Part shown: one piece after another, positions 1 to 53,092 of the stretch
How the letters are laid out: each line of letters starts with the position of its first letter
Position numbering within the stretch: the first letter of the stretch is position 1
Virus record (IMG/VR): IMGVR_UViG_3300033149_001838
Location: 1 to 53,092 of that record
Direction: 5' to 3' (one strand)
Source: a virus
Taxonomy: Duplodnaviria; Caudoviricetes
DNA length: 53,092 nt
The notes under the pieces: model-generated
The model's database searches: none
Seen by the model: only the letters and a program-made list of their open reading frames with translations
Told to the model about the DNA's origin: nothing
Program-made: the position numbers and the translations under genes

Positions 1-243
1 AATCTTTAGTATGTCACTATCTAAGAATCTAATATCATGATCTAAAAATAACCAATATCTTTTACTTGTATTTTTAAACTTTTCACATAATTTATTGAAG
101 TTCTTATTTATGGGAAGATCATCATATTGTAATATGAACATGATATCAGGTAGATACTTCTTGGCAGATAATAATAAATCAGGATAATAAGCATCAGTGT
201 GTGTAAACGTACCCATTACTAGATTTTTTTCTAATATATTCAT
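1..243 (-). CDS. GT-A fold (GT2-like) glycosyltransferase, partial (runs off the window start)
   Basis: Not in ORF track. Manual translation from ATG 243: MNILEKNLVMGTFTHTDAYYPDLLLSAKKYLP...KRYWLFLDHDIRFLDSD, with a hydrophobic strand plus DxD motif. ATG overlaps the TGA of the upstream HNH gene (ATGA). Confidence 0.65.
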   Translation of the reverse strand, partial: MNILEKNLVMGTFTHTDAYYPDLLLSAKKYLPDIMFILQYDDLPINKNFNKLCEKFKNTSKRYWLFLDHDIRFLDSDILKI

Positions 244-1658
244 AATTTTTCTCTCAACTCTGAAAGTTTACAGCCATTCTGAGTATGTACTTTCTTGTGG
301 CACTTATCGCATAAAGTCACACCGTTATCAATATCAAGGGACTGAACAGGATCACAAACAATAGGATCAATGTGATGAGCTACTAAGTTATCAGTAGACC
401 CACATATCTGACAAGTATAGTTGTCTCTTGACTTAACTAAATTAGCCCACTCTTTTTGGTGGGGTCTCTTGTAATCTTTGAAGCCTTTGGGATATTTATT
501 CTGCCTATAAACGGGACAGGCTTGCTTACATTTATCTGAACAATAGAATCTATATCCACCATTGGAATTGATAGCATTTCGTCTATTCATAACATCAGAT
601 CTTTTGGGTCTGAACCATTTCTGACAGTTGGAACATCTTACTTGGAGGTAATCTTGATTGTCGGGATCTTTTCTAGTCTCTTCCACAGGCTCCAACTGAT
701 GAGCATAAGTGTCATAGAGAGGTATATTTAGTTTTGAGACTCCACCTTTCCATGTATGAATAGTGCAAATTCTACACCTATGTCCAGATTTAAAGTTTGT
801 AAATGATGTTTTATATCTATGCCCAAATGTGCATTCCAAAAGTAACTTTGTGTTACTATTTTTATGTTCTATTTCATCAGATAAAAGTTTATAGCCATAA
901 CTCTCTATATATTTTTTGGCTCTCAGAAAGTCCTGTTTTTGTCTAATCTCTTTTTTACATATTGGGCATTTTTTATCACTTCTACGAAAACTAGCAAAAT
1001 TCAATTCAAATATGTGATTGTGCTTGCATTTTAGAGTAATCTTGTCATTTTTATGAATTTCACTTTTATTCAACACCTCAAAACCAAATGAATTTATATA
1101 TTTAACAATGTGATCATATGACTTTAACCTTCTACTGCATTCTGGACATTTGTATCCTCTTCTAAGTTCACTAGTAGTTAAAGTAAAAATATGGTTTTTT
1201 GAGCAGCATATAGTATATTTATTTTTATGCTTTGAAATTAATTTATATCCTAATTCTTGTATAATTATTTCAATGCTTATTGGAGGACAGATAGGACATC
1301 TGTTTCCTCTTTTAAAACTATGCAAACTCTGATAAAATTCATGATCATTTTTACATTGTATTAATAACTTGTCATGTGCTCCAGTATATTCTGTAGAAAT
1401 AAGTTGGTAGCCTTTAGATTCTATATATTCTTTTACTTCTTCATATACTAATAACTTACGTTCTCTTGCTAGTTTATTATTACAAATTGCACATCTGCGC
1501 CCCAAACTGAATTTATTATAATTTATTGCTATCTTATGTCCATTTGGGCATGTCAGGACTAACTTCTGTTTATTATCTTTATAACTTCTACTTAATAATT
1601 TATAACCCTCTTTCTCAATTACAGACTTTACATAATCATAAGTGAGTTTTCTGGGTAT
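240..1658 (-). CDS. Zn-ribbon repeat HNH endonuclease (5 repeats)
   Basis: Five GYxLLS...C-x2-G/N/DH...CxxC repeats; C-terminal RDNYTCQICGS...AHHIDP...NGVTLCDKCH HNH motif. ORF track start 1712 lies inside the leader structure; the RBS-aligned codon is ATA at 1658. Confidence 0.88.
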   Translation of the reverse strand: MPRKLTYDYVKSVIEKEGYKLLSRSYKDNKQKLVLTCPNGHKIAINYNKFSLGRRCAICNNKLARERKLLVYEEVKEYIESKGYQLISTEYTGAHDKLLIQCKNDHEFYQSLHSFKRGNRCPICPPISIEIIIQELGYKLISKHKNKYTICCSKNHIFTLTTSELRRGYKCPECSRRLKSYDHIVKYINSFGFEVLNKSEIHKNDKITLKCKHNHIFELNFASFRRSDKKCPICKKEIRQKQDFLRAKKYIESYGYKLLSDEIEHKNSNTKLLLECTFGHRYKTSFTNFKSGHRCRICTIHTWKGGVSKLNIPLYDTYAHQLEPVEETRKDPDNQDYLQVRCSNCQKWFRPKRSDVMNRRNAINSNGGYRFYCSDKCKQACPVYRQNKYPKGFKDYKRPHQKEWANLVKSRDNYTCQICGSTDNLVAHHIDPIVCDPVQSLDIDNGVTLCDKCHKKVHTQNGCKLSELREKL

Positions 1659-1665
1659 AGTATTA

Positions 1666-1738
1666 CCTCCTGCATAAGATATTTGGGGCTGAAGGTGATG
1701 CAGCACCTTCATTCAGAGATGATCAGTCTCTTACCCCA
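1666..1738 (-). ncRNA. Structured 5' leader, copy A (three-way junction with RBS pseudoknot)
   Basis: Minus strand: TGGGGT-A-AGAGA CTGATCA TCTCT-GAA-TGAAGGTG CTGCAT CACCTTCA-GCCCCA-AATATCTT-ATGCAG-GAGG. Confidence 0.75.
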
Positions 1739-1749
1739 CAATTTAGTAT

Positions 1750-1778
1750 ATTATACCATACTTTGGCTAAAATGTCAA
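1750..1778 (-). promoter_or_regulatory. Consensus sigma70 promoter (repeat copy 1)
   Basis: TTGACA-17 nt-TATAAT with TG extended -10; 1767-1813 is identical to 36916-36962. Confidence 0.9.
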
Positions 1779-1870
1779 GTAAAAAATGATATTAATTGAA
1801 AATAATTTAACTAGACTTCTAGCAAGATGAGACAGACATTTACAAATTAAAAATCTCTAATAATATCAGG

Positions 1871-3136
1871 CTAATACCTCCACGGGCTGGGATCTGTACA
1901 CACAAGAAACTTGTACAGATATGGTGAATTTCCACTGCCATCACTCTTTAAAATTATTCTCACAATATAGTCAACTCCTGGATTATCTATCACAAGTGTA
2001 GCTTGTCGTCTATCTATATTAGTGCCGATTGTATCATAGACTGTCTGATAACTGTTGCCATTATCAAAACTGACCTCCATCCTAACATAACCATATCCAC
2101 CATTTGTACTATCTTCAAGACTAGCAAATCCTACCATATACTGCGGATCATCATCTTTGAGACTATAAGCTCCTGATGCTGGAGTCCCAGAAACTGTAAG
2201 CGTATCAGATGTATTACTTTCTACATTAAATGTATTAGATGCACTATCTATTAGGGTTAAGTTCTTACACTCATCTGTGAACCAACTTTTGCTACTATCT
2301 GTCAGAAAATTCAGTCCAACATTCGTGCTCGTCCCGGTTTCTACAGTAGTTATATTCTCATAAGTCTTAGACACAAAGCCAAACTCCTTATCTGGAGTAT
2401 CATCTTCACCATTATCTAATTTACTTTGATAAACCCTGGCCTGATTAGGTGAGGGATCAGGAGAAGCTCTTTTACTCTCGTCGTCTAGAGCATCCCATAT
2501 AGCAAATTGTGCCCATGAAATCTGTTGAAAGTTCATTTTCATAAGCTCAAGTTCTATGGCTTTATGGTCTGCATAGTTACTAACAAAGGGATTATCACTA
2601 TTTGATCTCAATTCAAATGTTATGTCACCACTGGAATCTTTGCCCCTGATACCATATATATCACTATCTAGTTCACCAATCAGGATTCTCTCCTGACTGT
2701 TAACAACCATCTGTATTTTGGGTGCTGATGCAAACTCATCTGAGATAGTTAATATCCCTGTCATGATTTCATCTGCCAGTAAGAGAGTAGACGGCCTGAA
2801 CTCATAAATTTGAACTGGACTTGAATCTTCTACATATAATCTAACTACTTTGGCTAAGACAGGACTGGGGAAAACTGCCAAAACTCTGTTGTTTGAATCA
2901 GGAGTAGCTTCCCAATAATCAGATCTAGCAGTATTTTCAGTAGTCTTAGCCGTCAGTTTAAGCCCCGTACCTAAACCATGGTCAGAGCTAGATACTCCAG
3001 CATAGTATGACCATTCGGAACCTACTGGACTATTACTCGTAGCCACATAAAACTTAGCCGTAGTAGAAATCCATAAGATCACTTTCTCAAATTGATATGT
3101 GGTAGGATATTCGTACTGCACAAAAGCCCAACTCAT
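1871..3136 (-). CDS. Tail tip/fibre-associated structural protein
   Basis: 421 aa, Ser/Thr/Asp-rich and beta-rich, directly after the gpJ-like gene; AGGAG RBS. Confidence 0.6.
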   Translation of the reverse strand: MSWAFVQYEYPTTYQFEKVILWISTTAKFYVATSNSPVGSEWSYYAGVSSSDHGLGTGLKLTAKTTENTARSDYWEATPDSNNRVLAVFPSPVLAKVVRLYVEDSSPVQIYEFRPSTLLLADEIMTGILTISDEFASAPKIQMVVNSQERILIGELDSDIYGIRGKDSSGDITFELRSNSDNPFVSNYADHKAIELELMKMNFQQISWAQFAIWDALDDESKRASPDPSPNQARVYQSKLDNGEDDTPDKEFGFVSKTYENITTVETGTSTNVGLNFLTDSSKSWFTDECKNLTLIDSASNTFNVESNTSDTLTVSGTPASGAYSLKDDDPQYMVGFASLEDSTNGGYGYVRMEVSFDNGNSYQTVYDTIGTNIDRRQATLVIDNPGVDYIVRIILKSDGSGNSPYLYKFLVCTDPSPWRY

Positions 3137-3151
3137 TTAAATAACTCTCCT

Positions 3152-6100
3152 TTAGCCAAAAATCAGTCCTCCACTATCCTTTATTCCATCATGTAGACTG
3201 GTAGGATCACCCGAAGTTTCTCCATTACTGGTTGCTACCAATCTAAATAGGTTTTTTTGTTCAGCAGATACCGTAACGTCTGTTTCAATATAGGGACTCT
3301 CGTTATTATACCAATCCACATCCTTAACTCGGAATAGTATTTGGGGATGTAGGCCATGATTATCCACATCACTTTCTGATAACATATATGTAAACTCATT
3401 GCTATCTAAGTTTGAGTAACTAGACCAATCACTCATAGAAAACTCTGCAAATGCTGCCCATAACTTTCTATCAAAATAATCAAAAAGCCCTGATGGTACT
3501 TCAAAGACTATTTCCAGAGTGTAGGTTTCTCCTCGTATTAAATTAGTATCTAATAGGATTGCTACTCTGTGAGAATTGGAATGGTCAAATTCAACCTGTC
3601 TTTCACTTGTGTTAATGGTAACACCAGTGATAGGGTATACAGCAGCTTCAAATTCTTCATCTGTCCAGGTGGTCCAGGAGCATAGTTGAACTTCTCCATG
3701 TAAGAGGGATACATTTAGAATCTTGGTATCTCTAAACTTGTTATTAGGATCTATCGAATCAGCAGCAATATATATTCTATTGTATTCTGCATCAGCTTCC
3801 CATGTTATGGAGTGTGTTCTAAACAATGATACAGGGTTATCATCAACCCCTCGTATAATCTCCTTCATATCCTCTTGGATTAGCATATAAGAATATTTAT
3901 AATATTTATGGTCTGATTCTCCACTTGCGTCCCAGTAAAATCTGGCTCCACCGAGTAGAGTATCACCGTTTATATTTTGTAATCTATCTGGGGATAAATT
4001 TTCGGCCCTAAACGGGGTGGTACCAGAAGATTCCCTTTCGCCATTGATAACAGTATGTACTATAAAGTAAACAGTATTATACGGATTACCTTCTCTAGAT
4101 GTACCAGCCAAATCCGATAGCATGTCATTCACTGAATAACTATAATAAGCATCTGTAGTCATCACATCTCTCAATATATTAGCAGTATCAGTAGGATCAG
4201 TATGATAGATTTCTACTCTATAGCCTTTTATAAAAACATCACCTGAAGGCTCAAAATCATCCATTGTTACTGGATTCCACTCTAATGTGACAGTTGTATC
4301 ATCAAAATAGTGTTCTCCCTCTGGATCTGCATTTCTTAATCTCAGTTCACTAGGATTTGGCACATAAATTGGTTGGCTAAGGAGAACTTCAACTGTTACT
4401 GGTTCCCCATACCAACCATCAATACAATAACATGAGAATCTGAACGTGTAATATTCATCCCATTCTAGAGTAGGATCAGTATGTGTTATGGGATTTCCTG
4501 GTGGTGAGATATTCTCTAAACTAACCCACCCAGTTATATCATTAGTAGTAATAGATCTTGACACAGAAATCCAGGATACTGGCAGATAATACTCACCAAC
4601 TGGGACCTCAGCATTTATAACCCAACCTTTACGATTTCCTTGCAATTGAACTATATTAATATTGGTTGGTTTTGGTACGGTAGGTCTATAAGGGGGAGGT
4701 ATAGGATCATCAATAATTATAGTTGATGCCTCAGTGTAAACGTCTGTTTGGTGTTCCACCCCAACTACTGATATTTCATCATCATCCGTACGTTCAACAG
4801 CGGTTAATCTAATAGGTTTAACATAGGTATTTAGTTCTCCTAATGTGAATACAGCATCAGTAGCAGGATCATTGTCAGGCCATGACAATAATGGTACAGT
4901 AGTAACTTCATCATTCTGTGACCATCCTGAAGAATCAATAGTGGCAGTCACAAATTCATTAGAATCAGTCTGGTATTTCATTAAATAGGTGGCGGTTGTA
5001 CTGGGTACTGTATAGGCTGAATCTATTTCTATATTTGGATCGCTATAGCTTAGAACCCTTCCCCCATGTCCCCAGCCTGGTAACTGATGCTGAAAATTAA
5101 TTATATCTCCAGCAGTAGCATGTAGAGCATCCAGCCCACATTTAAATTCCACTACTTGGGTACAATTGGTAGCTCTATTAAGATTGTATATAGCCTCTCT
5201 TCTAGCCCGATGAAAATTAGTTATACCTTTTAAACCAATAGTTATTTCATTAAGTTTGGGTATAGTGTTTGAGCTAGTCTTGGCAATTACATTTCTAAGT
5301 TCATAATCCCGTTCCGCATCTGCATAATTCGCAATAACTTTATACGGGACGTTAGATATGGGGGTAAAAGTCTCTTTGAAGCTACCTTTAATGATATTTC
5401 CCATCGTTAGAGTATGGACAGGAGTTTCATCTTTGTCTATTATAAAATTGAACTTTCCATCAAACCATACAGGCCAACACCTAAAAGCATTGCACATTTC
5501 CATTAGAGCTGTTAGGGCTGATTGCTCTCCTTCTAGTACTCCATTATATGTGTGATAATGTTGTCTAGAAGTCTCAACTGCGATACTTACCTGTGTTATG
5601 TTGCCTGAAAAAAATGGCCCTGTCGGATTACTTGTAACCATTATACGAATAGAATTTATATTAGAATACTGCCAATTATCAACAGAAAAGGTTACAGTTT
5701 CCTCACTATCCTTCATAAGAGCTTCAGTAGAGTATAGATGATAAGTCTGGCCATTTGGGGAACATGCTGCTACCTCCAAAAAGATGTTACTTTGGGTCAT
5801 TTCAGAATAATCTATACTAAATGTATATTTATCTCCCAACACAAACTTGTAGTAAGTTCCTAAACGAAATGTATATGTCCATGTAGTTCCATCAAATATA
5901 ACATGTCTCTCAGAAGTAGATAAGTCAGTGTGATCTCCTGTTTCTATACGACTCACAAATGTATCATCCGTACCATTAATCCACCAATCACAGAGGTCTT
6001 TGGTATATGGCTGCCAAACCCTATGACATTCTTTTATAGCCTCTATAATACCAGCATCATACAGATCTGATTCAGATATATAGTCACCTAGACCATATCT

Positions 6101-8062
6101 TGTGGAGATAAGAACATCTCTGACACAGAGCATGGCATTGTCCGAATAGGCCGTTGTATACGTAGACTCATCCCAAGCTGTTACAGCATTTCCGTCTGCA
6201 TCTTCCCATTGGCTACTAGTGTCATTCCAAAATACATCCTCAAAAGCAGTATCATCAAAGCCTGATGGCACTTCTATTTTCTGTCCTCTCAGAAGGGTCA
6301 CTACATTAGGAATACCGCCAGATAACTGTCCAGTGGCTTTTATTCTTAGACCTAACAGAGCTGTATTAGGATAAATATATTTTCCCTGATTTACTTCCGT
6401 AACAGACTTTAATATCAGGTCATTTGCTACAGTTGGAGCGTCCGTGGCTGGGTCTCTACGACTTATTCTTATATCATATACATTCCTACCAGTTTCTCCC
6501 CCTAGATCTGGGTTATTAAAATCTATTGTAGCCGTGGTCCATGTACCAGTTCTTTGATTATCCCGTATCACCCAATACTCAGTTGGCGATTGTTCAGCAT
6601 ACAGATAAACAGATGCACCTATTAATTTAAATATAGCATCATCGGTGTATACCTCCAGAGATACCAGATAATCTCTTACAATTATATCGTCTATATGTGT
6701 GGTATACTGGATCAAGTCAAAATCGTACTGTATGCGTCCCTCTACTTCTCCACTATAAAGTATATCTCCCTCAGTAGTATCACCTTCATAAACTTCATAG
6801 TCATACCTTATTCTCCAATAAGTCTGATAAGGCCAGGGTTGATCGGTTTCTTTCGTAACATTGGTTATTTTTAATGTATAACTAGAGGGTATTCTGTCTA
6901 TCCAAGTAGTATATCCATCTTCAAATCTAGGTACACTCCCCTGTTTTAACAATTTTACAGAATTACTATTATCCTCTTCAAATACAGCAGTGTACAAGTT
7001 TTGTGGCTGAATCTCAGTGTAATAATCATCATCTTGTGTAGTTTCTTTATACTCTATTTTATAGTACACTGATTCATCTATAAACTCACCATCTTTATAT
7101 TTATATAGTGCTGGTGATTTTATTTGTAACTTAACCATATCAACAGGCTTAGAAGTAGTATATATTACTTCCTCATTATCATCTTTAGTACCTATAGCAC
7201 TTCCAACATCAAACTGCATTTTTTCACTGTCAAAATAAGGTATTCTATTTTGAGCAAATGGATAGTATTCATTCCTGGTATCCTCGGTATCACCAATATC
7301 ATTTGTTCCAGTGCGATACCACCAAGTTACCTCCTGAAAATTATGTAATGGTTGATCGTTTATCTCAATGGCAGGATTTTTATAATCCTCACTAGTCTTA
7401 TCAGATGTACTACACACAGACGTATGGTCATTCTCTTGAACTATACCATCTATCTCTCCTTCACAAAGAGCCAGTAATAAATATAAATAGTTATCCTTAC
7501 TGTTCTCAGTCTCAGTAAATACTGATATGACATTGCCCCCAACTTTATGAGTACCATATACAACTGGTATGGGAGAATTATATTTAGCGGTAGATTTTAT
7601 GCCTGTCCAATTATAAGTATTAGTTTCTCTTCCTCCTGCGGTAAGTTTAGGCAGATCGGGTTGGAGTAGCAGTTGCATAGCACCACCCAGTGCCATAGAG
7701 GCCCCAACCATAATCACGCCTTTCCACATAGCTGCTGTAAGACCTAGTGTTTGAGGAGCCATTATACCTATGGCAATGAGTGCTACTCCTAGAAGAAGTT
7801 GTATAAAACCACCCCTACCACCAGCTATTTCGGGAGTTATGACTATTTCGTCCTGATCTTTAACCAGACATGTACCCCAAGAATCAACAGGTAACTCTTC
7901 CCCATTAAGATACACAACTACCTTATGTTTCATAACAAGGTCATATATCTCATCATCTTGTTGTCTAGCATATTCTGCTGCACAATGTACGAAATGTGGA
8001 TTATCTACATACACAAATTCCGTATCTTCATCCAACAGGTTTCTATACGTAACTAATGCCAA
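3152..8062 (-). CDS. Central tail tip/host specificity protein (lambda gpI-like N-terminus fused to gpJ-like body)
   Basis: N-terminal ubiquitin-like segment ending ITPEIAGG plus hydrophobic Gly-rich stretch; PIPVVYGTHKVGG, LLALCEGEIDG, YPNTALLGL, GDIINFQH motifs; Fn3-like C-terminal part. Confidence 0.85.
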   Translation of the reverse strand: MALVTYRNLLDEDTEFVYVDNPHFVHCAAEYARQQDDEIYDLVMKHKVVVYLNGEELPVDSWGTCLVKDQDEIVITPEIAGGRGGFIQLLLGVALIAIGIMAPQTLGLTAAMWKGVIMVGASMALGGAMQLLLQPDLPKLTAGGRETNTYNWTGIKSTAKYNSPIPVVYGTHKVGGNVISVFTETENSKDNYLYLLLALCEGEIDGIVQENDHTSVCSTSDKTSEDYKNPAIEINDQPLHNFQEVTWWYRTGTNDIGDTEDTRNEYYPFAQNRIPYFDSEKMQFDVGSAIGTKDDNEEVIYTTSKPVDMVKLQIKSPALYKYKDGEFIDESVYYKIEYKETTQDDDYYTEIQPQNLYTAVFEEDNSNSVKLLKQGSVPRFEDGYTTWIDRIPSSYTLKITNVTKETDQPWPYQTYWRIRYDYEVYEGDTTEGDILYSGEVEGRIQYDFDLIQYTTHIDDIIVRDYLVSLEVYTDDAIFKLIGASVYLYAEQSPTEYWVIRDNQRTGTWTTATIDFNNPDLGGETGRNVYDIRISRRDPATDAPTVANDLILKSVTEVNQGKYIYPNTALLGLRIKATGQLSGGIPNVVTLLRGQKIEVPSGFDDTAFEDVFWNDTSSQWEDADGNAVTAWDESTYTTAYSDNAMLCVRDVLISTRYGLGDYISESDLYDAGIIEAIKECHRVWQPYTKDLCDWWINGTDDTFVSRIETGDHTDLSTSERHVIFDGTTWTYTFRLGTYYKFVLGDKYTFSIDYSEMTQSNIFLEVAACSPNGQTYHLYSTEALMKDSEETVTFSVDNWQYSNINSIRIMVTSNPTGPFFSGNITQVSIAVETSRQHYHTYNGVLEGEQSALTALMEMCNAFRCWPVWFDGKFNFIIDKDETPVHTLTMGNIIKGSFKETFTPISNVPYKVIANYADAERDYELRNVIAKTSSNTIPKLNEITIGLKGITNFHRARREAIYNLNRATNCTQVVEFKCGLDALHATAGDIINFQHQLPGWGHGGRVLSYSDPNIEIDSAYTVPSTTATYLMKYQTDSNEFVTATIDSSGWSQNDEVTTVPLLSWPDNDPATDAVFTLGELNTYVKPIRLTAVERTDDDEISVVGVEHQTDVYTEASTIIIDDPIPPPYRPTVPKPTNINIVQLQGNRKGWVINAEVPVGEYYLPVSWISVSRSITTNDITGWVSLENISPPGNPITHTDPTLEWDEYYTFRFSCYCIDGWYGEPVTVEVLLSQPIYVPNPSELRLRNADPEGEHYFDDTTVTLEWNPVTMDDFEPSGDVFIKGYRVEIYHTDPTDTANILRDVMTTDAYYSYSVNDMLSDLAGTSREGNPYNTVYFIVHTVINGERESSGTTPFRAENLSPDRLQNINGDTLLGGARFYWDASGESDHKYYKYSYMLIQEDMKEIIRGVDDNPVSLFRTHSITWEADAEYNRIYIAADSIDPNNKFRDTKILNVSLLHGEVQLCSWTTWTDEEFEAAVYPITGVTINTSERQVEFDHSNSHRVAILLDTNLIRGETYTLEIVFEVPSGLFDYFDRKLWAAFAEFSMSDWSSYSNLDSNEFTYMLSESDVDNHGLHPQILFRVKDVDWYNNESPYIETDVTVSAEQKNLFRLVATSNGETSGDPTSLHDGIKDSGGLIFG

Positions 8063-8064
8063 TG

Positions 8065-8478
8065 TTATACAACTCCTTTATATCTCACAGCAGCATACAA
8101 TCTTTCTTCAAATGGAGTTCCATTCAACCGTTCTACCCTAGAGGTACTTCTCTCTTCTACATGAATAAATTTATTATTGCCAATATACATTCCAATGTGA
8201 TCGGCAATCTTACTCCCATTATATCTAGTAAATATTAAGCCATCATATACTTTATAGGGCGCATCAACTCTGTACCACAAAGTGTCTATATTATTTGTTA
8301 TTTGCTTACCTTTTTCTTTATACCAAGTCTTACTATCATAACCAATATGATTCAACTTGGGTAGTTCTATACCCAATTCTTCTTTATATATTAAATATAC
8401 CAGGCCAAAGCAGTCTGTACCGTTTTTTGTTACTCCACTTTTCATATATGGTATATCTATGTATTTAGCAAAATTCAT
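8065..8478 (-). CDS. NlpC/P60 tail tip protein (gpK-like, no JAB domain)
   Basis: YIDIPY...GTDCFGLV...HIGMYIGNNKFIH Cys/His motif; position between gpL-like and gpI/J-like genes. Confidence 0.88.
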   Translation of the reverse strand: MNFAKYIDIPYMKSGVTKNGTDCFGLVYLIYKEELGIELPKLNHIGYDSKTWYKEKGKQITNNIDTLWYRVDAPYKVYDGLIFTRYNGSKIADHIGMYIGNNKFIHVEERSTSRVERLNGTPFEERLYAAVRYKGVV

Positions 8479-8480
8479 AA

Positions 8481-9185
8481 CTACCTCGAAATATAGATTC
8501 CAGACCTTGTTATAGACAAAAATCCACCATACCTACTAGCATTATTTCTGGTTCTACAATTTTCTATACTTAAATCACAAGTAGGGTATAGTGTATAGCT
8601 AGTAGCAGAAACACCACATTCAGTGGAATTATACTCCCATTGACATTCATGACTGAATGTTCTTCTAGGCAATCTGGCTCTTTTAATGTCGAATTTGGAT
8701 TTACAACTAAATGTAATAGCCTGCTCAGTAGATTGGGCTGAGTCTACGTAGAACTTTTCTTTGATATAGGCATTCTTATCTGGAGTTGATCCTATAAATT
8801 TGTAGTTATCACTATCAGACGGTAAATATCTAGCAAATGTAGTTATAGCATAGATATCCCTGCCCCTGAGATACTCTTGAGAATGCAATATAGGCTCTAG
8901 TGTCCTATCTATGTTTGGTATGGATAGTGAAATACCAGTTATTTCTCCCTCTATATTAGACTTAATTACATCTCCTTGAATAGGAATACCAGTATATACG
9001 GTTGTAGCTGAAGTAACATTGCCACTGGAGTCTAATTGATATCCCACAATATCATGATTCCAATCTGCATAATACTGATAATCTACACCAGACTGAGACG
9101 CATTAATTACATACAGATGAATAGCATCTAAACCTTCAGTTTCTGTCTGTAACTCTGATATTGAGGCATTTAAATCATAAGACAT
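8481..9185 (-). CDS. Minor tail protein L-like
   Basis: C-terminal LPRR...CQWEY...CG...CD...C..R...YGGF four-Cys pattern typical of lambda gpL. Confidence 0.85.
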   Translation of the reverse strand: MSYDLNASISELQTETEGLDAIHLYVINASQSGVDYQYYADWNHDIVGYQLDSSGNVTSATTVYTGIPIQGDVIKSNIEGEITGISLSIPNIDRTLEPILHSQEYLRGRDIYAITTFARYLPSDSDNYKFIGSTPDKNAYIKEKFYVDSAQSTEQAITFSCKSKFDIKRARLPRRTFSHECQWEYNSTECGVSATSYTLYPTCDLSIENCRTRNNASRYGGFLSITRSGIYISR

Positions 9186-9194
9186 AAGAACTCC

Positions 9195-9866
9195 TTATAG
9201 GCTAGGGTATTTACTGGTAAATGTAATAGTTCCAGACCTCATAAAACCACCATCATTTGTCAAATCTATATCTTGAGGTATATAGGGTCCTTTTTTAAAG
9301 CTATTTAATGGATTAGGAGAACAGTAGACTTCATAAACTGGATATATCTTAGCATAACTATTAGCATCAGATAGAGACAAATCACCATAGGATGTATTAA
9401 ATATAATAAACGAATTAGTAGTTATACTATCATAAGATCCAAATTGGAAGCCATAGTTACTAGCATATACAAACGCATATACTTTTGAATTCACCCAATA
9501 CCGTGTATCTGGTATATAGACTTTCCAATCACTACCGGATAATGTGATAGATGTTGGTGTTATACCCCTAGATAAATCCACCACATAGAAAGAATATAAG
9601 CCATTCTCAGCAATATAGTTAACAAAATGCTCTATCTGGTTATATTCCCTAGCAAATATATTATTGTAATCATATGTTATTGAAAGATATGGATTGGCCT
9701 TTTTTCTGGTAGATATAGTTTGCTGCTCAAATACAGATGTTAGTATATTGGGGACATCTCTTGACATAACCCCATTATTAGGTTCAAAATATGAGTATGA
9801 TATACTACCTATAATACCATCATTAGACCCAGGTGATACAGTCCCTATTGGAAATAAGTTAGCCAT
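9195..9866 (-). CDS. Distal tail protein (gpM/Dit position)
   Basis: 223 aa between tape measure and gpL-like gene; called mainly on synteny. Confidence 0.6.
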   Translation of the reverse strand: MANLFPIGTVSPGSNDGIIGSISYSYFEPNNGVMSRDVPNILTSVFEQQTISTRKKANPYLSITYDYNNIFAREYNQIEHFVNYIAENGLYSFYVVDLSRGITPTSITLSGSDWKVYIPDTRYWVNSKVYAFVYASNYGFQFGSYDSITTNSFIIFNTSYGDLSLSDANSYAKIYPVYEVYCSPNPLNSFKKGPYIPQDIDLTNDGGFMRSGTITFTSKYPSL

Positions 9867-9878
9867 TAAATCAACTCC

Positions 9879-12800
9879 TTATACTCTCAATGCCCTATAT
9901 ATTGGACCACGTTTCATTAGATCTGCACCTATATGATTTATAACAACTTTTTCCCCGGATTTACCTGTCATAGCGGTAGCAATATCCTCTTGAGTCACAA
10001 CATTAACTATGTTTATAGGCTGTCCACTTTCCCGCACATATCCAGACACATTGTTTTTGTCTATATTCTCAGAAGGAATGACCAATTCTCTACCGGAAGC
10101 ATTATCCCCCAGTATAGCCATGGTATCTCTACTAGTTAGACCTCCTGAGCTGAATCTGTGGAATGCCCTAATGGGAGAAATTACACCTCCGTGTTTATTA
10201 CTCCATGAGGACGGAAACATATCTGGGTCAAATCCACTAGGACCAACTCCCCCCTTTGTAGGCAATAAATCCAACAGTCCCATAACCACTTTCATAGCTA
10301 TCCACTTATTTATAGTATCCTGAATAGACTTTGCCAAACTCAGGAAGAATTCCTTAAATACTTCCCCCAAGTTTTTAATAGGGTTACGAAGATCATTTAT
10401 CTCACCTTTTAAGCGATTCATTTCGTCCGCTATTCTAGCAGCTTCCTCAGCTTGCCCGTCGGCTATAGCATTTTGGTAGTCTATTTCTAACTGATTTAGT
10501 TCATCCTGCAACTGGTTAGCTTCTTCCCTCTGTTCTTCAAACCCTCTGGTTATTTTATTAAGAATGTCAGTAATACCACTAACCATTTCGCTTTCAATCA
10601 AATCTACAAAGCTATCCCTCCACTCTGAGAGTTTCTTTTTAATACTGCTAGCTATTTTGTAGGTCCATTCCATTCGCTTCTTATACTCATCCGCATGTCG
10701 AACTAACTCCATCTCTGTTTGGGTTAATTCGTTGGTAAGTCTTAACAGCTCTTCCCCGCTTAATTTTGCTCCTTCAGAGAGTCTATTTTCTTCTAGTATA
10801 AGAAGTATAGCTTCTTTTCTTTTCTCTAATTTTTTCTTTTCTAGATTGAGAATTTCAACGTGTTTTTCTGGATGAAATAATTCCAGGGCTTCTTGTTGTG
10901 TACTCAACTCTACTATTTTTTGCTGTGCAGCTACATTTATTTTATTAATCTTTTGTTCTAATTTACTTTTATTTATGATAGCATTATACTTGTCATTTAT
11001 GGCGGCTAGTTTCTCTAGGTATGCATCTGTTATCTCAACAACTCCACCATAGTCTTTTCTTAATCTCCGAATTGCAACTGCTCTATCAGCATCAGCTTTC
11101 TTTTGTCGTGTGACATAAACATCTTGACCTTTAATAGCCTCAGTTTCTAGTTTCAAAGCCTCTATATCTAGCTTAATTCTCTCACGTGTTGCGCCTATTA
11201 TCTTATTTATTCTCTTATCCCGTTCACTTTCGATTTTGCCTTTTCTAGGCTTCCATTCCTCTTTTGCAAGAGCGTCCTTAAAGTAGCGATTGGCTTGTAT
11301 TATTTCCTTTTGTACCCTGCTAGTGGTCTCTCCAAAACTCTCAGTATCAGCTTGCGTTTTACGGAGCCATTTGTTATATTGAACAATCCAACTATCTTTT
11401 GCAATTTTCTTCTTCTCTAACTTAGATATTATTTTGTCAAAAATAGCTGTAACACGAGCATCAGTAAACTTTTTCCGGTATTCCTCCACTAATGGGCTTT
11501 TTTCACCAAACCAACCCATTAAAAAACCCTTCTGTTTAGTTGTTACTTCCAAATCTGTTTTTGCTAATTCCTTTGCGAGTTCTTGTATGGTACTATAAGC
11601 CAGATCAAAGTCTTCTTTCATGGCTTTTCGTAGTATCTCTTTATGCTCTGGTCTCATTTCTAGATATTCTCTTAATGCTTTATTCTTAGGGACCATCAAT
11701 CCTTTTTCTAGCACTTCGCTCATGATATTTGCAGCATCCGCAGCATCTAAATATGCCCTTTTGTATTTCTTTAGACTATCCAATTCCTCTTTATCTTTTT
11801 TAGTCTTGGTATTTATATTATCAACCATTTCTTTGAAAGTAGTTCTTCCATACTTATTGTAGGCAGCAGCTAAATCCTCAAACTGATTAACTAACTCGTC
11901 TGTAGTCTTTGTACCAACACCTACAAACTTTATATAGTCATACATAAAAGCCACGATCTCAGTTCTTATTTTAACTAACTCTAGGTCAAATTCCGCCTTC
12001 TTCACTCTCAGACTCTTTAGAGCGTCTGTTTGTATCTTCAGCTGATTCTTCCAATTATTTAGATTTTGTAGAGATCTACCACCAAACCCTGGTATTGTAA
12101 CATTTTCTTTGTCCACCCTTCTTTGATAAATATTAATCATATTCTTAGCTTTACTCACAGTAGATTTTCTGAATTCTACATCTCTTTCTGCTTCCTCTTT
12201 ATCTAAAAGTACATTTCTCAATTTCCGCTCTAAAAGTTTTTTCTTTTGCTCCAAAGTTTCTTCTTTCAGTAAACGTATACCTTCTCTTCTCTCCTTATTA
12301 AGTTCTTTATGTTTTTCAGTAATCTCTTCTAGTTCTTTACCTTCTAAATGCATAGCCAATAAGATCTGATCTTTTGCTATTACTCGTTCAGCCTCTATAT
12401 TTTTTCCCTCTCTGATAGCTTTTACATATTTTTCAAAAGTCTTCTCAGATTTCTTCAATACAGCTTCTTGTTCATTTAACTTTTGTGTAGTTCTATCTAA
12501 AGCCTCTTCCATTGAGGCTAATCCCTCTTTAGCATTTGCTATATAATCAATCAACCACACTATAATAGCCACAACACCGAACATACCCAACTTGAGTTTT
12601 GTGATCTTAGATAGCACAACAAACAAACCGGTAAGAATATGTTTCGTGGCTTTAAATGCTTCCTTTATTTTTAATAACTTAGCTATCATAGAACCAGCAA
12701 ATATTATACCTACTGTTGTACCTATACCCACAAGTAGTTCCAGTATCTTCTTGAGTGGAGGAGCTAAATCACTAGCTCCATCCACAAATTCTGTCATGTA

Positions 12801-15800
12801 GTCTATCATTTTCTTTAAAATTGGTGCATATCTGCTATATATCTTTTCTAAAACTATTACAGTGGTATTACCCAATTTTGTCAACTTAGATTGTAGAGTA
12901 TCCATCTGAACTGCTGCCATATCAGCCGCAGTTCCGAGACTCCCTAAAGAATCGGAGAAACCACGCAACTCACTCGCTCGACCAATAAGTGCAGCTATAG
13001 CAGCAGCTGCCCTACGGTCTAACCCTCTGAAAGCATTAGTTGCATCAAATCCCGCAACTTTAAGTTGTTCTAATATGTCTATAACATTCCTACCACTAGA
13101 CATATCTATATCTTGCAGAGTAATTCCTACTTTATGAAGCTCCTTCTCAAATCGTTTTGATGGTTTAACAAGTTCTCCCAATAGAGACCTTAATCCAGTA
13201 CCAACTTTACTCATCTTGATACCCTGATTAGCCATCATACCGATCATACCAGCAGTATCTGCCAAGGATATATTCAATTGTGGAGCTACACCAGTCAAAT
13301 ACTGTAATGCAGTACCCAAGCCCTTAATTTGGACTTTAGATCTATTAACCGTACTAGCTAACACATCTACAATATGTTCAGTATCATCAGACTCCTCTCT
13401 CCAAGCCTTCATAACGGTGGTTACGAGATCCGCAGAAGTAGTCATGTCTGTCATAGTAGCAGTAGCCAAGGTAGCCACATCTTGGATAGCATTAGTAACT
13501 TCTGCTGCTGAAAGACCTGCCTGACCTAACTTAACCATACCATCAGCTATGGTAGTTATATCAATATTTAACGATTTAGCAACCTTTTCTAATGCCCCAG
13601 ACATGACTAACATCTCACCACTAGTAGCCATAGTAACTGCTTGGAGATTAGCCATTGCCTGTTCTAGCTCTTTAACTTTACGGAATCCTTCAGTTATTCC
13701 ACGATATAAGGCCCAAAATCCCCTCAACTGGATAAACCATCCTGCTCTAGCTCTAAACCAGGATGCGCTTAAAAATCCTGTTTTACCCTCCCGTTCCTTA
13801 AGTTTTGTCCTGAACCTATCAACTTCCTTAGTTGCTTTTTTGAGGTCAAAACTCTTATCTCTAATTAATTTATTGTGGATTTTCTCCAGTCTATTTATAG
13901 CCTCTTTAGTTATTATACCCCTCTTCATTTCAGCTCTTAATCTTCTGCTCTCTACTCTAAGTTTTTTATAGTTCTCTACTCTTTTTTCCTTCTTTTCGGC
14001 AGCAATTGCTTTAGCAGTAGCAACTCTAGCTTTAAGATCTTTTTTAAGAGTTAACTGGTTAAGAGCCAGAAGCTGATTTTGAACCTTTTGTAGCTCGTTT
14101 GCTTTTTGTCTTACATTATTACCAGCTTTTATATCATTTATGAGAGCTGCCTCTTGTATTCGGAGTTCCTTGACCAAATTAGCTTTTCTTCTCTGCGCCT
14201 GTACATAACTTTCCGCCAGTCTCAGTCTTTCCTGCAATACTGCACGATCTTCTGAAGTCTTCTTAGGTATTTCATATTTAAGTCTAGTTCGTCTTACAGC
14301 CTCTTCAGTTAGGGCTTTTTCTAGTCTAATACCCTCCCTAGAATAGGTCATACCAAGTTTCTTATACTCTTGATATACTTTAATTAACTCTACCCTTTTC
14401 TGTTCAGCATCAATATTAGCTCTTATATCTGCATTGAGCTTCCTCTCTTTTAAATGTAACTCGTTTAGTATATCCGCCCTACGACCTAAAGCCTGATCAT
14501 GTTGACCCGCTACTTTTAACTGGGCTTTAAAAAACTCCCTATCTAATTGGGTTCTGGGCTGCCTCCTAAGACCCTGAATCATGATCTTTTCTCTCTCAGC
14601 AGCTAACTCCTTTGCAAACTTAGCACCTTTCTTATTAAGTGCTACTTGAATCTCTTCTAATCTATTAAGATTAGCAATAGTAACCGACCCTTTTTGCATG
14701 ACTTCGACTAGTTTTCTTCTCTCAGTCGTTAACTTTCTCAGTTTCTCAACCCGTCTCTCCCTATCTTCTTGTTTAGCATCCTCTATGAGACCATGCATAA
14801 CGTCAGCTTGTTCTCTAGCTACACCAGTACCTCTCTTCATGAGTTCAGTTTGAACCCTACGAAGTTGAACTGCTTTTGCAGCTACATCATTACCTAATGC
14901 TATATCTGCACGCAGGCGTGCCTGTTCTTTTCTTAGTCTATCAGTCTCAACACTAAGTCTACGTTTGGCCTGACTCAGACTTTTTAGTCTTTCCAATTCT
15001 AATTGGTACTTAGTCTTCTCTGCTCCGGTTTTAGGTCCATATTGAACATCCAAACCTGTTGCCAGTAATTTCTTTCGCTCAGTAGCTAATTTCCTAGCAC
15101 CCTGTATCTCTAAATTTTGAATCTGAAGCCGAGTTCTATCAATCTTATTCGCCTGTGCTACGGTCATATTCTTCTTATCATACTCTTTAAGGAGCATTCT
15201 AAGTTGGGCTTTTAAGTCTTTAACTAGTCTGGTCTTACGCTCATTTATCTCATTATCTAATTTTTCTAACCGTATAACATTAGAAGTTGATACGTTACCT
15301 TTAGCAATTATATCGGCTAATTTGGATCTTTCTTTATTTAATCTTTTTAAATTAGTAGCAGAACGCTCAAGATTTTCTTCTTTAGCCGCCATAACAAGTT
15401 GCTTCATAGCTCCAGCATCTTTTAAAACAACCTCCTGACCTCTCTCTCTAAGCTGGTTTTGGACTTTAAGCAACCTGGCAGAATTTTCCTTTACAGAATT
15501 ACCAGCTTCTATGTCTTTAATAAGAGCCTTTTCAGCTAATCTTAATTCACGTACCTGCTTAGTAAGACGAGCTTCTGCCTCAGCAGCACTTGCAGCTACT
15601 TTAGCCCTTTCCTCATACTGTCGTTGTAATTTAGGACTCTCATCTTCTGATTTTACTCTGGCTCCCTCTCTGGCTCTTAACCTGTCTATCAACTCAAAAC
15701 TCTTCTTTATTTGATCACCAAATTGCCTATAGCGCTCTCTGAATTGTTTAAGCCCAGTGTCAAACATTTTATTGAAAACTTCAAGTCTTCTTTTAACCTC

Positions 15801-16334
15801 CTCTACACTAAGTCCCTTCGCCAGATCATCAGCAAAACCTTTTAAAGCCTTCCTTTGTTCCTCTCTTAAAGATGTAAGTTCATCAATTCTTTCTTTTATT
15901 GCTTTAACATCATTCTTACCCATAAAAGCTGTGCCTTCTTCAGTCAGTGCTACAGAAGATCTACCAGCAGCTACACGTTCAAATTGTCCTATCACATTCC
16001 CCAATAGATTCTTTGGAGCGGTACTGAGTTCTCTAAAATCCGCTATAAGTTTAGTAACTATTTCTCTTACTCTCTGTTCAGCTTTGTTAAGGCCCTCAAC
16101 ACCGACTTCTGAAGAACTTACCCAGGCTTTAAAAACATCATCAACATTTTCTCTAGCAGCATTTAAAAACTTGGTTGTTTTTTTAAATGGATCTCCTTTA
16201 ACAATACCTTCTATTCCAATATTGTTTACTTTTCTCTCAAATTCTTTTATGCTGGCGGTCATATTACGGATGCCTTCCTCAACCTTGGAAATATCCACCC
16301 CAAAAGTTACATTAATTCCGCCTATAGTAGCCAA
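9879..16334 (-). CDS. Tail tape measure protein
   Basis: 2151 aa, helical/coiled coil; central TP901-type core (LEQAMANLQAVT...LGQAGLSA...GTGLRSLL); follows the tail chaperones. Confidence 0.93.
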   Translation of the reverse strand: MATIGGINVTFGVDISKVEEGIRNMTASIKEFERKVNNIGIEGIVKGDPFKKTTKFLNAARENVDDVFKAWVSSSEVGVEGLNKAEQRVREIVTKLIADFRELSTAPKNLLGNVIGQFERVAAGRSSVALTEEGTAFMGKNDVKAIKERIDELTSLREEQRKALKGFADDLAKGLSVEEVKRRLEVFNKMFDTGLKQFRERYRQFGDQIKKSFELIDRLRAREGARVKSEDESPKLQRQYEERAKVAASAAEAEARLTKQVRELRLAEKALIKDIEAGNSVKENSARLLKVQNQLRERGQEVVLKDAGAMKQLVMAAKEENLERSATNLKRLNKERSKLADIIAKGNVSTSNVIRLEKLDNEINERKTRLVKDLKAQLRMLLKEYDKKNMTVAQANKIDRTRLQIQNLEIQGARKLATERKKLLATGLDVQYGPKTGAEKTKYQLELERLKSLSQAKRRLSVETDRLRKEQARLRADIALGNDVAAKAVQLRRVQTELMKRGTGVAREQADVMHGLIEDAKQEDRERRVEKLRKLTTERRKLVEVMQKGSVTIANLNRLEEIQVALNKKGAKFAKELAAEREKIMIQGLRRQPRTQLDREFFKAQLKVAGQHDQALGRRADILNELHLKERKLNADIRANIDAEQKRVELIKVYQEYKKLGMTYSREGIRLEKALTEEAVRRTRLKYEIPKKTSEDRAVLQERLRLAESYVQAQRRKANLVKELRIQEAALINDIKAGNNVRQKANELQKVQNQLLALNQLTLKKDLKARVATAKAIAAEKKEKRVENYKKLRVESRRLRAEMKRGIITKEAINRLEKIHNKLIRDKSFDLKKATKEVDRFRTKLKEREGKTGFLSASWFRARAGWFIQLRGFWALYRGITEGFRKVKELEQAMANLQAVTMATSGEMLVMSGALEKVAKSLNIDITTIADGMVKLGQAGLSAAEVTNAIQDVATLATATMTDMTTSADLVTTVMKAWREESDDTEHIVDVLASTVNRSKVQIKGLGTALQYLTGVAPQLNISLADTAGMIGMMANQGIKMSKVGTGLRSLLGELVKPSKRFEKELHKVGITLQDIDMSSGRNVIDILEQLKVAGFDATNAFRGLDRRAAAAIAALIGRASELRGFSDSLGSLGTAADMAAVQMDTLQSKLTKLGNTTVIVLEKIYSRYAPILKKMIDYMTEFVDGASDLAPPLKKILELLVGIGTTVGIIFAGSMIAKLLKIKEAFKATKHILTGLFVVLSKITKLKLGMFGVVAIIVWLIDYIANAKEGLASMEEALDRTTQKLNEQEAVLKKSEKTFEKYVKAIREGKNIEAERVIAKDQILLAMHLEGKELEEITEKHKELNKERREGIRLLKEETLEQKKKLLERKLRNVLLDKEEAERDVEFRKSTVSKAKNMINIYQRRVDKENVTIPGFGGRSLQNLNNWKNQLKIQTDALKSLRVKKAEFDLELVKIRTEIVAFMYDYIKFVGVGTKTTDELVNQFEDLAAAYNKYGRTTFKEMVDNINTKTKKDKEELDSLKKYKRAYLDAADAANIMSEVLEKGLMVPKNKALREYLEMRPEHKEILRKAMKEDFDLAYSTIQELAKELAKTDLEVTTKQKGFLMGWFGEKSPLVEEYRKKFTDARVTAIFDKIISKLEKKKIAKDSWIVQYNKWLRKTQADTESFGETTSRVQKEIIQANRYFKDALAKEEWKPRKGKIESERDKRINKIIGATRERIKLDIEALKLETEAIKGQDVYVTRQKKADADRAVAIRRLRKDYGGVVEITDAYLEKLAAINDKYNAIINKSKLEQKINKINVAAQQKIVELSTQQEALELFHPEKHVEILNLEKKKLEKRKEAILLILEENRLSEGAKLSGEELLRLTNELTQTEMELVRHADEYKKRMEWTYKIASSIKKKLSEWRDSFVDLIESEMVSGITDILNKITRGFEEQREEANQLQDELNQLEIDYQNAIADGQAEEAARIADEMNRLKGEINDLRNPIKNLGEVFKEFFLSLAKSIQDTINKWIAMKVVMGLLDLLPTKGGVGPSGFDPDMFPSSWSNKHGGVISPIRAFHRFSSGGLTSRDTMAILGDNASGRELVIPSENIDKNNVSGYVRESGQPINIVNVVTQEDIATAMTGKSGEKVVINHIGADLMKRGPIYRALRV

Positions 16335-16336
16335 TA

Positions 16337-16789
16337 TTAGTCAACTCCTTTTTTAGTATCATTAACAGGAATTCCAAACCCCAACAATGTTTTTTCTACT
16401 TCTATGGGATTATTTTTAATCCTTTGTTTTCTCTGTAATTTGTTCCAGTCTAAATTATTAATAAACCTGGTCCACACCTGTTGTTTTCTCCTAGCCCCCT
16501 GTCTGTCCTCGGCAGGAGTAGCATAAGCAACAGCATTAGTCATTATTATTGCAGACATCCTAGAATCTTCCATCTTTTGCTTACATGCCTTTTCAAAAAA
16601 TAGATATATTTGGTCTATTGTGTAATTATAGAGAAGATCCTGAAGGGATGTCCCGATATGATTATTTAGAAGTGTGTAAAAAAGATCACCTATCTCTATC
16701 TTGGCAGTCTTTTGTCGTACTTTTACGTATCCTGGTCTTGTGGATTCTCCTCCACCCTCTCCGCTAGAGTGGAGGTTACTACGTTTTTT
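16337..16789 (-). CDS. Tail assembly chaperone -1 frameshift extension (gpGT-like)
   Basis: The -1 frame from the slippery site is open without stops into ORF 16337..16573 (checked by manual translation). Confidence 0.8.
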   Translation of the reverse strand, partial: KKRSNLHSSGEGGGESTRPGYVKVRQKTAKIEIGDLFYTLLNNHIGTSLQDLLYNYTIDQIYLFFEKACKQKMEDSRMSAIIMTNAVAYATPAEDRQGARRKQQVWTRFINNLDWNKLQRKQRIKNNPIEVEKTLLGFGIPVNDTKKGVD

Positions 16790-17133
16790 ATGGTTTCAGA
16801 GTTCTGCTTATAGATTGTCAAAGCTATCTTTACACCATCAGAAATAGGAAGTGCTTTAATTTCCTTTTCATCCACCTCAAGTGTCATAGCTATAACCTTT
16901 AATAACTCATCACTACATATGGTAAAAAGTCTAGCTATTGTAGTATAAGATATAATAGACTGTTCCCCAGAAAACATCTTATCAAGACCTTTTTCTTCTA
17001 TCTTATCCAATACAGACTGTAACAATTCAGAAATATCAAATAGCTTACCAAATGACCACGGTTTAACTACAAATTTTCCTATTCTAACATCTGGGAGTAG
17101 GATTTCATCCTCTGTCTTTTTCTTTTTAGTCAT
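16723..17133 (-). CDS. Tail assembly chaperone (gpG-like)
   Basis: 136 aa upstream of tape measure; ATA AAA AAC slippery sequence near the 3' end. Confidence 0.82.
   Translation of the reverse strand: MTKKKKTEDEILLPDVRIGKFVVKPWSFGKLFDISELLQSVLDKIEEKGLDKMFSGEQSIISYTTIARLFTICSDELLKVIAMTLEVDEKEIKALPISDGVKIALTIYKQNSETIKNVVTSTLAERVEENPQDQDT
16749..16789 (-). promoter_or_regulatory. -1 programmed ribosomal frameshift signal
   Basis: A AAA AAC heptamer (16783-16789), 7-nt spacer, then stem CCTCCACTCT-AGCGG-AGAGGGTGGAGG. Confidence 0.82.
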
Positions 17134-17135
17134 AA

Positions 17136-17549
17136 TTACCTCACGTGTTTTACATTATAATTAGACACACTTATAGTATGTTGTCCACCTTCAAATGAAC
17201 CAATTAAGAGAGGCGCAGAATTATTACAGGTTATTTGACCGTTACCATTTAACTGATTCATATGCAATTCGTTTATAAGAGCCTGTTGAATAGTCAGTGC
17301 TCCTTGACGTGTAACTGAGTTTACTCTGACCTGTATACTAGGCTCCTGTCTGTACCTATCAGACAACGGAGGACCTCCCCCATATGGAATCAAAGTAACG
17401 GTTGTAATATCTTTACCTGCTGGTTCTATACCGATGAACAGATTAGTCCCAAATTCTAGAGTAGTACCTAAAGCTGTACAGATAGCATTAGTGGCAGTAA
17501 GATCCTCTAGATAAGACGCAACGGTATTACAAATTGTAGTAGTCATCAT
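17136..17549 (-). CDS. Tail terminator / tail completion protein
   Basis: GTNLFIG..P...LIPYGGGPP...PSIQVRV pattern; synteny. Confidence 0.75.
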   Translation of the reverse strand: MMTTTICNTVASYLEDLTATNAICTALGTTLEFGTNLFIGIEPAGKDITTVTLIPYGGGPPLSDRYRQEPSIQVRVNSVTRQGALTIQQALINELHMNQLNGNGQITCNNSAPLLIGSFEGGQHTISVSNYNVKHVR

Positions 17550-18322
17550 TTATCACCACTTGTTTCTCTTATTGCTTTATGAGCAGCAGATGATACCAAA
17601 TAGTTAACTCGTTTATTAAATAACATGTCGTCCTCAAATTCTTCTTTTGTTCTAAAGACAGATGGTTTCAGTTTAGCAATGTTGACTGAGAATCTATCTT
17701 TACCACGCTTGGTAATATTCATACTATTAGCTATAATATTACCTAATGCTCCTGTAGATATATGTTTACGTAACCAGGCTATGTATATTCTTTGTTTGGC
17801 TTGAAAAGCACTTTCAAGATATTTAGGGCCAGTTCCTGGAAATCTAGCGTGAGGAGATCCCGATGAACCATAGGGTAACAATTCCTCATGAGTCCATAGA
17901 GCAATGTCTTCTCCCAACTCATTTTCACGCTTATACATCACCATTCCAGAAACTTTTCTGATTCTTTTAGCTCTATTTAACCTACCTCTCAGTTTAGACA
18001 AATCTACATCAACACCACCGTCTCTTCTACCTCTACCCACTACAATGGCATATCCACTTTTACCTGCCCATCCAAAAAATACGTTGGCTAAACCACTCTC
18101 CCTTAATTTACCTCCCCAAGGTAGGGGTTCTCCCTGAGCTGTACTTTGTAGAGGTACCATAGGCTGAGTATTAGTTAAGATATCAGCCATTATCATACCC
18201 ATCATCTTAACAGCTTTATTCGTAATTAATTCCCCAGTAAGTTTTAAATTATTAACAGTTTCACTTACTCCTTCCAATCTTACTCCACTGTTACCTCTGG
18301 ATCTTTGAGGAGACTGCTGCAT
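17546..18322 (-). CDS. Neck/tail completion protein (HK97 gp10-like position)
   Basis: VP...GKLRES and HE...GTGPKYLE motifs; synteny. Confidence 0.7.
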   Translation of the reverse strand: MQQSPQRSRGNSGVRLEGVSETVNNLKLTGELITNKAVKMMGMIMADILTNTQPMVPLQSTAQGEPLPWGGKLRESGLANVFFGWAGKSGYAIVVGRGRRDGGVDVDLSKLRGRLNRAKRIRKVSGMVMYKRENELGEDIALWTHEELLPYGSSGSPHARFPGTGPKYLESAFQAKQRIYIAWLRKHISTGALGNIIANSMNITKRGKDRFSVNIAKLKPSVFRTKEEFEDDMLFNKRVNYLVSSAAHKAIRETSGDK

Positions 18323-18323
18323 G

Positions 18324-18638
18324 TTATACTAGGTATAGCTTTGTGTGGTCCCAATTACCAGCTATACCATACCTCTTTTCTGTTCCTATGACCACATAGG
18401 TTTCATTATTATATACAACTTCATAATTAATTCTGACTGTATAATCAGGAGTAAGCCACACTTCTACTCTGTATTGTTTTTCTTCATTATTCTTGTCCAA
18501 AATCAAACCAATCTTTTCTTGCCACCTACAAGGAACAGAGCTGTACATAACTGAAGCCACTGAATCTCCATATCCATTGTCTACAGTAGAAGATATACTT
18601 GTGATAGTCTGGTTAACCAATCCAGATACCAGGCTCAT
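18324..18638 (-). CDS. Head closure (stopper) protein
   Basis: 104 aa beta-rich, DNGYG...VPCRWQ pattern; synteny. Confidence 0.72.
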   Translation of the reverse strand: MSLVSGLVNQTITSISSTVDNGYGDSVASVMYSSVPCRWQEKIGLILDKNNEEKQYRVEVWLTPDYTVRINYEVVYNNETYVVIGTEKRYGIAGNWDHTKLYLV

Positions 18639-18826
18639 TTCTTCTTACGCCTCATTTTTCTAAGAGTAGCAGCTAAATTAGCTCTTCTTCTTGTAGTAGG
18701 ATTCTTACTTCTTTTCCCTTCTGCTATACAAGCCGAAGTAACACCTTTATACCCCTGCTTCTTGCACCAATTAGTAAATGCTCCAGGTTTTTTCACAGCA
18801 GATTGTATCCATTTCTTTTTAGCCAC
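18635..18826 (-). CDS. Small highly basic phage protein
   Basis: MAKKKWIQSAVKKPGAF...RRRANLAATLRKM; GTG start with GGAGG-like RBS. Confidence 0.7.
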   Translation of the reverse strand: MAKKKWIQSAVKKPGAFTNWCKKQGYKGVTSACIAEGKRSKNPTTRRRANLAATLRKMRRKKK

Positions 18827-18828
18827 CT

Positions 18829-19152
18829 TTATCCCCCCTCAAGTTTGGCTCTAGCTTCTTCTTTTAAGACTTTCAACTTGGACTTATTTCGTTTATTCTT
18901 ATTATTTTTCTTTCTAATTTTCTTGCTTTTAAATTGTTTAGCCCATCTTTTATTAGGCTCCTCATTTCCTATCTTTCTTGTTACACACCATCTTATGTTC
19001 TTTATTTTTCTTACAGCCTCAGTCCCATTCTTGAACCTTATTATCATTTTGTTATTCTTAGTAAATCCTAATAATTCAACTTTAGTCCAGCCCCTTGTAT
19101 TAGTCTTTATTTCAATGAATCTTTTTCGTTTTCTGTACCTTTTTCTTTTCAT
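18829..19152 (-). CDS. Lys/Arg-rich hypothetical protein
   Basis: 107 aa, tightly packed with its neighbours. Confidence 0.6.
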   Translation of the reverse strand: MKRKRYRKRKRFIEIKTNTRGWTKVELLGFTKNNKMIIRFKNGTEAVRKIKNIRWCVTRKIGNEEPNKRWAKQFKSKKIRKKNNKNKRNKSKLKVLKEEARAKLEGG

Positions 19153-19292
19153 CTCATCCTCTTACGTTTATAGTTCTTATTAGTTGATACATGAAATGTG
19201 GGATAATGCCCATATTTACGCACCCATTTTCTGTATAATTGAGGTAAATTTATTTTGAAATACAGCTCTTGTTTCTTAGATTTAAATGGCAT
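19149..19292 (-). CDS. Small basic protein (47 aa)
   Basis: Not in ORF track; manual translation MPFKSKKQELYFKINLPQLYRKWVRKYG...; fills the gap and overlaps the next gene by ATGA. Confidence 0.65.
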   Translation of the reverse strand: MPFKSKKQELYFKINLPQLYRKWVRKYGHYPTFHVSTNKNYKRKRMR

Positions 19293-19297
19293 ATCTA

Positions 19298-20020
19298 TCA
19301 CGCCCTCGCAGATGACATTGATCTTTCTATGAACCTACTGAGAAGTTTTTTAGCTACAGGAGAAATTGTTATCTTAGACGTGTTGGCGGAACTTAATGTT
19401 ACATCAACATCACCTATTTTAACTCTTGTACTCCCAACGCTCTTATAAGACTGTATAGTATCTAAATTAGGGTTATCTAGTAGAAACAAAGTCTGTTCAC
19501 ATTGGGCATCTTTAATTTCTGAGTACAGTGGAGCAAATACAGTAAACTTAGTACTGGTAGTAAGAGATGCTGTAAATGCATTCTCCATATGGACTATTCC
19601 AGTTCTGTTAGAGGAAGCAATAGTCTCAACTAAATGATCATCTGTTAAATGACAGGACCCGTATTGCCAATAATTATCAGGTATTTCTCCGTAGGTGTCA
19701 GATTTTAAATTGGCATTATAGAACGTGATTGAGTCAATTAAGGTAGCAGTACTTTCACCTTGGGCTGTAGCACAATTACCAGTAACAACTTCATGACTAT
19801 CTCTGGGAAATTGCATAGTTTGAGCATCATAGTATTTATCTCCTACAAAATTAAATGCATCTATGTCTCTAGCGGCAGTCTTGAGAGCTACTTCCTTAGC
19901 TGAGGTAGCAATATTATCCCAGTTATCTGTATTAGTCCTCCCAGAGAAATAGGTATTAGCCTCAACTACACTAACATATGAGTCTGCTGTAAAATCCCCC
20001 AGTTTTGCATTTATTGCCAT
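19298..20020 (-). CDS. Head-tail adaptor (DnaT-like phage family)
   Basis: ADSYVSVVEANTYF...ALKTAARDID...QFPR...IKDAQCEQ...VKIGDV motifs. Confidence 0.78.
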   Translation of the reverse strand: MAINAKLGDFTADSYVSVVEANTYFSGRTNTDNWDNIATSAKEVALKTAARDIDAFNFVGDKYYDAQTMQFPRDSHEVVTGNCATAQGESTATLIDSITFYNANLKSDTYGEIPDNYWQYGSCHLTDDHLVETIASSNRTGIVHMENAFTASLTTSTKFTVFAPLYSEIKDAQCEQTLFLLDNPNLDTIQSYKSVGSTRVKIGDVDVTLSSANTSKITISPVAKKLLSRFIERSMSSARA

Positions 20021-20030
20021 TATATCACCC

Positions 20031-20552
20031 CTATATTTTACGAAAATACTCTGTTTGAGAGAATCCCTCCCATTCTTCAGGTCTACTAATACCTATCATA
20101 TAGTCTATAAGAGACAACTTCTTGTGATAATCTATATCTGACATCGCAAATGACTCAGTGTAATTCTCAACTCCATATTCATAAATCTTAATATCCGGTA
20201 CAGTTAGATTATGAAATAGGGATCTAAGTAGATCAGACTTCTGAAAATAGATTCTTCCAATACCTCCCACTACAATTTGTATTTGCAATTGTGCAGACAA
20301 TTTACTGATATTTATATATTCATCATACATCAAATTCTGTAACTTTTTGATACCCAATACTTTACCTATTTTGAATAAATCGTATCGTCTTTGAGCTAAA
20401 ATAGCATCCTCACATAGTTTATTATAGTCTAGAATTGTGGAAACATCTCTTTGGATTATGGTAATAATAAAGTTGCAGGGATCTTGTAGAATTCTACCTG
20501 TTGTATACTTTATCCACGAATAGGTATCTATTGACAACACTAAATTTTTCAT
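20031..20552 (-). CDS. Degenerate PIG-L/LmbE-like protein
   Basis: RRYDLFKIGKVLGI and KKLSLI...EYF resemble the LmbE deacetylase fold; HPDD motif absent. Confidence 0.4.
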   Translation of the reverse strand: MKNLVLSIDTYSWIKYTTGRILQDPCNFIITIIQRDVSTILDYNKLCEDAILAQRRYDLFKIGKVLGIKKLQNLMYDEYINISKLSAQLQIQIVVGGIGRIYFQKSDLLRSLFHNLTVPDIKIYEYGVENYTESFAMSDIDYHKKLSLIDYMIGISRPEEWEGFSQTEYFRKI

Positions 20553-21238
20553 ATTAACCTCTTATACCTGTCTAATAGAATATAGTCTTGTTTCAGTTGT
20601 TCAAACCGATCTATAGTAGGAAAGAAACCGTTACCAGCATAATGAATAATGAATGCGTCAAATCTGGATTTATTGCTCCATGACTCCTCAAACATACTCA
20701 TAAAATTCCACCGTATATCCAATTCATGAATGTCGAATTTATGAACAGCAATCATCATTCTTAAATATACGTCATCCTGTCCAAAATCTAACCACAGGTC
20801 TTGACCTTCAGTGTACTTAAAAACATCTTTATGTAATTTAGAAAATACACAAACTCCAGTATTTATATACCCCTCTTTGATGCCTACATTTACAAATTTC
20901 TTTTGAATGTCTTTTAACAAACTACGTCTGTGAAACTTTCTACTACCTTTGTCCTCAAATATACTTCCGATCTTGGACTCTGGAACTGTCTCAAAGATAT
21001 CTGGACAGGATCTCAAGATCAGAACGTCTGAGTCTATTACTGCTATTCTATCATAGTTATTAAATAGATTATATAATTTTAAAATTCTGTAGTGTGGATG
21101 AATATTGCCTGACTCTGATATAATCTGAAAATCAGCTTTACATTTAATAGCATATCTCTTTAAAATTGGGTGTGTAATACTGCATAATTGGGATATTTTG
21201 TCATCTGCTCTTGTTACTATCAATCTTTTCTCGGGCAT
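20549..21238 (-). CDS. GT-A glycosyltransferase (GT8-like)
   Basis: YDRIAVIDSDVL, YINTGV, GQDD, WN, IIHYAG motifs. Confidence 0.8.
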   Translation of the reverse strand: MPEKRLIVTRADDKISQLCSITHPILKRYAIKCKADFQIISESGNIHPHYRILKLYNLFNNYDRIAVIDSDVLILRSCPDIFETVPESKIGSIFEDKGSRKFHRRSLLKDIQKKFVNVGIKEGYINTGVCVFSKLHKDVFKYTEGQDLWLDFGQDDVYLRMMIAVHKFDIHELDIRWNFMSMFEESWSNKSRFDAFIIHYAGNGFFPTIDRFEQLKQDYILLDRYKRLI

Positions 21239-21243
21239 AAATC

Positions 21244-22449
21244 TTACCTCTTGTGTGCTACCAAAATATCTTCAAACTCTTCATTGAATTTAGACTGAAT
21301 ATCTTTTAGTTCTTGATTACTAAAATTATCTGTATACCAAATATTGTTACTATATTCATCCATAGTGCTAAAATCAGTACCCTCAAATTCATCTTTCCAG
21401 AACTTACTTCCAGGATATGGACATAGAATTGTCATACCAAACACATCTGGTTCTATATCATAAATTAGTTTTCTGGTCTCTTCTATTGTTTGATAAGTTT
21501 CATCCGGCATACCTAAAAGAAAAAATGCTCGTCTTTGTATGCCAATTTCTTTAGCCCACCTAAATACAGATTTTATCCTAGGTATTGTTACACCCTTATG
21601 CATACTATTTAGTATCTTCTGAGATCCACTTTCTACACCGAAATTAAGCTGGGCACATCCAGACTCTTTTATCAAACCCAAAATATTTCTATCTAAATAT
21701 GCTATATGAGCCATAGCCTCATAAGGTATAGTATTATTTCTTTTTATCTTTGCATTACAGAACTCTCTAACTGCTGACCTGGGATATGCCCAAGTGGGAT
21801 CTACAAACTTAAATTTATCTATGTGATATTCTTTATCTACATATTCTATTTCATCTAGTACAATAGCAGGATTCTTAATTCTAACATAATTATTGGACAT
21901 CAATCTTTCACTACAAAAAGAGCAACTATTGGCACAGCCTCTTCTGGATTGAAAACTAGCTATTCGTTCACCACAAATACTCTCACACTTATCCAACATC
22001 AAATCTTGTCTAATTAGTTCCCTATTAGCTTTAACCATATGCAAAATAGGAGTAGCAAATAAATATCTGTGGTCATCGCCGGTTAGTATCTTAGAAAAAG
22101 CTACTTCACCTTCACCAGCAACCACATAGTCAAATACTTCTGAGATAGAGAATGGAGTGGCTGTAGGATGCCATCCTCCAATTACTGTTTTTATAGCTTT
22201 ATTCCTATTTTTTAATTCAGTTGCAATTCTCTCACATTCTGGATAAGTTGGAGTGGTACATGTAAAAGCTACAATATCATTGTCTAATAGATTCTCTATA
22301 GTTAGATTCTCTAGATTATAATTGTATACCGAAGTTTGCACATTAGAATATTTATTGTTATAATATTCTATAATATTTCCAATACCTATAGGTTCCCATA
22401 TATTTTTGTACTTAGGTACCACAAATGCAACTCTCATATTATGCCTCAT
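21244..22449 (-). CDS. B12-binding radical SAM enzyme
   Basis: IGGWHPT, GEGE, SRRGCANSCSFC, GVESGSQKIL, PYPGS; real start may be Met5. Confidence 0.9.
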   Translation of the reverse strand: MRHNMRVAFVVPKYKNIWEPIGIGNIIEYYNNKYSNVQTSVYNYNLENLTIENLLDNDIVAFTCTTPTYPECERIATELKNRNKAIKTVIGGWHPTATPFSISEVFDYVVAGEGEVAFSKILTGDDHRYLFATPILHMVKANRELIRQDLMLDKCESICGERIASFQSRRGCANSCSFCSERLMSNNYVRIKNPAIVLDEIEYVDKEYHIDKFKFVDPTWAYPRSAVREFCNAKIKRNNTIPYEAMAHIAYLDRNILGLIKESGCAQLNFGVESGSQKILNSMHKGVTIPRIKSVFRWAKEIGIQRRAFFLLGMPDETYQTIEETRKLIYDIEPDVFGMTILCPYPGSKFWKDEFEGTDFSTMDEYSNNIWYTDNFSNQELKDIQSKFNEEFEDILVAHKR

Positions 22450-23389
22450 TTATGACACTAGCAATGAAAGGAACTTTATCTAACATTCTCTCATATGTTG
22501 GAAGTGCTATAATTCTATTAGCTATATTATCAGTTATAGATAGCCCGTTAATTAGGGGTTCATAATATGACTTAACTTCTACGTTATTCTTAATAAAAGA
22601 TTTAACAATTTTATCTTTTTTATGTTTATTTTCCAATAAAATACAATATGTGCTAACACTATTTCTAGTCTTCTGCTCTGTGAATGGTATCTTGATTAAT
22701 TTTCTATACTTTTTAATTATTTCATTTTTTATTTTTGTCCTTTTGTGCAACGTATCTAAAGATAAAAAGAACAAGTATGCACTAACTTCCAGCATTTTAG
22801 CACTTAGTTTTATTATTTCATGAGCAGCTTCATATATTTTATAATTAGATGTAAGAATAACTCCCCCCTGACCACAAATCACGGGTTTTGTAAATGAGAA
22901 ACTCACAACCTCTACCATTCCTCTTTGTCCCAGGTCTTTTATCTCAAATCCATGTGCAGCATCATATATTACTGGAACATCTGTTTTAACATAAGATCTG
23001 TGACCAAATATATCAACTGGCATAACCACATCAAAATCTTCTTGTGCGGTAGACAAGTCTATACACCACGTTTTCTCATCTATATCACAAAATACTGGGG
23101 TATTACCTGAACATAGAATGGCATGTAGTGTACTAGGCCATGTAAATGCGGGTAGTGCTATCTTTTTATTTTTAATCCCAGAACCAATTAGGGCTGCAAT
23201 CAAGCCCTGGGTGGCACTTGAACACGCAATGGCATAATTTACATTACATTTTTGTTCCATATAAGTTTCAAAATCATCTACATAATCACCATCACAAAAC
23301 CATCCAGACTCTATAATATTTTTTATTTTATCTACATCTAACTGAGTCAATACTATGTCTGGTTTAACAAACTGAATATAGGATTTCAT
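22439..23389 (-). CDS. DegT/DnrJ/EryC1/StrS PLP-dependent sugar aminotransferase
   Basis: ACSSAT, PAFTW, PVFCDID, YDAAH, SFSFTKP..GQGG (PLP lysine). Confidence 0.92.
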   Translation of the reverse strand: MKSYIQFVKPDIVLTQLDVDKIKNIIESGWFCDGDYVDDFETYMEQKCNVNYAIACSSATQGLIAALIGSGIKNKKIALPAFTWPSTLHAILCSGNTPVFCDIDEKTWCIDLSTAQEDFDVVMPVDIFGHRSYVKTDVPVIYDAAHGFEIKDLGQRGMVEVVSFSFTKPVICGQGGVILTSNYKIYEAAHEIIKLSAKMLEVSAYLFFLSLDTLHKRTKIKNEIIKKYRKLIKIPFTEQKTRNSVSTYCILLENKHKKDKIVKSFIKNNVEVKSYYEPLINGLSITDNIANRIIALPTYERMLDKVPFIASVINEA

Positions 23390-23422
23390 TAGTCCCTCTT
23401 AAAAATTCAAAATTGGTAAAAG

Positions 23423-24496
23423 TTATCCATCAGCTCTGTATTGGTTAACCCACTTCATTGTTGGTTTTATGATTCCAATAACTTTGTTATTTATAAGCCT
23501 ATCTGCCATTGTCTCTTCAGGATGTCCACCTATAAAAGAAGCTGCTGTTTTAATACCAATACTATTAGTCCACTTAAAGAAATCTATTATCTGTTCTGTG
23601 GTTATACCTTTATTATATACATCTAGCATATGCTGACTACAATTTTCAACCCCAACATATAAGCCTATACATCCAGCTTTGTACATTAAATTCAAAGTAT
23701 GTTCATCAACAGTATCTACCCTAGTCTCACAGGCCCACTTCAGATTAACATTGTTATCTATAAATAATCTGCATATATCTATTGTCCGTTTATTGTTACA
23801 GGTAAAATTATCTTCTCTGAAATAAATACCTTGAGCACCTAAAGACTTAATGTACAATGCATCATCTAACACTTTTTCTGGGGAATAGTAAGTATATTTT
23901 CTCTGCCATATTTTCTTTACACTGCAAAAAGAGCAATTAAAAGGACATCCTCTACTAGAGTTCATTACTATCACTGGAGAAATATTTTTATCAAATGGAA
24001 AGTCCCATACATAATTAGATTTATTAAAAAACAACTCATAGGGATATCTAGGAAGATTATCTAGCTCTTCATTATTTAATCTGGGTGTAGTTATTATTTT
24101 ATCAGATATTTTGCCTCTTACTAAATCATAAATAATATGTTCAGCTTCTCCCCTAACTACCCGTACATTAGAGGGAAAACTCTCAGGGTACAAATAAGCA
24201 TGAGGGCCACCAACTGCAATTATTCTGGACTTAAGTCTTGACAATACCGAATATATGTCTTCTGAACATACACTTGTACAATATAGGCCAACAAAGTCAT
24301 AATCAGCAAAATCATCTTTGTCCCAATAGGTCTCTCCGCAGTATCTGTCATATAACTCACCATTAATGCCTTTTTCTCTTAAAACAGAGTATAATATTCC
24401 TAAACCAGTAGGACTTCTACGTTCATCTGTTGCAAATCTATGATTTCCAACCAATCCATCAGGATTAGGTTTAGCAGTCATCAATGCTATCTTCAT
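23423..24496 (-). CDS. B12-binding radical SAM enzyme
   Basis: VGGPHA, GEAE, SSRGCPFNCSFC, FREDNFT, GVEN. Confidence 0.9.
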   Translation of the reverse strand: MKIALMTAKPNPDGLVGNHRFATDERRSPTGLGILYSVLREKGINGELYDRYCGETYWDKDDFADYDFVGLYCTSVCSEDIYSVLSRLKSRIIAVGGPHAYLYPESFPSNVRVVRGEAEHIIYDLVRGKISDKIITTPRLNNEELDNLPRYPYELFFNKSNYVWDFPFDKNISPVIVMNSSRGCPFNCSFCSVKKIWQRKYTYYSPEKVLDDALYIKSLGAQGIYFREDNFTCNNKRTIDICRLFIDNNVNLKWACETRVDTVDEHTLNLMYKAGCIGLYVGVENCSQHMLDVYNKGITTEQIIDFFKWTNSIGIKTAASFIGGHPEETMADRLINNKVIGIIKPTMKWVNQYRADG

Positions 24497-24507
24497 AGTT
24501 AAAATTC

Positions 24508-25518
24508 CTATTTACTGGCTCTAAAGCAATTATTCTCAATAATTACATTGTTGAAATCTTTTAGTATATGTCTTAATTCGGTTTCTGTGTATTCATAGAT
24601 ATGAGCATACGTACTAGGCTCTGATATCGTGGTAGTTCTAATAGGAGTAGACCCAATCAAAAGTCCTCCCTGTTTTAAGACTCTATGTATCTCAGATATA
24701 GTTTTACTTAATTGCAAGGGTAGAAGATGTTCCAGTACCTCAAAACATATTACCTTATCAAAGGAGGCTGAATCAAGACTCATGTTAGAACAAGGCATGT
24801 GATACCCTTCTATAGTATATCTATCTCTTAATTCTTTGACAGCCTCTTCAGAATAGTCTATCCCTATTATTTTCTTGCATCCGCTTTTAAGAGCACTAGT
24901 AACAAACCCATCTCCACAACCCACGTCTAGCACAACATCAGTCTCTGTTATATATTTTATAGCATAATTAATCCTATTATTTATATAATCATAAAAATGC
25001 TCAGGTGTCTCAGATACTGAACATCGTTCTGCTGTACTGAAGTTCCAGTTGTCAGTTCTACTTTTCAGTATCCTTGCCGGATTACCAACTACTACCTTAG
25101 CCATTGGAAACGACTTAGTTACTACAGCCCCTGCACCAACAACAGTTCCTTTGCCAAGTGTGACATTATCAAGTATAACACTTCCAGCTCCTAACCAATT
25201 ATCCCCCATTAATGTAATACCTTTTCCAACATTCTCTTGTTGAGATATTGGGGTATCAAAAGAAGCATAAGAATGATTTTGAGCATATATCCCACAATGT
25301 GGAGCTATAATACACCAATCACCTATCTCTACATCTCCTTTACCATGTATGACAGTATAATGATTAATGATAACATTGTTACCTATTATTATATTACCTG
25401 TCTCTGGTCTGAGTACAACCCCAGGTTTAATGTGGGTATTGTCACCAATAACTATATTGCCTAACTGTTCACTGATTATAGCATCTTCTGCTACTGTAGA
25501 ATAATTTCCAACTTTCAT
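24508..25518 (-). CDS. Hexapeptide O-acyltransferase fused to class I SAM methyltransferase
   Basis: N-terminal left-handed beta-helix (IGDN.., WLGAGSVIL..VVGAGAVVTK..GNPAR); C-terminal VLDVGCGDG and FEVLEH. Confidence 0.88.
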   Translation of the reverse strand: MKVGNYSTVAEDAIISEQLGNIVIGDNTHIKPGVVLRPETGNIIIGNNVIINHYTVIHGKGDVEIGDWCIIAPHCGIYAQNHSYASFDTPISQQENVGKGITLMGDNWLGAGSVILDNVTLGKGTVVGAGAVVTKSFPMAKVVVGNPARILKSRTDNWNFSTAERCSVSETPEHFYDYINNRINYAIKYITETDVVLDVGCGDGFVTSALKSGCKKIIGIDYSEEAVKELRDRYTIEGYHMPCSNMSLDSASFDKVICFEVLEHLLPLQLSKTISEIHRVLKQGGLLIGSTPIRTTTISEPSTYAHIYEYTETELRHILKDFNNVIIENNCFRASK

Positions 25519-26228
25519 TAGTTCCTCATCTTATACTTTGAAAGTGAGTGAAAATAGTTAGCATTATCTATTTGCTCTTGTTTGTCTACTTTATATATAT
25601 TAAGAGGATTTGAGTCATTATATATGTACAGCACTTTGTCTACAAACCGTTGTTTATCATAAGGAGTCATTTCCAAGATTGGCAACATTACAGCTCTATC
25701 ATAAGCACTCATGGCCCAATTCCCATTCGGGAGAATAAAATCAGTTTTATCAATATTGTTCCATAAGAAGCCTTTAAACGTCTGTAAATGAACCGCTCTC
25801 CACTCATAATTTCTATAATCTATACCCTCTGGATATGCCTTACCCTCAATAATTCCAGAGTTCTGCCATATAAAACTACCATATGTCATCCAACAATTTG
25901 TGTGTCTATATAACTCTTCTATATAACTGATAACGCCGGATGAAGCTAATCTATCGTCCATATCTACTATTATCACTATGTCATCATCGGATGGTTTTAA
26001 ATAATGAGCTGCATTGTATAACCAACCTCTACGCTTGTCCGTTCTAATACCAACATGATACCTTTTGATAACTCCAAAAGTACCATCTGTGCTACAGTCG
26101 TCTACTAGAATATGCTCAATATCTGACTGAACAGATTCCTGGTTCGTTATACTTAATATACAACTTTTGACAAACTCTTTACAGTTGTAACCAGCACTAT
26201 AAACTATAAATTTCACTATTGTCCCCAT
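25518..26228 (-). CDS. GT2 glycosyltransferase
   Basis: YN...CILSI..Q, VDDCSTDGT, VDMDD. Confidence 0.9.
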   Translation of the reverse strand: MGTIVKFIVYSAGYNCKEFVKSCILSITNQESVQSDIEHILVDDCSTDGTFGVIKRYHVGIRTDKRRGWLYNAAHYLKPSDDDIVIIVDMDDRLASSGVISYIEELYRHTNCWMTYGSFIWQNSGIIEGKAYPEGIDYRNYEWRAVHLQTFKGFLWNNIDKTDFILPNGNWAMSAYDRAVMLPILEMTPYDKQRFVDKVLYIYNDSNPLNIYKVDKQEQIDNANYFHSLSKYKMRN

Positions 26229-27166
26229 ATACGAGGAACTTCTGTTCCATTATATAAACTGTACAATATATTGTACAATTCTTCTATTCTCTTTGAGTCT
26301 GTGTGTCTCTTAGTTACTTGGACTAGAGCATTAGCGACAACTTCATTTGTTTTATCCCTATCTAAGAGAATAGATCTTGCTACATCTATGATATCAGAAC
26401 AATCATCTTTATATTCAAAATAACACTGGTCTTTGCCCCAAAACAATTCTTTTTCTTCCATCTTATTAGTCAAAAGAGCAGTACCACATAGTGGAATCTC
26501 AAATGTCTTTGCAAGTGGTGTATGTAGTATCCCACCAGCACAGGACAAACATCCAACATACTGCTGGAGATACTCCTTATATCTATCCCAAATCCCACCA
26601 TATTCCAGGGCCAACAGATCAGCCTCTTTAAGAATACTTATAGCTTTACGTCTGATATCATAATAAACTTGTTCTATACTATCACTACCAGCAAACCCAA
26701 TTCTGCTAATTCGTGGGCCGTCTACTTTAGTAAACTCAGCTTCGTTAGCGGAAAACGGAAGCCAGACAGATTGAAATGAGAATTTGTCAGGATAAAAATG
26801 TCTACGAATTATCACTGAGAAATTCATATCTCTGTACCAATTTAGTACTTTGTGATCCTGTGGCTCATTTCCATCATAATGATCTTCTTCTATAATAGCT
26901 GACGGAATGTCAATAGAAGAAAAGTCAAAAGGAAGCCAATCATAACAACCAGGTTTATAGAACAACAGTAGAATAACATCAGGCTGTAGTTCAGTAATAA
27001 CATCTTTCATTGTAATACTTGGATTGTATGAGAGAGGAGAAAGATTACTCTTCTCTCCAGGACCATAAATGACCAAGTTAGAGTAACTCTCTAGTTTAAG
27101 TACAAAATACAATCTGGTTCTACTATCTTTGGCCAAATACCTATCATAAAGGAGCAGTATCTTCAT
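26216..27166 (-). CDS. GT-B glycosyltransferase (CgeB / Glyco_trans_1_2-like)
   Basis: WLPFSAN, IGFAGS, KTFEIPLCGTALLT, HT..KR. Confidence 0.82.
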   Translation of the reverse strand: MKILLLYDRYLAKDSRTRLYFVLKLESYSNLVIYGPGEKSNLSPLSYNPSITMKDVITELQPDVILLLFYKPGCYDWLPFDFSSIDIPSAIIEEDHYDGNEPQDHKVLNWYRDMNFSVIIRRHFYPDKFSFQSVWLPFSANEAEFTKVDGPRISRIGFAGSDSIEQVYYDIRRKAISILKEADLLALEYGGIWDRYKEYLQQYVGCLSCAGGILHTPLAKTFEIPLCGTALLTNKMEEKELFWGKDQCYFEYKDDCSDIIDVARSILLDRDKTNEVVANALVQVTKRHTDSKRIEELYNILYSLYNGTEVPRIWGQ

Positions 27167-28078
27167 CTATTTACCTATTAATTTTAACATACTATTAACA
27201 GTATGATCCCACGTATAGTTTTTTAGAATCTTTTCCCTACCAAATATAGCTATATTTGCTATATCTTCGTCAGATAGTCCCTGTACTTTATCCATCATTT
27301 CGTCTATACTTTCAAACAATACAACTTCTTTACCATCCTCAACATATTTGTGCATAGTCCTGGTTGGATCATAATGTATTGTGCATACCCCACAGGACAT
27401 ACATCTGAATAATCTGTCTGAACAATAATCAGGAATAGTACTGAAAGTATTTATACTCAACATCATCTTTGAACTGGCACAAACTTGAGCAAATGCTTTA
27501 TTGACAACTTCTCCTCCATAACCGTTACCATAGGCTTTGACATCGTACCCAGCACTTTGCAGCTCTATTATAAATTTGTCTCTCTCTGCTGTCTTAGTCC
27601 CTATAAATGAAATATCAGCTTTAAAATCAGGTATAGCTGTAACTGGTTTAAAAATATCATGATCAATACCTTCAAAAATGCGATAGCAATTCTCAACCCC
27701 ATTTTCAACCATCCAATCAACTACACCACCACCAGTGCATGCTACAAAATTCGCATTTTTAGCTAAGTCTGCTGCACCACATAATTTAGCAGTTTCTATG
27801 GGGTCCATGAACCAATATAGGGTAGTCGTAAAGTCCCCACATCTTTTTATAACATTAGGATTTATGCCATTAGTTTTGCAAAATAACACAATCTTTGGAG
27901 AATATTTAACAATAGTTTTAAACAGCAACTGTTCAAATTGATCCATTCCATATTTACCAATTATGGTTCTATAATTAATTGGAATAACAGAATACCCAAA
28001 CTTAGTAAATGACTTAGCTATTGAAATATTGGTAGACCCCTTTACATCTAATACACCTACTACTATTATTGTTTTCAT
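27167..28078 (-). CDS. GT-B glycosyltransferase (CgeB / Glyco_trans_1_2-like)
   Basis: DISFIGT, SDRLFRCMSCG, IA..GR....YTW. Confidence 0.85.
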   Translation of the reverse strand: MKTIIVVGVLDVKGSTNISIAKSFTKFGYSVIPINYRTIIGKYGMDQFEQLLFKTIVKYSPKIVLFCKTNGINPNVIKRCGDFTTTLYWFMDPIETAKLCGAADLAKNANFVACTGGGVVDWMVENGVENCYRIFEGIDHDIFKPVTAIPDFKADISFIGTKTAERDKFIIELQSAGYDVKAYGNGYGGEVVNKAFAQVCASSKMMLSINTFSTIPDYCSDRLFRCMSCGVCTIHYDPTRTMHKYVEDGKEVVLFESIDEMMDKVQGLSDEDIANIAIFGREKILKNYTWDHTVNSMLKLIGK

Positions 28079-28080
28079 AT

Positions 28081-29049
28081 CTATTCCATCGTTTCATTTA
28101 TTAATTGATTTAAAATAGCTACATCTTTTTCAATAACATCATTAAGATTATTGAAGTATCCTGCATCATCTAAACTCTGAATAAACATAGTCACATCAGC
28201 TATAATTAACTCAGCAGATATAGCTCTATAATCCCCAGGTACTTTTCTGAAAGTTGTTGGTACATTAAGTCTATTTTCTGTTTCACAATGTCTCTCCTTT
28301 TCATGCCCAATAATATAAGAGGGACATCCAGATAAAAGAGATACGTGAGTTCCACCAGACTGACTACTTATACTACATACTGAACTATTCAGATACTGGA
28401 TAACTTTGTCTGTTTTATCCTCTTTGTTATATTTAATTAAATTAACTACATTCTTATCTTCGTAGTCTTCCAGACATGCACCATTAGGAGTACCAGCCAA
28501 TACAACTAGAAAAGTCTTTTTTAACTGATCAACTACTTCTCTCCATACTGATACAGGCACATTTCTTTGAGAAGCCCTTTCTCTACGTCTAGGCAAAATG
28601 GTTATAATAGGTCTATCACTATGAATAAGCTCAGTAGTATACTTACAAAATAATTGTAACTTTTTATCAATAGAATAATTACACCCTCTTGGAGGCCATA
28701 TCTCTATTGCTTTATCTATATTATAAAATTGCCTAAAATAGTCTATCAAATTAGTATACACATCTGGAGGAGTTAGACCACCAGGAGGACCCCCAGACAC
28801 AGGTGCTTCAAAGCAGTCTCTCTCTAAGTTTAATTGGTGAAACCACTCAGGTAGACCTATTGTGATATGGATAAAATCTTGCACAAATACATGTTTATCA
28901 AGATCAGTCATTAGAAGGAATTTATGATCTGGATATTTTTTCTTCTTTAAGAATCTGAGCCGTGCTTGCCATCTTTGAAGAAACCACCCAAATTCCCCGA
29001 TAAAAAAACTGACAACAGCAGGCTCATCAATGTATATATTGTTTTCCAT
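28081..29049 (-). CDS. GT9 (heptosyltransferase)-like glycosyltransferase
   Basis: GEFGW at the N-terminus; RNVP..W; SQSGGTHVSLLSGCP resembles the GT9 DSGxxHxAxAxxxP motif. Confidence 0.6.
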   Translation of the reverse strand: MENNIYIDEPAVVSFFIGEFGWFLQRWQARLRFLKKKKYPDHKFLLMTDLDKHVFVQDFIHITIGLPEWFHQLNLERDCFEAPVSGGPPGGLTPPDVYTNLIDYFRQFYNIDKAIEIWPPRGCNYSIDKKLQLFCKYTTELIHSDRPIITILPRRRERASQRNVPVSVWREVVDQLKKTFLVVLAGTPNGACLEDYEDKNVVNLIKYNKEDKTDKVIQYLNSSVCSISSQSGGTHVSLLSGCPSYIIGHEKERHCETENRLNVPTTFRKVPGDYRAISAELIIADVTMFIQSLDDAGYFNNLNDVIEKDVAILNQLINETME

Positions 29050-29104
29050 CTATTCCCTTGTATTTACACAATGTCTTAAAAGTTATTATCTGCACTCACG
29101 TTAT

Positions 29105-30358
29105 CTAATATCCTCCTGTTAAGGGGGAGCGTTTCCATACACCACTCGCTGTACATATGTAGATATAACTAGCATCCCAGGCAATTTCCCCAGTCGTGCA
29201 AGCATCTGAAGATCCTGGAGACTGGGATGTGGCTACAATGATGGAGTCCGAAGATGTTTTTATAGTACCATTAACGTCAAGTTCGTAACCAGGATCGGTT
29301 GTTGCAATACCGATGTTGCCTGCACTGTCTACATAAACACCACTTGTTCCACCCTCTCCCACTAATTGTCCAGTTCCCAAATCAATATTCGCCCCACTCA
29401 TGACGAGATCACCCGTCATCGTGTCACCATCTATGTTGACATAAGTATTATTAAATATCTCTGTGTTCACTGGTATCTGCCAGTGAGAAGCTGAATCACC
29501 TTCATAGTACAACGTAACACTAGGAGCATTTCCTCCACCGGACACATTGGCGTGAATTTTACCAACGACATAGCTATCACTCGCTATATCGTGGTCAGCC
29601 GACAACGTTAGTGGAATAATATACGAGCTCTTTCCACTCGTTATCTCGTTACTGACAACGGAAGTTCCGATCACAACCTCTGAATCATCATTTTTTCTCT
29701 CGACGAGTTTCCAATATAATCTCAGTATCTTTGTACCCGAAGTTTTCTCAGCATAGATCCGCCAATTGTATACCCCAAGTAGCAACTTATCCGGCTCATT
29801 AGTGTTAGGAGCGATCCAGCCTTGGATATAGTCATCATCTGACAAACTTGTTCCGCTGACACTTTGTTCCCCACCGCCCGGAGCAGAAGAGGCACATAGC
29901 TTGTAGTCTGACTCTCCAGAAGCAGTGTTAAGCATGTAATACCTTGCTCCCAGTGCTGTAACTGCCTCATCTACATATTTTTTGTCCGTCAAGTGATATA
30001 AGCCAGTTATACTTCTACTACTATCATACGCCACAACTCCACTGCCATCGTCTGACAGAGCCGAGTCTTCAAGCCCACTTGATCCCATTCTTGGGATACT
30101 ATTCTCAGTGATAGGAGTACCACTAGTAGTAATTATAGCACTATCCCCCCAATAGAGAGTCCCACTACTATTGTACAATCTATTTGTAGTACTAGACGGA
30201 GTGTAGTCACTTATAGGTATTGCTCCTATCTCACCGTCTGGTGTTAAAAGTAATTCTAGAGCCTTTATGGCTTTAGTAGAAAAAACATTTGAGCTGTAAG
30301 CATAAGTACTAGTTATACTTAAAACAGTACAGATTAGGATGAAAAACAGCTTTTTCAT
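29105..30358 (-). CDS. Fibre-like protein with N-terminal signal peptide
   Basis: MKKLFFILICTVLSITSTYA signal; KKYVD, DGDTMTGDL, GNIGIATTDP..LDVNG and GEIAWDASYIYICTA..WKR fibre motifs. Confidence 0.65.
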   Translation of the reverse strand: MKKLFFILICTVLSITSTYAYSSNVFSTKAIKALELLLTPDGEIGAIPISDYTPSSTTNRLYNSSGTLYWGDSAIITTSGTPITENSIPRMGSSGLEDSALSDDGSGVVAYDSSRSITGLYHLTDKKYVDEAVTALGARYYMLNTASGESDYKLCASSAPGGGEQSVSGTSLSDDDYIQGWIAPNTNEPDKLLLGVYNWRIYAEKTSGTKILRLYWKLVERKNDDSEVVIGTSVVSNEITSGKSSYIIPLTLSADHDIASDSYVVGKIHANVSGGGNAPSVTLYYEGDSASHWQIPVNTEIFNNTYVNIDGDTMTGDLVMSGANIDLGTGQLVGEGGTSGVYVDSAGNIGIATTDPGYELDVNGTIKTSSDSIIVATSQSPGSSDACTTGEIAWDASYIYICTASGVWKRSPLTGGY

Positions 30359-30372
30359 ACAGCTACACCTCT

Positions 30373-30750
30373 TTATTTATATTCTGTTACACAAACACCA
30401 GCATAAAATATATTTGGAGTGGCAGAATTATTAACCTTAACTCCCACTCTTATCTCTTTAAACACTTCTGTAACATTAACCAACTGATCAATAGTATCAG
30501 CAGTTGTGATAGAGTTTGAATACACTTCGGCCCACCGGTCCATTGGGTCAAATCGACCTTCAACTCTGAGATACAATGTAGTTGCAGATAGGGTAGCAGC
30601 ACAGTACTGGACAAGTACGGAATCTGATTTACATGTTACAACTCCTGCTTCAGAATCTGTATCACCATCACTGTTGTATATATAATTAGACGTGGCAGTT
30701 ATATCAGTTCCATTAAAGAACCATCTGCCGGACTGGGATTGTACACTCAC
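30373..30750 (-). CDS. Hypothetical beta-rich protein, probably structural
   Basis: 125 aa, Ser/Thr-rich, GTG start with AAGGAG RBS. Confidence 0.6.
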   Translation of the reverse strand: MSVQSQSGRWFFNGTDITATSNYIYNSDGDTDSEAGVVTCKSDSVLVQYCAATLSATTLYLRVEGRFDPMDRWAEVYSNSITTADTIDQLVNVTEVFKEIRVGVKVNNSATPNIFYAGVCVTEYK

Positions 30751-30870
30751 GAGGAATCACTCCTTTATTATTTAGATATCTTCCACATCAGCATCAGCAT
30801 CAGATTTAGCAGCAGGAATTCAGCAAGTATGGAAAAGTGATTTTTATAGAAAAGAATTTTGGAAGGAAAT

Positions 30871-31407
30871 TTATTTTTGTTTTCTTAGTATCCACTCCTT
30901 TGGTCTAGTAGCAGTGGCCTGTTTCACAGTTTCAACTACAAAATTATACTTAGTTACTAGTATTTCTGCTATATTAAGGTCTTTAATCTTTAATGAATCA
31001 AACTTACTTTTACGCTCAGCTTCCCTTTCAGCAGTAACTATCACAGCTTTCTGCTGTAAATTTATCGGAAGTGGATCTCCTCTTTTATAGCTCTTGATTA
31101 ATGCTCTCAACTCACCTTCTTTCATACCTACATCTTCCAGAAATTGATGTAATGTAACTATCTCTTTTTTGGGTTTAAATATCTCTTTACTCTGTTCCTT
31201 TTTAGTTATTGTAGTTTTGGGTTTAGCTGTAAGAACCTTCTCTTTTATTTTACCCAGTTTAACCTGTTCCTCTATAAACTCTAGATACTCCTGCGGAACT
31301 TTGTATTCTTTAGTATATTCAATCCAACTCATACTATGAGATTTAACATGGTTTAAGAGGCTTTTATAAGGTTTCTTACATATTTCACAAACTATGGTAT
31401 TGGTCAT
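30871..31407 (-). CDS. Hypothetical protein with N-terminal C2H2 (MucR/Ros-like) zinc finger
   Basis: CEICKKPYKSLLNHVKSHSMSWIEY. Confidence 0.6.
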   Translation of the reverse strand: MTNTIVCEICKKPYKSLLNHVKSHSMSWIEYTKEYKVPQEYLEFIEEQVKLGKIKEKVLTAKPKTTITKKEQSKEIFKPKKEIVTLHQFLEDVGMKEGELRALIKSYKRGDPLPINLQQKAVIVTAEREAERKSKFDSLKIKDLNIAEILVTKYNFVVETVKQATATRPKEWILRKQK

Positions 31408-31754
31408 TATTTAACTCCCCATTTCTTAAATTGATCCATCAATGGTTTATTAGTGTCTATATACAGGTCTTTGTAATCATCCTCATTACCATATGCTGAG
31501 TTAATATCATTTCTATAATTTTTTAAAGCTTCGGAAGATTTAGCAAACGTGCCATACAGGTCATCCCCATGTTGCCATTTAAAGGCCCTTTGCATGTCCT
31601 TGGACGTAGTAGGAACTACATCCCTAGGAAGTCTAGGAATAGCATCTCCAGAGATAACAGCACCGGTCTCCAAATCACGATCTGGATAATAGTCATCCTC
31701 TGGTTTTATATCCTGTCTGTCAATACTACTCTTTGTTCTTGTACTTAGACCCAC
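31407..31754 (-). CDS. Hypothetical protein
   Basis: 115 aa, GGGAG RBS, packed in the operon. Confidence 0.6.
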   Translation of the reverse strand: MGLSTRTKSSIDRQDIKPEDDYYPDRDLETGAVISGDAIPRLPRDVVPTTSKDMQRAFKWQHGDDLYGTFAKSSEALKNYRNDINSAYGNEDDYKDLYIDTNKPLMDQFKKWGVK

Positions 31755-31965
31755 GTTTCTTCATCTCCCTAGCTTTATTTAGCTGTGAGCAAGTAGGACA
31801 TGTCTGTGTTTCAAGCCTATCATACTCCCTCAACTTACGCCACTCTGTAAGACCTTCTCTACCACATTGATCACAGACATAAATTACCCTGGCTGCTAAA
31901 TACCCTTTCTTACCTAGAAATTCTAATGGTATTTCAGCACCACGAATATAAGCTTTAGTAATCAT
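31726..31965 (-). CDS. Small Zn-binding protein, paralogous to the N-terminus of the Hef-like nuclease
   Basis: CDQC...CPTC; MITKAYIRGAEI aligns with MIVKAFKNGKEI of 32317..33864. Confidence 0.65.
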   Translation of the reverse strand: MITKAYIRGAEIPLEFLGKKGYLAARVIYVCDQCGREGLTEWRKLREYDRLETQTCPTCSQLNKAREMKKRGSKYKNKE

Positions 31966-31983
31966 TTTATCCTACTCCGAATA

Positions 31984-32310
31984 TTACAGTAAATTAGTAG
32001 CAACAGAAGAACTAGTATACACCCAACAAGTTCCTCCTTCATTGAGATACAATGATCCAGGAAGACTGGCTGCGGTAACTAGAGCAGTAGCAGCAGCAAC
32101 TACACTTGCAGAATTCTCTGTTACACCACCACTAAAGATATATCTATCCCCTACTTTAGTATAGTTAGTTGCCCTAACCGTAGTACCATTAACAGTTGTA
32201 CCGGTAACCGTAGTACCAGTAACAGTTGTACACTCAATAGAATCAAAGTTACTAATAGTTTCAGTACCCTCTTTTCCTTTTAAATTACTAGCATAATGAC
32301 TATCACCCAT
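31984..32310 (-). CDS. Thr/Ser-rich small protein, probably head-associated
   Basis: TTVTG TTVTG TTVNG TTV repeat; first structural-looking gene after the capsid gene. Confidence 0.6.
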   Translation of the reverse strand: MGDSHYASNLKGKEGTETISNFDSIECTTVTGTTVTGTTVNGTTVRATNYTKVGDRYIFSGGVTENSASVVAAATALVTAASLPGSLYLNEGGTCWVYTSSSVATNLL

Positions 32311-32316
32311 TTAGAC

Positions 32317-33864
32317 TCACCCCTTTAAATTATTATTGGTAACATTCCACACCCAAACTGTGTTACCACAATCAAATATTCTTGTAAAATTGTTGTCATA
32401 CATATTTTGTACTTCAGTTTTGTCGGCATCAAAAAATTCCAATTTCTTCTTTAAAACAGACTTACGAAAATTATATCGGTGTAATCTATTATTATCCACA
32501 ATATACCAATAATTAGGATTACTATTATGAGACTTTCTAAAACCTAACTTGGTATAGAATGCATCTCCCGACCATCTTCTATCAGAATAAGTTATAATGT
32601 TATCTGGCCTCCAATTTCTAACAAAGTACATAAATAACTTAGAAGCAATACCAGGAATAATATAATCTGAGTGAGAGACAAATCTATTTAACTCCCACTC
32701 ATGCTTACTCTTACGGCTCAAATTGGGTTTACCAAAAGTCATTACGGATACTAACTTATCCTCATAGAAGGCTCCTAATTTTATACTTGCAGAATCTTTA
32801 CCTTGTATGTGATGTTGATCTAAGAATTCATTTTTAATTTTAGCAGGAATCTCACAGATCTTACATTTTCTAGCATGGATTCTTTCGGCATCAGATATAC
32901 CTAATTTATAAAATAATCTGGATAAAACTATGGAACTCTTATTATACCATTCATCTTCAAAGATGGTAATTAAGTTATATCCTGCTTTGTTGCACTGTTC
33001 CAATTTATCCAAATGATAATATTTATTCTTCCCTTGAGCTTCACTATGCCAGAATAAGCCACAATACTCTATTGCTGTCTTCTTAGAGGGAATAACTATG
33101 TCAAGTTCTAACGGCCCAATTAATTCTCTGTCACCTGATATAGCATCTGGGAAATGTTCCTGTATTATGCCAAATATTTCTAATTCAGCTCTAGATTTGT
33201 GATGAGAACAATAGGGACATCTGTGTCCCTGCTGAAATGAATTCCATTTAATTTGATACTCATGTCCATTTTCACATTCCACCAATAGTTTAGTTTTGTT
33301 ATTTTTATATTCTGTAGAAATAAGTTTAGTATTACTTTCTTTAAACGCAGCTAATATGGTTTCCAATGTCTGTCTCTTATTAATAGCATTTTCTTTATAA
33401 CTACATAAAAGACACCTACTACCTCTCTGCCAGCTAGACCACGTAATGTAATACTTATGTCCATTAGGACATATGAAGTCTAGTTTCTGCATCCTATGTT
33501 TATACTCTGTAGTTAAAAGAGTATAACCTTCATCTGAAAAAGACTTCTTAATTAAATCAAGATTAAGTCTGGTTTTCTTCTGTGTATCAGATTTATGGTG
33601 CTTATCGGCTAACTCTTTAACTTTCATAGGATTATCAGCACCATATTTTTTAACACAAGTAGCCTTACGCTTCTCTATAACATTATCCCGTTTAATAGTA
33701 CATTTTCTACAATATTGTTTTTCTATCCTGTTCTTACGTTTAAGAGCATACCAGGAAGTTTGCTGTTCACTCCCACAATCATCACACTTATAGATAATCC
33801 TTACATTCCCAACTAAATTATCAATTGCAATCTCTTTCCCGTTCTTAAAAGCTTTTACTATCAT
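32317..33864 (-). CDS. Zn-ribbon repeat, Hef-like (Vsr/PD-(D/E)XK-type) homing endonuclease
   Basis: Two Zn-ribbon repeats; ELDIVIPSKKTAIEYCGLFWHS, IFEDEW, ARKC, ELNRF, YSDRRWS, RIFDCG. Start moved to ATG 33864 behind AGGAGG because the ORF-track extension runs through the leader. Confidence 0.82.
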   Translation of the reverse strand: MIVKAFKNGKEIAIDNLVGNVRIIYKCDDCGSEQQTSWYALKRKNRIEKQYCRKCTIKRDNVIEKRKATCVKKYGADNPMKVKELADKHHKSDTQKKTRLNLDLIKKSFSDEGYTLLTTEYKHRMQKLDFICPNGHKYYITWSSWQRGSRCLLCSYKENAINKRQTLETILAAFKESNTKLISTEYKNNKTKLLVECENGHEYQIKWNSFQQGHRCPYCSHHKSRAELEIFGIIQEHFPDAISGDRELIGPLELDIVIPSKKTAIEYCGLFWHSEAQGKNKYYHLDKLEQCNKAGYNLITIFEDEWYNKSSIVLSRLFYKLGISDAERIHARKCKICEIPAKIKNEFLDQHHIQGKDSASIKLGAFYEDKLVSVMTFGKPNLSRKSKHEWELNRFVSHSDYIIPGIASKLFMYFVRNWRPDNIITYSDRRWSGDAFYTKLGFRKSHNSNPNYWYIVDNNRLHRYNFRKSVLKKKLEFFDADKTEVQNMYDNNFTRIFDCGNTVWVWNVTNNNLKG

Positions 33865-33872
33865 GGTCTTTA

Positions 33873-33943
33873 CCCTCCTATCAGGATTAAGTGGTGGGGG
33901 TGGATAGGCACCCCCTACAGAGTTGGCCGAACTCTTACCACTT
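33873..33943 (-). ncRNA. Structured 5' leader, copy B
   Basis: AAGTGGT-A-AGAGT TCGGCCA ACTCT-GTA-GGGGGTG CCTATC CACCCCC-ACCACTT-AATCCT-GATAGG-AGGG. Confidence 0.8.
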
Positions 33944-33957
33944 TCATTTATGCCTAT

Positions 33958-33986
33958 ATTATACCACAAATAGACCTAAATGTCAA
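33958..33986 (-). promoter_or_regulatory. Consensus sigma70 promoter (repeat copy 2)
   Basis: TTGACA-17-TATAAT; 33977-34026 is identical to 50953-51002. Confidence 0.9.
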
Positions 33987-34038
33987 GTAAAAAATGATGT
34001 TAACTAAAAATATTCCTAAATAATTTAACTAGACTTTT

Positions 34039-34086
34039 GGCAAGGAGAAACAGAAGAAAAAATAACTAACTCTATTCCTCCTTGCC
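34039..34086 (-). terminator. Hairpin after major capsid gene (possible terminator)
   Basis: GGCAAGGAG...CTCCTTGCC inverted repeat; no clean U-tract. Confidence 0.5.
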
Positions 34087-34116
34087 TATTGGTTAATTGT
34101 TAAATATAACAATAGC

Positions 34117-35079
34117 TTACGAAGAAGCTATGTTACAAGCATACCAGTAACGCCAGTTAACTACCGCTCCACCGAACCGTGTGAAAATAGATGAAAAGTA
34201 GTCTTTACTGGTCTCGTCCTGCCAAAAATCCAACTCAATATCCATTCGATCAGTAGCCATAAGGCCCATCTTACGAACTCCCAAGAACCAACTGTCCGTA
34301 TCAGTCAGGTAATGCCATTGCACCGGAGTGACAATGGATCTCAACACATTAACATCATTATCCTGACTTCCGGGAATCAGCGCACTGTTGAGAATAGTAT
34401 CAGCAGTGAACCTCAATGCCGGAGGAATCAAGAGAGTATCGGGAGTTATAGCAATCTTCTCCCCTCTCTCATCCCTGTTATTAGTAGTGGTAAACGTAGT
34501 ATAGGTAGTCTGGAGATTAGCCGCAGACAGTGCCCTACTAGATGTATAATTAGCATACGTGTTACCAACCTTATCTGGATGAGCCGTACTAAAGAACGGC
34601 TGCCCGTCATAGATCTTATTTCCTGACGGGTCGGTCACAACTTCAGTTATGGTGTTGTTAAACACAGCATGACCAGCAATCATAGCTCCCTGGTTGAAAA
34701 ACTTAGCATAGAACTTTTCCTTAGTTATAGGAAGCATCCTACCCCAAGTACCAACGGTAGACTGGAGCATATTGCCCACTTTCTGAGCATCTGAAACAGT
34801 CTCATAACTCATACGAACGATCCTACCAAATGACCTATTCTTACAAACTATCGTATAGGACTCAATGGGGGTGTCCGGCTGCATATCTTCCCCTTCAGGT
34901 TTTTCCAGCAATTCCCCAAGACCAATAGCCGAACTGAATTGTTCATAAGCCGCATCTGAAGGAACTATCTCGAATATATCCTCGTATACGGGAGGAATCT
35001 CAGGATAAGCCTCCCAGAAGTACGAATACATGTCTTTTTTCATCGCTTCGGTAAACTGCGATCTCATTACACCTGCCAT
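34117..35079 (-). CDS. Major capsid protein (Mu gpT-like, HK97 fold)
   Basis: LGEL.EKPEG, IYDGQPFFSTAHP, PDTLLIPPAL, YLTDTDSWFL, RFGGAVVNWR; follows the decoration gene. Confidence 0.9.
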   Translation of the reverse strand: MAGVMRSQFTEAMKKDMYSYFWEAYPEIPPVYEDIFEIVPSDAAYEQFSSAIGLGELLEKPEGEDMQPDTPIESYTIVCKNRSFGRIVRMSYETVSDAQKVGNMLQSTVGTWGRMLPITKEKFYAKFFNQGAMIAGHAVFNNTITEVVTDPSGNKIYDGQPFFSTAHPDKVGNTYANYTSSRALSAANLQTTYTTFTTTNNRDERGEKIAITPDTLLIPPALRFTADTILNSALIPGSQDNDVNVLRSIVTPVQWHYLTDTDSWFLGVRKMGLMATDRMDIELDFWQDETSKDYFSSIFTRFGGAVVNWRYWYACNIASS

Positions 35080-35095
35080 ATGTTCTCACCTCCCC

Positions 35096-35563
35096 TTATA
35101 CATTCTGCCAATAAGACGGTTTCACCTTAACAAGCACCGTATCATTGGTATCATCATAGTCAACAACAGTAAGCATCTCAGTAGATGCAGTGTTTCCTAT
35201 GTCAGCTTTCTGCACTCCAGAGTCGACAACAACAGCCGCTCCTTTGCCAACGGATGTAGCTGTCAGAGACGTATCCTTACAGGGAAGCTCAAACACACCA
35301 TTAGCTAGGTCATAAATTACAAAGACCTTATCTGCTTTGGCTGTAGAACTGGAAGCCCAATAGGACTGCCCAGAATCATCTTTGGGGGTTACAGCCCACC
35401 CCATTATCGTAGTAGCTGAGTTGCAATCTGCCAGAGTAACTGCACCAGCAGAGTCCATGTATACAAATTTTCCTCCTCTACGATAAAAGGTCTGACTTGC
35501 AGCAACTGGGTACTCTCGGCCCTTGCCAGACCCTTCTCTCATGCCGTATCGAATTTCGGCCAT
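35096..35563 (-). CDS. Capsid decoration/cement protein
   Basis: 155 aa, beta-rich, immediately upstream of the capsid gene. Confidence 0.7.
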   Translation of the reverse strand: MAEIRYGMREGSGKGREYPVAASQTFYRRGGKFVYMDSAGAVTLADCNSATTIMGWAVTPKDDSGQSYWASSSTAKADKVFVIYDLANGVFELPCKDTSLTATSVGKGAAVVVDSGVQKADIGNTASTEMLTVVDYDDTNDTVLVKVKPSYWQNV

Positions 35564-35758
35564 ATTTATTCACCTTCCTTTACTGAGCATTATAGCTCTT
35601 AGTATATTTTTGGGCAAGACCATCCAGTCTACCACTTTCTTCAACAGTTTCGATACCTTACATTGGTGCCCTATTAATTTCAGGTATCAGGTTAACTCAT
35701 CCGAGCAAATAATCTGCTGTATAAATGTATTAAGAATACACTTGTATAGAAGATTATT

Positions 35759-35783
35759 CTAGACTTTTGGCAGGGTGGAACAA
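35759..35783. repeat. ~25-bp dispersed junction motif (CTAGACTTTTGGCAGGGTGGAACA)
   Basis: Related copies at 1811-1836, 34029-34054, 36960-36984 and, inverted, 36986-37006 and 46012-46034. Confidence 0.65.
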
Positions 35784-36808
35784 CCCCTGTGAATTTTTTT
35801 GTGACATTTATTGCATAAAGTTATGCCGTTATCAATATCAAGAGATTGTACAGGATCACAAATAACTGGCTCAATATGATGAGCTGTTAAATTATTCTTA
35901 CTACCACAGATCTGGCAGGTATAATTATCTCTAGATTTAACCAGGTCTGCCCATTCTTTCTGGTGAGGGCGAGAATACTCTTTGAAACCTTTGGGGTATT
36001 TAACCTGACCATAAACAGGGCAAGCTTGTTTACAAGAATCTGAACAGTAGAATCTATGTCCACCATGTTTATTTATAGCTATAATTCTACTAACTACATT
36101 TGATTTCTTTGGTGTAAACCACTTATCACAATTAGAGCATTTAACTTCTAGATAACCTTCTTCAGTTTTTCTAGTCTCCTCTACAGGATATAATTTATCA
36201 GCATAGGTGTCATATAATGGGATATTTAGTTTAGACACGCCACCCTTCCATGAGGGATGTTTATCTTCTTTTAATACTGAACAAATTGGGCATCTTTGCC
36301 CCTGCTGGAAATTATTCCACCTGATAAAGTGAACATGCCCATTTGGGCATAATAGTTTCAACTTAGTCTTCTGGCTATTAACATAATCTGATAGCAGTTT
36401 GTATCCTTGTGATTCTACATATTGTTTAACTTTCTCATATGTTATTTTATTACCAGCACAGTAGGGACATCTAGTACCAGCTACAAAACAGTCAAACCTA
36501 ACTGACCAATTATGCCCTTCACTACATTGCAGTTTTAGCTTAACTCTACTCTCATAACTTCCAGATAGCAACTTATACCCATTATACTCAATCACAGATT
36601 TTACATCTTCATAAGTATATTTTATTTTTCCAGCACAATAAGGGCATCTTTTACCTTGCTGAAAATTTCTCCACCTTGCAAAATAAACATGTCCTTTGCT
36701 ACAACATAAATGCAATTTTGTATTTGCATTTATATACTCTTTGGATAATAACTGATACCCTTCTTTTTCGATTATAGACTTGACATATTCATAGGTAAAT
36801 TTTCTCAT
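35759..36808 (-). CDS. Zn-ribbon repeat HNH endonuclease (3 repeats)
   Basis: Three repeats, HPSWKGG motif, CQICGS..AHHIEP..NGITLCNKCH. Confidence 0.9.
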   Translation of the reverse strand: MRKFTYEYVKSIIEKEGYQLLSKEYINANTKLHLCCSKGHVYFARWRNFQQGKRCPYCAGKIKYTYEDVKSVIEYNGYKLLSGSYESRVKLKLQCSEGHNWSVRFDCFVAGTRCPYCAGNKITYEKVKQYVESQGYKLLSDYVNSQKTKLKLLCPNGHVHFIRWNNFQQGQRCPICSVLKEDKHPSWKGGVSKLNIPLYDTYADKLYPVEETRKTEEGYLEVKCSNCDKWFTPKKSNVVSRIIAINKHGGHRFYCSDSCKQACPVYGQVKYPKGFKEYSRPHQKEWADLVKSRDNYTCQICGSKNNLTAHHIEPVICDPVQSLDIDNGITLCNKCHKKIHRGCSTLPKV

Positions 36809-36814
36809 AATATT

Positions 36815-36884
36815 CCTCCTACTAGGATTAAGTGGTGGGGGTGAGTAGGCACCCCCTACGAAGTTAGCTAGACTTCTACCACTT
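36815..36884 (-). ncRNA. Structured 5' leader, copy C
   Basis: AAGTGGT-A-GAAGT CTAGCTA ACTTC-GTA-GGGGGTG CCTACT CACCCCC-ACCACTT-AATCCT-AGTAGG-AGG. Confidence 0.8.
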
Positions 36885-36898
36885 TAGTTTATGTCTAT

Positions 36899-36927
36899 AT
36901 TATAACATATTTTGACTAAAATGTCAA
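36899..36927 (-). promoter_or_regulatory. Consensus sigma70 promoter (repeat copy 3)
   Basis: TTGACA-17-TATAAT with TG extension. Confidence 0.9.
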
Positions 36928-36962
36928 GTAAAAAATGATATTAATTGAAAATAATTTAACTA

Positions 36963-37006
36963 AACTCCTGGCGGGGTGAAACACATGTTCTACCCTGCCA
37001 GAAGTT
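36963..37006 (-). terminator. Long hairpin after tail tube gene (probable terminator)
   Basis: AACTTCTGGCAGGGTAGAAC-ATGT-GTTTCACCCCGCCAGGAGTT followed by T-rich sequence. Confidence 0.6.
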
Positions 37007-37097
37007 CAAGTTATACTAAATTATTTTCTGACACAAAAAATGTTATTCTTTTATGTCAAAAATGTTAAAATTACACCGATGTAACTACTTAATATCA

Positions 37098-37658
37098 TTA
37101 ATGATAACTCAGGTCAAGACGTCCAAGAGGTGCATCTAACCATGTGGCGTTAGATCCGTCACTTGACTGGTACTGAAGGACCTCAAGTATCATATTCCCC
37201 TGCCACCAGTCTTCAATATTTAGTGCAAGTCCACCATCAGGTCTAATCGTGCACTTCGGAATGAGATACTGCATATCTCTACCAATATTAGTATGTACAT
37301 ACACAATAGCAGATCCATCATCGGTAGTATCCTGCATGACTTTAAGGACACTTCCAGTATTAGATGCCAAGAAGTATTTCTTCAGGTTATTAACGTTCAT
37401 CTCATCAAATGTGAAGGACATAGTGAGAGAAACAGTATTTTCAACAGTTTTATCTTTAATACGTTTACCGTCAGCCGAAACCCAATGATCGACATAGGTA
37501 ATGTCAGGCGTAAACTCCCCAGCAACTATATTGCCCAGGCTGTTATTATCATTACGGAACTCTAAGGGAGAAGCATCAAGAGACGCATTCCCAACAGTAC
37601 TGTTCCAATAAAGATCAATCCCAGAGATTGTGTAGTTGCCTGTATCAACAGTAGCCAT
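37098..37658 (-). CDS. Major tail (tube) protein
   Basis: LGNI...FTP....H...KDKTV....LTMSFTFDEM...NL..YF and IPKCTIRPDGGLAL..EDW pattern of siphophage tube proteins; no other tube candidate in the tail module. Confidence 0.72.
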   Translation of the reverse strand: MATVDTGNYTISGIDLYWNSTVGNASLDASPLEFRNDNNSLGNIVAGEFTPDITYVDHWVSADGKRIKDKTVENTVSLTMSFTFDEMNVNNLKKYFLASNTGSVLKVMQDTTDDGSAIVYVHTNIGRDMQYLIPKCTIRPDGGLALNIEDWWQGNMILEVLQYQSSDGSNATWLDAPLGRLDLSYH

Positions 37659-37672
37659 TCAAATCAACTCCT

Positions 37673-38566
37673 TTAATGTGAATTAATAATCCACTTATAC
37701 TTATATATTTCAATAGGACATTTGCCTATATATTCAAAAAATGTAGATAAAGAAGAATACGGTATATTAATCGTAAACCCTTTGTATTTTTTTGCTTTTA
37801 TTCCTATAGAGATAAATTTGCTGACTAGAAAATCAACATCACCCTCCGTAAAAGAATTAGTAGCAAATGTTATAGTAGGATTCTCCTTTTTATCTTTTCT
37901 TCTATTGAGACTTCCATCTCCTAGATACCACTGTCGTACCAATACAGGAGACAGTGACAGCGTTTTGGGCACCAATTTCTTTTTATTGACGTAGAATAAG
38001 TCATAAATCTCTTTTAACTCAGGATAAGTCCTAGTAGCAAAATGATAGACCGTAGCATTACCAGTCTTTTGCACATAAATCGGCTTCCCGATAGCTTTGA
38101 TATTATATCTCTTAAAAGTATCTATCAACCAATAAAGATATTCTATATGTTTATTGCCATGCTGATAGAGTGCTGTAAATTTACTGTTACTGACTAACGT
38201 ACCGTCACCTAACAGTTCTCCATATATAAAATCCCTTATATATGAATCTAAATAACAGGTATTTCTAGTTGACAGAAAGACCTGCTCGTCTTTGTCTCTA
38301 ATCGGAATATTGTATTTATATAGCCAAGTACAGATTGTACTTCTTGCTACTGATAGAGATAGTGCTATTTCTCCAGCACTTAATTTCTCAGTTACATACT
38401 TATTTTCCAACCACTCTTTATCAGTATATTTTGGAATTTTCTTGATCTTATGTCTATATAAATAAGATATCAATGCAGCTTTAGATATACCTAATAATTT
38501 TGCTACATCTTCTCTAGATTTATTATTACAGATATACTCTTGATAAATTAGTGTATCTCTATCCAT
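37673..38566 (-). CDS. LAGLIDADG homing endonuclease with N-terminal HTH repeats
   Basis: FIYGELLGDGTL and WYLGDGSL motifs, ATNSFT. Confidence 0.88.
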   Translation of the reverse strand: MDRDTLIYQEYICNNKSREDVAKLLGISKAALISYLYRHKIKKIPKYTDKEWLENKYVTEKLSAGEIALSLSVARSTICTWLYKYNIPIRDKDEQVFLSTRNTCYLDSYIRDFIYGELLGDGTLVSNSKFTALYQHGNKHIEYLYWLIDTFKRYNIKAIGKPIYVQKTGNATVYHFATRTYPELKEIYDLFYVNKKKLVPKTLSLSPVLVRQWYLGDGSLNRRKDKKENPTITFATNSFTEGDVDFLVSKFISIGIKAKKYKGFTINIPYSSLSTFFEYIGKCPIEIYKYKWIINSH

Positions 38567-39743
38567 TATAGAGCAATTTATCTATATCGTTATTCCCATA
38601 CTCAAATACTGATAGCTTATAGATATCTTCTGGTATTTCTTTTCTATTTACTTTTAGTAACTGAGCAAACAGATTTTCAATTTTCCAGATGTAGTTCTCC
38701 ATTACCAGTTCTTTTCGCTTCTTCTTAATCGACTTCATGATATCAAGATAAGCATCTTGCAAATGACTAGTATCACCTATCCCACTGATATCATCAAAGG
38801 TGAATCCAATGTTATGTTTGTCTACGTATTTCTCAGTTTCGGGACACCAACAAGCCAGAGAAGGCAGTCCAGCCATTAAGTATTCAAACATTTTATTGGT
38901 TAGTGTCAAATTCACTTGAGCTTGTTTTCCGTCTTTGTTGTTAAAAACTACAATGCCATATTTGTATTTAGTTAGTGCTGGCATTAGATCATCATAATCT
39001 GTGGGGGGATATACAACAGCCCCCATATTCTGAAAGGTCTCATATGCTGATAAATTGCCACAATACATATGAACTTCGTTACCCATCTCAATAATCTTTT
39101 TTAGTATATCATGAATATCCCTATAAGGAAACAAAGTGTTTAGCTGTACCTCATTAGGAGGATTAGCTCCACCTTCGTACACCAAGTTCTGCCTATTTGG
39201 TATTAAATTTTTGTCATACTCAACAATATCTTTATTACAGTAAGAATACAACTGTATAGTAGGAACAGATATCCTCAAAATTTTATTTACGTACTTCTGA
39301 ATGGGCTCAGAGACATAGATTAGACCATCAGCAGCATTTAGCATTTCTAACTCATCGGGAGGACTGAATCCTCTCCTAATTATTTCTAGGTCATGGCAGT
39401 CTACCAGAAGTCTAACTTTATCCTGCATGTCCATAGCATTTATAACTTCTCTAATCCACGCAGCAGGTTGGTGGGGCTCATTATCCCAGGTGATAGCCCT
39501 AACACCTAATTTGATATAATTAGCAACTGCATTTTGCAACTGCTGTTTACTCTGCCAGATTGTATAGGTCTCATACTCGTTAGTCCCATAAGCTACTTTA
39601 GACCCCATTCCATGAATCTCATAGCCTATTTTTCTTAATGCTCTAGTTTTTTTAATGCATCTAATACAATGGTGTGCTGCCACTTCTAGCAACTTCACAG
39701 GATTCCCCTTCTCATCCAAGATTGGTTTATTGTAGTCAGTCAT
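38559..39743 (-). CDS. GT-B glycosyltransferase (GT4-like)
   Basis: DCHD, ADGLIYVS, LVYEGG, TNKMFEYLMAGLP. Confidence 0.82.
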   Translation of the reverse strand: MTDYNKPILDEKGNPVKLLEVAAHHCIRCIKKTRALRKIGYEIHGMGSKVAYGTNEYETYTIWQSKQQLQNAVANYIKLGVRAITWDNEPHQPAAWIREVINAMDMQDKVRLLVDCHDLEIIRRGFSPPDELEMLNAADGLIYVSEPIQKYVNKILRISVPTIQLYSYCNKDIVEYDKNLIPNRQNLVYEGGANPPNEVQLNTLFPYRDIHDILKKIIEMGNEVHMYCGNLSAYETFQNMGAVVYPPTDYDDLMPALTKYKYGIVVFNNKDGKQAQVNLTLTNKMFEYLMAGLPSLACWCPETEKYVDKHNIGFTFDDISGIGDTSHLQDAYLDIMKSIKKKRKELVMENYIWKIENLFAQLLKVNRKEIPEDIYKLSVFEYGNNDIDKLLYNG

Positions 39744-40796
39744 TTATAAATTCCTCAGTTCTGTAAGTTTACAACCTGTTTGATTATGCACTTTTTTATG
39801 GCATTTACTGCAAAGAGTTACACCATTATCAATGTCAGCACTCATAATGGGCTCACAAACCACGGGATCAATATGATGTGCTACTAAGTTATCCTTACTA
39901 CCACATATCTGACAGGTATAGTTGTCTCTAGCTTTGACTATATTAGCCCACTCAGTCTGATGAGGTCTTTTTGTATTAAACCCTTTAGGATATTTACTTC
40001 GATTATAAATACTACAACTACGTTTACATTCAGTAGAACAATAAAACCTACTACCACCACCATTATTAATCGCCATATACCTTGCACTAACAGCCCGTTT
40101 TGTAGGAATAAACCATTTCTGACAATTAGAGCATCTAACTTGTAAATATCCTTCTTTTGTTTCTCTAGTCTCTTCTATAGGTTCTAACAATGAGGCATGA
40201 ACAGAATATACACTTTTTCTAACCTCTATACCTAAAACCTCAGCATTCATTACAACATCCCTACATTTATAACATCTACTACCGCTACTAAAAATATCCC
40301 AGGTAGTCTCTAGAATATGTCCTCTGGTACATCTAACTATCAGCTTATTCTTTGCAGATACATATGTTTCGGAGAGCAATGTATAGTTCTGAGATTCAAT
40401 ATAAGCTCTAACATAGTCTATGTCAAGTTGGGATTTACCTACACAGAAGGGACACCTAAATCCATGCTTAAAGTTATCCCAAGTTACTTTATAAACATGC
40501 CCCTTGTCACATTGGATTTTTAATTTATCATAACGTGCATTATGATACACATCTGACAAACAAGTATACCCAAAAGAACTCACGTATTGTTTTACATCAG
40601 ATATAGTTTTATACCTACCAGCACAATAGGGACAGCGTTTGCCCGTCTTGAAATTTCCAAACTTAACCTCATATTCATGCCCCTGTGAACACCTAACTAA
40701 TAGCTTGGTTCCGTTATTAACATATTCTTTACTTAATAACTTGTATCCTTGAGACTCTATATAGTTTTTTACATAATCATAAGTTAGTTTCTTCAT
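39744..40796 (-). CDS. Zn-ribbon repeat HNH endonuclease (3 repeats); no leader structure
   Basis: Same architecture as the paralogs; CQICGS..AHHIDP..NGVTLCSKCH. Confidence 0.9.
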   Translation of the reverse strand: MKKLTYDYVKNYIESQGYKLLSKEYVNNGTKLLVRCSQGHEYEVKFGNFKTGKRCPYCAGRYKTISDVKQYVSSFGYTCLSDVYHNARYDKLKIQCDKGHVYKVTWDNFKHGFRCPFCVGKSQLDIDYVRAYIESQNYTLLSETYVSAKNKLIVRCTRGHILETTWDIFSSGSRCYKCRDVVMNAEVLGIEVRKSVYSVHASLLEPIEETRETKEGYLQVRCSNCQKWFIPTKRAVSARYMAINNGGGSRFYCSTECKRSCSIYNRSKYPKGFNTKRPHQTEWANIVKARDNYTCQICGSKDNLVAHHIDPVVCEPIMSADIDNGVTLCSKCHKKVHNQTGCKLTELRNL

Positions 40797-40815
40797 AATA
40801 TTTTCAATACTGCCA

Positions 40816-40956
40816 CTAACTTTCTTTTGATTTTTTAAGTTCTTCTAGCTCCTCCATTAAGAGTCTAATTTGTACCCTCATATTAGCAATAGCCATCAGT
40901 TGTTCGCCTATAATTTTCTCTATCTCTTTAGTCATATATTCCTGTTCTTTATTCAT
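40816..40956 (-). CDS. Small coiled-coil protein (46 aa)
   Basis: Not in ORF track; MNKEQEYMTKEIEKIIGEQLMAIANMRVQIRLLMEELEELKKSKES; AGGAG RBS. Confidence 0.6.
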   Translation of the reverse strand: MNKEQEYMTKEIEKIIGEQLMAIANMRVQIRLLMEELEELKKSKES

Positions 40957-40965
40957 ACTAATCTC

Positions 40966-41859
40966 CTATGCAGATCGCTTTTCTTTTATAGCCGCCATCT
41001 TCTTATCTCTGACACGCTTGGTCTCAATAAGATCTTCAACAGAAAGCCTCTTCATCTCTGCCTCATGAATAAGCTTAGGATCTTTCGGGTCATAGTCATC
41101 ACCACTATGTGTTTTACTAGAGCTAGTAGACAACTCGGACTGTTTTGTACCTGTACCCTCTGTATTAACAGATGCTTCTACCAGATTTTCATTCTCTTCT
41201 GCTGATAAGAACTCACTTACATATTCATCAACCGTCTTTTCATCAACAAGTTTGCCCTTATCATTATATTTGAGATACACAAACTTATCTAGATCTGCAT
41301 CATAGGTGAAATCACCTCTTAATAATCTGACTATCTGATTTGTATTAAGTGCTTTATTTTTTATAGCTACTCTAGCAATCTCATTTTCCAGTTTAGCTTC
41401 ACGAAGAGAACTAATATGTTGCTCTTTCTTCTGAAGTTCACTTTCTTTTTCCTCCAGTTTACTGGAAAGACTCTGAGTCTCCTGTTCCATCTTATGCTTA
41501 AGTCTATTAAATTCCTTCTCATACTCAATTTGCTTTCTCTCCCACTCAGAGGCATTCTTGAGTTTCTCCTCTTCCTCTTTCTGCTGCATTTCTTCCCTAA
41601 AAGACCGAAGTTCTTTCAACTCCTCCATCATAGTTTCAACATCGGCTTTATCAGGAATACCCTTCAACTGTTCCTTAAACTGATTTAGTTCTTCTTTAAG
41701 CTTACGCTTATCTTTCTTAACAGTATCACGCTGCGAAATAACTTTTTTGAGTTCATTCCTTAGAAATTCAGCCTCTTCTTCTGGATCTTTACCATCTTTC
41801 TGAATCTCGTCTCCATTCTCAGTAGAATCCTCTACTATTTTTCCTTCTTTATCTTTCAT
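40966..41859 (-). CDS. Capsid scaffolding protein
   Basis: Acidic coiled coil (KLKNASEWERK), low-complexity GTGT linker and short C-terminal helix; lies between portal and capsid. Confidence 0.8.
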   Translation of the reverse strand: MKDKEGKIVEDSTENGDEIQKDGKDPEEEAEFLRNELKKVISQRDTVKKDKRKLKEELNQFKEQLKGIPDKADVETMMEELKELRSFREEMQQKEEEEKLKNASEWERKQIEYEKEFNRLKHKMEQETQSLSSKLEEKESELQKKEQHISSLREAKLENEIARVAIKNKALNTNQIVRLLRGDFTYDADLDKFVYLKYNDKGKLVDEKTVDEYVSEFLSAEENENLVEASVNTEGTGTKQSELSTSSSKTHSGDDYDPKDPKLIHEAEMKRLSVEDLIETKRVRDKKMAAIKEKRSA

Positions 41860-41879
41860 ATCTATTATCCTCCGATAAC

Positions 41880-42677
41880 TTATTTAAAAAAAGTGTTGTA
41901 GGTTATGCTTGAATCAAGCAATTCAACAGCTATATTCCTCATTTCTCCATTCAAATCATCTAAACTAAACTTCTGTTTACGTTGTGAAAATGGATTAACA
42001 CTATAAATATTACTAAAGGGATCTGGAGAGGCATTAACTTTTGCCCCTAAATATAATTTAATATTACTGATATTTTCATTGAATCCCTCTAGACCTAAAA
42101 ATGTAAATAACTCACTGTATACATCTATATTGTCTATTTCGCTAAATTTAAGTACTCTCCATTTGTCCTCTTCAATATTATCAATTAAGTTAGTATAAAT
42201 ATAATCATTCTTAACAACCCAATACCATATACTTTTCACAGCGGGGGGTAATCTTTTCCAGAATTTATTGATAGGGTCCTTTGCTGAGGGAGTTAAAGGA
42301 TTAGATAGAGCATGATGTCTATTAGTAGCATAAAATCCTCTAGCCAAAGCACTCATTACAAATTCTATTGGATCTCTTACACTAAAAATATAGTTAGGTT
42401 TAAAATAATTATTAATATCTTTATGTTTTGGTAGAAAAAAGAGATGATTAGAACTTTCACCATATATTAGATCTGTTTCATTTACAGCTTTTAATAGTAT
42501 GGAAAAAATAGTGAAATAAAACTCACAATCTATATTATACAATATCTCACTCATATTAGCATAAGATACATCAGATTTTTGGAACACACATTTTGAATTA
42601 GTAGCCTCATTAAAAACTTTAGACATCAACTGTGTACCACATCTACCAGTTCCAATACAAAAATAGGGTTCTTTCAT
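41880..42677 (-). CDS. PAPS-dependent sulfotransferase-like protein
   Basis: IGTGRCGT (5'-PSB loop) and VRDP..S (3'-PB) motifs. Confidence 0.75.
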   Translation of the reverse strand: MKEPYFCIGTGRCGTQLMSKVFNEATNSKCVFQKSDVSYANMSEILYNIDCEFYFTIFSILLKAVNETDLIYGESSNHLFFLPKHKDINNYFKPNYIFSVRDPIEFVMSALARGFYATNRHHALSNPLTPSAKDPINKFWKRLPPAVKSIWYWVVKNDYIYTNLIDNIEEDKWRVLKFSEIDNIDVYSELFTFLGLEGFNENISNIKLYLGAKVNASPDPFSNIYSVNPFSQRKQKFSLDDLNGEMRNIAVELLDSSITYNTFFK

Positions 42678-42681
42678 TCAC

Positions 42682-43302
42682 TTACCTCGGATTTCGTACT
42701 AGGAAATTAATAGTAGAGAGTTCAATAGTATAAAAAAATGTAAAAAATAATCTTGATATTTCCTCCTTAGTATAAATACGGAAATGATAATCATTGGTAG
42801 CTGTTGTAATACACTTTTGACGATCCTCTTCAGATGATGCTATATAAGTTGTGCCAACAAGTACACCAGTAGATGTTAAAACTCTAGAAATTTCACTAAT
42901 AACTTTGTACCCATCCTCCAGAGTAAAATGCTCTATAACTTCCATCAAAAGAACCACATCAACTGAGTTGTCCTCAAACTCTAGCTGCCTACAATCCATA
43001 CACTTAAAAACAACATTTTCTTTTGGATTATTATCATTACAAAACTTTATAACTTCTTTACTATTATCAATACCATAAACTCTATCTGCTTTATCACTAA
43101 CAATATTCACTCCCCAACCTAGCCCAGAACCTACATCTAAAACTGTTTTACCATCACATAGAGATAATACATTAAGGTACCTACTTAACATTACCCTGAA
43201 ATAACCAGATTTTTGAAAAATAGGATTATTAGGAGCATCTCGTTCACCAACTAAATTACTAGCTACAGCGACTTTATAAGACTCATCAGATAAACCTAAC
43301 AT
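42682..43302 (-). CDS. Class I SAM-dependent methyltransferase
   Basis: RY...VLDVGSGLGWG, GIDNS, EVIEH. Confidence 0.88.
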   Translation of the reverse strand: MLGLSDESYKVAVASNLVGERDAPNNPIFQKSGYFRVMLSRYLNVLSLCDGKTVLDVGSGLGWGVNIVSDKADRVYGIDNSKEVIKFCNDNNPKENVVFKCMDCRQLEFEDNSVDVVLLMEVIEHFTLEDGYKVISEISRVLTSTGVLVGTTYIASSEEDRQKCITTATNDYHFRIYTKEEISRLFFTFFYTIELSTINFLVRNPR

Positions 43303-43303
43303 A

Positions 43304-44836
43304 CTATTCTACCGTTCTATGAGAAGATTGTTCCTTCTCATTATCCATAGTTGTTTTGTACACATTTTTTTCTAGGTTACTATTAGGATTACCCTCACCT
43401 TCATCAAAATACTTTTTGTCTATTTTATTTAAAGGCTCCACAATTCCATCACTGTTGTCAATCTCAGTTTCAATCTCAGATCTAATGTTCTGTGGAGTGG
43501 TCGGAATCATCTTACGCACAATATTTTTCTGTAGAGTCTTATTCAAGAGAGGACTAAAATTTCTTTCCATCACAGTCATATAGTTATTCAATTCATCCTC
43601 TAAAGCTAAAATATCAAAACTAGAAGGATACTTAACTTCTTCTAGGGTCTCCGGGTCTTTATTTAGTTGCAATAATGCTAATCTAGACAAATCATTCTCA
43701 AATTTTTCATAACTTGCACTTTTATTGCTCAATGCCGCATTTACACTGGTAAATGACATCTGAGATTGCCTTCCAGACCTAGAACTGTACAAATCAGACG
43801 TTCCACCAGTTAGGTTAGCGAGCCTGAAACATTCTTTGACTAGATCCTGCACCAACTTCCATACTGTATGTATTATCTCAGAATCCGGGGATATGTACTG
43901 AGGTGGATGAGAACTCTCAGAATCAAATGTCCATACCGAGGAAGTTCCTAATTGTATCAAAGGATTACTGCCACTTTCAGCGGCCTCACTTAAACTGCCA
44001 TTATCGGGAACTACCAACTGAGAAAATGCTTGCCTGGCTATACTCTCAGAGATCAGTGAACAGAAATTCATAATCTCTCTATTAACATAAACAATATCCT
44101 TTATCAGGGACTCCCCTACTTTATTATCACCATAATTACTGCCATGATACATTGTGGCTATGGGAACTATACCAAGAGCATTCTTACCCTTAGCTGGTCT
44201 TCCATCATCAAATTGTACTAACTGCCCATCTTCATCCTGGATTTCCCAACTATCTGTAGTAATAAGCTTGTAATGAGTCTCTACCTCTCTGTCTTTTGTA
44301 GGGTCTAAATCTCTATAATACGTAGACTCAATAATAACCCACCTGAAATTACCTTCAGAATCCAGAGACCAATCTACTAATTGAGTGGGAAAAATAAGAC
44401 TTGCATAAGGATAAAGATTTAATTTTTTAGCAACTGCTTTAGATAGCCTCTTTTTGGGGGATGGCGGAACATCTACCATAGCGTGAATGACACCAAAGAC
44501 AGAGGCAAAATATCCTGCACGCTTTACAAAATCAGAGATATTTGTACCTCTATTATCTGCATTCAGGCGAAATCTTGCCAAATCAGAAGTGGGTGCTCTT
44601 TCTATATTAGACTTAAATATGTAGTTATTTAGAATAGAGGGTAGGAGGTCGCACAAGTTGAGAAAATAGGCACGACTTAATCTATCAGAAAAATCAGTGC
44701 TATCTTCCAATCTATGGGAAAATAAATTATCATCAGTGATAAAATCATCCCCACCTTTGGCAGCATCCTGATACAACTCCCATAAATTAACATTATCATC
44801 ATATAATGGATGTGACCTATCACTCAGTTTTGCCAT
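43304..44836 (-). CDS. Portal protein
   Basis: 510 aa after the terminase; HPLY...W....GG, RL.RA, LGIVP, SG..S motifs of SPP1-like portals. Confidence 0.88.
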   Translation of the reverse strand: MAKLSDRSHPLYDDNVNLWELYQDAAKGGDDFITDDNLFSHRLEDSTDFSDRLSRAYFLNLCDLLPSILNNYIFKSNIERAPTSDLARFRLNADNRGTNISDFVKRAGYFASVFGVIHAMVDVPPSPKKRLSKAVAKKLNLYPYASLIFPTQLVDWSLDSEGNFRWVIIESTYYRDLDPTKDREVETHYKLITTDSWEIQDEDGQLVQFDDGRPAKGKNALGIVPIATMYHGSNYGDNKVGESLIKDIVYVNREIMNFCSLISESIARQAFSQLVVPDNGSLSEAAESGSNPLIQLGTSSVWTFDSESSHPPQYISPDSEIIHTVWKLVQDLVKECFRLANLTGGTSDLYSSRSGRQSQMSFTSVNAALSNKSASYEKFENDLSRLALLQLNKDPETLEEVKYPSSFDILALEDELNNYMTVMERNFSPLLNKTLQKNIVRKMIPTTPQNIRSEIETEIDNSDGIVEPLNKIDKKYFDEGEGNPNSNLEKNVYKTTMDNEKEQSSHRTVE

Positions 44837-45920
44837 TCATTTCAACTCCTATTTTCCTCAAATCACTATACCTACACCCATCCTCAGAATGTACTCTTTT
44901 ATGACAATTACTACATAAAGTTATGCCATTATCAATATCAAGGGATTGTACAGGATCACATATAACAGGCTCAATATGGTGAGCTGTTAAATTATTCTTA
45001 CTACCACAGATCTGGCAGGTATGGTTATCTCTAGCTTTGACTATATTAGCCCACTCAGTCTGATGAGGTCTAGACTGATTGGGGTTCATCCCTTTGGGGT
45101 ACTTGACCTGCCCGTATACAGGACAGGCTTGTTTACATTTATCTGAACAGTAGAATCTATGCCCACCATGTGAATTTATAGCTTTAATTCTGTTACAAAC
45201 CATATCTATAGTAGGCACGAGCCATTTTTGGCAGTTACTGCATCTAACTTCTAGGTAGCCTTCTCTAGTCTTTCTAGTTTCTTCTACAGGGTGTAATCTA
45301 TCAGCATAGGTGTCGTATAGGGGAATATTTTTATTCCTAACTCCTCCCTTCCATGAGGGATGATTAGATCCAGATTTGGCACACACCGGACATCTACGTC
45401 CTTGCTGAAAGACATTAAATTTAACTCCATACTCATGTCCTTTTGGGCACTGGACTTCGAGTTTTGTATGGTTGTTCTTGTACTTCTTACTGATTAGTCG
45501 ATATCCCTGAGATTTTATATACTCCTTTACCTCAGAATAAGTTTTTCTAGCACAACCAGCACAGTGAGAACATCTAACCCCATGTCTGAAATCGCTCCAA
45601 CGAACATTATAAATATGTCCAGAAGGACATAATAATTTCAATTTAGTAGCATTGTTAATATAAGAATTAGATATTAATTGATAGCCTTGAGAATTTATAT
45701 AATCCTTAATAGTATCATAAGGCACTCTTTGTGACTGCCTCAGACAGTATGAACATCTTGTACCATAATTAAAGTTCCCAAATGTTACATACCACTTATG
45801 CCCTTCTGGACACAATAATTTTAGTTTAGTGCCCATATTAATATAAGAATTGGATAATAATTTATAACCCTCTTTCTCAATTACAGATTTAACATATTCA
45901 TAGCTCAGTCTTTTAGACAT
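44820..45920 (-). CDS. Zn-ribbon repeat HNH endonuclease (3 repeats)
   Basis: Same architecture; start placed at ATG 45920 by RBS spacing (the ORF-track GTG at 45929 lies in the RBS). Confidence 0.9.
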   Translation of the reverse strand: MSKRLSYEYVKSVIEKEGYKLLSNSYINMGTKLKLLCPEGHKWYVTFGNFNYGTRCSYCLRQSQRVPYDTIKDYINSQGYQLISNSYINNATKLKLLCPSGHIYNVRWSDFRHGVRCSHCAGCARKTYSEVKEYIKSQGYRLISKKYKNNHTKLEVQCPKGHEYGVKFNVFQQGRRCPVCAKSGSNHPSWKGGVRNKNIPLYDTYADRLHPVEETRKTREGYLEVRCSNCQKWLVPTIDMVCNRIKAINSHGGHRFYCSDKCKQACPVYGQVKYPKGMNPNQSRPHQTEWANIVKARDNHTCQICGSKNNLTAHHIEPVICDPVQSLDIDNGITLCSNCHKRVHSEDGCRYSDLRKIGVEMNGKTE

Positions 45921-45927
45921 AGTATTC

Positions 45928-45997
45928 ACCCCCTACTGGGATTAAGTGGTGGGGGTGAGTAGGCACCCCCTACGAAGATGATCAGTCTTCTACCACT
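45928..45997 (-). ncRNA. Structured 5' leader, copy D (no promoter of its own)
   Basis: AGTGGT-A-GAAGA CTGATCA TCTTC-GTA-GGGGGTG CCTACT CACCCCC-ACCACT-TAATCCC-AGTAGG-GGGTG. Confidence 0.8.
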
Positions 45998-46032
45998 AAA
46001 TTTTTTGAGTATCTGTCTCACCTTGCCAAAGA

Positions 46033-47811
46033 TCAATAATTAGGTTTGGTTAATAACTTAAACTGTTTGCGGGTACAAATTCTGATTGCCATCTCTAAAG
46101 CATCAGGGGCGTCATCGAAGCCGCTGGACATCTCACCAGAATAAGTTGTTATTTGCTCAAATGATAGGGCATATTTAGCGTCATGCCTTAATTTACTGCT
46201 ATCAAATATAATAGTACCATCTGCACAAAGGGGATAAAGCCCCTGAATTCTCAATAATTTATCACTGTAGTTTTTTATGTCTTTAAGTTTGAGATATATT
46301 CCCAACTCCCTGCTTTTTTGTCTGAGAACATCTGCGAACACTACCTGGAAGGCATTGGTCTCTATGCCAAATAAATTGTAATTATAAATAGAATTAAGCT
46401 TGAAAATATCTTCAATCTGCTTATCAGTAGACCTACGTTCAATATCCATATCTACAACTAGTAATAAACCAGTTTTGTGGTCTCTAGCTATAGTTATGAT
46501 ACAGGAATAATCTGCTGTTTTCCTCTTCCCTAACGATGGGTCCAATGCTCCAAAATATTTTGTTTGTTTTGAGTTTAAGATTTTTATAATATTTGGGTCC
46601 TGGGAAAAATCTGTTATGGTCATTATTTCCCTAGGTAAGACTAATTTGGCGGGGTCTAAAGGCTGATTCATCTTCTCTGATATAAACCCCGACGGGTTGC
46701 TAGCCCTATAAATCATTAGATTATAATATGGATCACCTTCAGGCCAGAGAACTTTAACCCCTTCCAGCATTTTCTCTTTGTTTTTTTCAAAAAATAATTT
46801 AGCAGTCTGTTCTCTATTTTCATCAAATCTATTTTTATATAACCTCTCCCATTCTTTCCAAAGTCCCTCATTAACAGAAAAACTCTCCACAGCAGAAAAT
46901 ACTTTAGAAGACCAATCGGGAAATTCCTCTGGATTAATAAGAGCATTAAGTAATGAATGAGGCCCTAGAATAGTTCCAACTATTAAAAAATCTGTAGACC
47001 CACTAGGATCACCAGCATACATGAGATCTTTAGCAAACCATTCATTTCTGATAAATTCTCTCTGAGACTTAGATCTTACCATCTCAGAACTTTCTAAATC
47101 ATCACCAATAATTAAATCAGGTCTATCAGTCCCAAATTTTCTACTTCTAATCCTAGAACCAGTTCCAAGAGCATATATTTTTATATTATTCTTCGTTATT
47201 ATTTCGTCTGATCTCCAAGTATTACCTTTACCTGCAATATGAGGAAAATCCTGTAATAGTTTCTCATTGAATTCCAACTCACGCTTTACATCTGACAAAA
47301 AGTCTTCAGCTTGACTAGTAGTATCTGATATCATAACAATATATTTCTTTTTTTCATAACAAACACACCATATTGGAAGTATATTGGACACAATTGACGA
47401 TTTTGCATTACCCCTCGGAGCTGCAATAGCTCTCCTAATGCCTTTTCTTCTTTTTCTCTTGAATCTTTCTGATAGAAAATTGTATAGATATATATGAAGT
47501 GAACTCGATGGAAGGCTTAGATAGTGAGGAAAGTACCGAATAGCAAACAGGTACATGTCATTTTCACATAGAGCTATTAGGGCAGCACGTTCCGCATCTG
47601 TTAATTCTCTCTCTTTCTCTACAGTCTCTCTATTTCGCTTGTCTGATATATATCCTATAGGATTAGATCTTCTGACTATTTCATATTTATACTTACTCCA
47701 AAATGCATCCTCAGATATTTCCTCGCTTAACTCTGACTCTAACTGTTCAATCTCTTTCTCATTCAGATATTCTTTCAGATATGTCGGAACGTGCTTGGAG
47801 TTTTCTTTCAT
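46033..47811 (-). CDS. terL: Terminase large subunit
   Basis: Walker A APRGNAKS, Walker B IIGDDLE, VGT coupling motif, nuclease ALDPS...DYS...DDAPDA. Confidence 0.95.
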   Translation of the reverse strand: MKENSKHVPTYLKEYLNEKEIEQLESELSEEISEDAFWSKYKYEIVRRSNPIGYISDKRNRETVEKERELTDAERAALIALCENDMYLFAIRYFPHYLSLPSSSLHIYLYNFLSERFKRKRRKGIRRAIAAPRGNAKSSIVSNILPIWCVCYEKKKYIVMISDTTSQAEDFLSDVKRELEFNEKLLQDFPHIAGKGNTWRSDEIITKNNIKIYALGTGSRIRSRKFGTDRPDLIIGDDLESSEMVRSKSQREFIRNEWFAKDLMYAGDPSGSTDFLIVGTILGPHSLLNALINPEEFPDWSSKVFSAVESFSVNEGLWKEWERLYKNRFDENREQTAKLFFEKNKEKMLEGVKVLWPEGDPYYNLMIYRASNPSGFISEKMNQPLDPAKLVLPREIMTITDFSQDPNIIKILNSKQTKYFGALDPSLGKRKTADYSCIITIARDHKTGLLLVVDMDIERRSTDKQIEDIFKLNSIYNYNLFGIETNAFQVVFADVLRQKSRELGIYLKLKDIKNYSDKLLRIQGLYPLCADGTIIFDSSKLRHDAKYALSFEQITTYSGEMSSGFDDAPDALEMAIRICTRKQFKLLTKPNY

Positions 47812-48310
47812 GGGTTTCCTTCAACATTTTAGCTATAACTTCACCAGCTTCTATATCTATGGTGTCAGCCACGGGGGGACCATAGTTCTGATTAATTTGA
47901 ACCAGATTAGCAACCTTCAAATTGTCTAATCCATACAATTTCATTTTTGACTCTACTATATCTTTCCATAATGCAAGGAATGCCCGGATGGTCCGATACT
48001 CCAGCTTACTACTATTTCTTAGTAGAAGATACATTTCCTTTGCATAATGTGAAATTTCGTCTAATTCTAAATATAATTCACCCCTCTTTTCACCTATCTC
48101 TACACTTGTTAAGTCTGCCTTAACTAGGTTTCTAAGATACTGTCTGCCCTCTTTCACTGACGCTACGGATATTCCCAGTTCCTGTGCTATCTCTCCTGTA
48201 GTCTTTCCCTCTATAAGTCGCTCTTTTATTCTCGCTAATTCTGAAAATCTCTTTCTTAACTTGAGATTTTTTGCCTTGACGACAGACACTTTTTCTTTCT
48301 TCTTAGCCAC
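47759..48310 (-). CDS. Terminase small subunit (HTH), putative
   Basis: GKTTGEIAQELGIS HTH; KLYGLD...QINQ C-terminus; directly upstream of terL. Confidence 0.7.
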   Translation of the reverse strand: MAKKKEKVSVVKAKNLKLRKRFSELARIKERLIEGKTTGEIAQELGISVASVKEGRQYLRNLVKADLTSVEIGEKRGELYLELDEISHYAKEMYLLLRNSSKLEYRTIRAFLALWKDIVESKMKLYGLDNLKVANLVQINQNYGPPVADTIDIEAGEVIAKMLKETHERKLQARSDISERISE

Positions 48311-48401
48311 TGTATAGTTACCTTTCCTCCCACCAAAAATAGGAGCAGCCTATTTTAGATACACTACTCCCTTATATATAGGGAGTTTTGGTGGGGGTAA
48401 A

Positions 48402-48833
48402 CTAAAAAAAATTTAACATTTTTAAAAATTTTTTTAATTTTATCCGACAATATAGTAATTGTTCCTTAACACTTTCTCTGGCCAAGTCTAACTTTTCAGC
48501 AATTCTCTGCTGGGTAAGTCTTTTTCTACCTATTCCCACTCTTAGTCTCATAACTTCTTTCTGTTTCTCAGTTAGTTTTATTTTATTATATAAATTCTCC
48601 AGATCAGACGCAGTTACATCTAATCCTGAACTCCAGACATCTCTAGAGTTAATCAAGTCCGCAAAAGAGAATAAAGTCCTATTAGCTATATATTCTAATT
48701 TATCCACAGGAAATGAAATCTCTTCTTGATGTACATGGTCCTGATCTACATACTCTCTAACCTGGTCACACAGTTCTGTGCAAGAATTTCTTTTAGGACA
48801 ATTATTGCATATCACTCCATCCACCCCCTCCAA
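48402..48833 (-). CDS. Sigma70 region-4-like transcription regulator with Cys-rich N-terminus
   Basis: LTEKQKEVMRLRVG...LTQQRIAEKLDLARESV; CNNC....SC..LC. Confidence 0.75.
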   Translation of the reverse strand: MEGVDGVICNNCPKRNSCTELCDQVREYVDQDHVHQEEISFPVDKLEYIANRTLFSFADLINSRDVWSSGLDVTASDLENLYNKIKLTEKQKEVMRLRVGIGRKRLTQQRIAEKLDLARESVKEQLLYCRIKLKKFLKMLNFF

Positions 48834-49432
48834 TCATTGTCACGCAGCACCTGATAGAGGCCATTACTAAATGTCAACAAAGTAGTTTCTGGTAAGTCTT
48901 CACATAGGTAACTTAAATTAAAACTGTGTATAACAGCACTCATAAGAGACAGAACTAAATGCAACTGAATATATTTAATATCAGATTTATTTCTACCTCT
49001 GTGATTCCCCAATAGAATAGTACAGGTAGCATTATTACATCTAGATGCTGTAGTACAGTCATCCATTTCATATGGATATTTAACTTTATAGATTATACCA
49101 CCAACTTTGACCTTCCCAGGTATTTTATTAGTTTGCAGCATTAGATTATTGTCAAACAGTACACTAAACCATGCCATCGTCAGACTCTGTATCAAGTCCT
49201 CTGACATTACATTACCACAGAAGATTGCATCTATACCATGAAGACTTTCATGCAATAAAGTCTCTATAACTTTACTATTTGGTCTAATATCTCCTCCGTC
49301 TTCTTCAGATAGTCTTATTAGTAGCCTACTCTGGTCTATCAGTCCTACATATTCACTGTCACTGCCCAATCCCAGGTCTGGGTATTTAATTTTATATACG
49401 AACGGGCAAATTTTAATTCTTTTTGGTATCAT
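48812..49432 (-). CDS. Tandem-domain HExxH (zincin-like) protein
   Basis: ETLLHESLHGI in the first half; the second half repeats the IP..IK....YK.KYP start. Confidence 0.65.
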   Translation of the reverse strand: MIPKRIKICPFVYKIKYPDLGLGSDSEYVGLIDQSRLLIRLSEEDGGDIRPNSKVIETLLHESLHGIDAIFCGNVMSEDLIQSLTMAWFSVLFDNNLMLQTNKIPGKVKVGGIIYKVKYPYEMDDCTTASRCNNATCTILLGNHRGRNKSDIKYIQLHLVLSLMSAVIHSFNLSYLCEDLPETTLLTFSNGLYQVLRDNDWRGWME

Positions 49433-49724
49433 AAACTTCTCCTAAATTAGTTATAGCAATTGGTCCAATCTCTGCATGTCCATCAGACTCAAGACTATCA
49501 TAGACAACGAGAGGTATTACTTTACCAGTATTAATTCTAGCCTCTACAACTCTACGTGTATTTTTTTCTGAGCATTCAAAAACCAAATTAATATTGCTAT
49601 TTTGCTTAATCTCTGTAGAAAGATACTCCCAGCCGGTCTTAGAGTTTTTACAGCATAGCTTATTATTATATAACAAACTTATAAAGTTCTTTTTGTTAGC
49701 ATATACCCATGCTCCTATTTTCAT
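49413..49724 (-). CDS. Hypothetical protein
   Basis: 103 aa, AAGGA RBS. Confidence 0.55.
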   Translation of the reverse strand: MKIGAWVYANKKNFISLLYNNKLCCKNSKTGWEYLSTEIKQNSNINLVFECSEKNTRRVVEARINTGKVIPLVVYDSLESDGHAEIGPIAITNLGEVYDTKKN

Positions 49725-49783
49725 AGTAAATGTCCTTTCCTACCCAGTATGTCTGGAAAATACTGACATACTATGTTGATATT

Positions 49784-49942
49784 TTAAGTATTACAAAATA
49801 TAATAACCACAAAGAAAAGCAAAAAAGCACCAAGATTAAACCATTTCTCCCAAGGTTTTGCATCTTCTGCATCTATTAAGCGGTCTATCCAGCTTCTTTT
49901 GGGATACTCCCACTGTCCCCAGCCTATACAGTGCTTCTTCAT
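49784..49942 (-). CDS. Small membrane protein (52 aa)
   Basis: Not in ORF track; MKKHCIGWGQWEYP...FNLGAFLLFFVVIIFCNT; AGGAGG upstream. Confidence 0.5.
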   Translation of the reverse strand: MKKHCIGWGQWEYPKRSWIDRLIDAEDAKPWEKWFNLGAFLLFFVVIIFCNT

Positions 49943-49944
49943 TT

Positions 49945-50901
49945 TCATCTGAAAATCCTCCTTTTAAATTTAAACCACCAATGATCTTTATACCTGTCTA
50001 TTTTCTCATTTACCTTTTTTAATTTTTTAAAATAATCATCACTTAATAAATTAATATGTTTAAGATCCCCAATAGAATATTTACTCCAACTCTCATTAGG
50101 ATACTTTCTCCAATAACAATTTCTGGACATTCTCATCTGAGGATAAAGCCAGTAACCATCTGAAAAGACACTCTTGCCTACTTTTTTAAGCCACTTAATA
50201 GACTCTTTCTCACTATGTTGCTCAACCCATTGACCACAAATGACTTTTGTATTTTTAGACTTTCTTATGGCAAACCAGATTTTCAAAAAATTATATTTAT
50301 AATACGTAAGTCCATTTACCCAGTATTTAAAAGATCTAAGTGCATTCTCTTCGGGATAAGTATACTGACCTAGCATTTGTTTATATACCGGATCTAGTTT
50401 CTTATTAATGTTATAATATAATATGGCCCTTTGTTCATTGTTAGATAATTTCTTACAAGACTTGCAGTTGCATTTAATTTTGTCATAGTCTCTAAAATAA
50501 GCCACTCTGTTATTAGACTCTAAGTTATAATCTTCAAAGTCTATAAAGATCCCGTTGCATAGATTTTTTCTGTATAATTTAACTGGATATTCCAGAACCC
50601 AGTCTATATAATTTTTATCTAACGGACAAGGAGTTTCTCTATAATATCTATTATTATAGTATAATGCCTTCCCTGGATTAGGATACCAAGGATTATACCA
50701 AGTGGGCATTAATATAACTTTAGTCTTACTGCCCTTAAAGTGCCTTAATATATCTACTATCTCTTGATAAGTCCCAAACTCAGTCTTCTGCCTCATATCA
50801 GGTCTGGGATTGTACATAGCTACTATTAGAGTGTCTATACCGGATTCTATTGCTCTGAGTATATATCCATAATCAGGCCACAAAATATACAATGCTTTCA
50901 T
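49945..50901 (-). CDS. Glycoside hydrolase-like TIM-barrel protein, putative
   Basis: GIDTLIV, PCPLD, NGIFIDFEDY, CNCKSC pattern reminiscent of GHL10/GH42-like barrels. Confidence 0.45.
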   Translation of the reverse strand: MKALYILWPDYGYILRAIESGIDTLIVAMYNPRPDMRQKTEFGTYQEIVDILRHFKGSKTKVILMPTWYNPWYPNPGKALYYNNRYYRETPCPLDKNYIDWVLEYPVKLYRKNLCNGIFIDFEDYNLESNNRVAYFRDYDKIKCNCKSCKKLSNNEQRAILYYNINKKLDPVYKQMLGQYTYPEENALRSFKYWVNGLTYYKYNFLKIWFAIRKSKNTKVICGQWVEQHSEKESIKWLKKVGKSVFSDGYWLYPQMRMSRNCYWRKYPNESWSKYSIGDLKHINLLSDDYFKKLKKVNEKIDRYKDHWWFKFKRRIFR

Positions 50902-50933
50902 AACTATTCTCCTTTCACTTTAAATATACCTAT

Positions 50934-50962
50934 ATTATACCATATTTTCACATAAATGTCAA
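50934..50962 (-). promoter_or_regulatory. Consensus sigma70 promoter (repeat copy 4, no leader structure)
   Basis: TTGACA-17-TATAAT; shares 50 identical bp with the 33.98-kb copy. Confidence 0.9.
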
Positions 50963-51409
50963 GTAAAAAATGATGTTAACTAAAAATATTCCTAAATAAT
51001 TTTTGACCTCCTGAAAATCACTCTATATCGCTCTAAATGGCCCAATTTGATTTCTGAGACCGGAAAATACCACATGTAGTAATTTCAATGAGTTAGCTTA
51101 GATTAATAAAAATCTGCCCCAGTACATTTTTAAAAATTAAGTTGCTTTGGGAATAGAGAATAATAGAGTATTTTAAAGAGAATGGGCGTAATTTGACGTG
51201 AATCGAAGAGAATGGGGGTAGATAGGGAGCTTAGGGGAAGTTCTATGTATAGTTTGTTAAGAAGAGTCTAATAGACCAATAGAAAAAAGGTTCAAAATTA
51301 GAAAAAATTCTGTGGGGGGTCTGACTGTAAAGAGACATGCTTTGCGAAGCAATTCCCCTTTTTCTTATGGCACAATTCTCAATGGGAAAGGTGCAATTTT
51401 CGTGCCACC

Positions 51410-51522
51410 TACCACATTGTGGTACAACCCTAACCAGGATCACTCACTACCACCCTGTAGCACCTTTCATGCTACATCGTGGTACAGCCCTAACTAAGAT
51501 CATCCACTACCACAATGTGACA
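51410..51522. repeat. 60-bp period direct repeat with four 15-bp quasi-palindromes
   Basis: TACCACattGTGGTA 51410, TACCACcctGTAGCA 51448, TGCTACatcGTGGTA 51470, TACCACaatGTGACA 51508. Confidence 0.75.
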
Positions 51523-51550
51523 CAAACTATACCACATAGCAAAATAATCC

Positions 51551-51579
51551 TTGACAAGGCCGATCACTCTTGATAAGGT
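51551..51579 (+). promoter_or_regulatory. Putative rightward promoter
   Basis: TTGACA-17-TAAGGT with TG extended -10. Confidence 0.5.
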
Positions 51580-51731
51580 GGTATCATCGAAAAAGGGGAT
51601 TCATCCCCACAGCGGCCCTCGCCGCAAAAAGATTCTTTCTTTTCATAGCTGGAAATTTCCAGTCAGCAAGAAAAAATAGGCGTCCATTTTTTCTTGCAAT
51701 ATGTAACACATGGGCGCAAAGGAGAAAAGCA

Positions 51732-52109
51732 ATGGAGAAAAAAGAAGAAAAGGAAAAAACCGTATTAGAAATTCGACAGGATCAGGCTAAAAATCTTCGA
51801 AGCAAGGTCAGCACAGCAATTCTGGCGGGTAGAGTAGTTCCGCCAGAGTTACTTGCCCAACTGAAAAGAGCAGAAGAGTTGCTCGCTGAAGTAAAACTTC
51901 CCGAAACGGTCAAGGCAAAGGATGCTATTGTGACCGCATTTACAGAATTCATGCAGGACCCGAACGATAAGGAGAAGTTGAGACAGTCAGCACTTGACTT
52001 TCTCTTTCGGGATGCTGGAGAATCCCGAACGGTCGTACTCACAACCGTATCCGGTCAAGGTAGGACTTTCAGCTTAAAGATTAGCTGGACAAAGCCCGAC
52101 AAAGTATAG
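51732..52109 (+). CDS. Hypothetical protein (125 aa), first rightward gene
   Basis: AAGGAG RBS supports ATG 51732 over the ORF-track TTG at 51570. Confidence 0.7.
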   Translation: MEKKEEKEKTVLEIRQDQAKNLRSKVSTAILAGRVVPPELLAQLKRAEELLAEVKLPETVKAKDAIVTAFTEFMQDPNDKEKLRQSALDFLFRDAGESRTVVLTTVSGQGRTFSLKISWTKPDKV

Positions 52110-52116
52110 TCCAGCC

Positions 52117-52161
52117 GCTACATGCCCCACAAAGAGTATCCTGTGGGGCATGTAGCATTTT
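52117..52161 (+). terminator. 15-bp perfect hairpin (terminator or processing site)
   Basis: GCTACATGCCCCACA-10 nt-TGTGGGGCATGTAGC-ATTTT. Confidence 0.7.
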
Positions 52162-52176
52162 GGGAGGGATAGAAAA

Positions 52177-52317
52177 ATGGATCTAAATAAGTTAATTGAA
52201 AAAGCAGATAGAATAGACAAGTTTAAAGTAGAACTTGTCTTAACAAGCTATGAAAACGGTATCTTAACAAGGGATGGAGTAGTGCGGTATCTCAAAAGTA
52301 TCATCAAGGGGAATTGA
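52177..52317 (+). CDS. Small hypothetical protein (46 aa)
   Basis: Not in ORF track; GGGAGG RBS; MDLNKLIEKADRIDKFKVELVLTSYENG... Confidence 0.6.
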   Translation: MDLNKLIEKADRIDKFKVELVLTSYENGILTRDGVVRYLKSIIKGN

Positions 52318-52727
52318 CATGAGAATTTATGGCAGTAAAATCAGCCCCTTTAGGCATGAAAGCCCTACGCCTAAAAGGGCATATTCAAATTTCCTATCAA
52401 AAGAGGAAAGGCTAATTTCCTCTTTTGACAAGAGGGAAAAGGCCAATAATAAACCCACCAAACGTTTGGTTTACACTACTGAGAATAGTTCCTGGATATG
52501 GGAATAATTTCCATATCCTATAGGACCCGCTCGTTTGAGCCTATTCCCCTACAGGGAAAAGGCTTGAACGGGCAGGAAAGTAACCCCATACATCCGGCCG
52601 GATATTCCCTTTACCATATCTCAATTTTAAATTTTCTACCCACCAGTATTTTTATTTTATCTTGCCCTATTATTTTTATTATAGAGGTTTCTCATAGTCG
52701 TGAATCCTGCATAATGGGAATAATAAT

Positions 52728-53092
52728 ATGAACTTATTCGAGATCAGAGACATTATAAAGTTTATAATAGACACTCAGGGGTATGAAACTGAGAATATCC
52801 CTGATCCCTTCCTGAATATCTATTATAACCCTGACATTAATACAAAGGGCAGTTATCAATATTGGACTAATACAATTAAGTTATATATTAAGAATAAAAA
52901 TATTCCAGTATTTGACATATTTTTAACCTTATGTCATGAATTAGTGCATTCGTGGCAACCTGATGTAGATAATTATATCTCTTATCAAGAAAGCCCTGAT
53001 AAGTATTATAGTCAACCCTGTGAGAGAGAAGCTTATTTAATAGAACTATTTATAGAAAAGTCTATTAGAAATCTTGCTATAGACAGAGACAT
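52728..53092 (+). CDS. Zincin-like metallopeptidase, partial (runs off the window end)
   Basis: Manual translation: ...TLCHELVHSWQ...YYSQPCEREAY (HExxH plus downstream E). Confidence 0.7.
   Translation, partial: MNLFEIRDIIKFIIDTQGYETENIPDPFLNIYYNPDINTKGSYQYWTNTIKLYIKNKNIPVFDIFLTLCHELVHSWQPDVDNYISYQESPDKYYSQPCEREAYLIELFIEKSIRNLAIDRD

Follow-up and report, generated by a model that had tools for sequence, protein, structure and literature searches.

The homing-endonuclease cassette leader RNA motif, a structured 5' leader with predicted Shine-Dalgarno masking in a group of uncultured phages

Leaders, genes and promoters of the window

The window is the whole stretch of viral DNA that was analysed (53,092 nucleotides; IMG/VR record IMGVR_UViG_3300033149_001838). 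It carries four leaders of ~80 nt (c1 to c4) on the minus strand, each located 5' of one homing-endonuclease (HE) gene, at the four positions given by the original prediction and with the minus strand as the reading strand. The element was named the homing-endonuclease cassette leader RNA motif, and its carriers are a group of uncultured phages. Leader extent was counted from P1 to the start codon (1738-1656, 33943-33862, 36884-36806 and 45997-45918). The helices are P1 to P4, and the target of the P3 loop lies at the Shine-Dalgarno sequence (SD). The features, all on the minus strand, are as follows:

1750-1778 (-): c1 promoter, TTGACA-17-TATAAT, 12/12 consensus, extended -10 TG
1656-1738 (-): leader c1, first nucleotide of P1 to start-codon position (R1, 92 bits)
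1738-1733/1689-1684, 1731-1715, 1711-1690 and about 1679-1666 (-): c1 helices P1, P2, P3 and P4
1698-1703 (-): c1 P3 loop, CUGCAU
1670-1675 (-): c1 target, AUGCAG, with GAGG directly 3' and the SD AGGAGG spanning both
240-1658 (-): HE gene after c1, 472 codons, CapR/treble-clef repeats and C-terminal HNH
33958-33986 (-): c2 promoter, TTGACA-17-TATAAT, 12/12 consensus, TG
33862-33943 (-): leader c2 (50 bits)
33943-33937/33895-33889, 33935-33919, 33915-33896 and 33887-33872 (-): c2 helices P1, P2, P3 and P4
33903-33908 (-): c2 P3 loop, CCUAUC
33877-33882 (-): c2 target, GAUAGG, then AGGG
32317-33864 (-): HE gene after c2, PHROG 559/3339 homing endonuclease, CapR domain, weak REase_MTES_1575 match
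36899-36927 (-): c3 promoter, TTGACA-17-TATAAT, 12/12 consensus, TG
36806-36884 (-): leader c3 (51.5 bits)
36884-36878/36836-36830, 36876-36860, 36856-36837 and 36827-36814 (-): c3 helices P1, P2, P3 and P4
36844-36849 (-): c3 P3 loop, CCUACU
36818-36823 (-): c3 target, AGUAGG, then AGGA
35759-36808 (-): HE gene after c3, 349 aa, CapR/treble-clef and HNH
45918-45997 (-): leader c4, no promoter of its own (59.7 bits)
45997-45992/45950-45945, 45990-45974, 45970-45951 and 45940-45929 (-): c4 helices P1, P2, P3 and P4 (CCC/GGG)
45958-45963 (-): c4 P3 loop, CCUACU
45932-45937 (-): c4 target, AGUAGG, then GGG
44820-45920 (-): HE gene after c4, 366 aa, CapR/treble-clef and HNH, between the terminase large subunit and portal genes

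The start position of c1 is ATA, where the other window copies have ATG. Two nuclease types had been predicted behind these leaders, HNH and a "Hef-like" one: the HNH type and the existence of a second type were confirmed, but the second type matches PHROG 559/3339 and, weakly, REase_MTES_1575 instead, and domain searches found no HNH domain in the gene after c2. The predicted promoters were recovered: c1 to c3 start 8-12 nt after the consensus promoters listed above, and c4 lies 35 nt beyond the terminase stop codon. Perfect consensus promoters before three window copies look out of place if the genes behind them are to stay silent, although a non-HE gene at 50931-51018 is driven by this promoter module too.

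Further copies were collected by pattern and covariance-model searches from 3 other viral contigs and 6 metagenome contigs of related phages, giving, with the window, 15 distinct cores and 12 distinct loop sequences. An own promoter precedes 5 of the 16 parsed copies. The other 11 are placed at cistron borders, and in 9 of these 11 P1 follows the end of a long ORF at a distance of -2 to 35 nt.

Fold, covariation and pairing at the Shine-Dalgarno sequence

The minimum-free-energy (MFE) fold of all four window copies is the same three-way junction (3WJ) of P1, P2 and P3, which is also the MFE fold in 15/16 parsed copies. Taken as single sequences, the window copies had only modest z-scores (-1.5 to -2.3), with equally good folds in 4-14 of 200 shuffles, so thermodynamics on its own was unconvincing. 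Covariation was assessed over 16 distinct rows: 96.0% of cells in stems P1-P4 pair, compared with 84.1% after shuffling (0/500 shuffles reached the native value) and 46-58% in slid controls, and both sides are changed in 16 of the 23 stem pairs. The P1, P2 and P3 variants quoted in the original prediction were exact, and covariation among homologs was confirmed. The junction strands are short (J1/2, 1 nt, A; J2/3, GWA; J3/1, 0 nt), leaving only about 5 conserved unpaired nucleotides. G.U pairs are seen in P1, P2, P4 and the loop helix, and these are compatible with the sense strand alone. The evidence supports a real, covarying, structured 5' leader.

In the four window leaders, the entire P3 loop is complementary to 6 nt abutting or overlapping the GGAGG SD, and the loop/target pairs proposed earlier (CTGCAT/ATGCAG, CCTATC/GATAGG and, twice, CCTACT/AGTAGG) are exact. 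The loop has 6-7 nt and starts C(C)U; the target has 6-7 nt and ends in the first 1-3 purines of AGGAGG, these being the only SD nucleotides that the loop covers. Whole-loop pairing was complete in 16/16 copies parsed without an alignment (12 distinct loops, one G.U). Cognate loops and targets form 6.5 contiguous pairs on average, compared with 4.1 for non-cognate combinations. In an alignment fitted to the helix, 100% of loop-target cells pair, against 30-45% in slid controls, with changes on both sides in 5/6 pairs. Loop-target duplex energies are -5.2 to -9.0 kcal/mol. Once the relatives are included, the pairing, in the stems and in the loop-target helix, is far beyond chance.

A further stem, P4, is formed by an upstream CCU(U) stretch and the remaining (G)AGG of the SD. 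Its register moves with the loop (CCUU-N6-GAGG or CCU-N6/7-AGG), c4 carries the double change CCC/GGG, and 91.9% of its cells are paired; by itself it is a weak stem (-1.0 to -5.8 kcal/mol). Every SD nucleotide has a predicted partner, because the P3 loop takes the first purines and P4 the rest. The RBS concerned is strong: a GGAGG-like core lies 7-11 nt 5' of the start codon (8 nt in 13/19 rows). The linker from P1 to P4 is merely 2-6 nt, and therefore, on geometric grounds, a coaxial stack of P3, loop-loop helix and P4 would be hard to close in cis with P1 formed. A cis loop-loop complex with every helix formed is sterically doubtful, so full masking within a single molecule may not be the true state.

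The mobile cassette and its nucleases

Two close relatives, G001 and G002, share flanks that are 97-99% identical, and between these G002 is missing precisely the G001 segment that opens with the first nucleotide of P1 and closes near the end of the HE ORF. A second cassette (G2a) shows the converse, being carried by G002 but not by G001. The inserted cassette starts at the first nucleotide of P1, which makes the leader the 5' module of this mobile HE cassette. The cassettes are free-standing: they encode known HE-class domains (cleavage activity is predicted), differ in presence between G001 and G002, and sit between complete genes, the empty site being intergenic. A group I intron carrying an HE ORF was rejected, as no intron model matched and the host genes are unsplit.

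The leader is tied exclusively to HE genes, with an HE-like gene 3' of every parsed copy in the window and the related contigs. By Pfam and PHROG matches, at least four nuclease types occur behind it: HNH, PD-(D/E)XK-like, LAGLIDADG and EndoVII-like (PHROG 3339/559 with MTES_1575; LAGLIDADG_2, E 2e-28; EndoVII-like PHROG 1035). Zn-ribbon/CapR repeats are present in most of these nucleases, and the leader-bearing LAGLIDADG enzyme carries an HTH. The leader of L031 is identical to that of M60a, yet the ORF behind it is M19-type, and a single class-2 leader was found before two different HE ORFs. Two HE-like genes of the window are leaderless (37673-38566 and 39744-40796) and have no SD at all; one of them is of LAGLIDADG type, and in L062/G003 the homologous site carries a homologue preceded by a leader. 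Since varied nuclease types follow one leader family, the leader is most naturally read as acting on translation initiation.

Readings of the leader and its relation to known systems

The leader is probably a portable element of ~80 nt that masks the strong RBS of a mobile, free-standing HE cassette and so restrains HE translation. The 3WJ would present the P3 loop for pairing with the first SD purines, and the CCU(U) stretch would pair with the remaining (G)AGG, leaving the SD fully engaged. Binding of 30S would then be hindered, and endonuclease output would be low at any landing site, be it downstream of a strong promoter or of a structural gene with high translation. The simplest spatial form would be a cis loop-to-tail pseudoknot. 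Most likely, the mobile gene cassette would thereby bring its own brake on translation; we infer from the predicted structure that pairing lowers translation, as we do the benefit to cassette or phage and the spatial arrangement. Masking leaves the junction and the self-complementary P2 apex unexplained, because a weak RBS alone would give low expression.

RBS masking is already known for single HE genes of T4-like phages. T4 I-TevI/II/III and segB, and also Aeh1 mobE, have their translation restricted by structures that sequester the RBS; these are simple local hairpins, each particular to its gene, and transcripts from a late promoter within the hairpin escape them (PMC2988022). As with those hairpins, a cis RNA structure pairs the SD of a phage selfish endonuclease gene, here as a predicted and covarying pairing. 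The present leader differs from those hairpins in being a conserved family (3WJ, loop-SD helix and CCU/AGG stem) that precedes unrelated nucleases and moves with the cassette. No sigma-70-like site was found between P1 and the SD in c1-c3 by a scan that cannot recognise phage-specific late promoters, and the internal late promoter described there thus has no sigma-70-type counterpart in these copies. The leader is best read as a structured analogue of the T4 hairpins.

Among mobile elements, IS10 and IS200 have fold-back inhibition or SD-sequestering leaders, in which RBS pairing shields the element's gene from read-through expression. The likeness is that of a mobile element shielding its own gene by RBS pairing; IS10 and IS200 are another type of element, without a three-way junction and without a loop-loop or pseudoknot component.

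Masking might instead be conditional, although we consider this rather unlikely: masked and open states of the SD would be flipped by a phage or host protein, a small ligand, temperature, or terminating ribosomes melting P1. A switch of this kind would suit an SD that is strong and optimally spaced and has been kept under cover instead of being lost. The predicted strength of P1 is similar to that of the loop helix with P4; the two and may exclude each other sterically, and the upstream ORFs of the 9 copies described above stop within or near the reach of a terminating ribosome. Against it, no ORF lies upstream of the promoter-proximal copies, no covarying alternative to the pairing came to light, and the few conserved unpaired nucleotides (J1/2 A, J2/3 GWA) leave little for a ligand pocket. 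No riboswitch family matched either. Of the translational switch in the original prediction, the covarying structured leader whose P3 loop pairs at the SD is supported; nothing was found that opens the leader, and an ON state would be hypothetical. SD-masking pseudoknot riboswitches (SAM-II, preQ1-II and similar) were rejected for want of an Rfam match and in view of the small number of conserved junction nucleotides.

Mutually complementary loops and a self-complementary apex are hallmarks of RNA self-assembly, as in the packaging RNA (pRNA) of phi29 type and retroviral DIS hairpins. The leader shares with these a 3WJ, a hairpin apex that is self-complementary and two complementary loops that may be unable to pair inside a single molecule; it has no sequence or model match to them, and is an mRNA leader at an SD, whereas they serve in a packaging motor or in linking genome dimers. 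Leaders could join hand in hand, P3 loop to the P4 loop of the next and P2 apex to P2 apex, the resulting dimers or oligomers locking the SD only when the mRNA is abundant. With P1 and P4 both in place, the linker is probably not long enough for kissing in cis, although a cis loop-to-tail pseudoknot without P4 is still feasible given a bent junction. In P2, the apical 4-mer is self-complementary in all 11 distinct hairpins (8 different 4-mers). A palindrome of at least 6 nt occurs in 8/11, compared with 7.9% of loop shuffles, with its centre at a constant position and one extra nucleotide (usually a pyrimidine) before it in 10/11; homodimer duplexes have a predicted gain of 6-18.5 kcal/mol over two hairpins. 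Against this, palindromic apices could also result from templated mutation in inverted repeats, one of the two class-2 leaders lacks a palindromic P2 loop, and c3 and c4 have kissing sequences in common but different P2 apices. Both intermolecular assembly and the leader as a self-assembling RNA governor, a concentration-sensing translational brake borne by a mobile gene cassette, are improbable.

Less probable again is a stabiliser or processing signal, in which the junction and pseudoknot would block a 5'-3' exonuclease or mark an endonuclease site and give the cassette a stable message within polycistronic transcripts. The placement at cistron borders would fit, and flavivirus exonuclease-resistant RNAs (xrRNAs) are similar in that an apical loop of their three-way junction pairs with the strand immediately 3' of the junction; they show that such a cis pseudoknot is sterically possible. 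The constant SD partner would go unexplained, and xrRNA itself was rejected: J3/1 of 0 nt and J1/2 of 1 nt leave no strand for the 5'-end pseudoknot, no xrRNA model matched, and the loop partner is the SD.

A pseudoknot adjoining an SD may also activate translation, as by the repZ RBS of IncI-alpha plasmids. Here the loop-target helix would preclude the CCU/AGG hairpin, the CCU perhaps being stretched as the linker of a cis pseudoknot and unable to pair, so that the SD core stays open. This is very unlikely: the loop always engages 1-3 SD purines, P4 is weak by itself, and there is no leader peptide ORF.

HEARO, the omega-RNA of IscB, is a structured RNA beside an HNH nuclease gene; the leader has no Rfam match, is much smaller and is not bound to one nuclease type. 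Least probable of all, and disfavoured, is a leader acting as the RNA partner of the nuclease, as originally proposed, as its autoregulatory operator, or as a DNA-level site for it: the widespread Zn-ribbon/CapR repeats would fit, but the leader also precedes the HTH-bearing LAGLIDADG and the EndoVII-like enzymes among at least four unrelated types, identical or near-identical leaders (L031/M60a; the class-2 leader) precede different HE ORFs, and G.U pairs and SD involvement indicate a sense-strand RNA.

The leader matches no Rfam family, and the original prediction had likewise not recognised it as a named one: the window gave 0 matches to Rfam 15 at the gathering threshold and 5 weak matches at E<=10, none at a leader, and the best match of the c3 region alone (10.9 bits) was on the opposite strand. 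A portable RNA module common to endonucleases of unrelated fold and forming the exact 5' end of the cassette was found neither in Rfam nor by full-text literature searches. This small RNA covaries very cleanly, with three stems, a tertiary helix of 6-7 bp and an ample natural set of orthogonal loop pairs; it is an attractive model for translation control by pseudoknots or kissing loops and a possible source of orthogonal parts, and the covariance model is a handle for finding such cassettes in metagenomes. If the masking reading is true, selfish nuclease cassettes bring their own generic expression control, which would help account for the many copies tolerated inside the essential late operons of one phage.

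Leaders, nuclease genes and promoters in the window

The long open reading frames (ORFs) of the window (estimated completeness of the record, 47%) are almost all on the minus strand, as are four copies of a structured leader, each of which precedes a homing endonuclease (HE) gene:

1738-1656, minus: leader copy c1; HE gene with CapR/treble-clef repeats and a C-terminal HNH domain
33943-33862, minus: leader copy c2; HE gene assigned to PHROG 559/3339 ('homing endonuclease'), whose product has a CapR domain and matches REase_MTES_1575 weakly
36884-36806, minus: leader copy c3; HE gene as after c1
45997-45918, minus: leader copy c4; HE gene as after c1

The layout was alike in all four copies: stem P1 (5-7 bp) is followed by A, stem P2 (5-6 bp, 17 nt in total), GWA and stem P3 (7-8 bp, 6-nt loop), and no nucleotide separates P3 from the 3' strand of P1 (J3/1 = 0). 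P1 is followed by a linker of 1-4 nt, a CCU-like stretch, a hexamer target complementary to the entire P3 loop and the remainder of a GGAGG-type Shine-Dalgarno sequence (SD), placed 7-10 nt from the start codon. The three-way junction of the original prediction was the minimum-free-energy structure in 4/4 copies, and the loop/target pairs that it quoted matched exactly. Folding z-scores were modest (-1.5 to -2.3), so the case rests on comparison and not on folding energy.

The promoters claimed for three copies were also found: each of c1-c3 lies just 3' of a promoter that matches the consensus at 12/12 positions and has an extended -10, whereas c4 starts 35 nt past the terminase large subunit stop codon. 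The promoters belong to an 88-nt module (66-89% identical between copies) whose TTGACA-17-TGnTATAAT is perfect and whose AT-rich upstream part is conserved:

1747-1834: promoter module ahead of c1
33955-34042: promoter module ahead of c2
36896-36983: promoter module ahead of c3
50931-51018: promoter module ahead of a non-HE gene (49945-50901), driven via a short unstructured leader

Because the same module drives this non-HE gene, which lacks the structured leader, the promoters ahead of c1-c3 are probably the phage's own.

The HE genes are sited among structural genes: between terminase and portal, behind the gene for the major head protein and behind that for a major-tail-like protein. The label 'Hef-like' for the c2 nuclease was not borne out by its PHROG and REase_MTES_1575 matches, and comparison with PDB sequences gave one weak match only (3r3p, 'mobile intron protein', E 0.022). 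A short ORF just downstream of this gene (31726-31965, minus) is weakly similar to the c2 endonuclease (47.8 bits) and may be the remnant of another cassette. At c1, the start-codon position (1656-1658, minus) is ATA, compared with ATG in the other copies, and the 472-codon frame is intact; this HE gene may be decaying, or a non-canonical start may be in use. An in-frame ATG is present at 1712, within c1 P3.

Two HE-like genes of the window carry neither leader nor SD:

37673-38566, minus: LAGLIDADG-type gene, starting where the upstream ORF ends
39744-40796, minus: HNH-type gene

The homologue of the LAGLIDADG-type gene at the homologous site in the contigs L062 and G003 carries a leader with GGAGG. 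Two ways of keeping translation low thus seem to coexist: the ribosome-binding site (RBS) is absent, or a strong RBS is masked.

Related leaders and base-pair covariation

Nucleotide searches of a cultured-phage collection gave no match to the c2 leader (distant mode) or to 12 kb of the window (near mode), and identity between the terminase and its counterparts in known phages did not exceed 38%. A terminase-based search for related loci gave 29 pattern matches, 0 of them confirmed, and exact patterns from c2-c4 found chance matches only (3 loci; 5 loci) in viral contigs. With a degenerate pattern in which the junction and the closing pairs of P3 were retained, one viral contig was found (L012, also called G001), together with six true loci of 61 in the metagenome collection (L019, L031, L039, L040, L060 and L062). 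With looser patterns, the remaining 55 metagenome loci and one viral match (L013) were assigned to chance, and a pattern with a 7-bp P3 had no hits among viral contigs; G002 and G003 were added by further patterns. Two pattern scans of 185,579 species genomes returned 0 and 10 loci, 0/10 being members (best 14.9 bits, E 0.2); no prophage or host copies were found in these genomes with such patterns, which detect only close relatives.

As had been proposed, a covariance model (R1) was built, from four copies; it recovered all four in the window (50-92 bits) and further copies in the contigs already found. The parsed set comprised 16 copies with 15 distinct cores: copies G1b and G2b were identical from P1 onward, and G2a was divergent (18.8 bits). 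By BLAST, the window was 64-76% identical to G001 and L062 in structural genes, G001 and G002 were 97-99% identical in shared parts and G003 and L062 were ~92% identical; the leader-bearing contigs are therefore related phages. As far as found, the leader family is confined to one phage clade. The sequencing runs listed as holding the sequence comprised one DNA run (X1, labelled hydrothermal vent metagenome) and no RNA run.

Because MAFFT, applied to all copies, put the 7-bp and 8-bp forms of P3 out of register, model-fitted alignments were used instead. In the R1-fitted stem alignment (18 rows, 16 distinct), 96.0% of stem cells were paired, compared with 84.1% in shuffles (0/500 as high), and both sides had changed in 16/23 pairs; pairing fell to 46-58% when the partner was slid by 1-3 columns. 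For the tertiary helix, a second covariance model was made, with pairing confined to P2 and the loop-target helix: the six loop-target pairs were formed in 100% of cells, 5/6 had changed on both sides, and slid controls gave 30-45%. The compensatory covariation of the original prediction therefore extends to homologs.

Both alignments lean towards the structure to which they were fitted, so an alignment-free parse was made as well. Every nucleotide of the loop (6/6 or 7/7) paired with the SD-adjacent stretch in 16/16 copies, with 12 distinct loops and a single G.U. Loops compared with the targets of other copies gave a mean of 4.1 contiguous pairs, and 6 were reached in 4.8% of 230 non-cognate combinations. 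The region around copies G3b and M62c is 91.6% identical, yet loop and target differ compensatorily. G.U pairs are present in P1, P2, the loop helix and P4 (a further stem at the SD), and fit the sense strand only.

Mobility of the cassette

An HE-like gene lies downstream of each of the 16 parsed copies, and the nucleases are of at least four types:

HNH with CapR/treble-clef repeats
PHROG 3339/559 type with MTES_1575
LAGLIDADG_2 with an N-terminal HTH (E 2e-28)
EndoVII-like protein, PHROG 1035 (E 6e-17)

An empty site in G002 reads TAACAATCT followed directly by ATCATGATATG; between the same flanks, G001 carries an extra stretch that opens with the first G of P1 and stops 21 nt short of the HE stop codon. 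From this comparison, the leader is the 5' end of a mobile cassette. A second cassette, G2a (leader and EndoVII-like gene), stands in place of 47 nt of G001. Elsewhere in G002 (L090 15196-15425, compared with L088 17206-18059 in G001), the leader is kept and a 590-nt deletion with short microhomology reduces the HE to 47 codons; this cassette is decaying. Relative to G001, G002 also has an insertion of ~920 nt (L090 1392-2312) that resembled none of the HEs compared.

Leaders and ORFs recombine independently: in L031, the M60a leader is followed by an M19-type N-terminus, and in G002 a leader stands ahead of the HE of 47 codons described above. One PD-(D/E)XK-type HE occurs with (L092 1881-3677, in G003) and without (L062 7211-8107) ~300 N-terminal residues, a 908-nt difference consisting of CapR/treble-clef repeats; the upstream promoter is the same, and loop and target of the leaders differ compensatorily. 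The suggestion that the leader is an RNA partner of the nuclease is disfavoured, since the nucleases are diverse and swapped between leaders.

The position that c2 occupies in the window, downstream of the capsid gene, is taken in G001 and G002 by a different leader, missed by R1:

L088 (G001) 9351-9457: second-class leader
L090 (G002) 5929-6035: second-class leader

In this class, too, there is a three-way junction; its P2 and P3 covary, and the P3 loop contains UUCCU. The SD lies inside a 7-bp hairpin, with a tandem-TTGACA promoter upstream and two different HE ORFs downstream.

Proposed masking of the Shine-Dalgarno sequence

The remainder of the SD has a pairing partner as well: the purines 3' of the target and the stretch 5' of it can form a stem (P4), in three forms:

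CCUU-N6-GAGG: copies whose loop covers one G of GGAGG
CCU-N6/7-AGG: copies whose loop covers two
CCC-N6-GGG: c4

P4 was found in 15/16 copies by a simple parse (in G2a it is present in a different register), and 91.9% of P4 cells were paired in the R1-fitted alignment. Predicted energies were weak for P4 alone (-1.0 to -5.8 kcal/mol) and -5.2 to -9.0 kcal/mol for the loop-target duplex.

The P2 hairpin is a perfect palindrome broken by a single extra pyrimidine:

1715-1731, minus: P2 hairpin of c1
33919-33935, minus: P2 hairpin of c2
36860-36876, minus: P2 hairpin of c3
45974-45990, minus: P2 hairpin of c4

The hairpin is also present in relatives. Its apical tetramer is self-complementary in 11/11 distinct hairpins, for which a composition-preserving shuffle is a lenient null (41% for 4-mers) and a position-specific expectation of 1/16 is fairer. 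Eight different tetramers occur (GAUC, GGCC, AGCU, UGCA, AAUU, GCGC, GUAC and UAUA), and the palindrome reaches at least 6 nt in 8/11 hairpins, compared with 7.9% of shuffled loops. Its centre is at a constant position, with one extra nucleotide (usually a pyrimidine) ahead in 10/11 hairpins. The palindrome may be a sign of RNA dimerisation, or mutation within inverted repeats may have produced it as a by-product.

Geometry poses a real difficulty: J3/1 is 0 and 2-6 nt link P1 to P4, so that in one molecule a coaxial P3/loop-loop/P4 stack (~18 bp) would be unable to close while P1 is formed. Three arrangements are possible. Loop and target may pair between molecules, as hinted at by the self-complementary P2 apex. 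Alternatively, a cis loop-to-tail pseudoknot could form without P4 if P3 folds back along P1, an arrangement found in xrRNAs. Finally, a cis kissing complex could form with P1 open, in which case the leader would be bistable.

The leaders match no Rfam 15 family, either at gathering thresholds or at E<=10, in keeping with the original prediction, which had recognised no named family. Ribozyme, riboswitch, group I intron, HEARO, pRNA and xrRNA were rejected for want of an Rfam match, and a tRNA-like element was rejected as ARAGORN found no tRNA or tmRNA. A full-text literature search (a limited collection, main texts only) returned no description of such a motif.

On balance, we favour the leader as a portable SD-masking element that restrains HE translation: its pairing would mask a strong SD, and HE translation would be restrained. 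It can be likened, as a structured counterpart, to the RBS hairpins on the HE genes I-TevI/II/III and segB of T4 and mobE of Aeh1 (PMC2988022). Unlike those hairpins, the leader has no internal sigma-70-type promoter (c1-c3) and is common to unrelated nucleases. Selfish nuclease genes with a masked RBS are already known; what is new, relative to Rfam 15 and the full-text literature searched, is a conserved, mobile, multi-helix RNA family ahead of such genes.

Follow-up and report, generated by a model that had tools for sequence, protein, structure and literature searches.

The 5' leader of a nuclease gene in a phage contig contains a hairpin, P2, whose loop is complementary to itself, which raises the question of whether this symmetry exceeds chance and with what such a loop would pair. 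The window analyzed here is the entire viral record of 53,092 bases from a phage contig, estimated to be ~47% complete, and all of its genes are carried on the minus strand.

Four paralogous leaders precede homing-endonuclease genes

Using blastn and the covariance model R1, we identified four paralogous leaders of ~80 nt each in the window, all on the minus strand: A (1740..1656; R1 match 1742..1656, 81.8 bits), B (33944..33862; R1 match 33946..33862, 98.3 bits), C (36885..36806, 80 nt; R1 match 36887..36806, 96.2 bits) and D (45999..45918; R1 match 46001..45918, 98.6 bits). While the four copies scored 82-99 bits, the next match reached 18 bits and was the antisense of C. Across the entire window, no Rfam 15 family was found at or above its gathering threshold; the best sub-threshold match over the leader had 21.2 bits against a threshold of 50, and nothing credible was obtained at E-value thresholds. 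A description of such a leader was also not found in a full-text literature search. Judged by sequence comparison, the leader is an undescribed RNA family accompanying free-standing homing-endonuclease genes in a phage group.

The genes behind the leaders are all located on the minus strand and sit among structural genes (terminase, portal, major head, tail tube). Leader A is followed by an HNH homing endonuclease (240..1658), leader B by a homing endonuclease (32317..33864) assigned to phrog_559/phrog_3339 with CapR and DUF7487 domains, leader C by an HNH homing endonuclease of 349 aa (35759..36808; phrog_559, PF01844, PF21817) and leader D by an HNH homing endonuclease (44820..45920) between the terminase and portal genes. 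All four contain CapR/DUF4379 zinc-finger repeats, and the HNH domain (PF01844) is present in A, C and D. At leader A, ATA (1658..1656, minus) is found where the other copies have ATG; the 472-codon frame is open, and the single in-frame upstream ATG (1712) lies inside P3. The copy A nuclease thus has either a rare AUA start or a lost start codon. At least five homing-endonuclease genes are present in the 53-kb window, including a LAGLIDADG-type gene without such a leader (37673..38566, minus), ~800 bases upstream of leader C.

The leader folds into a Y, in which P1 encloses P2 (5 bp, 7-nt loop) and P3. Minimum-energy folding gives this shape for copies A, C and D (z-scores -1.9 to -2.6) and recovers the P2 hairpin in all four P2 regions, B included. 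In copy C, the 7-bp P1 is formed by 36884..36878 and 36836..36830 (minus) and the 7-bp P3 by 36856..36850 and 36843..36837 (minus), the latter with the loop CCTACT (36849..36844). The P3 loop is complementary to 6-7 nt extending into the Shine-Dalgarno sequence: its putative pseudoknot partner in C, AGTAGG (36823..36818, minus), overlaps the GGAGG at 36819..36815, which is spaced by six bases from the ATG (36808..36806, minus). Copy A pairs the loop CTGCAT with ATGCAG ahead of GGAGG, and copy B pairs CCTATC with GATAGG. Compensatory changes between A and the copies B, C and D were observed in P1, P3 and the pseudoknot (GGGGGTG/CACCCCC to GAAGGTG/CACCTTC; CCTACT/AGTAGG to CTGCAT/ATGCAG). Moreover, 6-7 contiguous complementary bases are present in all 12 leaders that were found without requiring the pseudoknot, and these have 10 different loop sequences. 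In the model, the pseudoknot extends no further than one or two G into GGAGG and leaves the remaining Shine-Dalgarno sequence and the AUG unpaired. By analogy with the RBS-sequestering structures of T4-type homing endonucleases, it may hold down translation of the nuclease.

A promoter-like site of the sigma-70 type with 12/12 matches (TTGACA, 17 nt, TG-n-TATAAT; 36899..36927, minus) ends ~14 nt upstream of P1 of copy C and is the sole strong site there. It lies outside the leader fold, and a promoter starting inside the structure, as is typical of RBS-sequestering leaders, was not found at this position. The promoter block is common to A, B and C (before A at 1747..1811), while D has no such block and comes directly after the stop codon of the terminase gene. 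The block occurs a fifth time at 50930..50988 (minus), with no leader, ahead of a 318-aa ORF (49945..50901) for which neither Pfam nor PHROG gave a match. An imperfect G+C-rich inverted repeat at 36961..37012 (minus; CTGGCAGGG ... CCCGCCAG) was noted immediately upstream of the block that precedes C; the repeat has no T run and may be the end of the upstream transcript.

The P2 hairpins of all four copies are on the minus strand. P2 of C (36876..36860) has the stem GAAGT/ACTTC and the loop C-TAGCTA (36871..36865); the loops of the other copies are C-TGATCA in A (P2 1731..1715, loop 1726..1720) and D (P2 45990..45974, loop 45985..45979) and T-CGGCCA in B (P2 33935..33919, loop 33930..33924). 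The loops given in the original prediction, CTGATCA for A and D, CTAGCTA for C and TCGGCCA for B, match the sequence exactly. In the minimum-energy fold of B, an extra U-A pair reduces the loop to the five bases CGGCC.

Leaders of two lineages accompany related nuclease genes

Members of the first lineage were searched for with an IUPAC pattern in which the entire P2 stem and loop were set to N. In viral contigs this gave five matches on two contigs, all of them true leaders by R1, and in metagenome contigs 12 stretches, eight of which had leaders; L029, L033, L036 and L037 were chance matches. The same pattern gave two matches in 185,579 prokaryote genomes, both by chance, and thus no prophage copy or host was found there. 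A nuclease-alignment search delivered 36 + 11 loci, and R1 was run on 34 of the 36, the other two being parts of a contig already covered. We also applied a structure descriptor that is blind to P2 and combines P1, P3, a P3-loop match ahead of a Shine-Dalgarno sequence and a long ORF, and the upstream regions were additionally inspected by eye. First-lineage leaders added by the nuclease-based search are L070, L069, L034_1760, L030_9180/L025, L023 and L019. The second lineage (L076/L077, L078, L079, L082 twice, L087 and L109) has a P1 of the AGGAG/CTCCT type, and its P1, P3 and pseudoknot sequences are unrelated to those of the window. Altogether, the survey comprises 23 distinct leaders, taken from roughly a dozen related phage contigs and belonging to two lineages whose stem sequences are unrelated, and a homing-endonuclease-like ORF is located downstream of each of the 23.

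Several searches gave no further leaders. A megablast search of the terminase-portal region against GenBank phages had no match. When promoter and leader were queried together by blastn against phages, the alignments in all 25 matching records were confined to the A/T-rich promoter part and did not touch the leader. The exact P3/P1 pattern matched a single viral contig with a lone hairpin that is not a leader; a pattern of P3 plus Shine-Dalgarno sequence gave 31 stretches, of which the 27 new ones had no leader (best E 0.32). A regular expression for the nuclease N-terminus, which was too narrow, led to seven upstream regions with no new leader. The fold was absent from the weak covariance-model matches L081:4934, L067:3723 and L013:4339, and low-scoring matches of the structure descriptor in A/T-rich or G/C-rich loci were judged to be chance. 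Many related nuclease genes have no leader, e.g. those of L072, L080, L084, L094 and L095.

Identical or nearly identical leaders were found joined to different nuclease ORFs, namely L028:12015-12108 (MGKR...) and L030:11283-11366 (MYNEKC...) as well as L025 (MRKLTIEYV...) and L023 (MIIKAQKNG...), and in the latter case the P2 hairpin is the only difference between the leaders. Leader and ORF therefore seem to recombine as separate modules. The related nuclease gene of L088 (MKICWDNIEN...) is preceded by a different Y-shaped fold (2058-2170) with GGAGCT both in one hairpin loop and in the Shine-Dalgarno region; the two GGAGCT could pair with each other only through the palindromic AGCT.

The P2 loop is palindromic far beyond chance

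The P2 hairpin is present in 22 of the 23 distinct leaders. An apex-centred, spacer-free palindrome of at least 4 nt was found in 21 of these 22 hairpins, of at least 6 nt in 16 and of at least 8 nt in three. Eight different 4-nt cores occur (AGCT 5, GATC 5, GGCC 4, CTAG 2, AATT 2, TATA 1, TGCA 1 and GTAC 1). The palindrome lies directly next to the 3' strand, and in 19/22 hairpins it is preceded by one or two unpaired 5' bases, mostly C or U. Counting only distinct P2 loops, the palindrome reaches 4 nt or more in 14/15 and 6 nt or more in 8/15. Length-matched random loops yielded means of 2.9 and 0.34, respectively, with maxima of 10 and 5 in 200,000 trials, and loop shuffles that keep the composition yielded means of 6.0 and 0.75 with maxima of 13 and 6; not one of 200,000 simulations reached either observed count, the version with each loop's own composition included. 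Most members came from a pattern or descriptor carrying no information on the P2 loop. Five leaders have a 4-nt core only, for which the chance in a single loop is 13-24%. Taken together, the P2 palindrome is real and far beyond chance. The original prediction had named a lack of palindrome enrichment in homologous loops as grounds for its rejection, and the opposite was observed: the enrichment is strong, with 14 of 15 distinct loops against a chance mean of 2.9.

Two leaders deviate. In L023, whose nuclease gene is intact, the loop (TCATT) is not a palindrome, and L019 has no P2 hairpin and a nuclease gene split into two overlapping frames (1579-2094, 2043-2756). These exceptions indicate that the palindrome is not indispensable. 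The split gene of L019 fits decay, as a single case; another nuclease ORF starts directly after it, at 2762.

Palindromes may also arise as a by-product of mutation, as template switching within hairpins turns loop bases into mutual complements. Such quasi-palindrome correction would leave neutral palindromes, and entire P2 hairpins are indeed near-perfect spacer-free palindromes of up to 10 nt (L076 GATGGCCATC, G001_2934 CCTGCAGG). However, other hairpins should then show the same excess, and they do not. On the minus strand of the window, a perfect 5-bp stem with a 7-nt loop occurs 98 times. Four of these hairpins (expected 1.7) have a 6-nt palindrome at loop positions 2-7: leaders A, C and D and one ATATATA, i.e. 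1/94 of the non-leader hairpins. Across the same loci as the leaders (314,743 bases), 36 of 746 hairpins of this geometry have a 6-nt palindrome; 22 of them are leader hairpins (either strand, overlapping loci counted), and the other 14/724 consist of A/T only. Even in the same leaders, the P3 loops reach at least 4 nt in only 4/15 cases and 6 nt in 0/15. In addition, correction should erase the unpaired 5' loop base that is kept in 19/22 hairpins, and the L069 loop TGGCCG depends on G.U pairing for its self-complementarity. We therefore regard a purely mutational origin as very improbable.

Covariation of the loop points to pairing between RNA molecules

Nine distinct leaders were aligned to examine self-pairing of the loop (L2:L7, L3:L6 and L4:L5): 26 of the 27 cells hold a standard pair, and two-sided changes occur at all three pairs (in 1, 5 and 4 sequences, respectively). 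When the partner columns were slid by 1-3, 44-56% of the cells paired, compared with 98.5% for the entire structure. Palindromic loops recur in the second lineage, in L076, L078, L079, both leaders of L082, L087 and L109.

Could the symmetry instead be that of a DNA operator, located at about +20 to +36 and recognized by a dimeric protein such as the nuclease as autorepressor or a phage regulator? The hairpin is located just downstream of the consensus promoter in A, B and C, and there is a precedent in I-TevI, which is reported to repress its own promoter (according to the reference list of PMC3014915). Eight cores with symmetry as the only constant do not suit a sequence-specific protein, though, and the stems differ in the second lineage, while D is without a promoter. 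The extra 5' base moreover breaks the symmetry on one strand, and the G.U pairs, which are also found in the P2 stems of G001_2934, L069 and L078, would be C.A mismatches on the other strand. The G.U pairs and the unpaired 5' base thus indicate that the symmetry belongs to the RNA rather than the DNA, and an operator seems highly unlikely to us.

At the RNA level, the motif may be purely intramolecular: L2 and L7, mostly U and A, would close a tetraloop beside a bulged pyrimidine that is read by a protein or a tertiary contact, and the inner palindrome would be incidental. Consistent with this, most 7-nt loops have U at L2 and A at L7, and the L2-L7 pair is closed in the minimum-energy folds of B, L030_14 and G001_2934. 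This explanation, for which we see hardly any likelihood, leaves unexplained why L3 covaries with L6 and L4 with its neighbour L5 (AU 5, GC 4; also UA in TGTACA and TCTAGA), and it does not fit the 5-nt loops of the second lineage (T-AGCT), which are without the U/A frame. Ordinary pairing inside a single loop cannot be the source of the covariation, because L4 and L5 are adjacent and an L3:L6 pair would enclose only two bases. Two other candidates were rejected: mimicry of a tRNA anticodon arm (5-bp stem, 7-nt loop), as there is no purine at position 37 and U is not constant at position 33, and a hammerhead core, as CUGAUCA is located in the loop and not in a junction.

These data suggest selection for loop pairing between RNA molecules, in kissing or extended-duplex dimers, as the best and most economical reading of the conserved symmetry.

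Candidate partners and possible consequences of the putative P2 loop pairing

For loops containing G/C, including the four of the window, nearest-neighbour energies of -5.2 to -8.9 kcal/mol were predicted for the self loop-loop duplex, compared with only -0.6 kcal/mol for the A/U-only loops TAATTA and TTATAA. The P2 loop would be able to pair with the same loop on a second RNA molecule, presumably in a kissing complex of 4-6 bp. An extended duplex of ~16 bp is conceivable as an alternative dimer, because the entire P2 hairpin is almost perfectly palindromic, with a single bulged base; for each of the eight cases computed, the extended P2 homodimer was predicted to be 6-15 kcal/mol more stable than two hairpins.

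According to the original prediction, each leader would dimerize only with its own type, so that the paralogs would be orthogonal. This is in part borne out by the predicted energies of unlike loop pairs within the window, which are weak (+0.1 to -2.7 kcal/mol, against -5.2 to -8.9 kcal/mol for self pairs), but fails for A and D, whose loops are identical though their P2 stems differ, and for two leaders of a related phage, G001_12101 and G001_17211, which share the loop CTAATTA.

Such shared loops raise the possibility that the partner is a different leader with the same loop (A with D, or G001_12101 with G001_17211), located either on the same long polycistronic transcript or on another one, and that the pairing organizes phage late mRNA rather than sensing concentration. 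The two cases of sharing agree with it, in particular the identity of the A and D loops despite different stems, and so does the missing promoter of D, which implies that D is read through from the terminase gene. On the other hand, the loops of B and C are unique in the window, the hexamers of these two loops recur nearby only in coding sequence and at no conserved distance, and a non-self partner does not require a palindrome. We consider this arrangement improbable.

Overall, a self-pairing P2 loop in the pseudoknotted leader RNA of homing-endonuclease cassettes is, on the basis of the compared sequences, the probable explanation. As dimer formation rises with the square of the RNA concentration, we speculate that nuclease output might depend non-linearly on the transcript level, in either direction, i.e. 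with more or less translation. The more far-reaching idea is that the leader would sense its own concentration without a ligand or a protein: homodimerization would alter the stability of the Shine-Dalgarno pseudoknot and tie nuclease output to transcript or genome copy number, while drift of the palindrome would insulate paralogous cassettes from each other. We put it forward tentatively and think it rather doubtful.

Within the account given in PMC7357161, functional natural RNA homodimers are few, and the kissing loops known among them come from retroviral genomes and eukaryotic localization signals. Support for a self-pairing loop in the phage leader comes from compensatory changes in two lineages, and as a small and easily transcribed mRNA leader it would be a tractable system for asking whether RNA self-association can tune bacterial-type translation. 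If true, this would add a new layer to the restraint of homing endonucleases. The leader family also marks a particular class of mobile nuclease cassettes and can thereby aid the annotation of phage genomes.

Comparison with known systems

Palindromic kissing loops are described for the HIV-1 DIS, the oskar 3'UTR and the hatchet ribozyme (PMC7357161). By that description, the phage hairpin resembles the DIS type in three respects: 4-6 self-complementary nt in an apical hairpin loop, a hairpin able to refold into an extended duplex (here by predicted energies) and self-pairing that is kept by compensatory changes (PMC7357161). In contrast to the DIS type, the phage hairpin resides in a bacterial-type mRNA 5' leader beside a putative Shine-Dalgarno pseudoknot, and its loop has 5-8 nt with an unpaired 5' pyrimidine in place of flanking purines. 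Unpaired purines of the HIV-1 type were not found next to the palindrome in the P2 loops, which carry C or T, or else two bases, on its 5' side and mostly nothing on its 3' side. There is also no packaging or localization role for the phage leader.

A second parallel is provided by T4 I-TevI, Aeh1 mobE and T4 segB, in which a structured leader occludes the translation start of the nuclease, as reported in PMC3014915. Here as there, a structured leader precedes a selfish nuclease gene among essential phage genes, and by analogy occlusion may operate in the window too. The structures of I-TevI, mobE and segB, as presented in that source, are simple hairpins and are relieved by a late promoter inside the structure (PMC3014915). 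The phage leader differs by a predicted hairpin-loop pseudoknot in a three-helix fold, a promoter outside the fold and a second, self-complementary hairpin.

The preQ1-II and SAM-II riboswitches are small folds with a loop that pairs to the Shine-Dalgarno region, and in this feature the phage leader is similar to both. Unlike them, it matches no Rfam family, has few junction bases and is found in a gene context that indicates no ligand, and its variable palindromic loop is without a counterpart there. The guanidine-II riboswitch (mini-ykkC) comes closer with respect to the loops, as its hairpin loops kiss through a self-complementary CG step (listed in a table of PMC7357161). As far as that table describes it, the guanidine-II loop ACGR is fixed and ligand-binding, and both hairpins are part of one RNA, whereas in the P2 loop of the phage leader the sequence is free and only the symmetry is kept.
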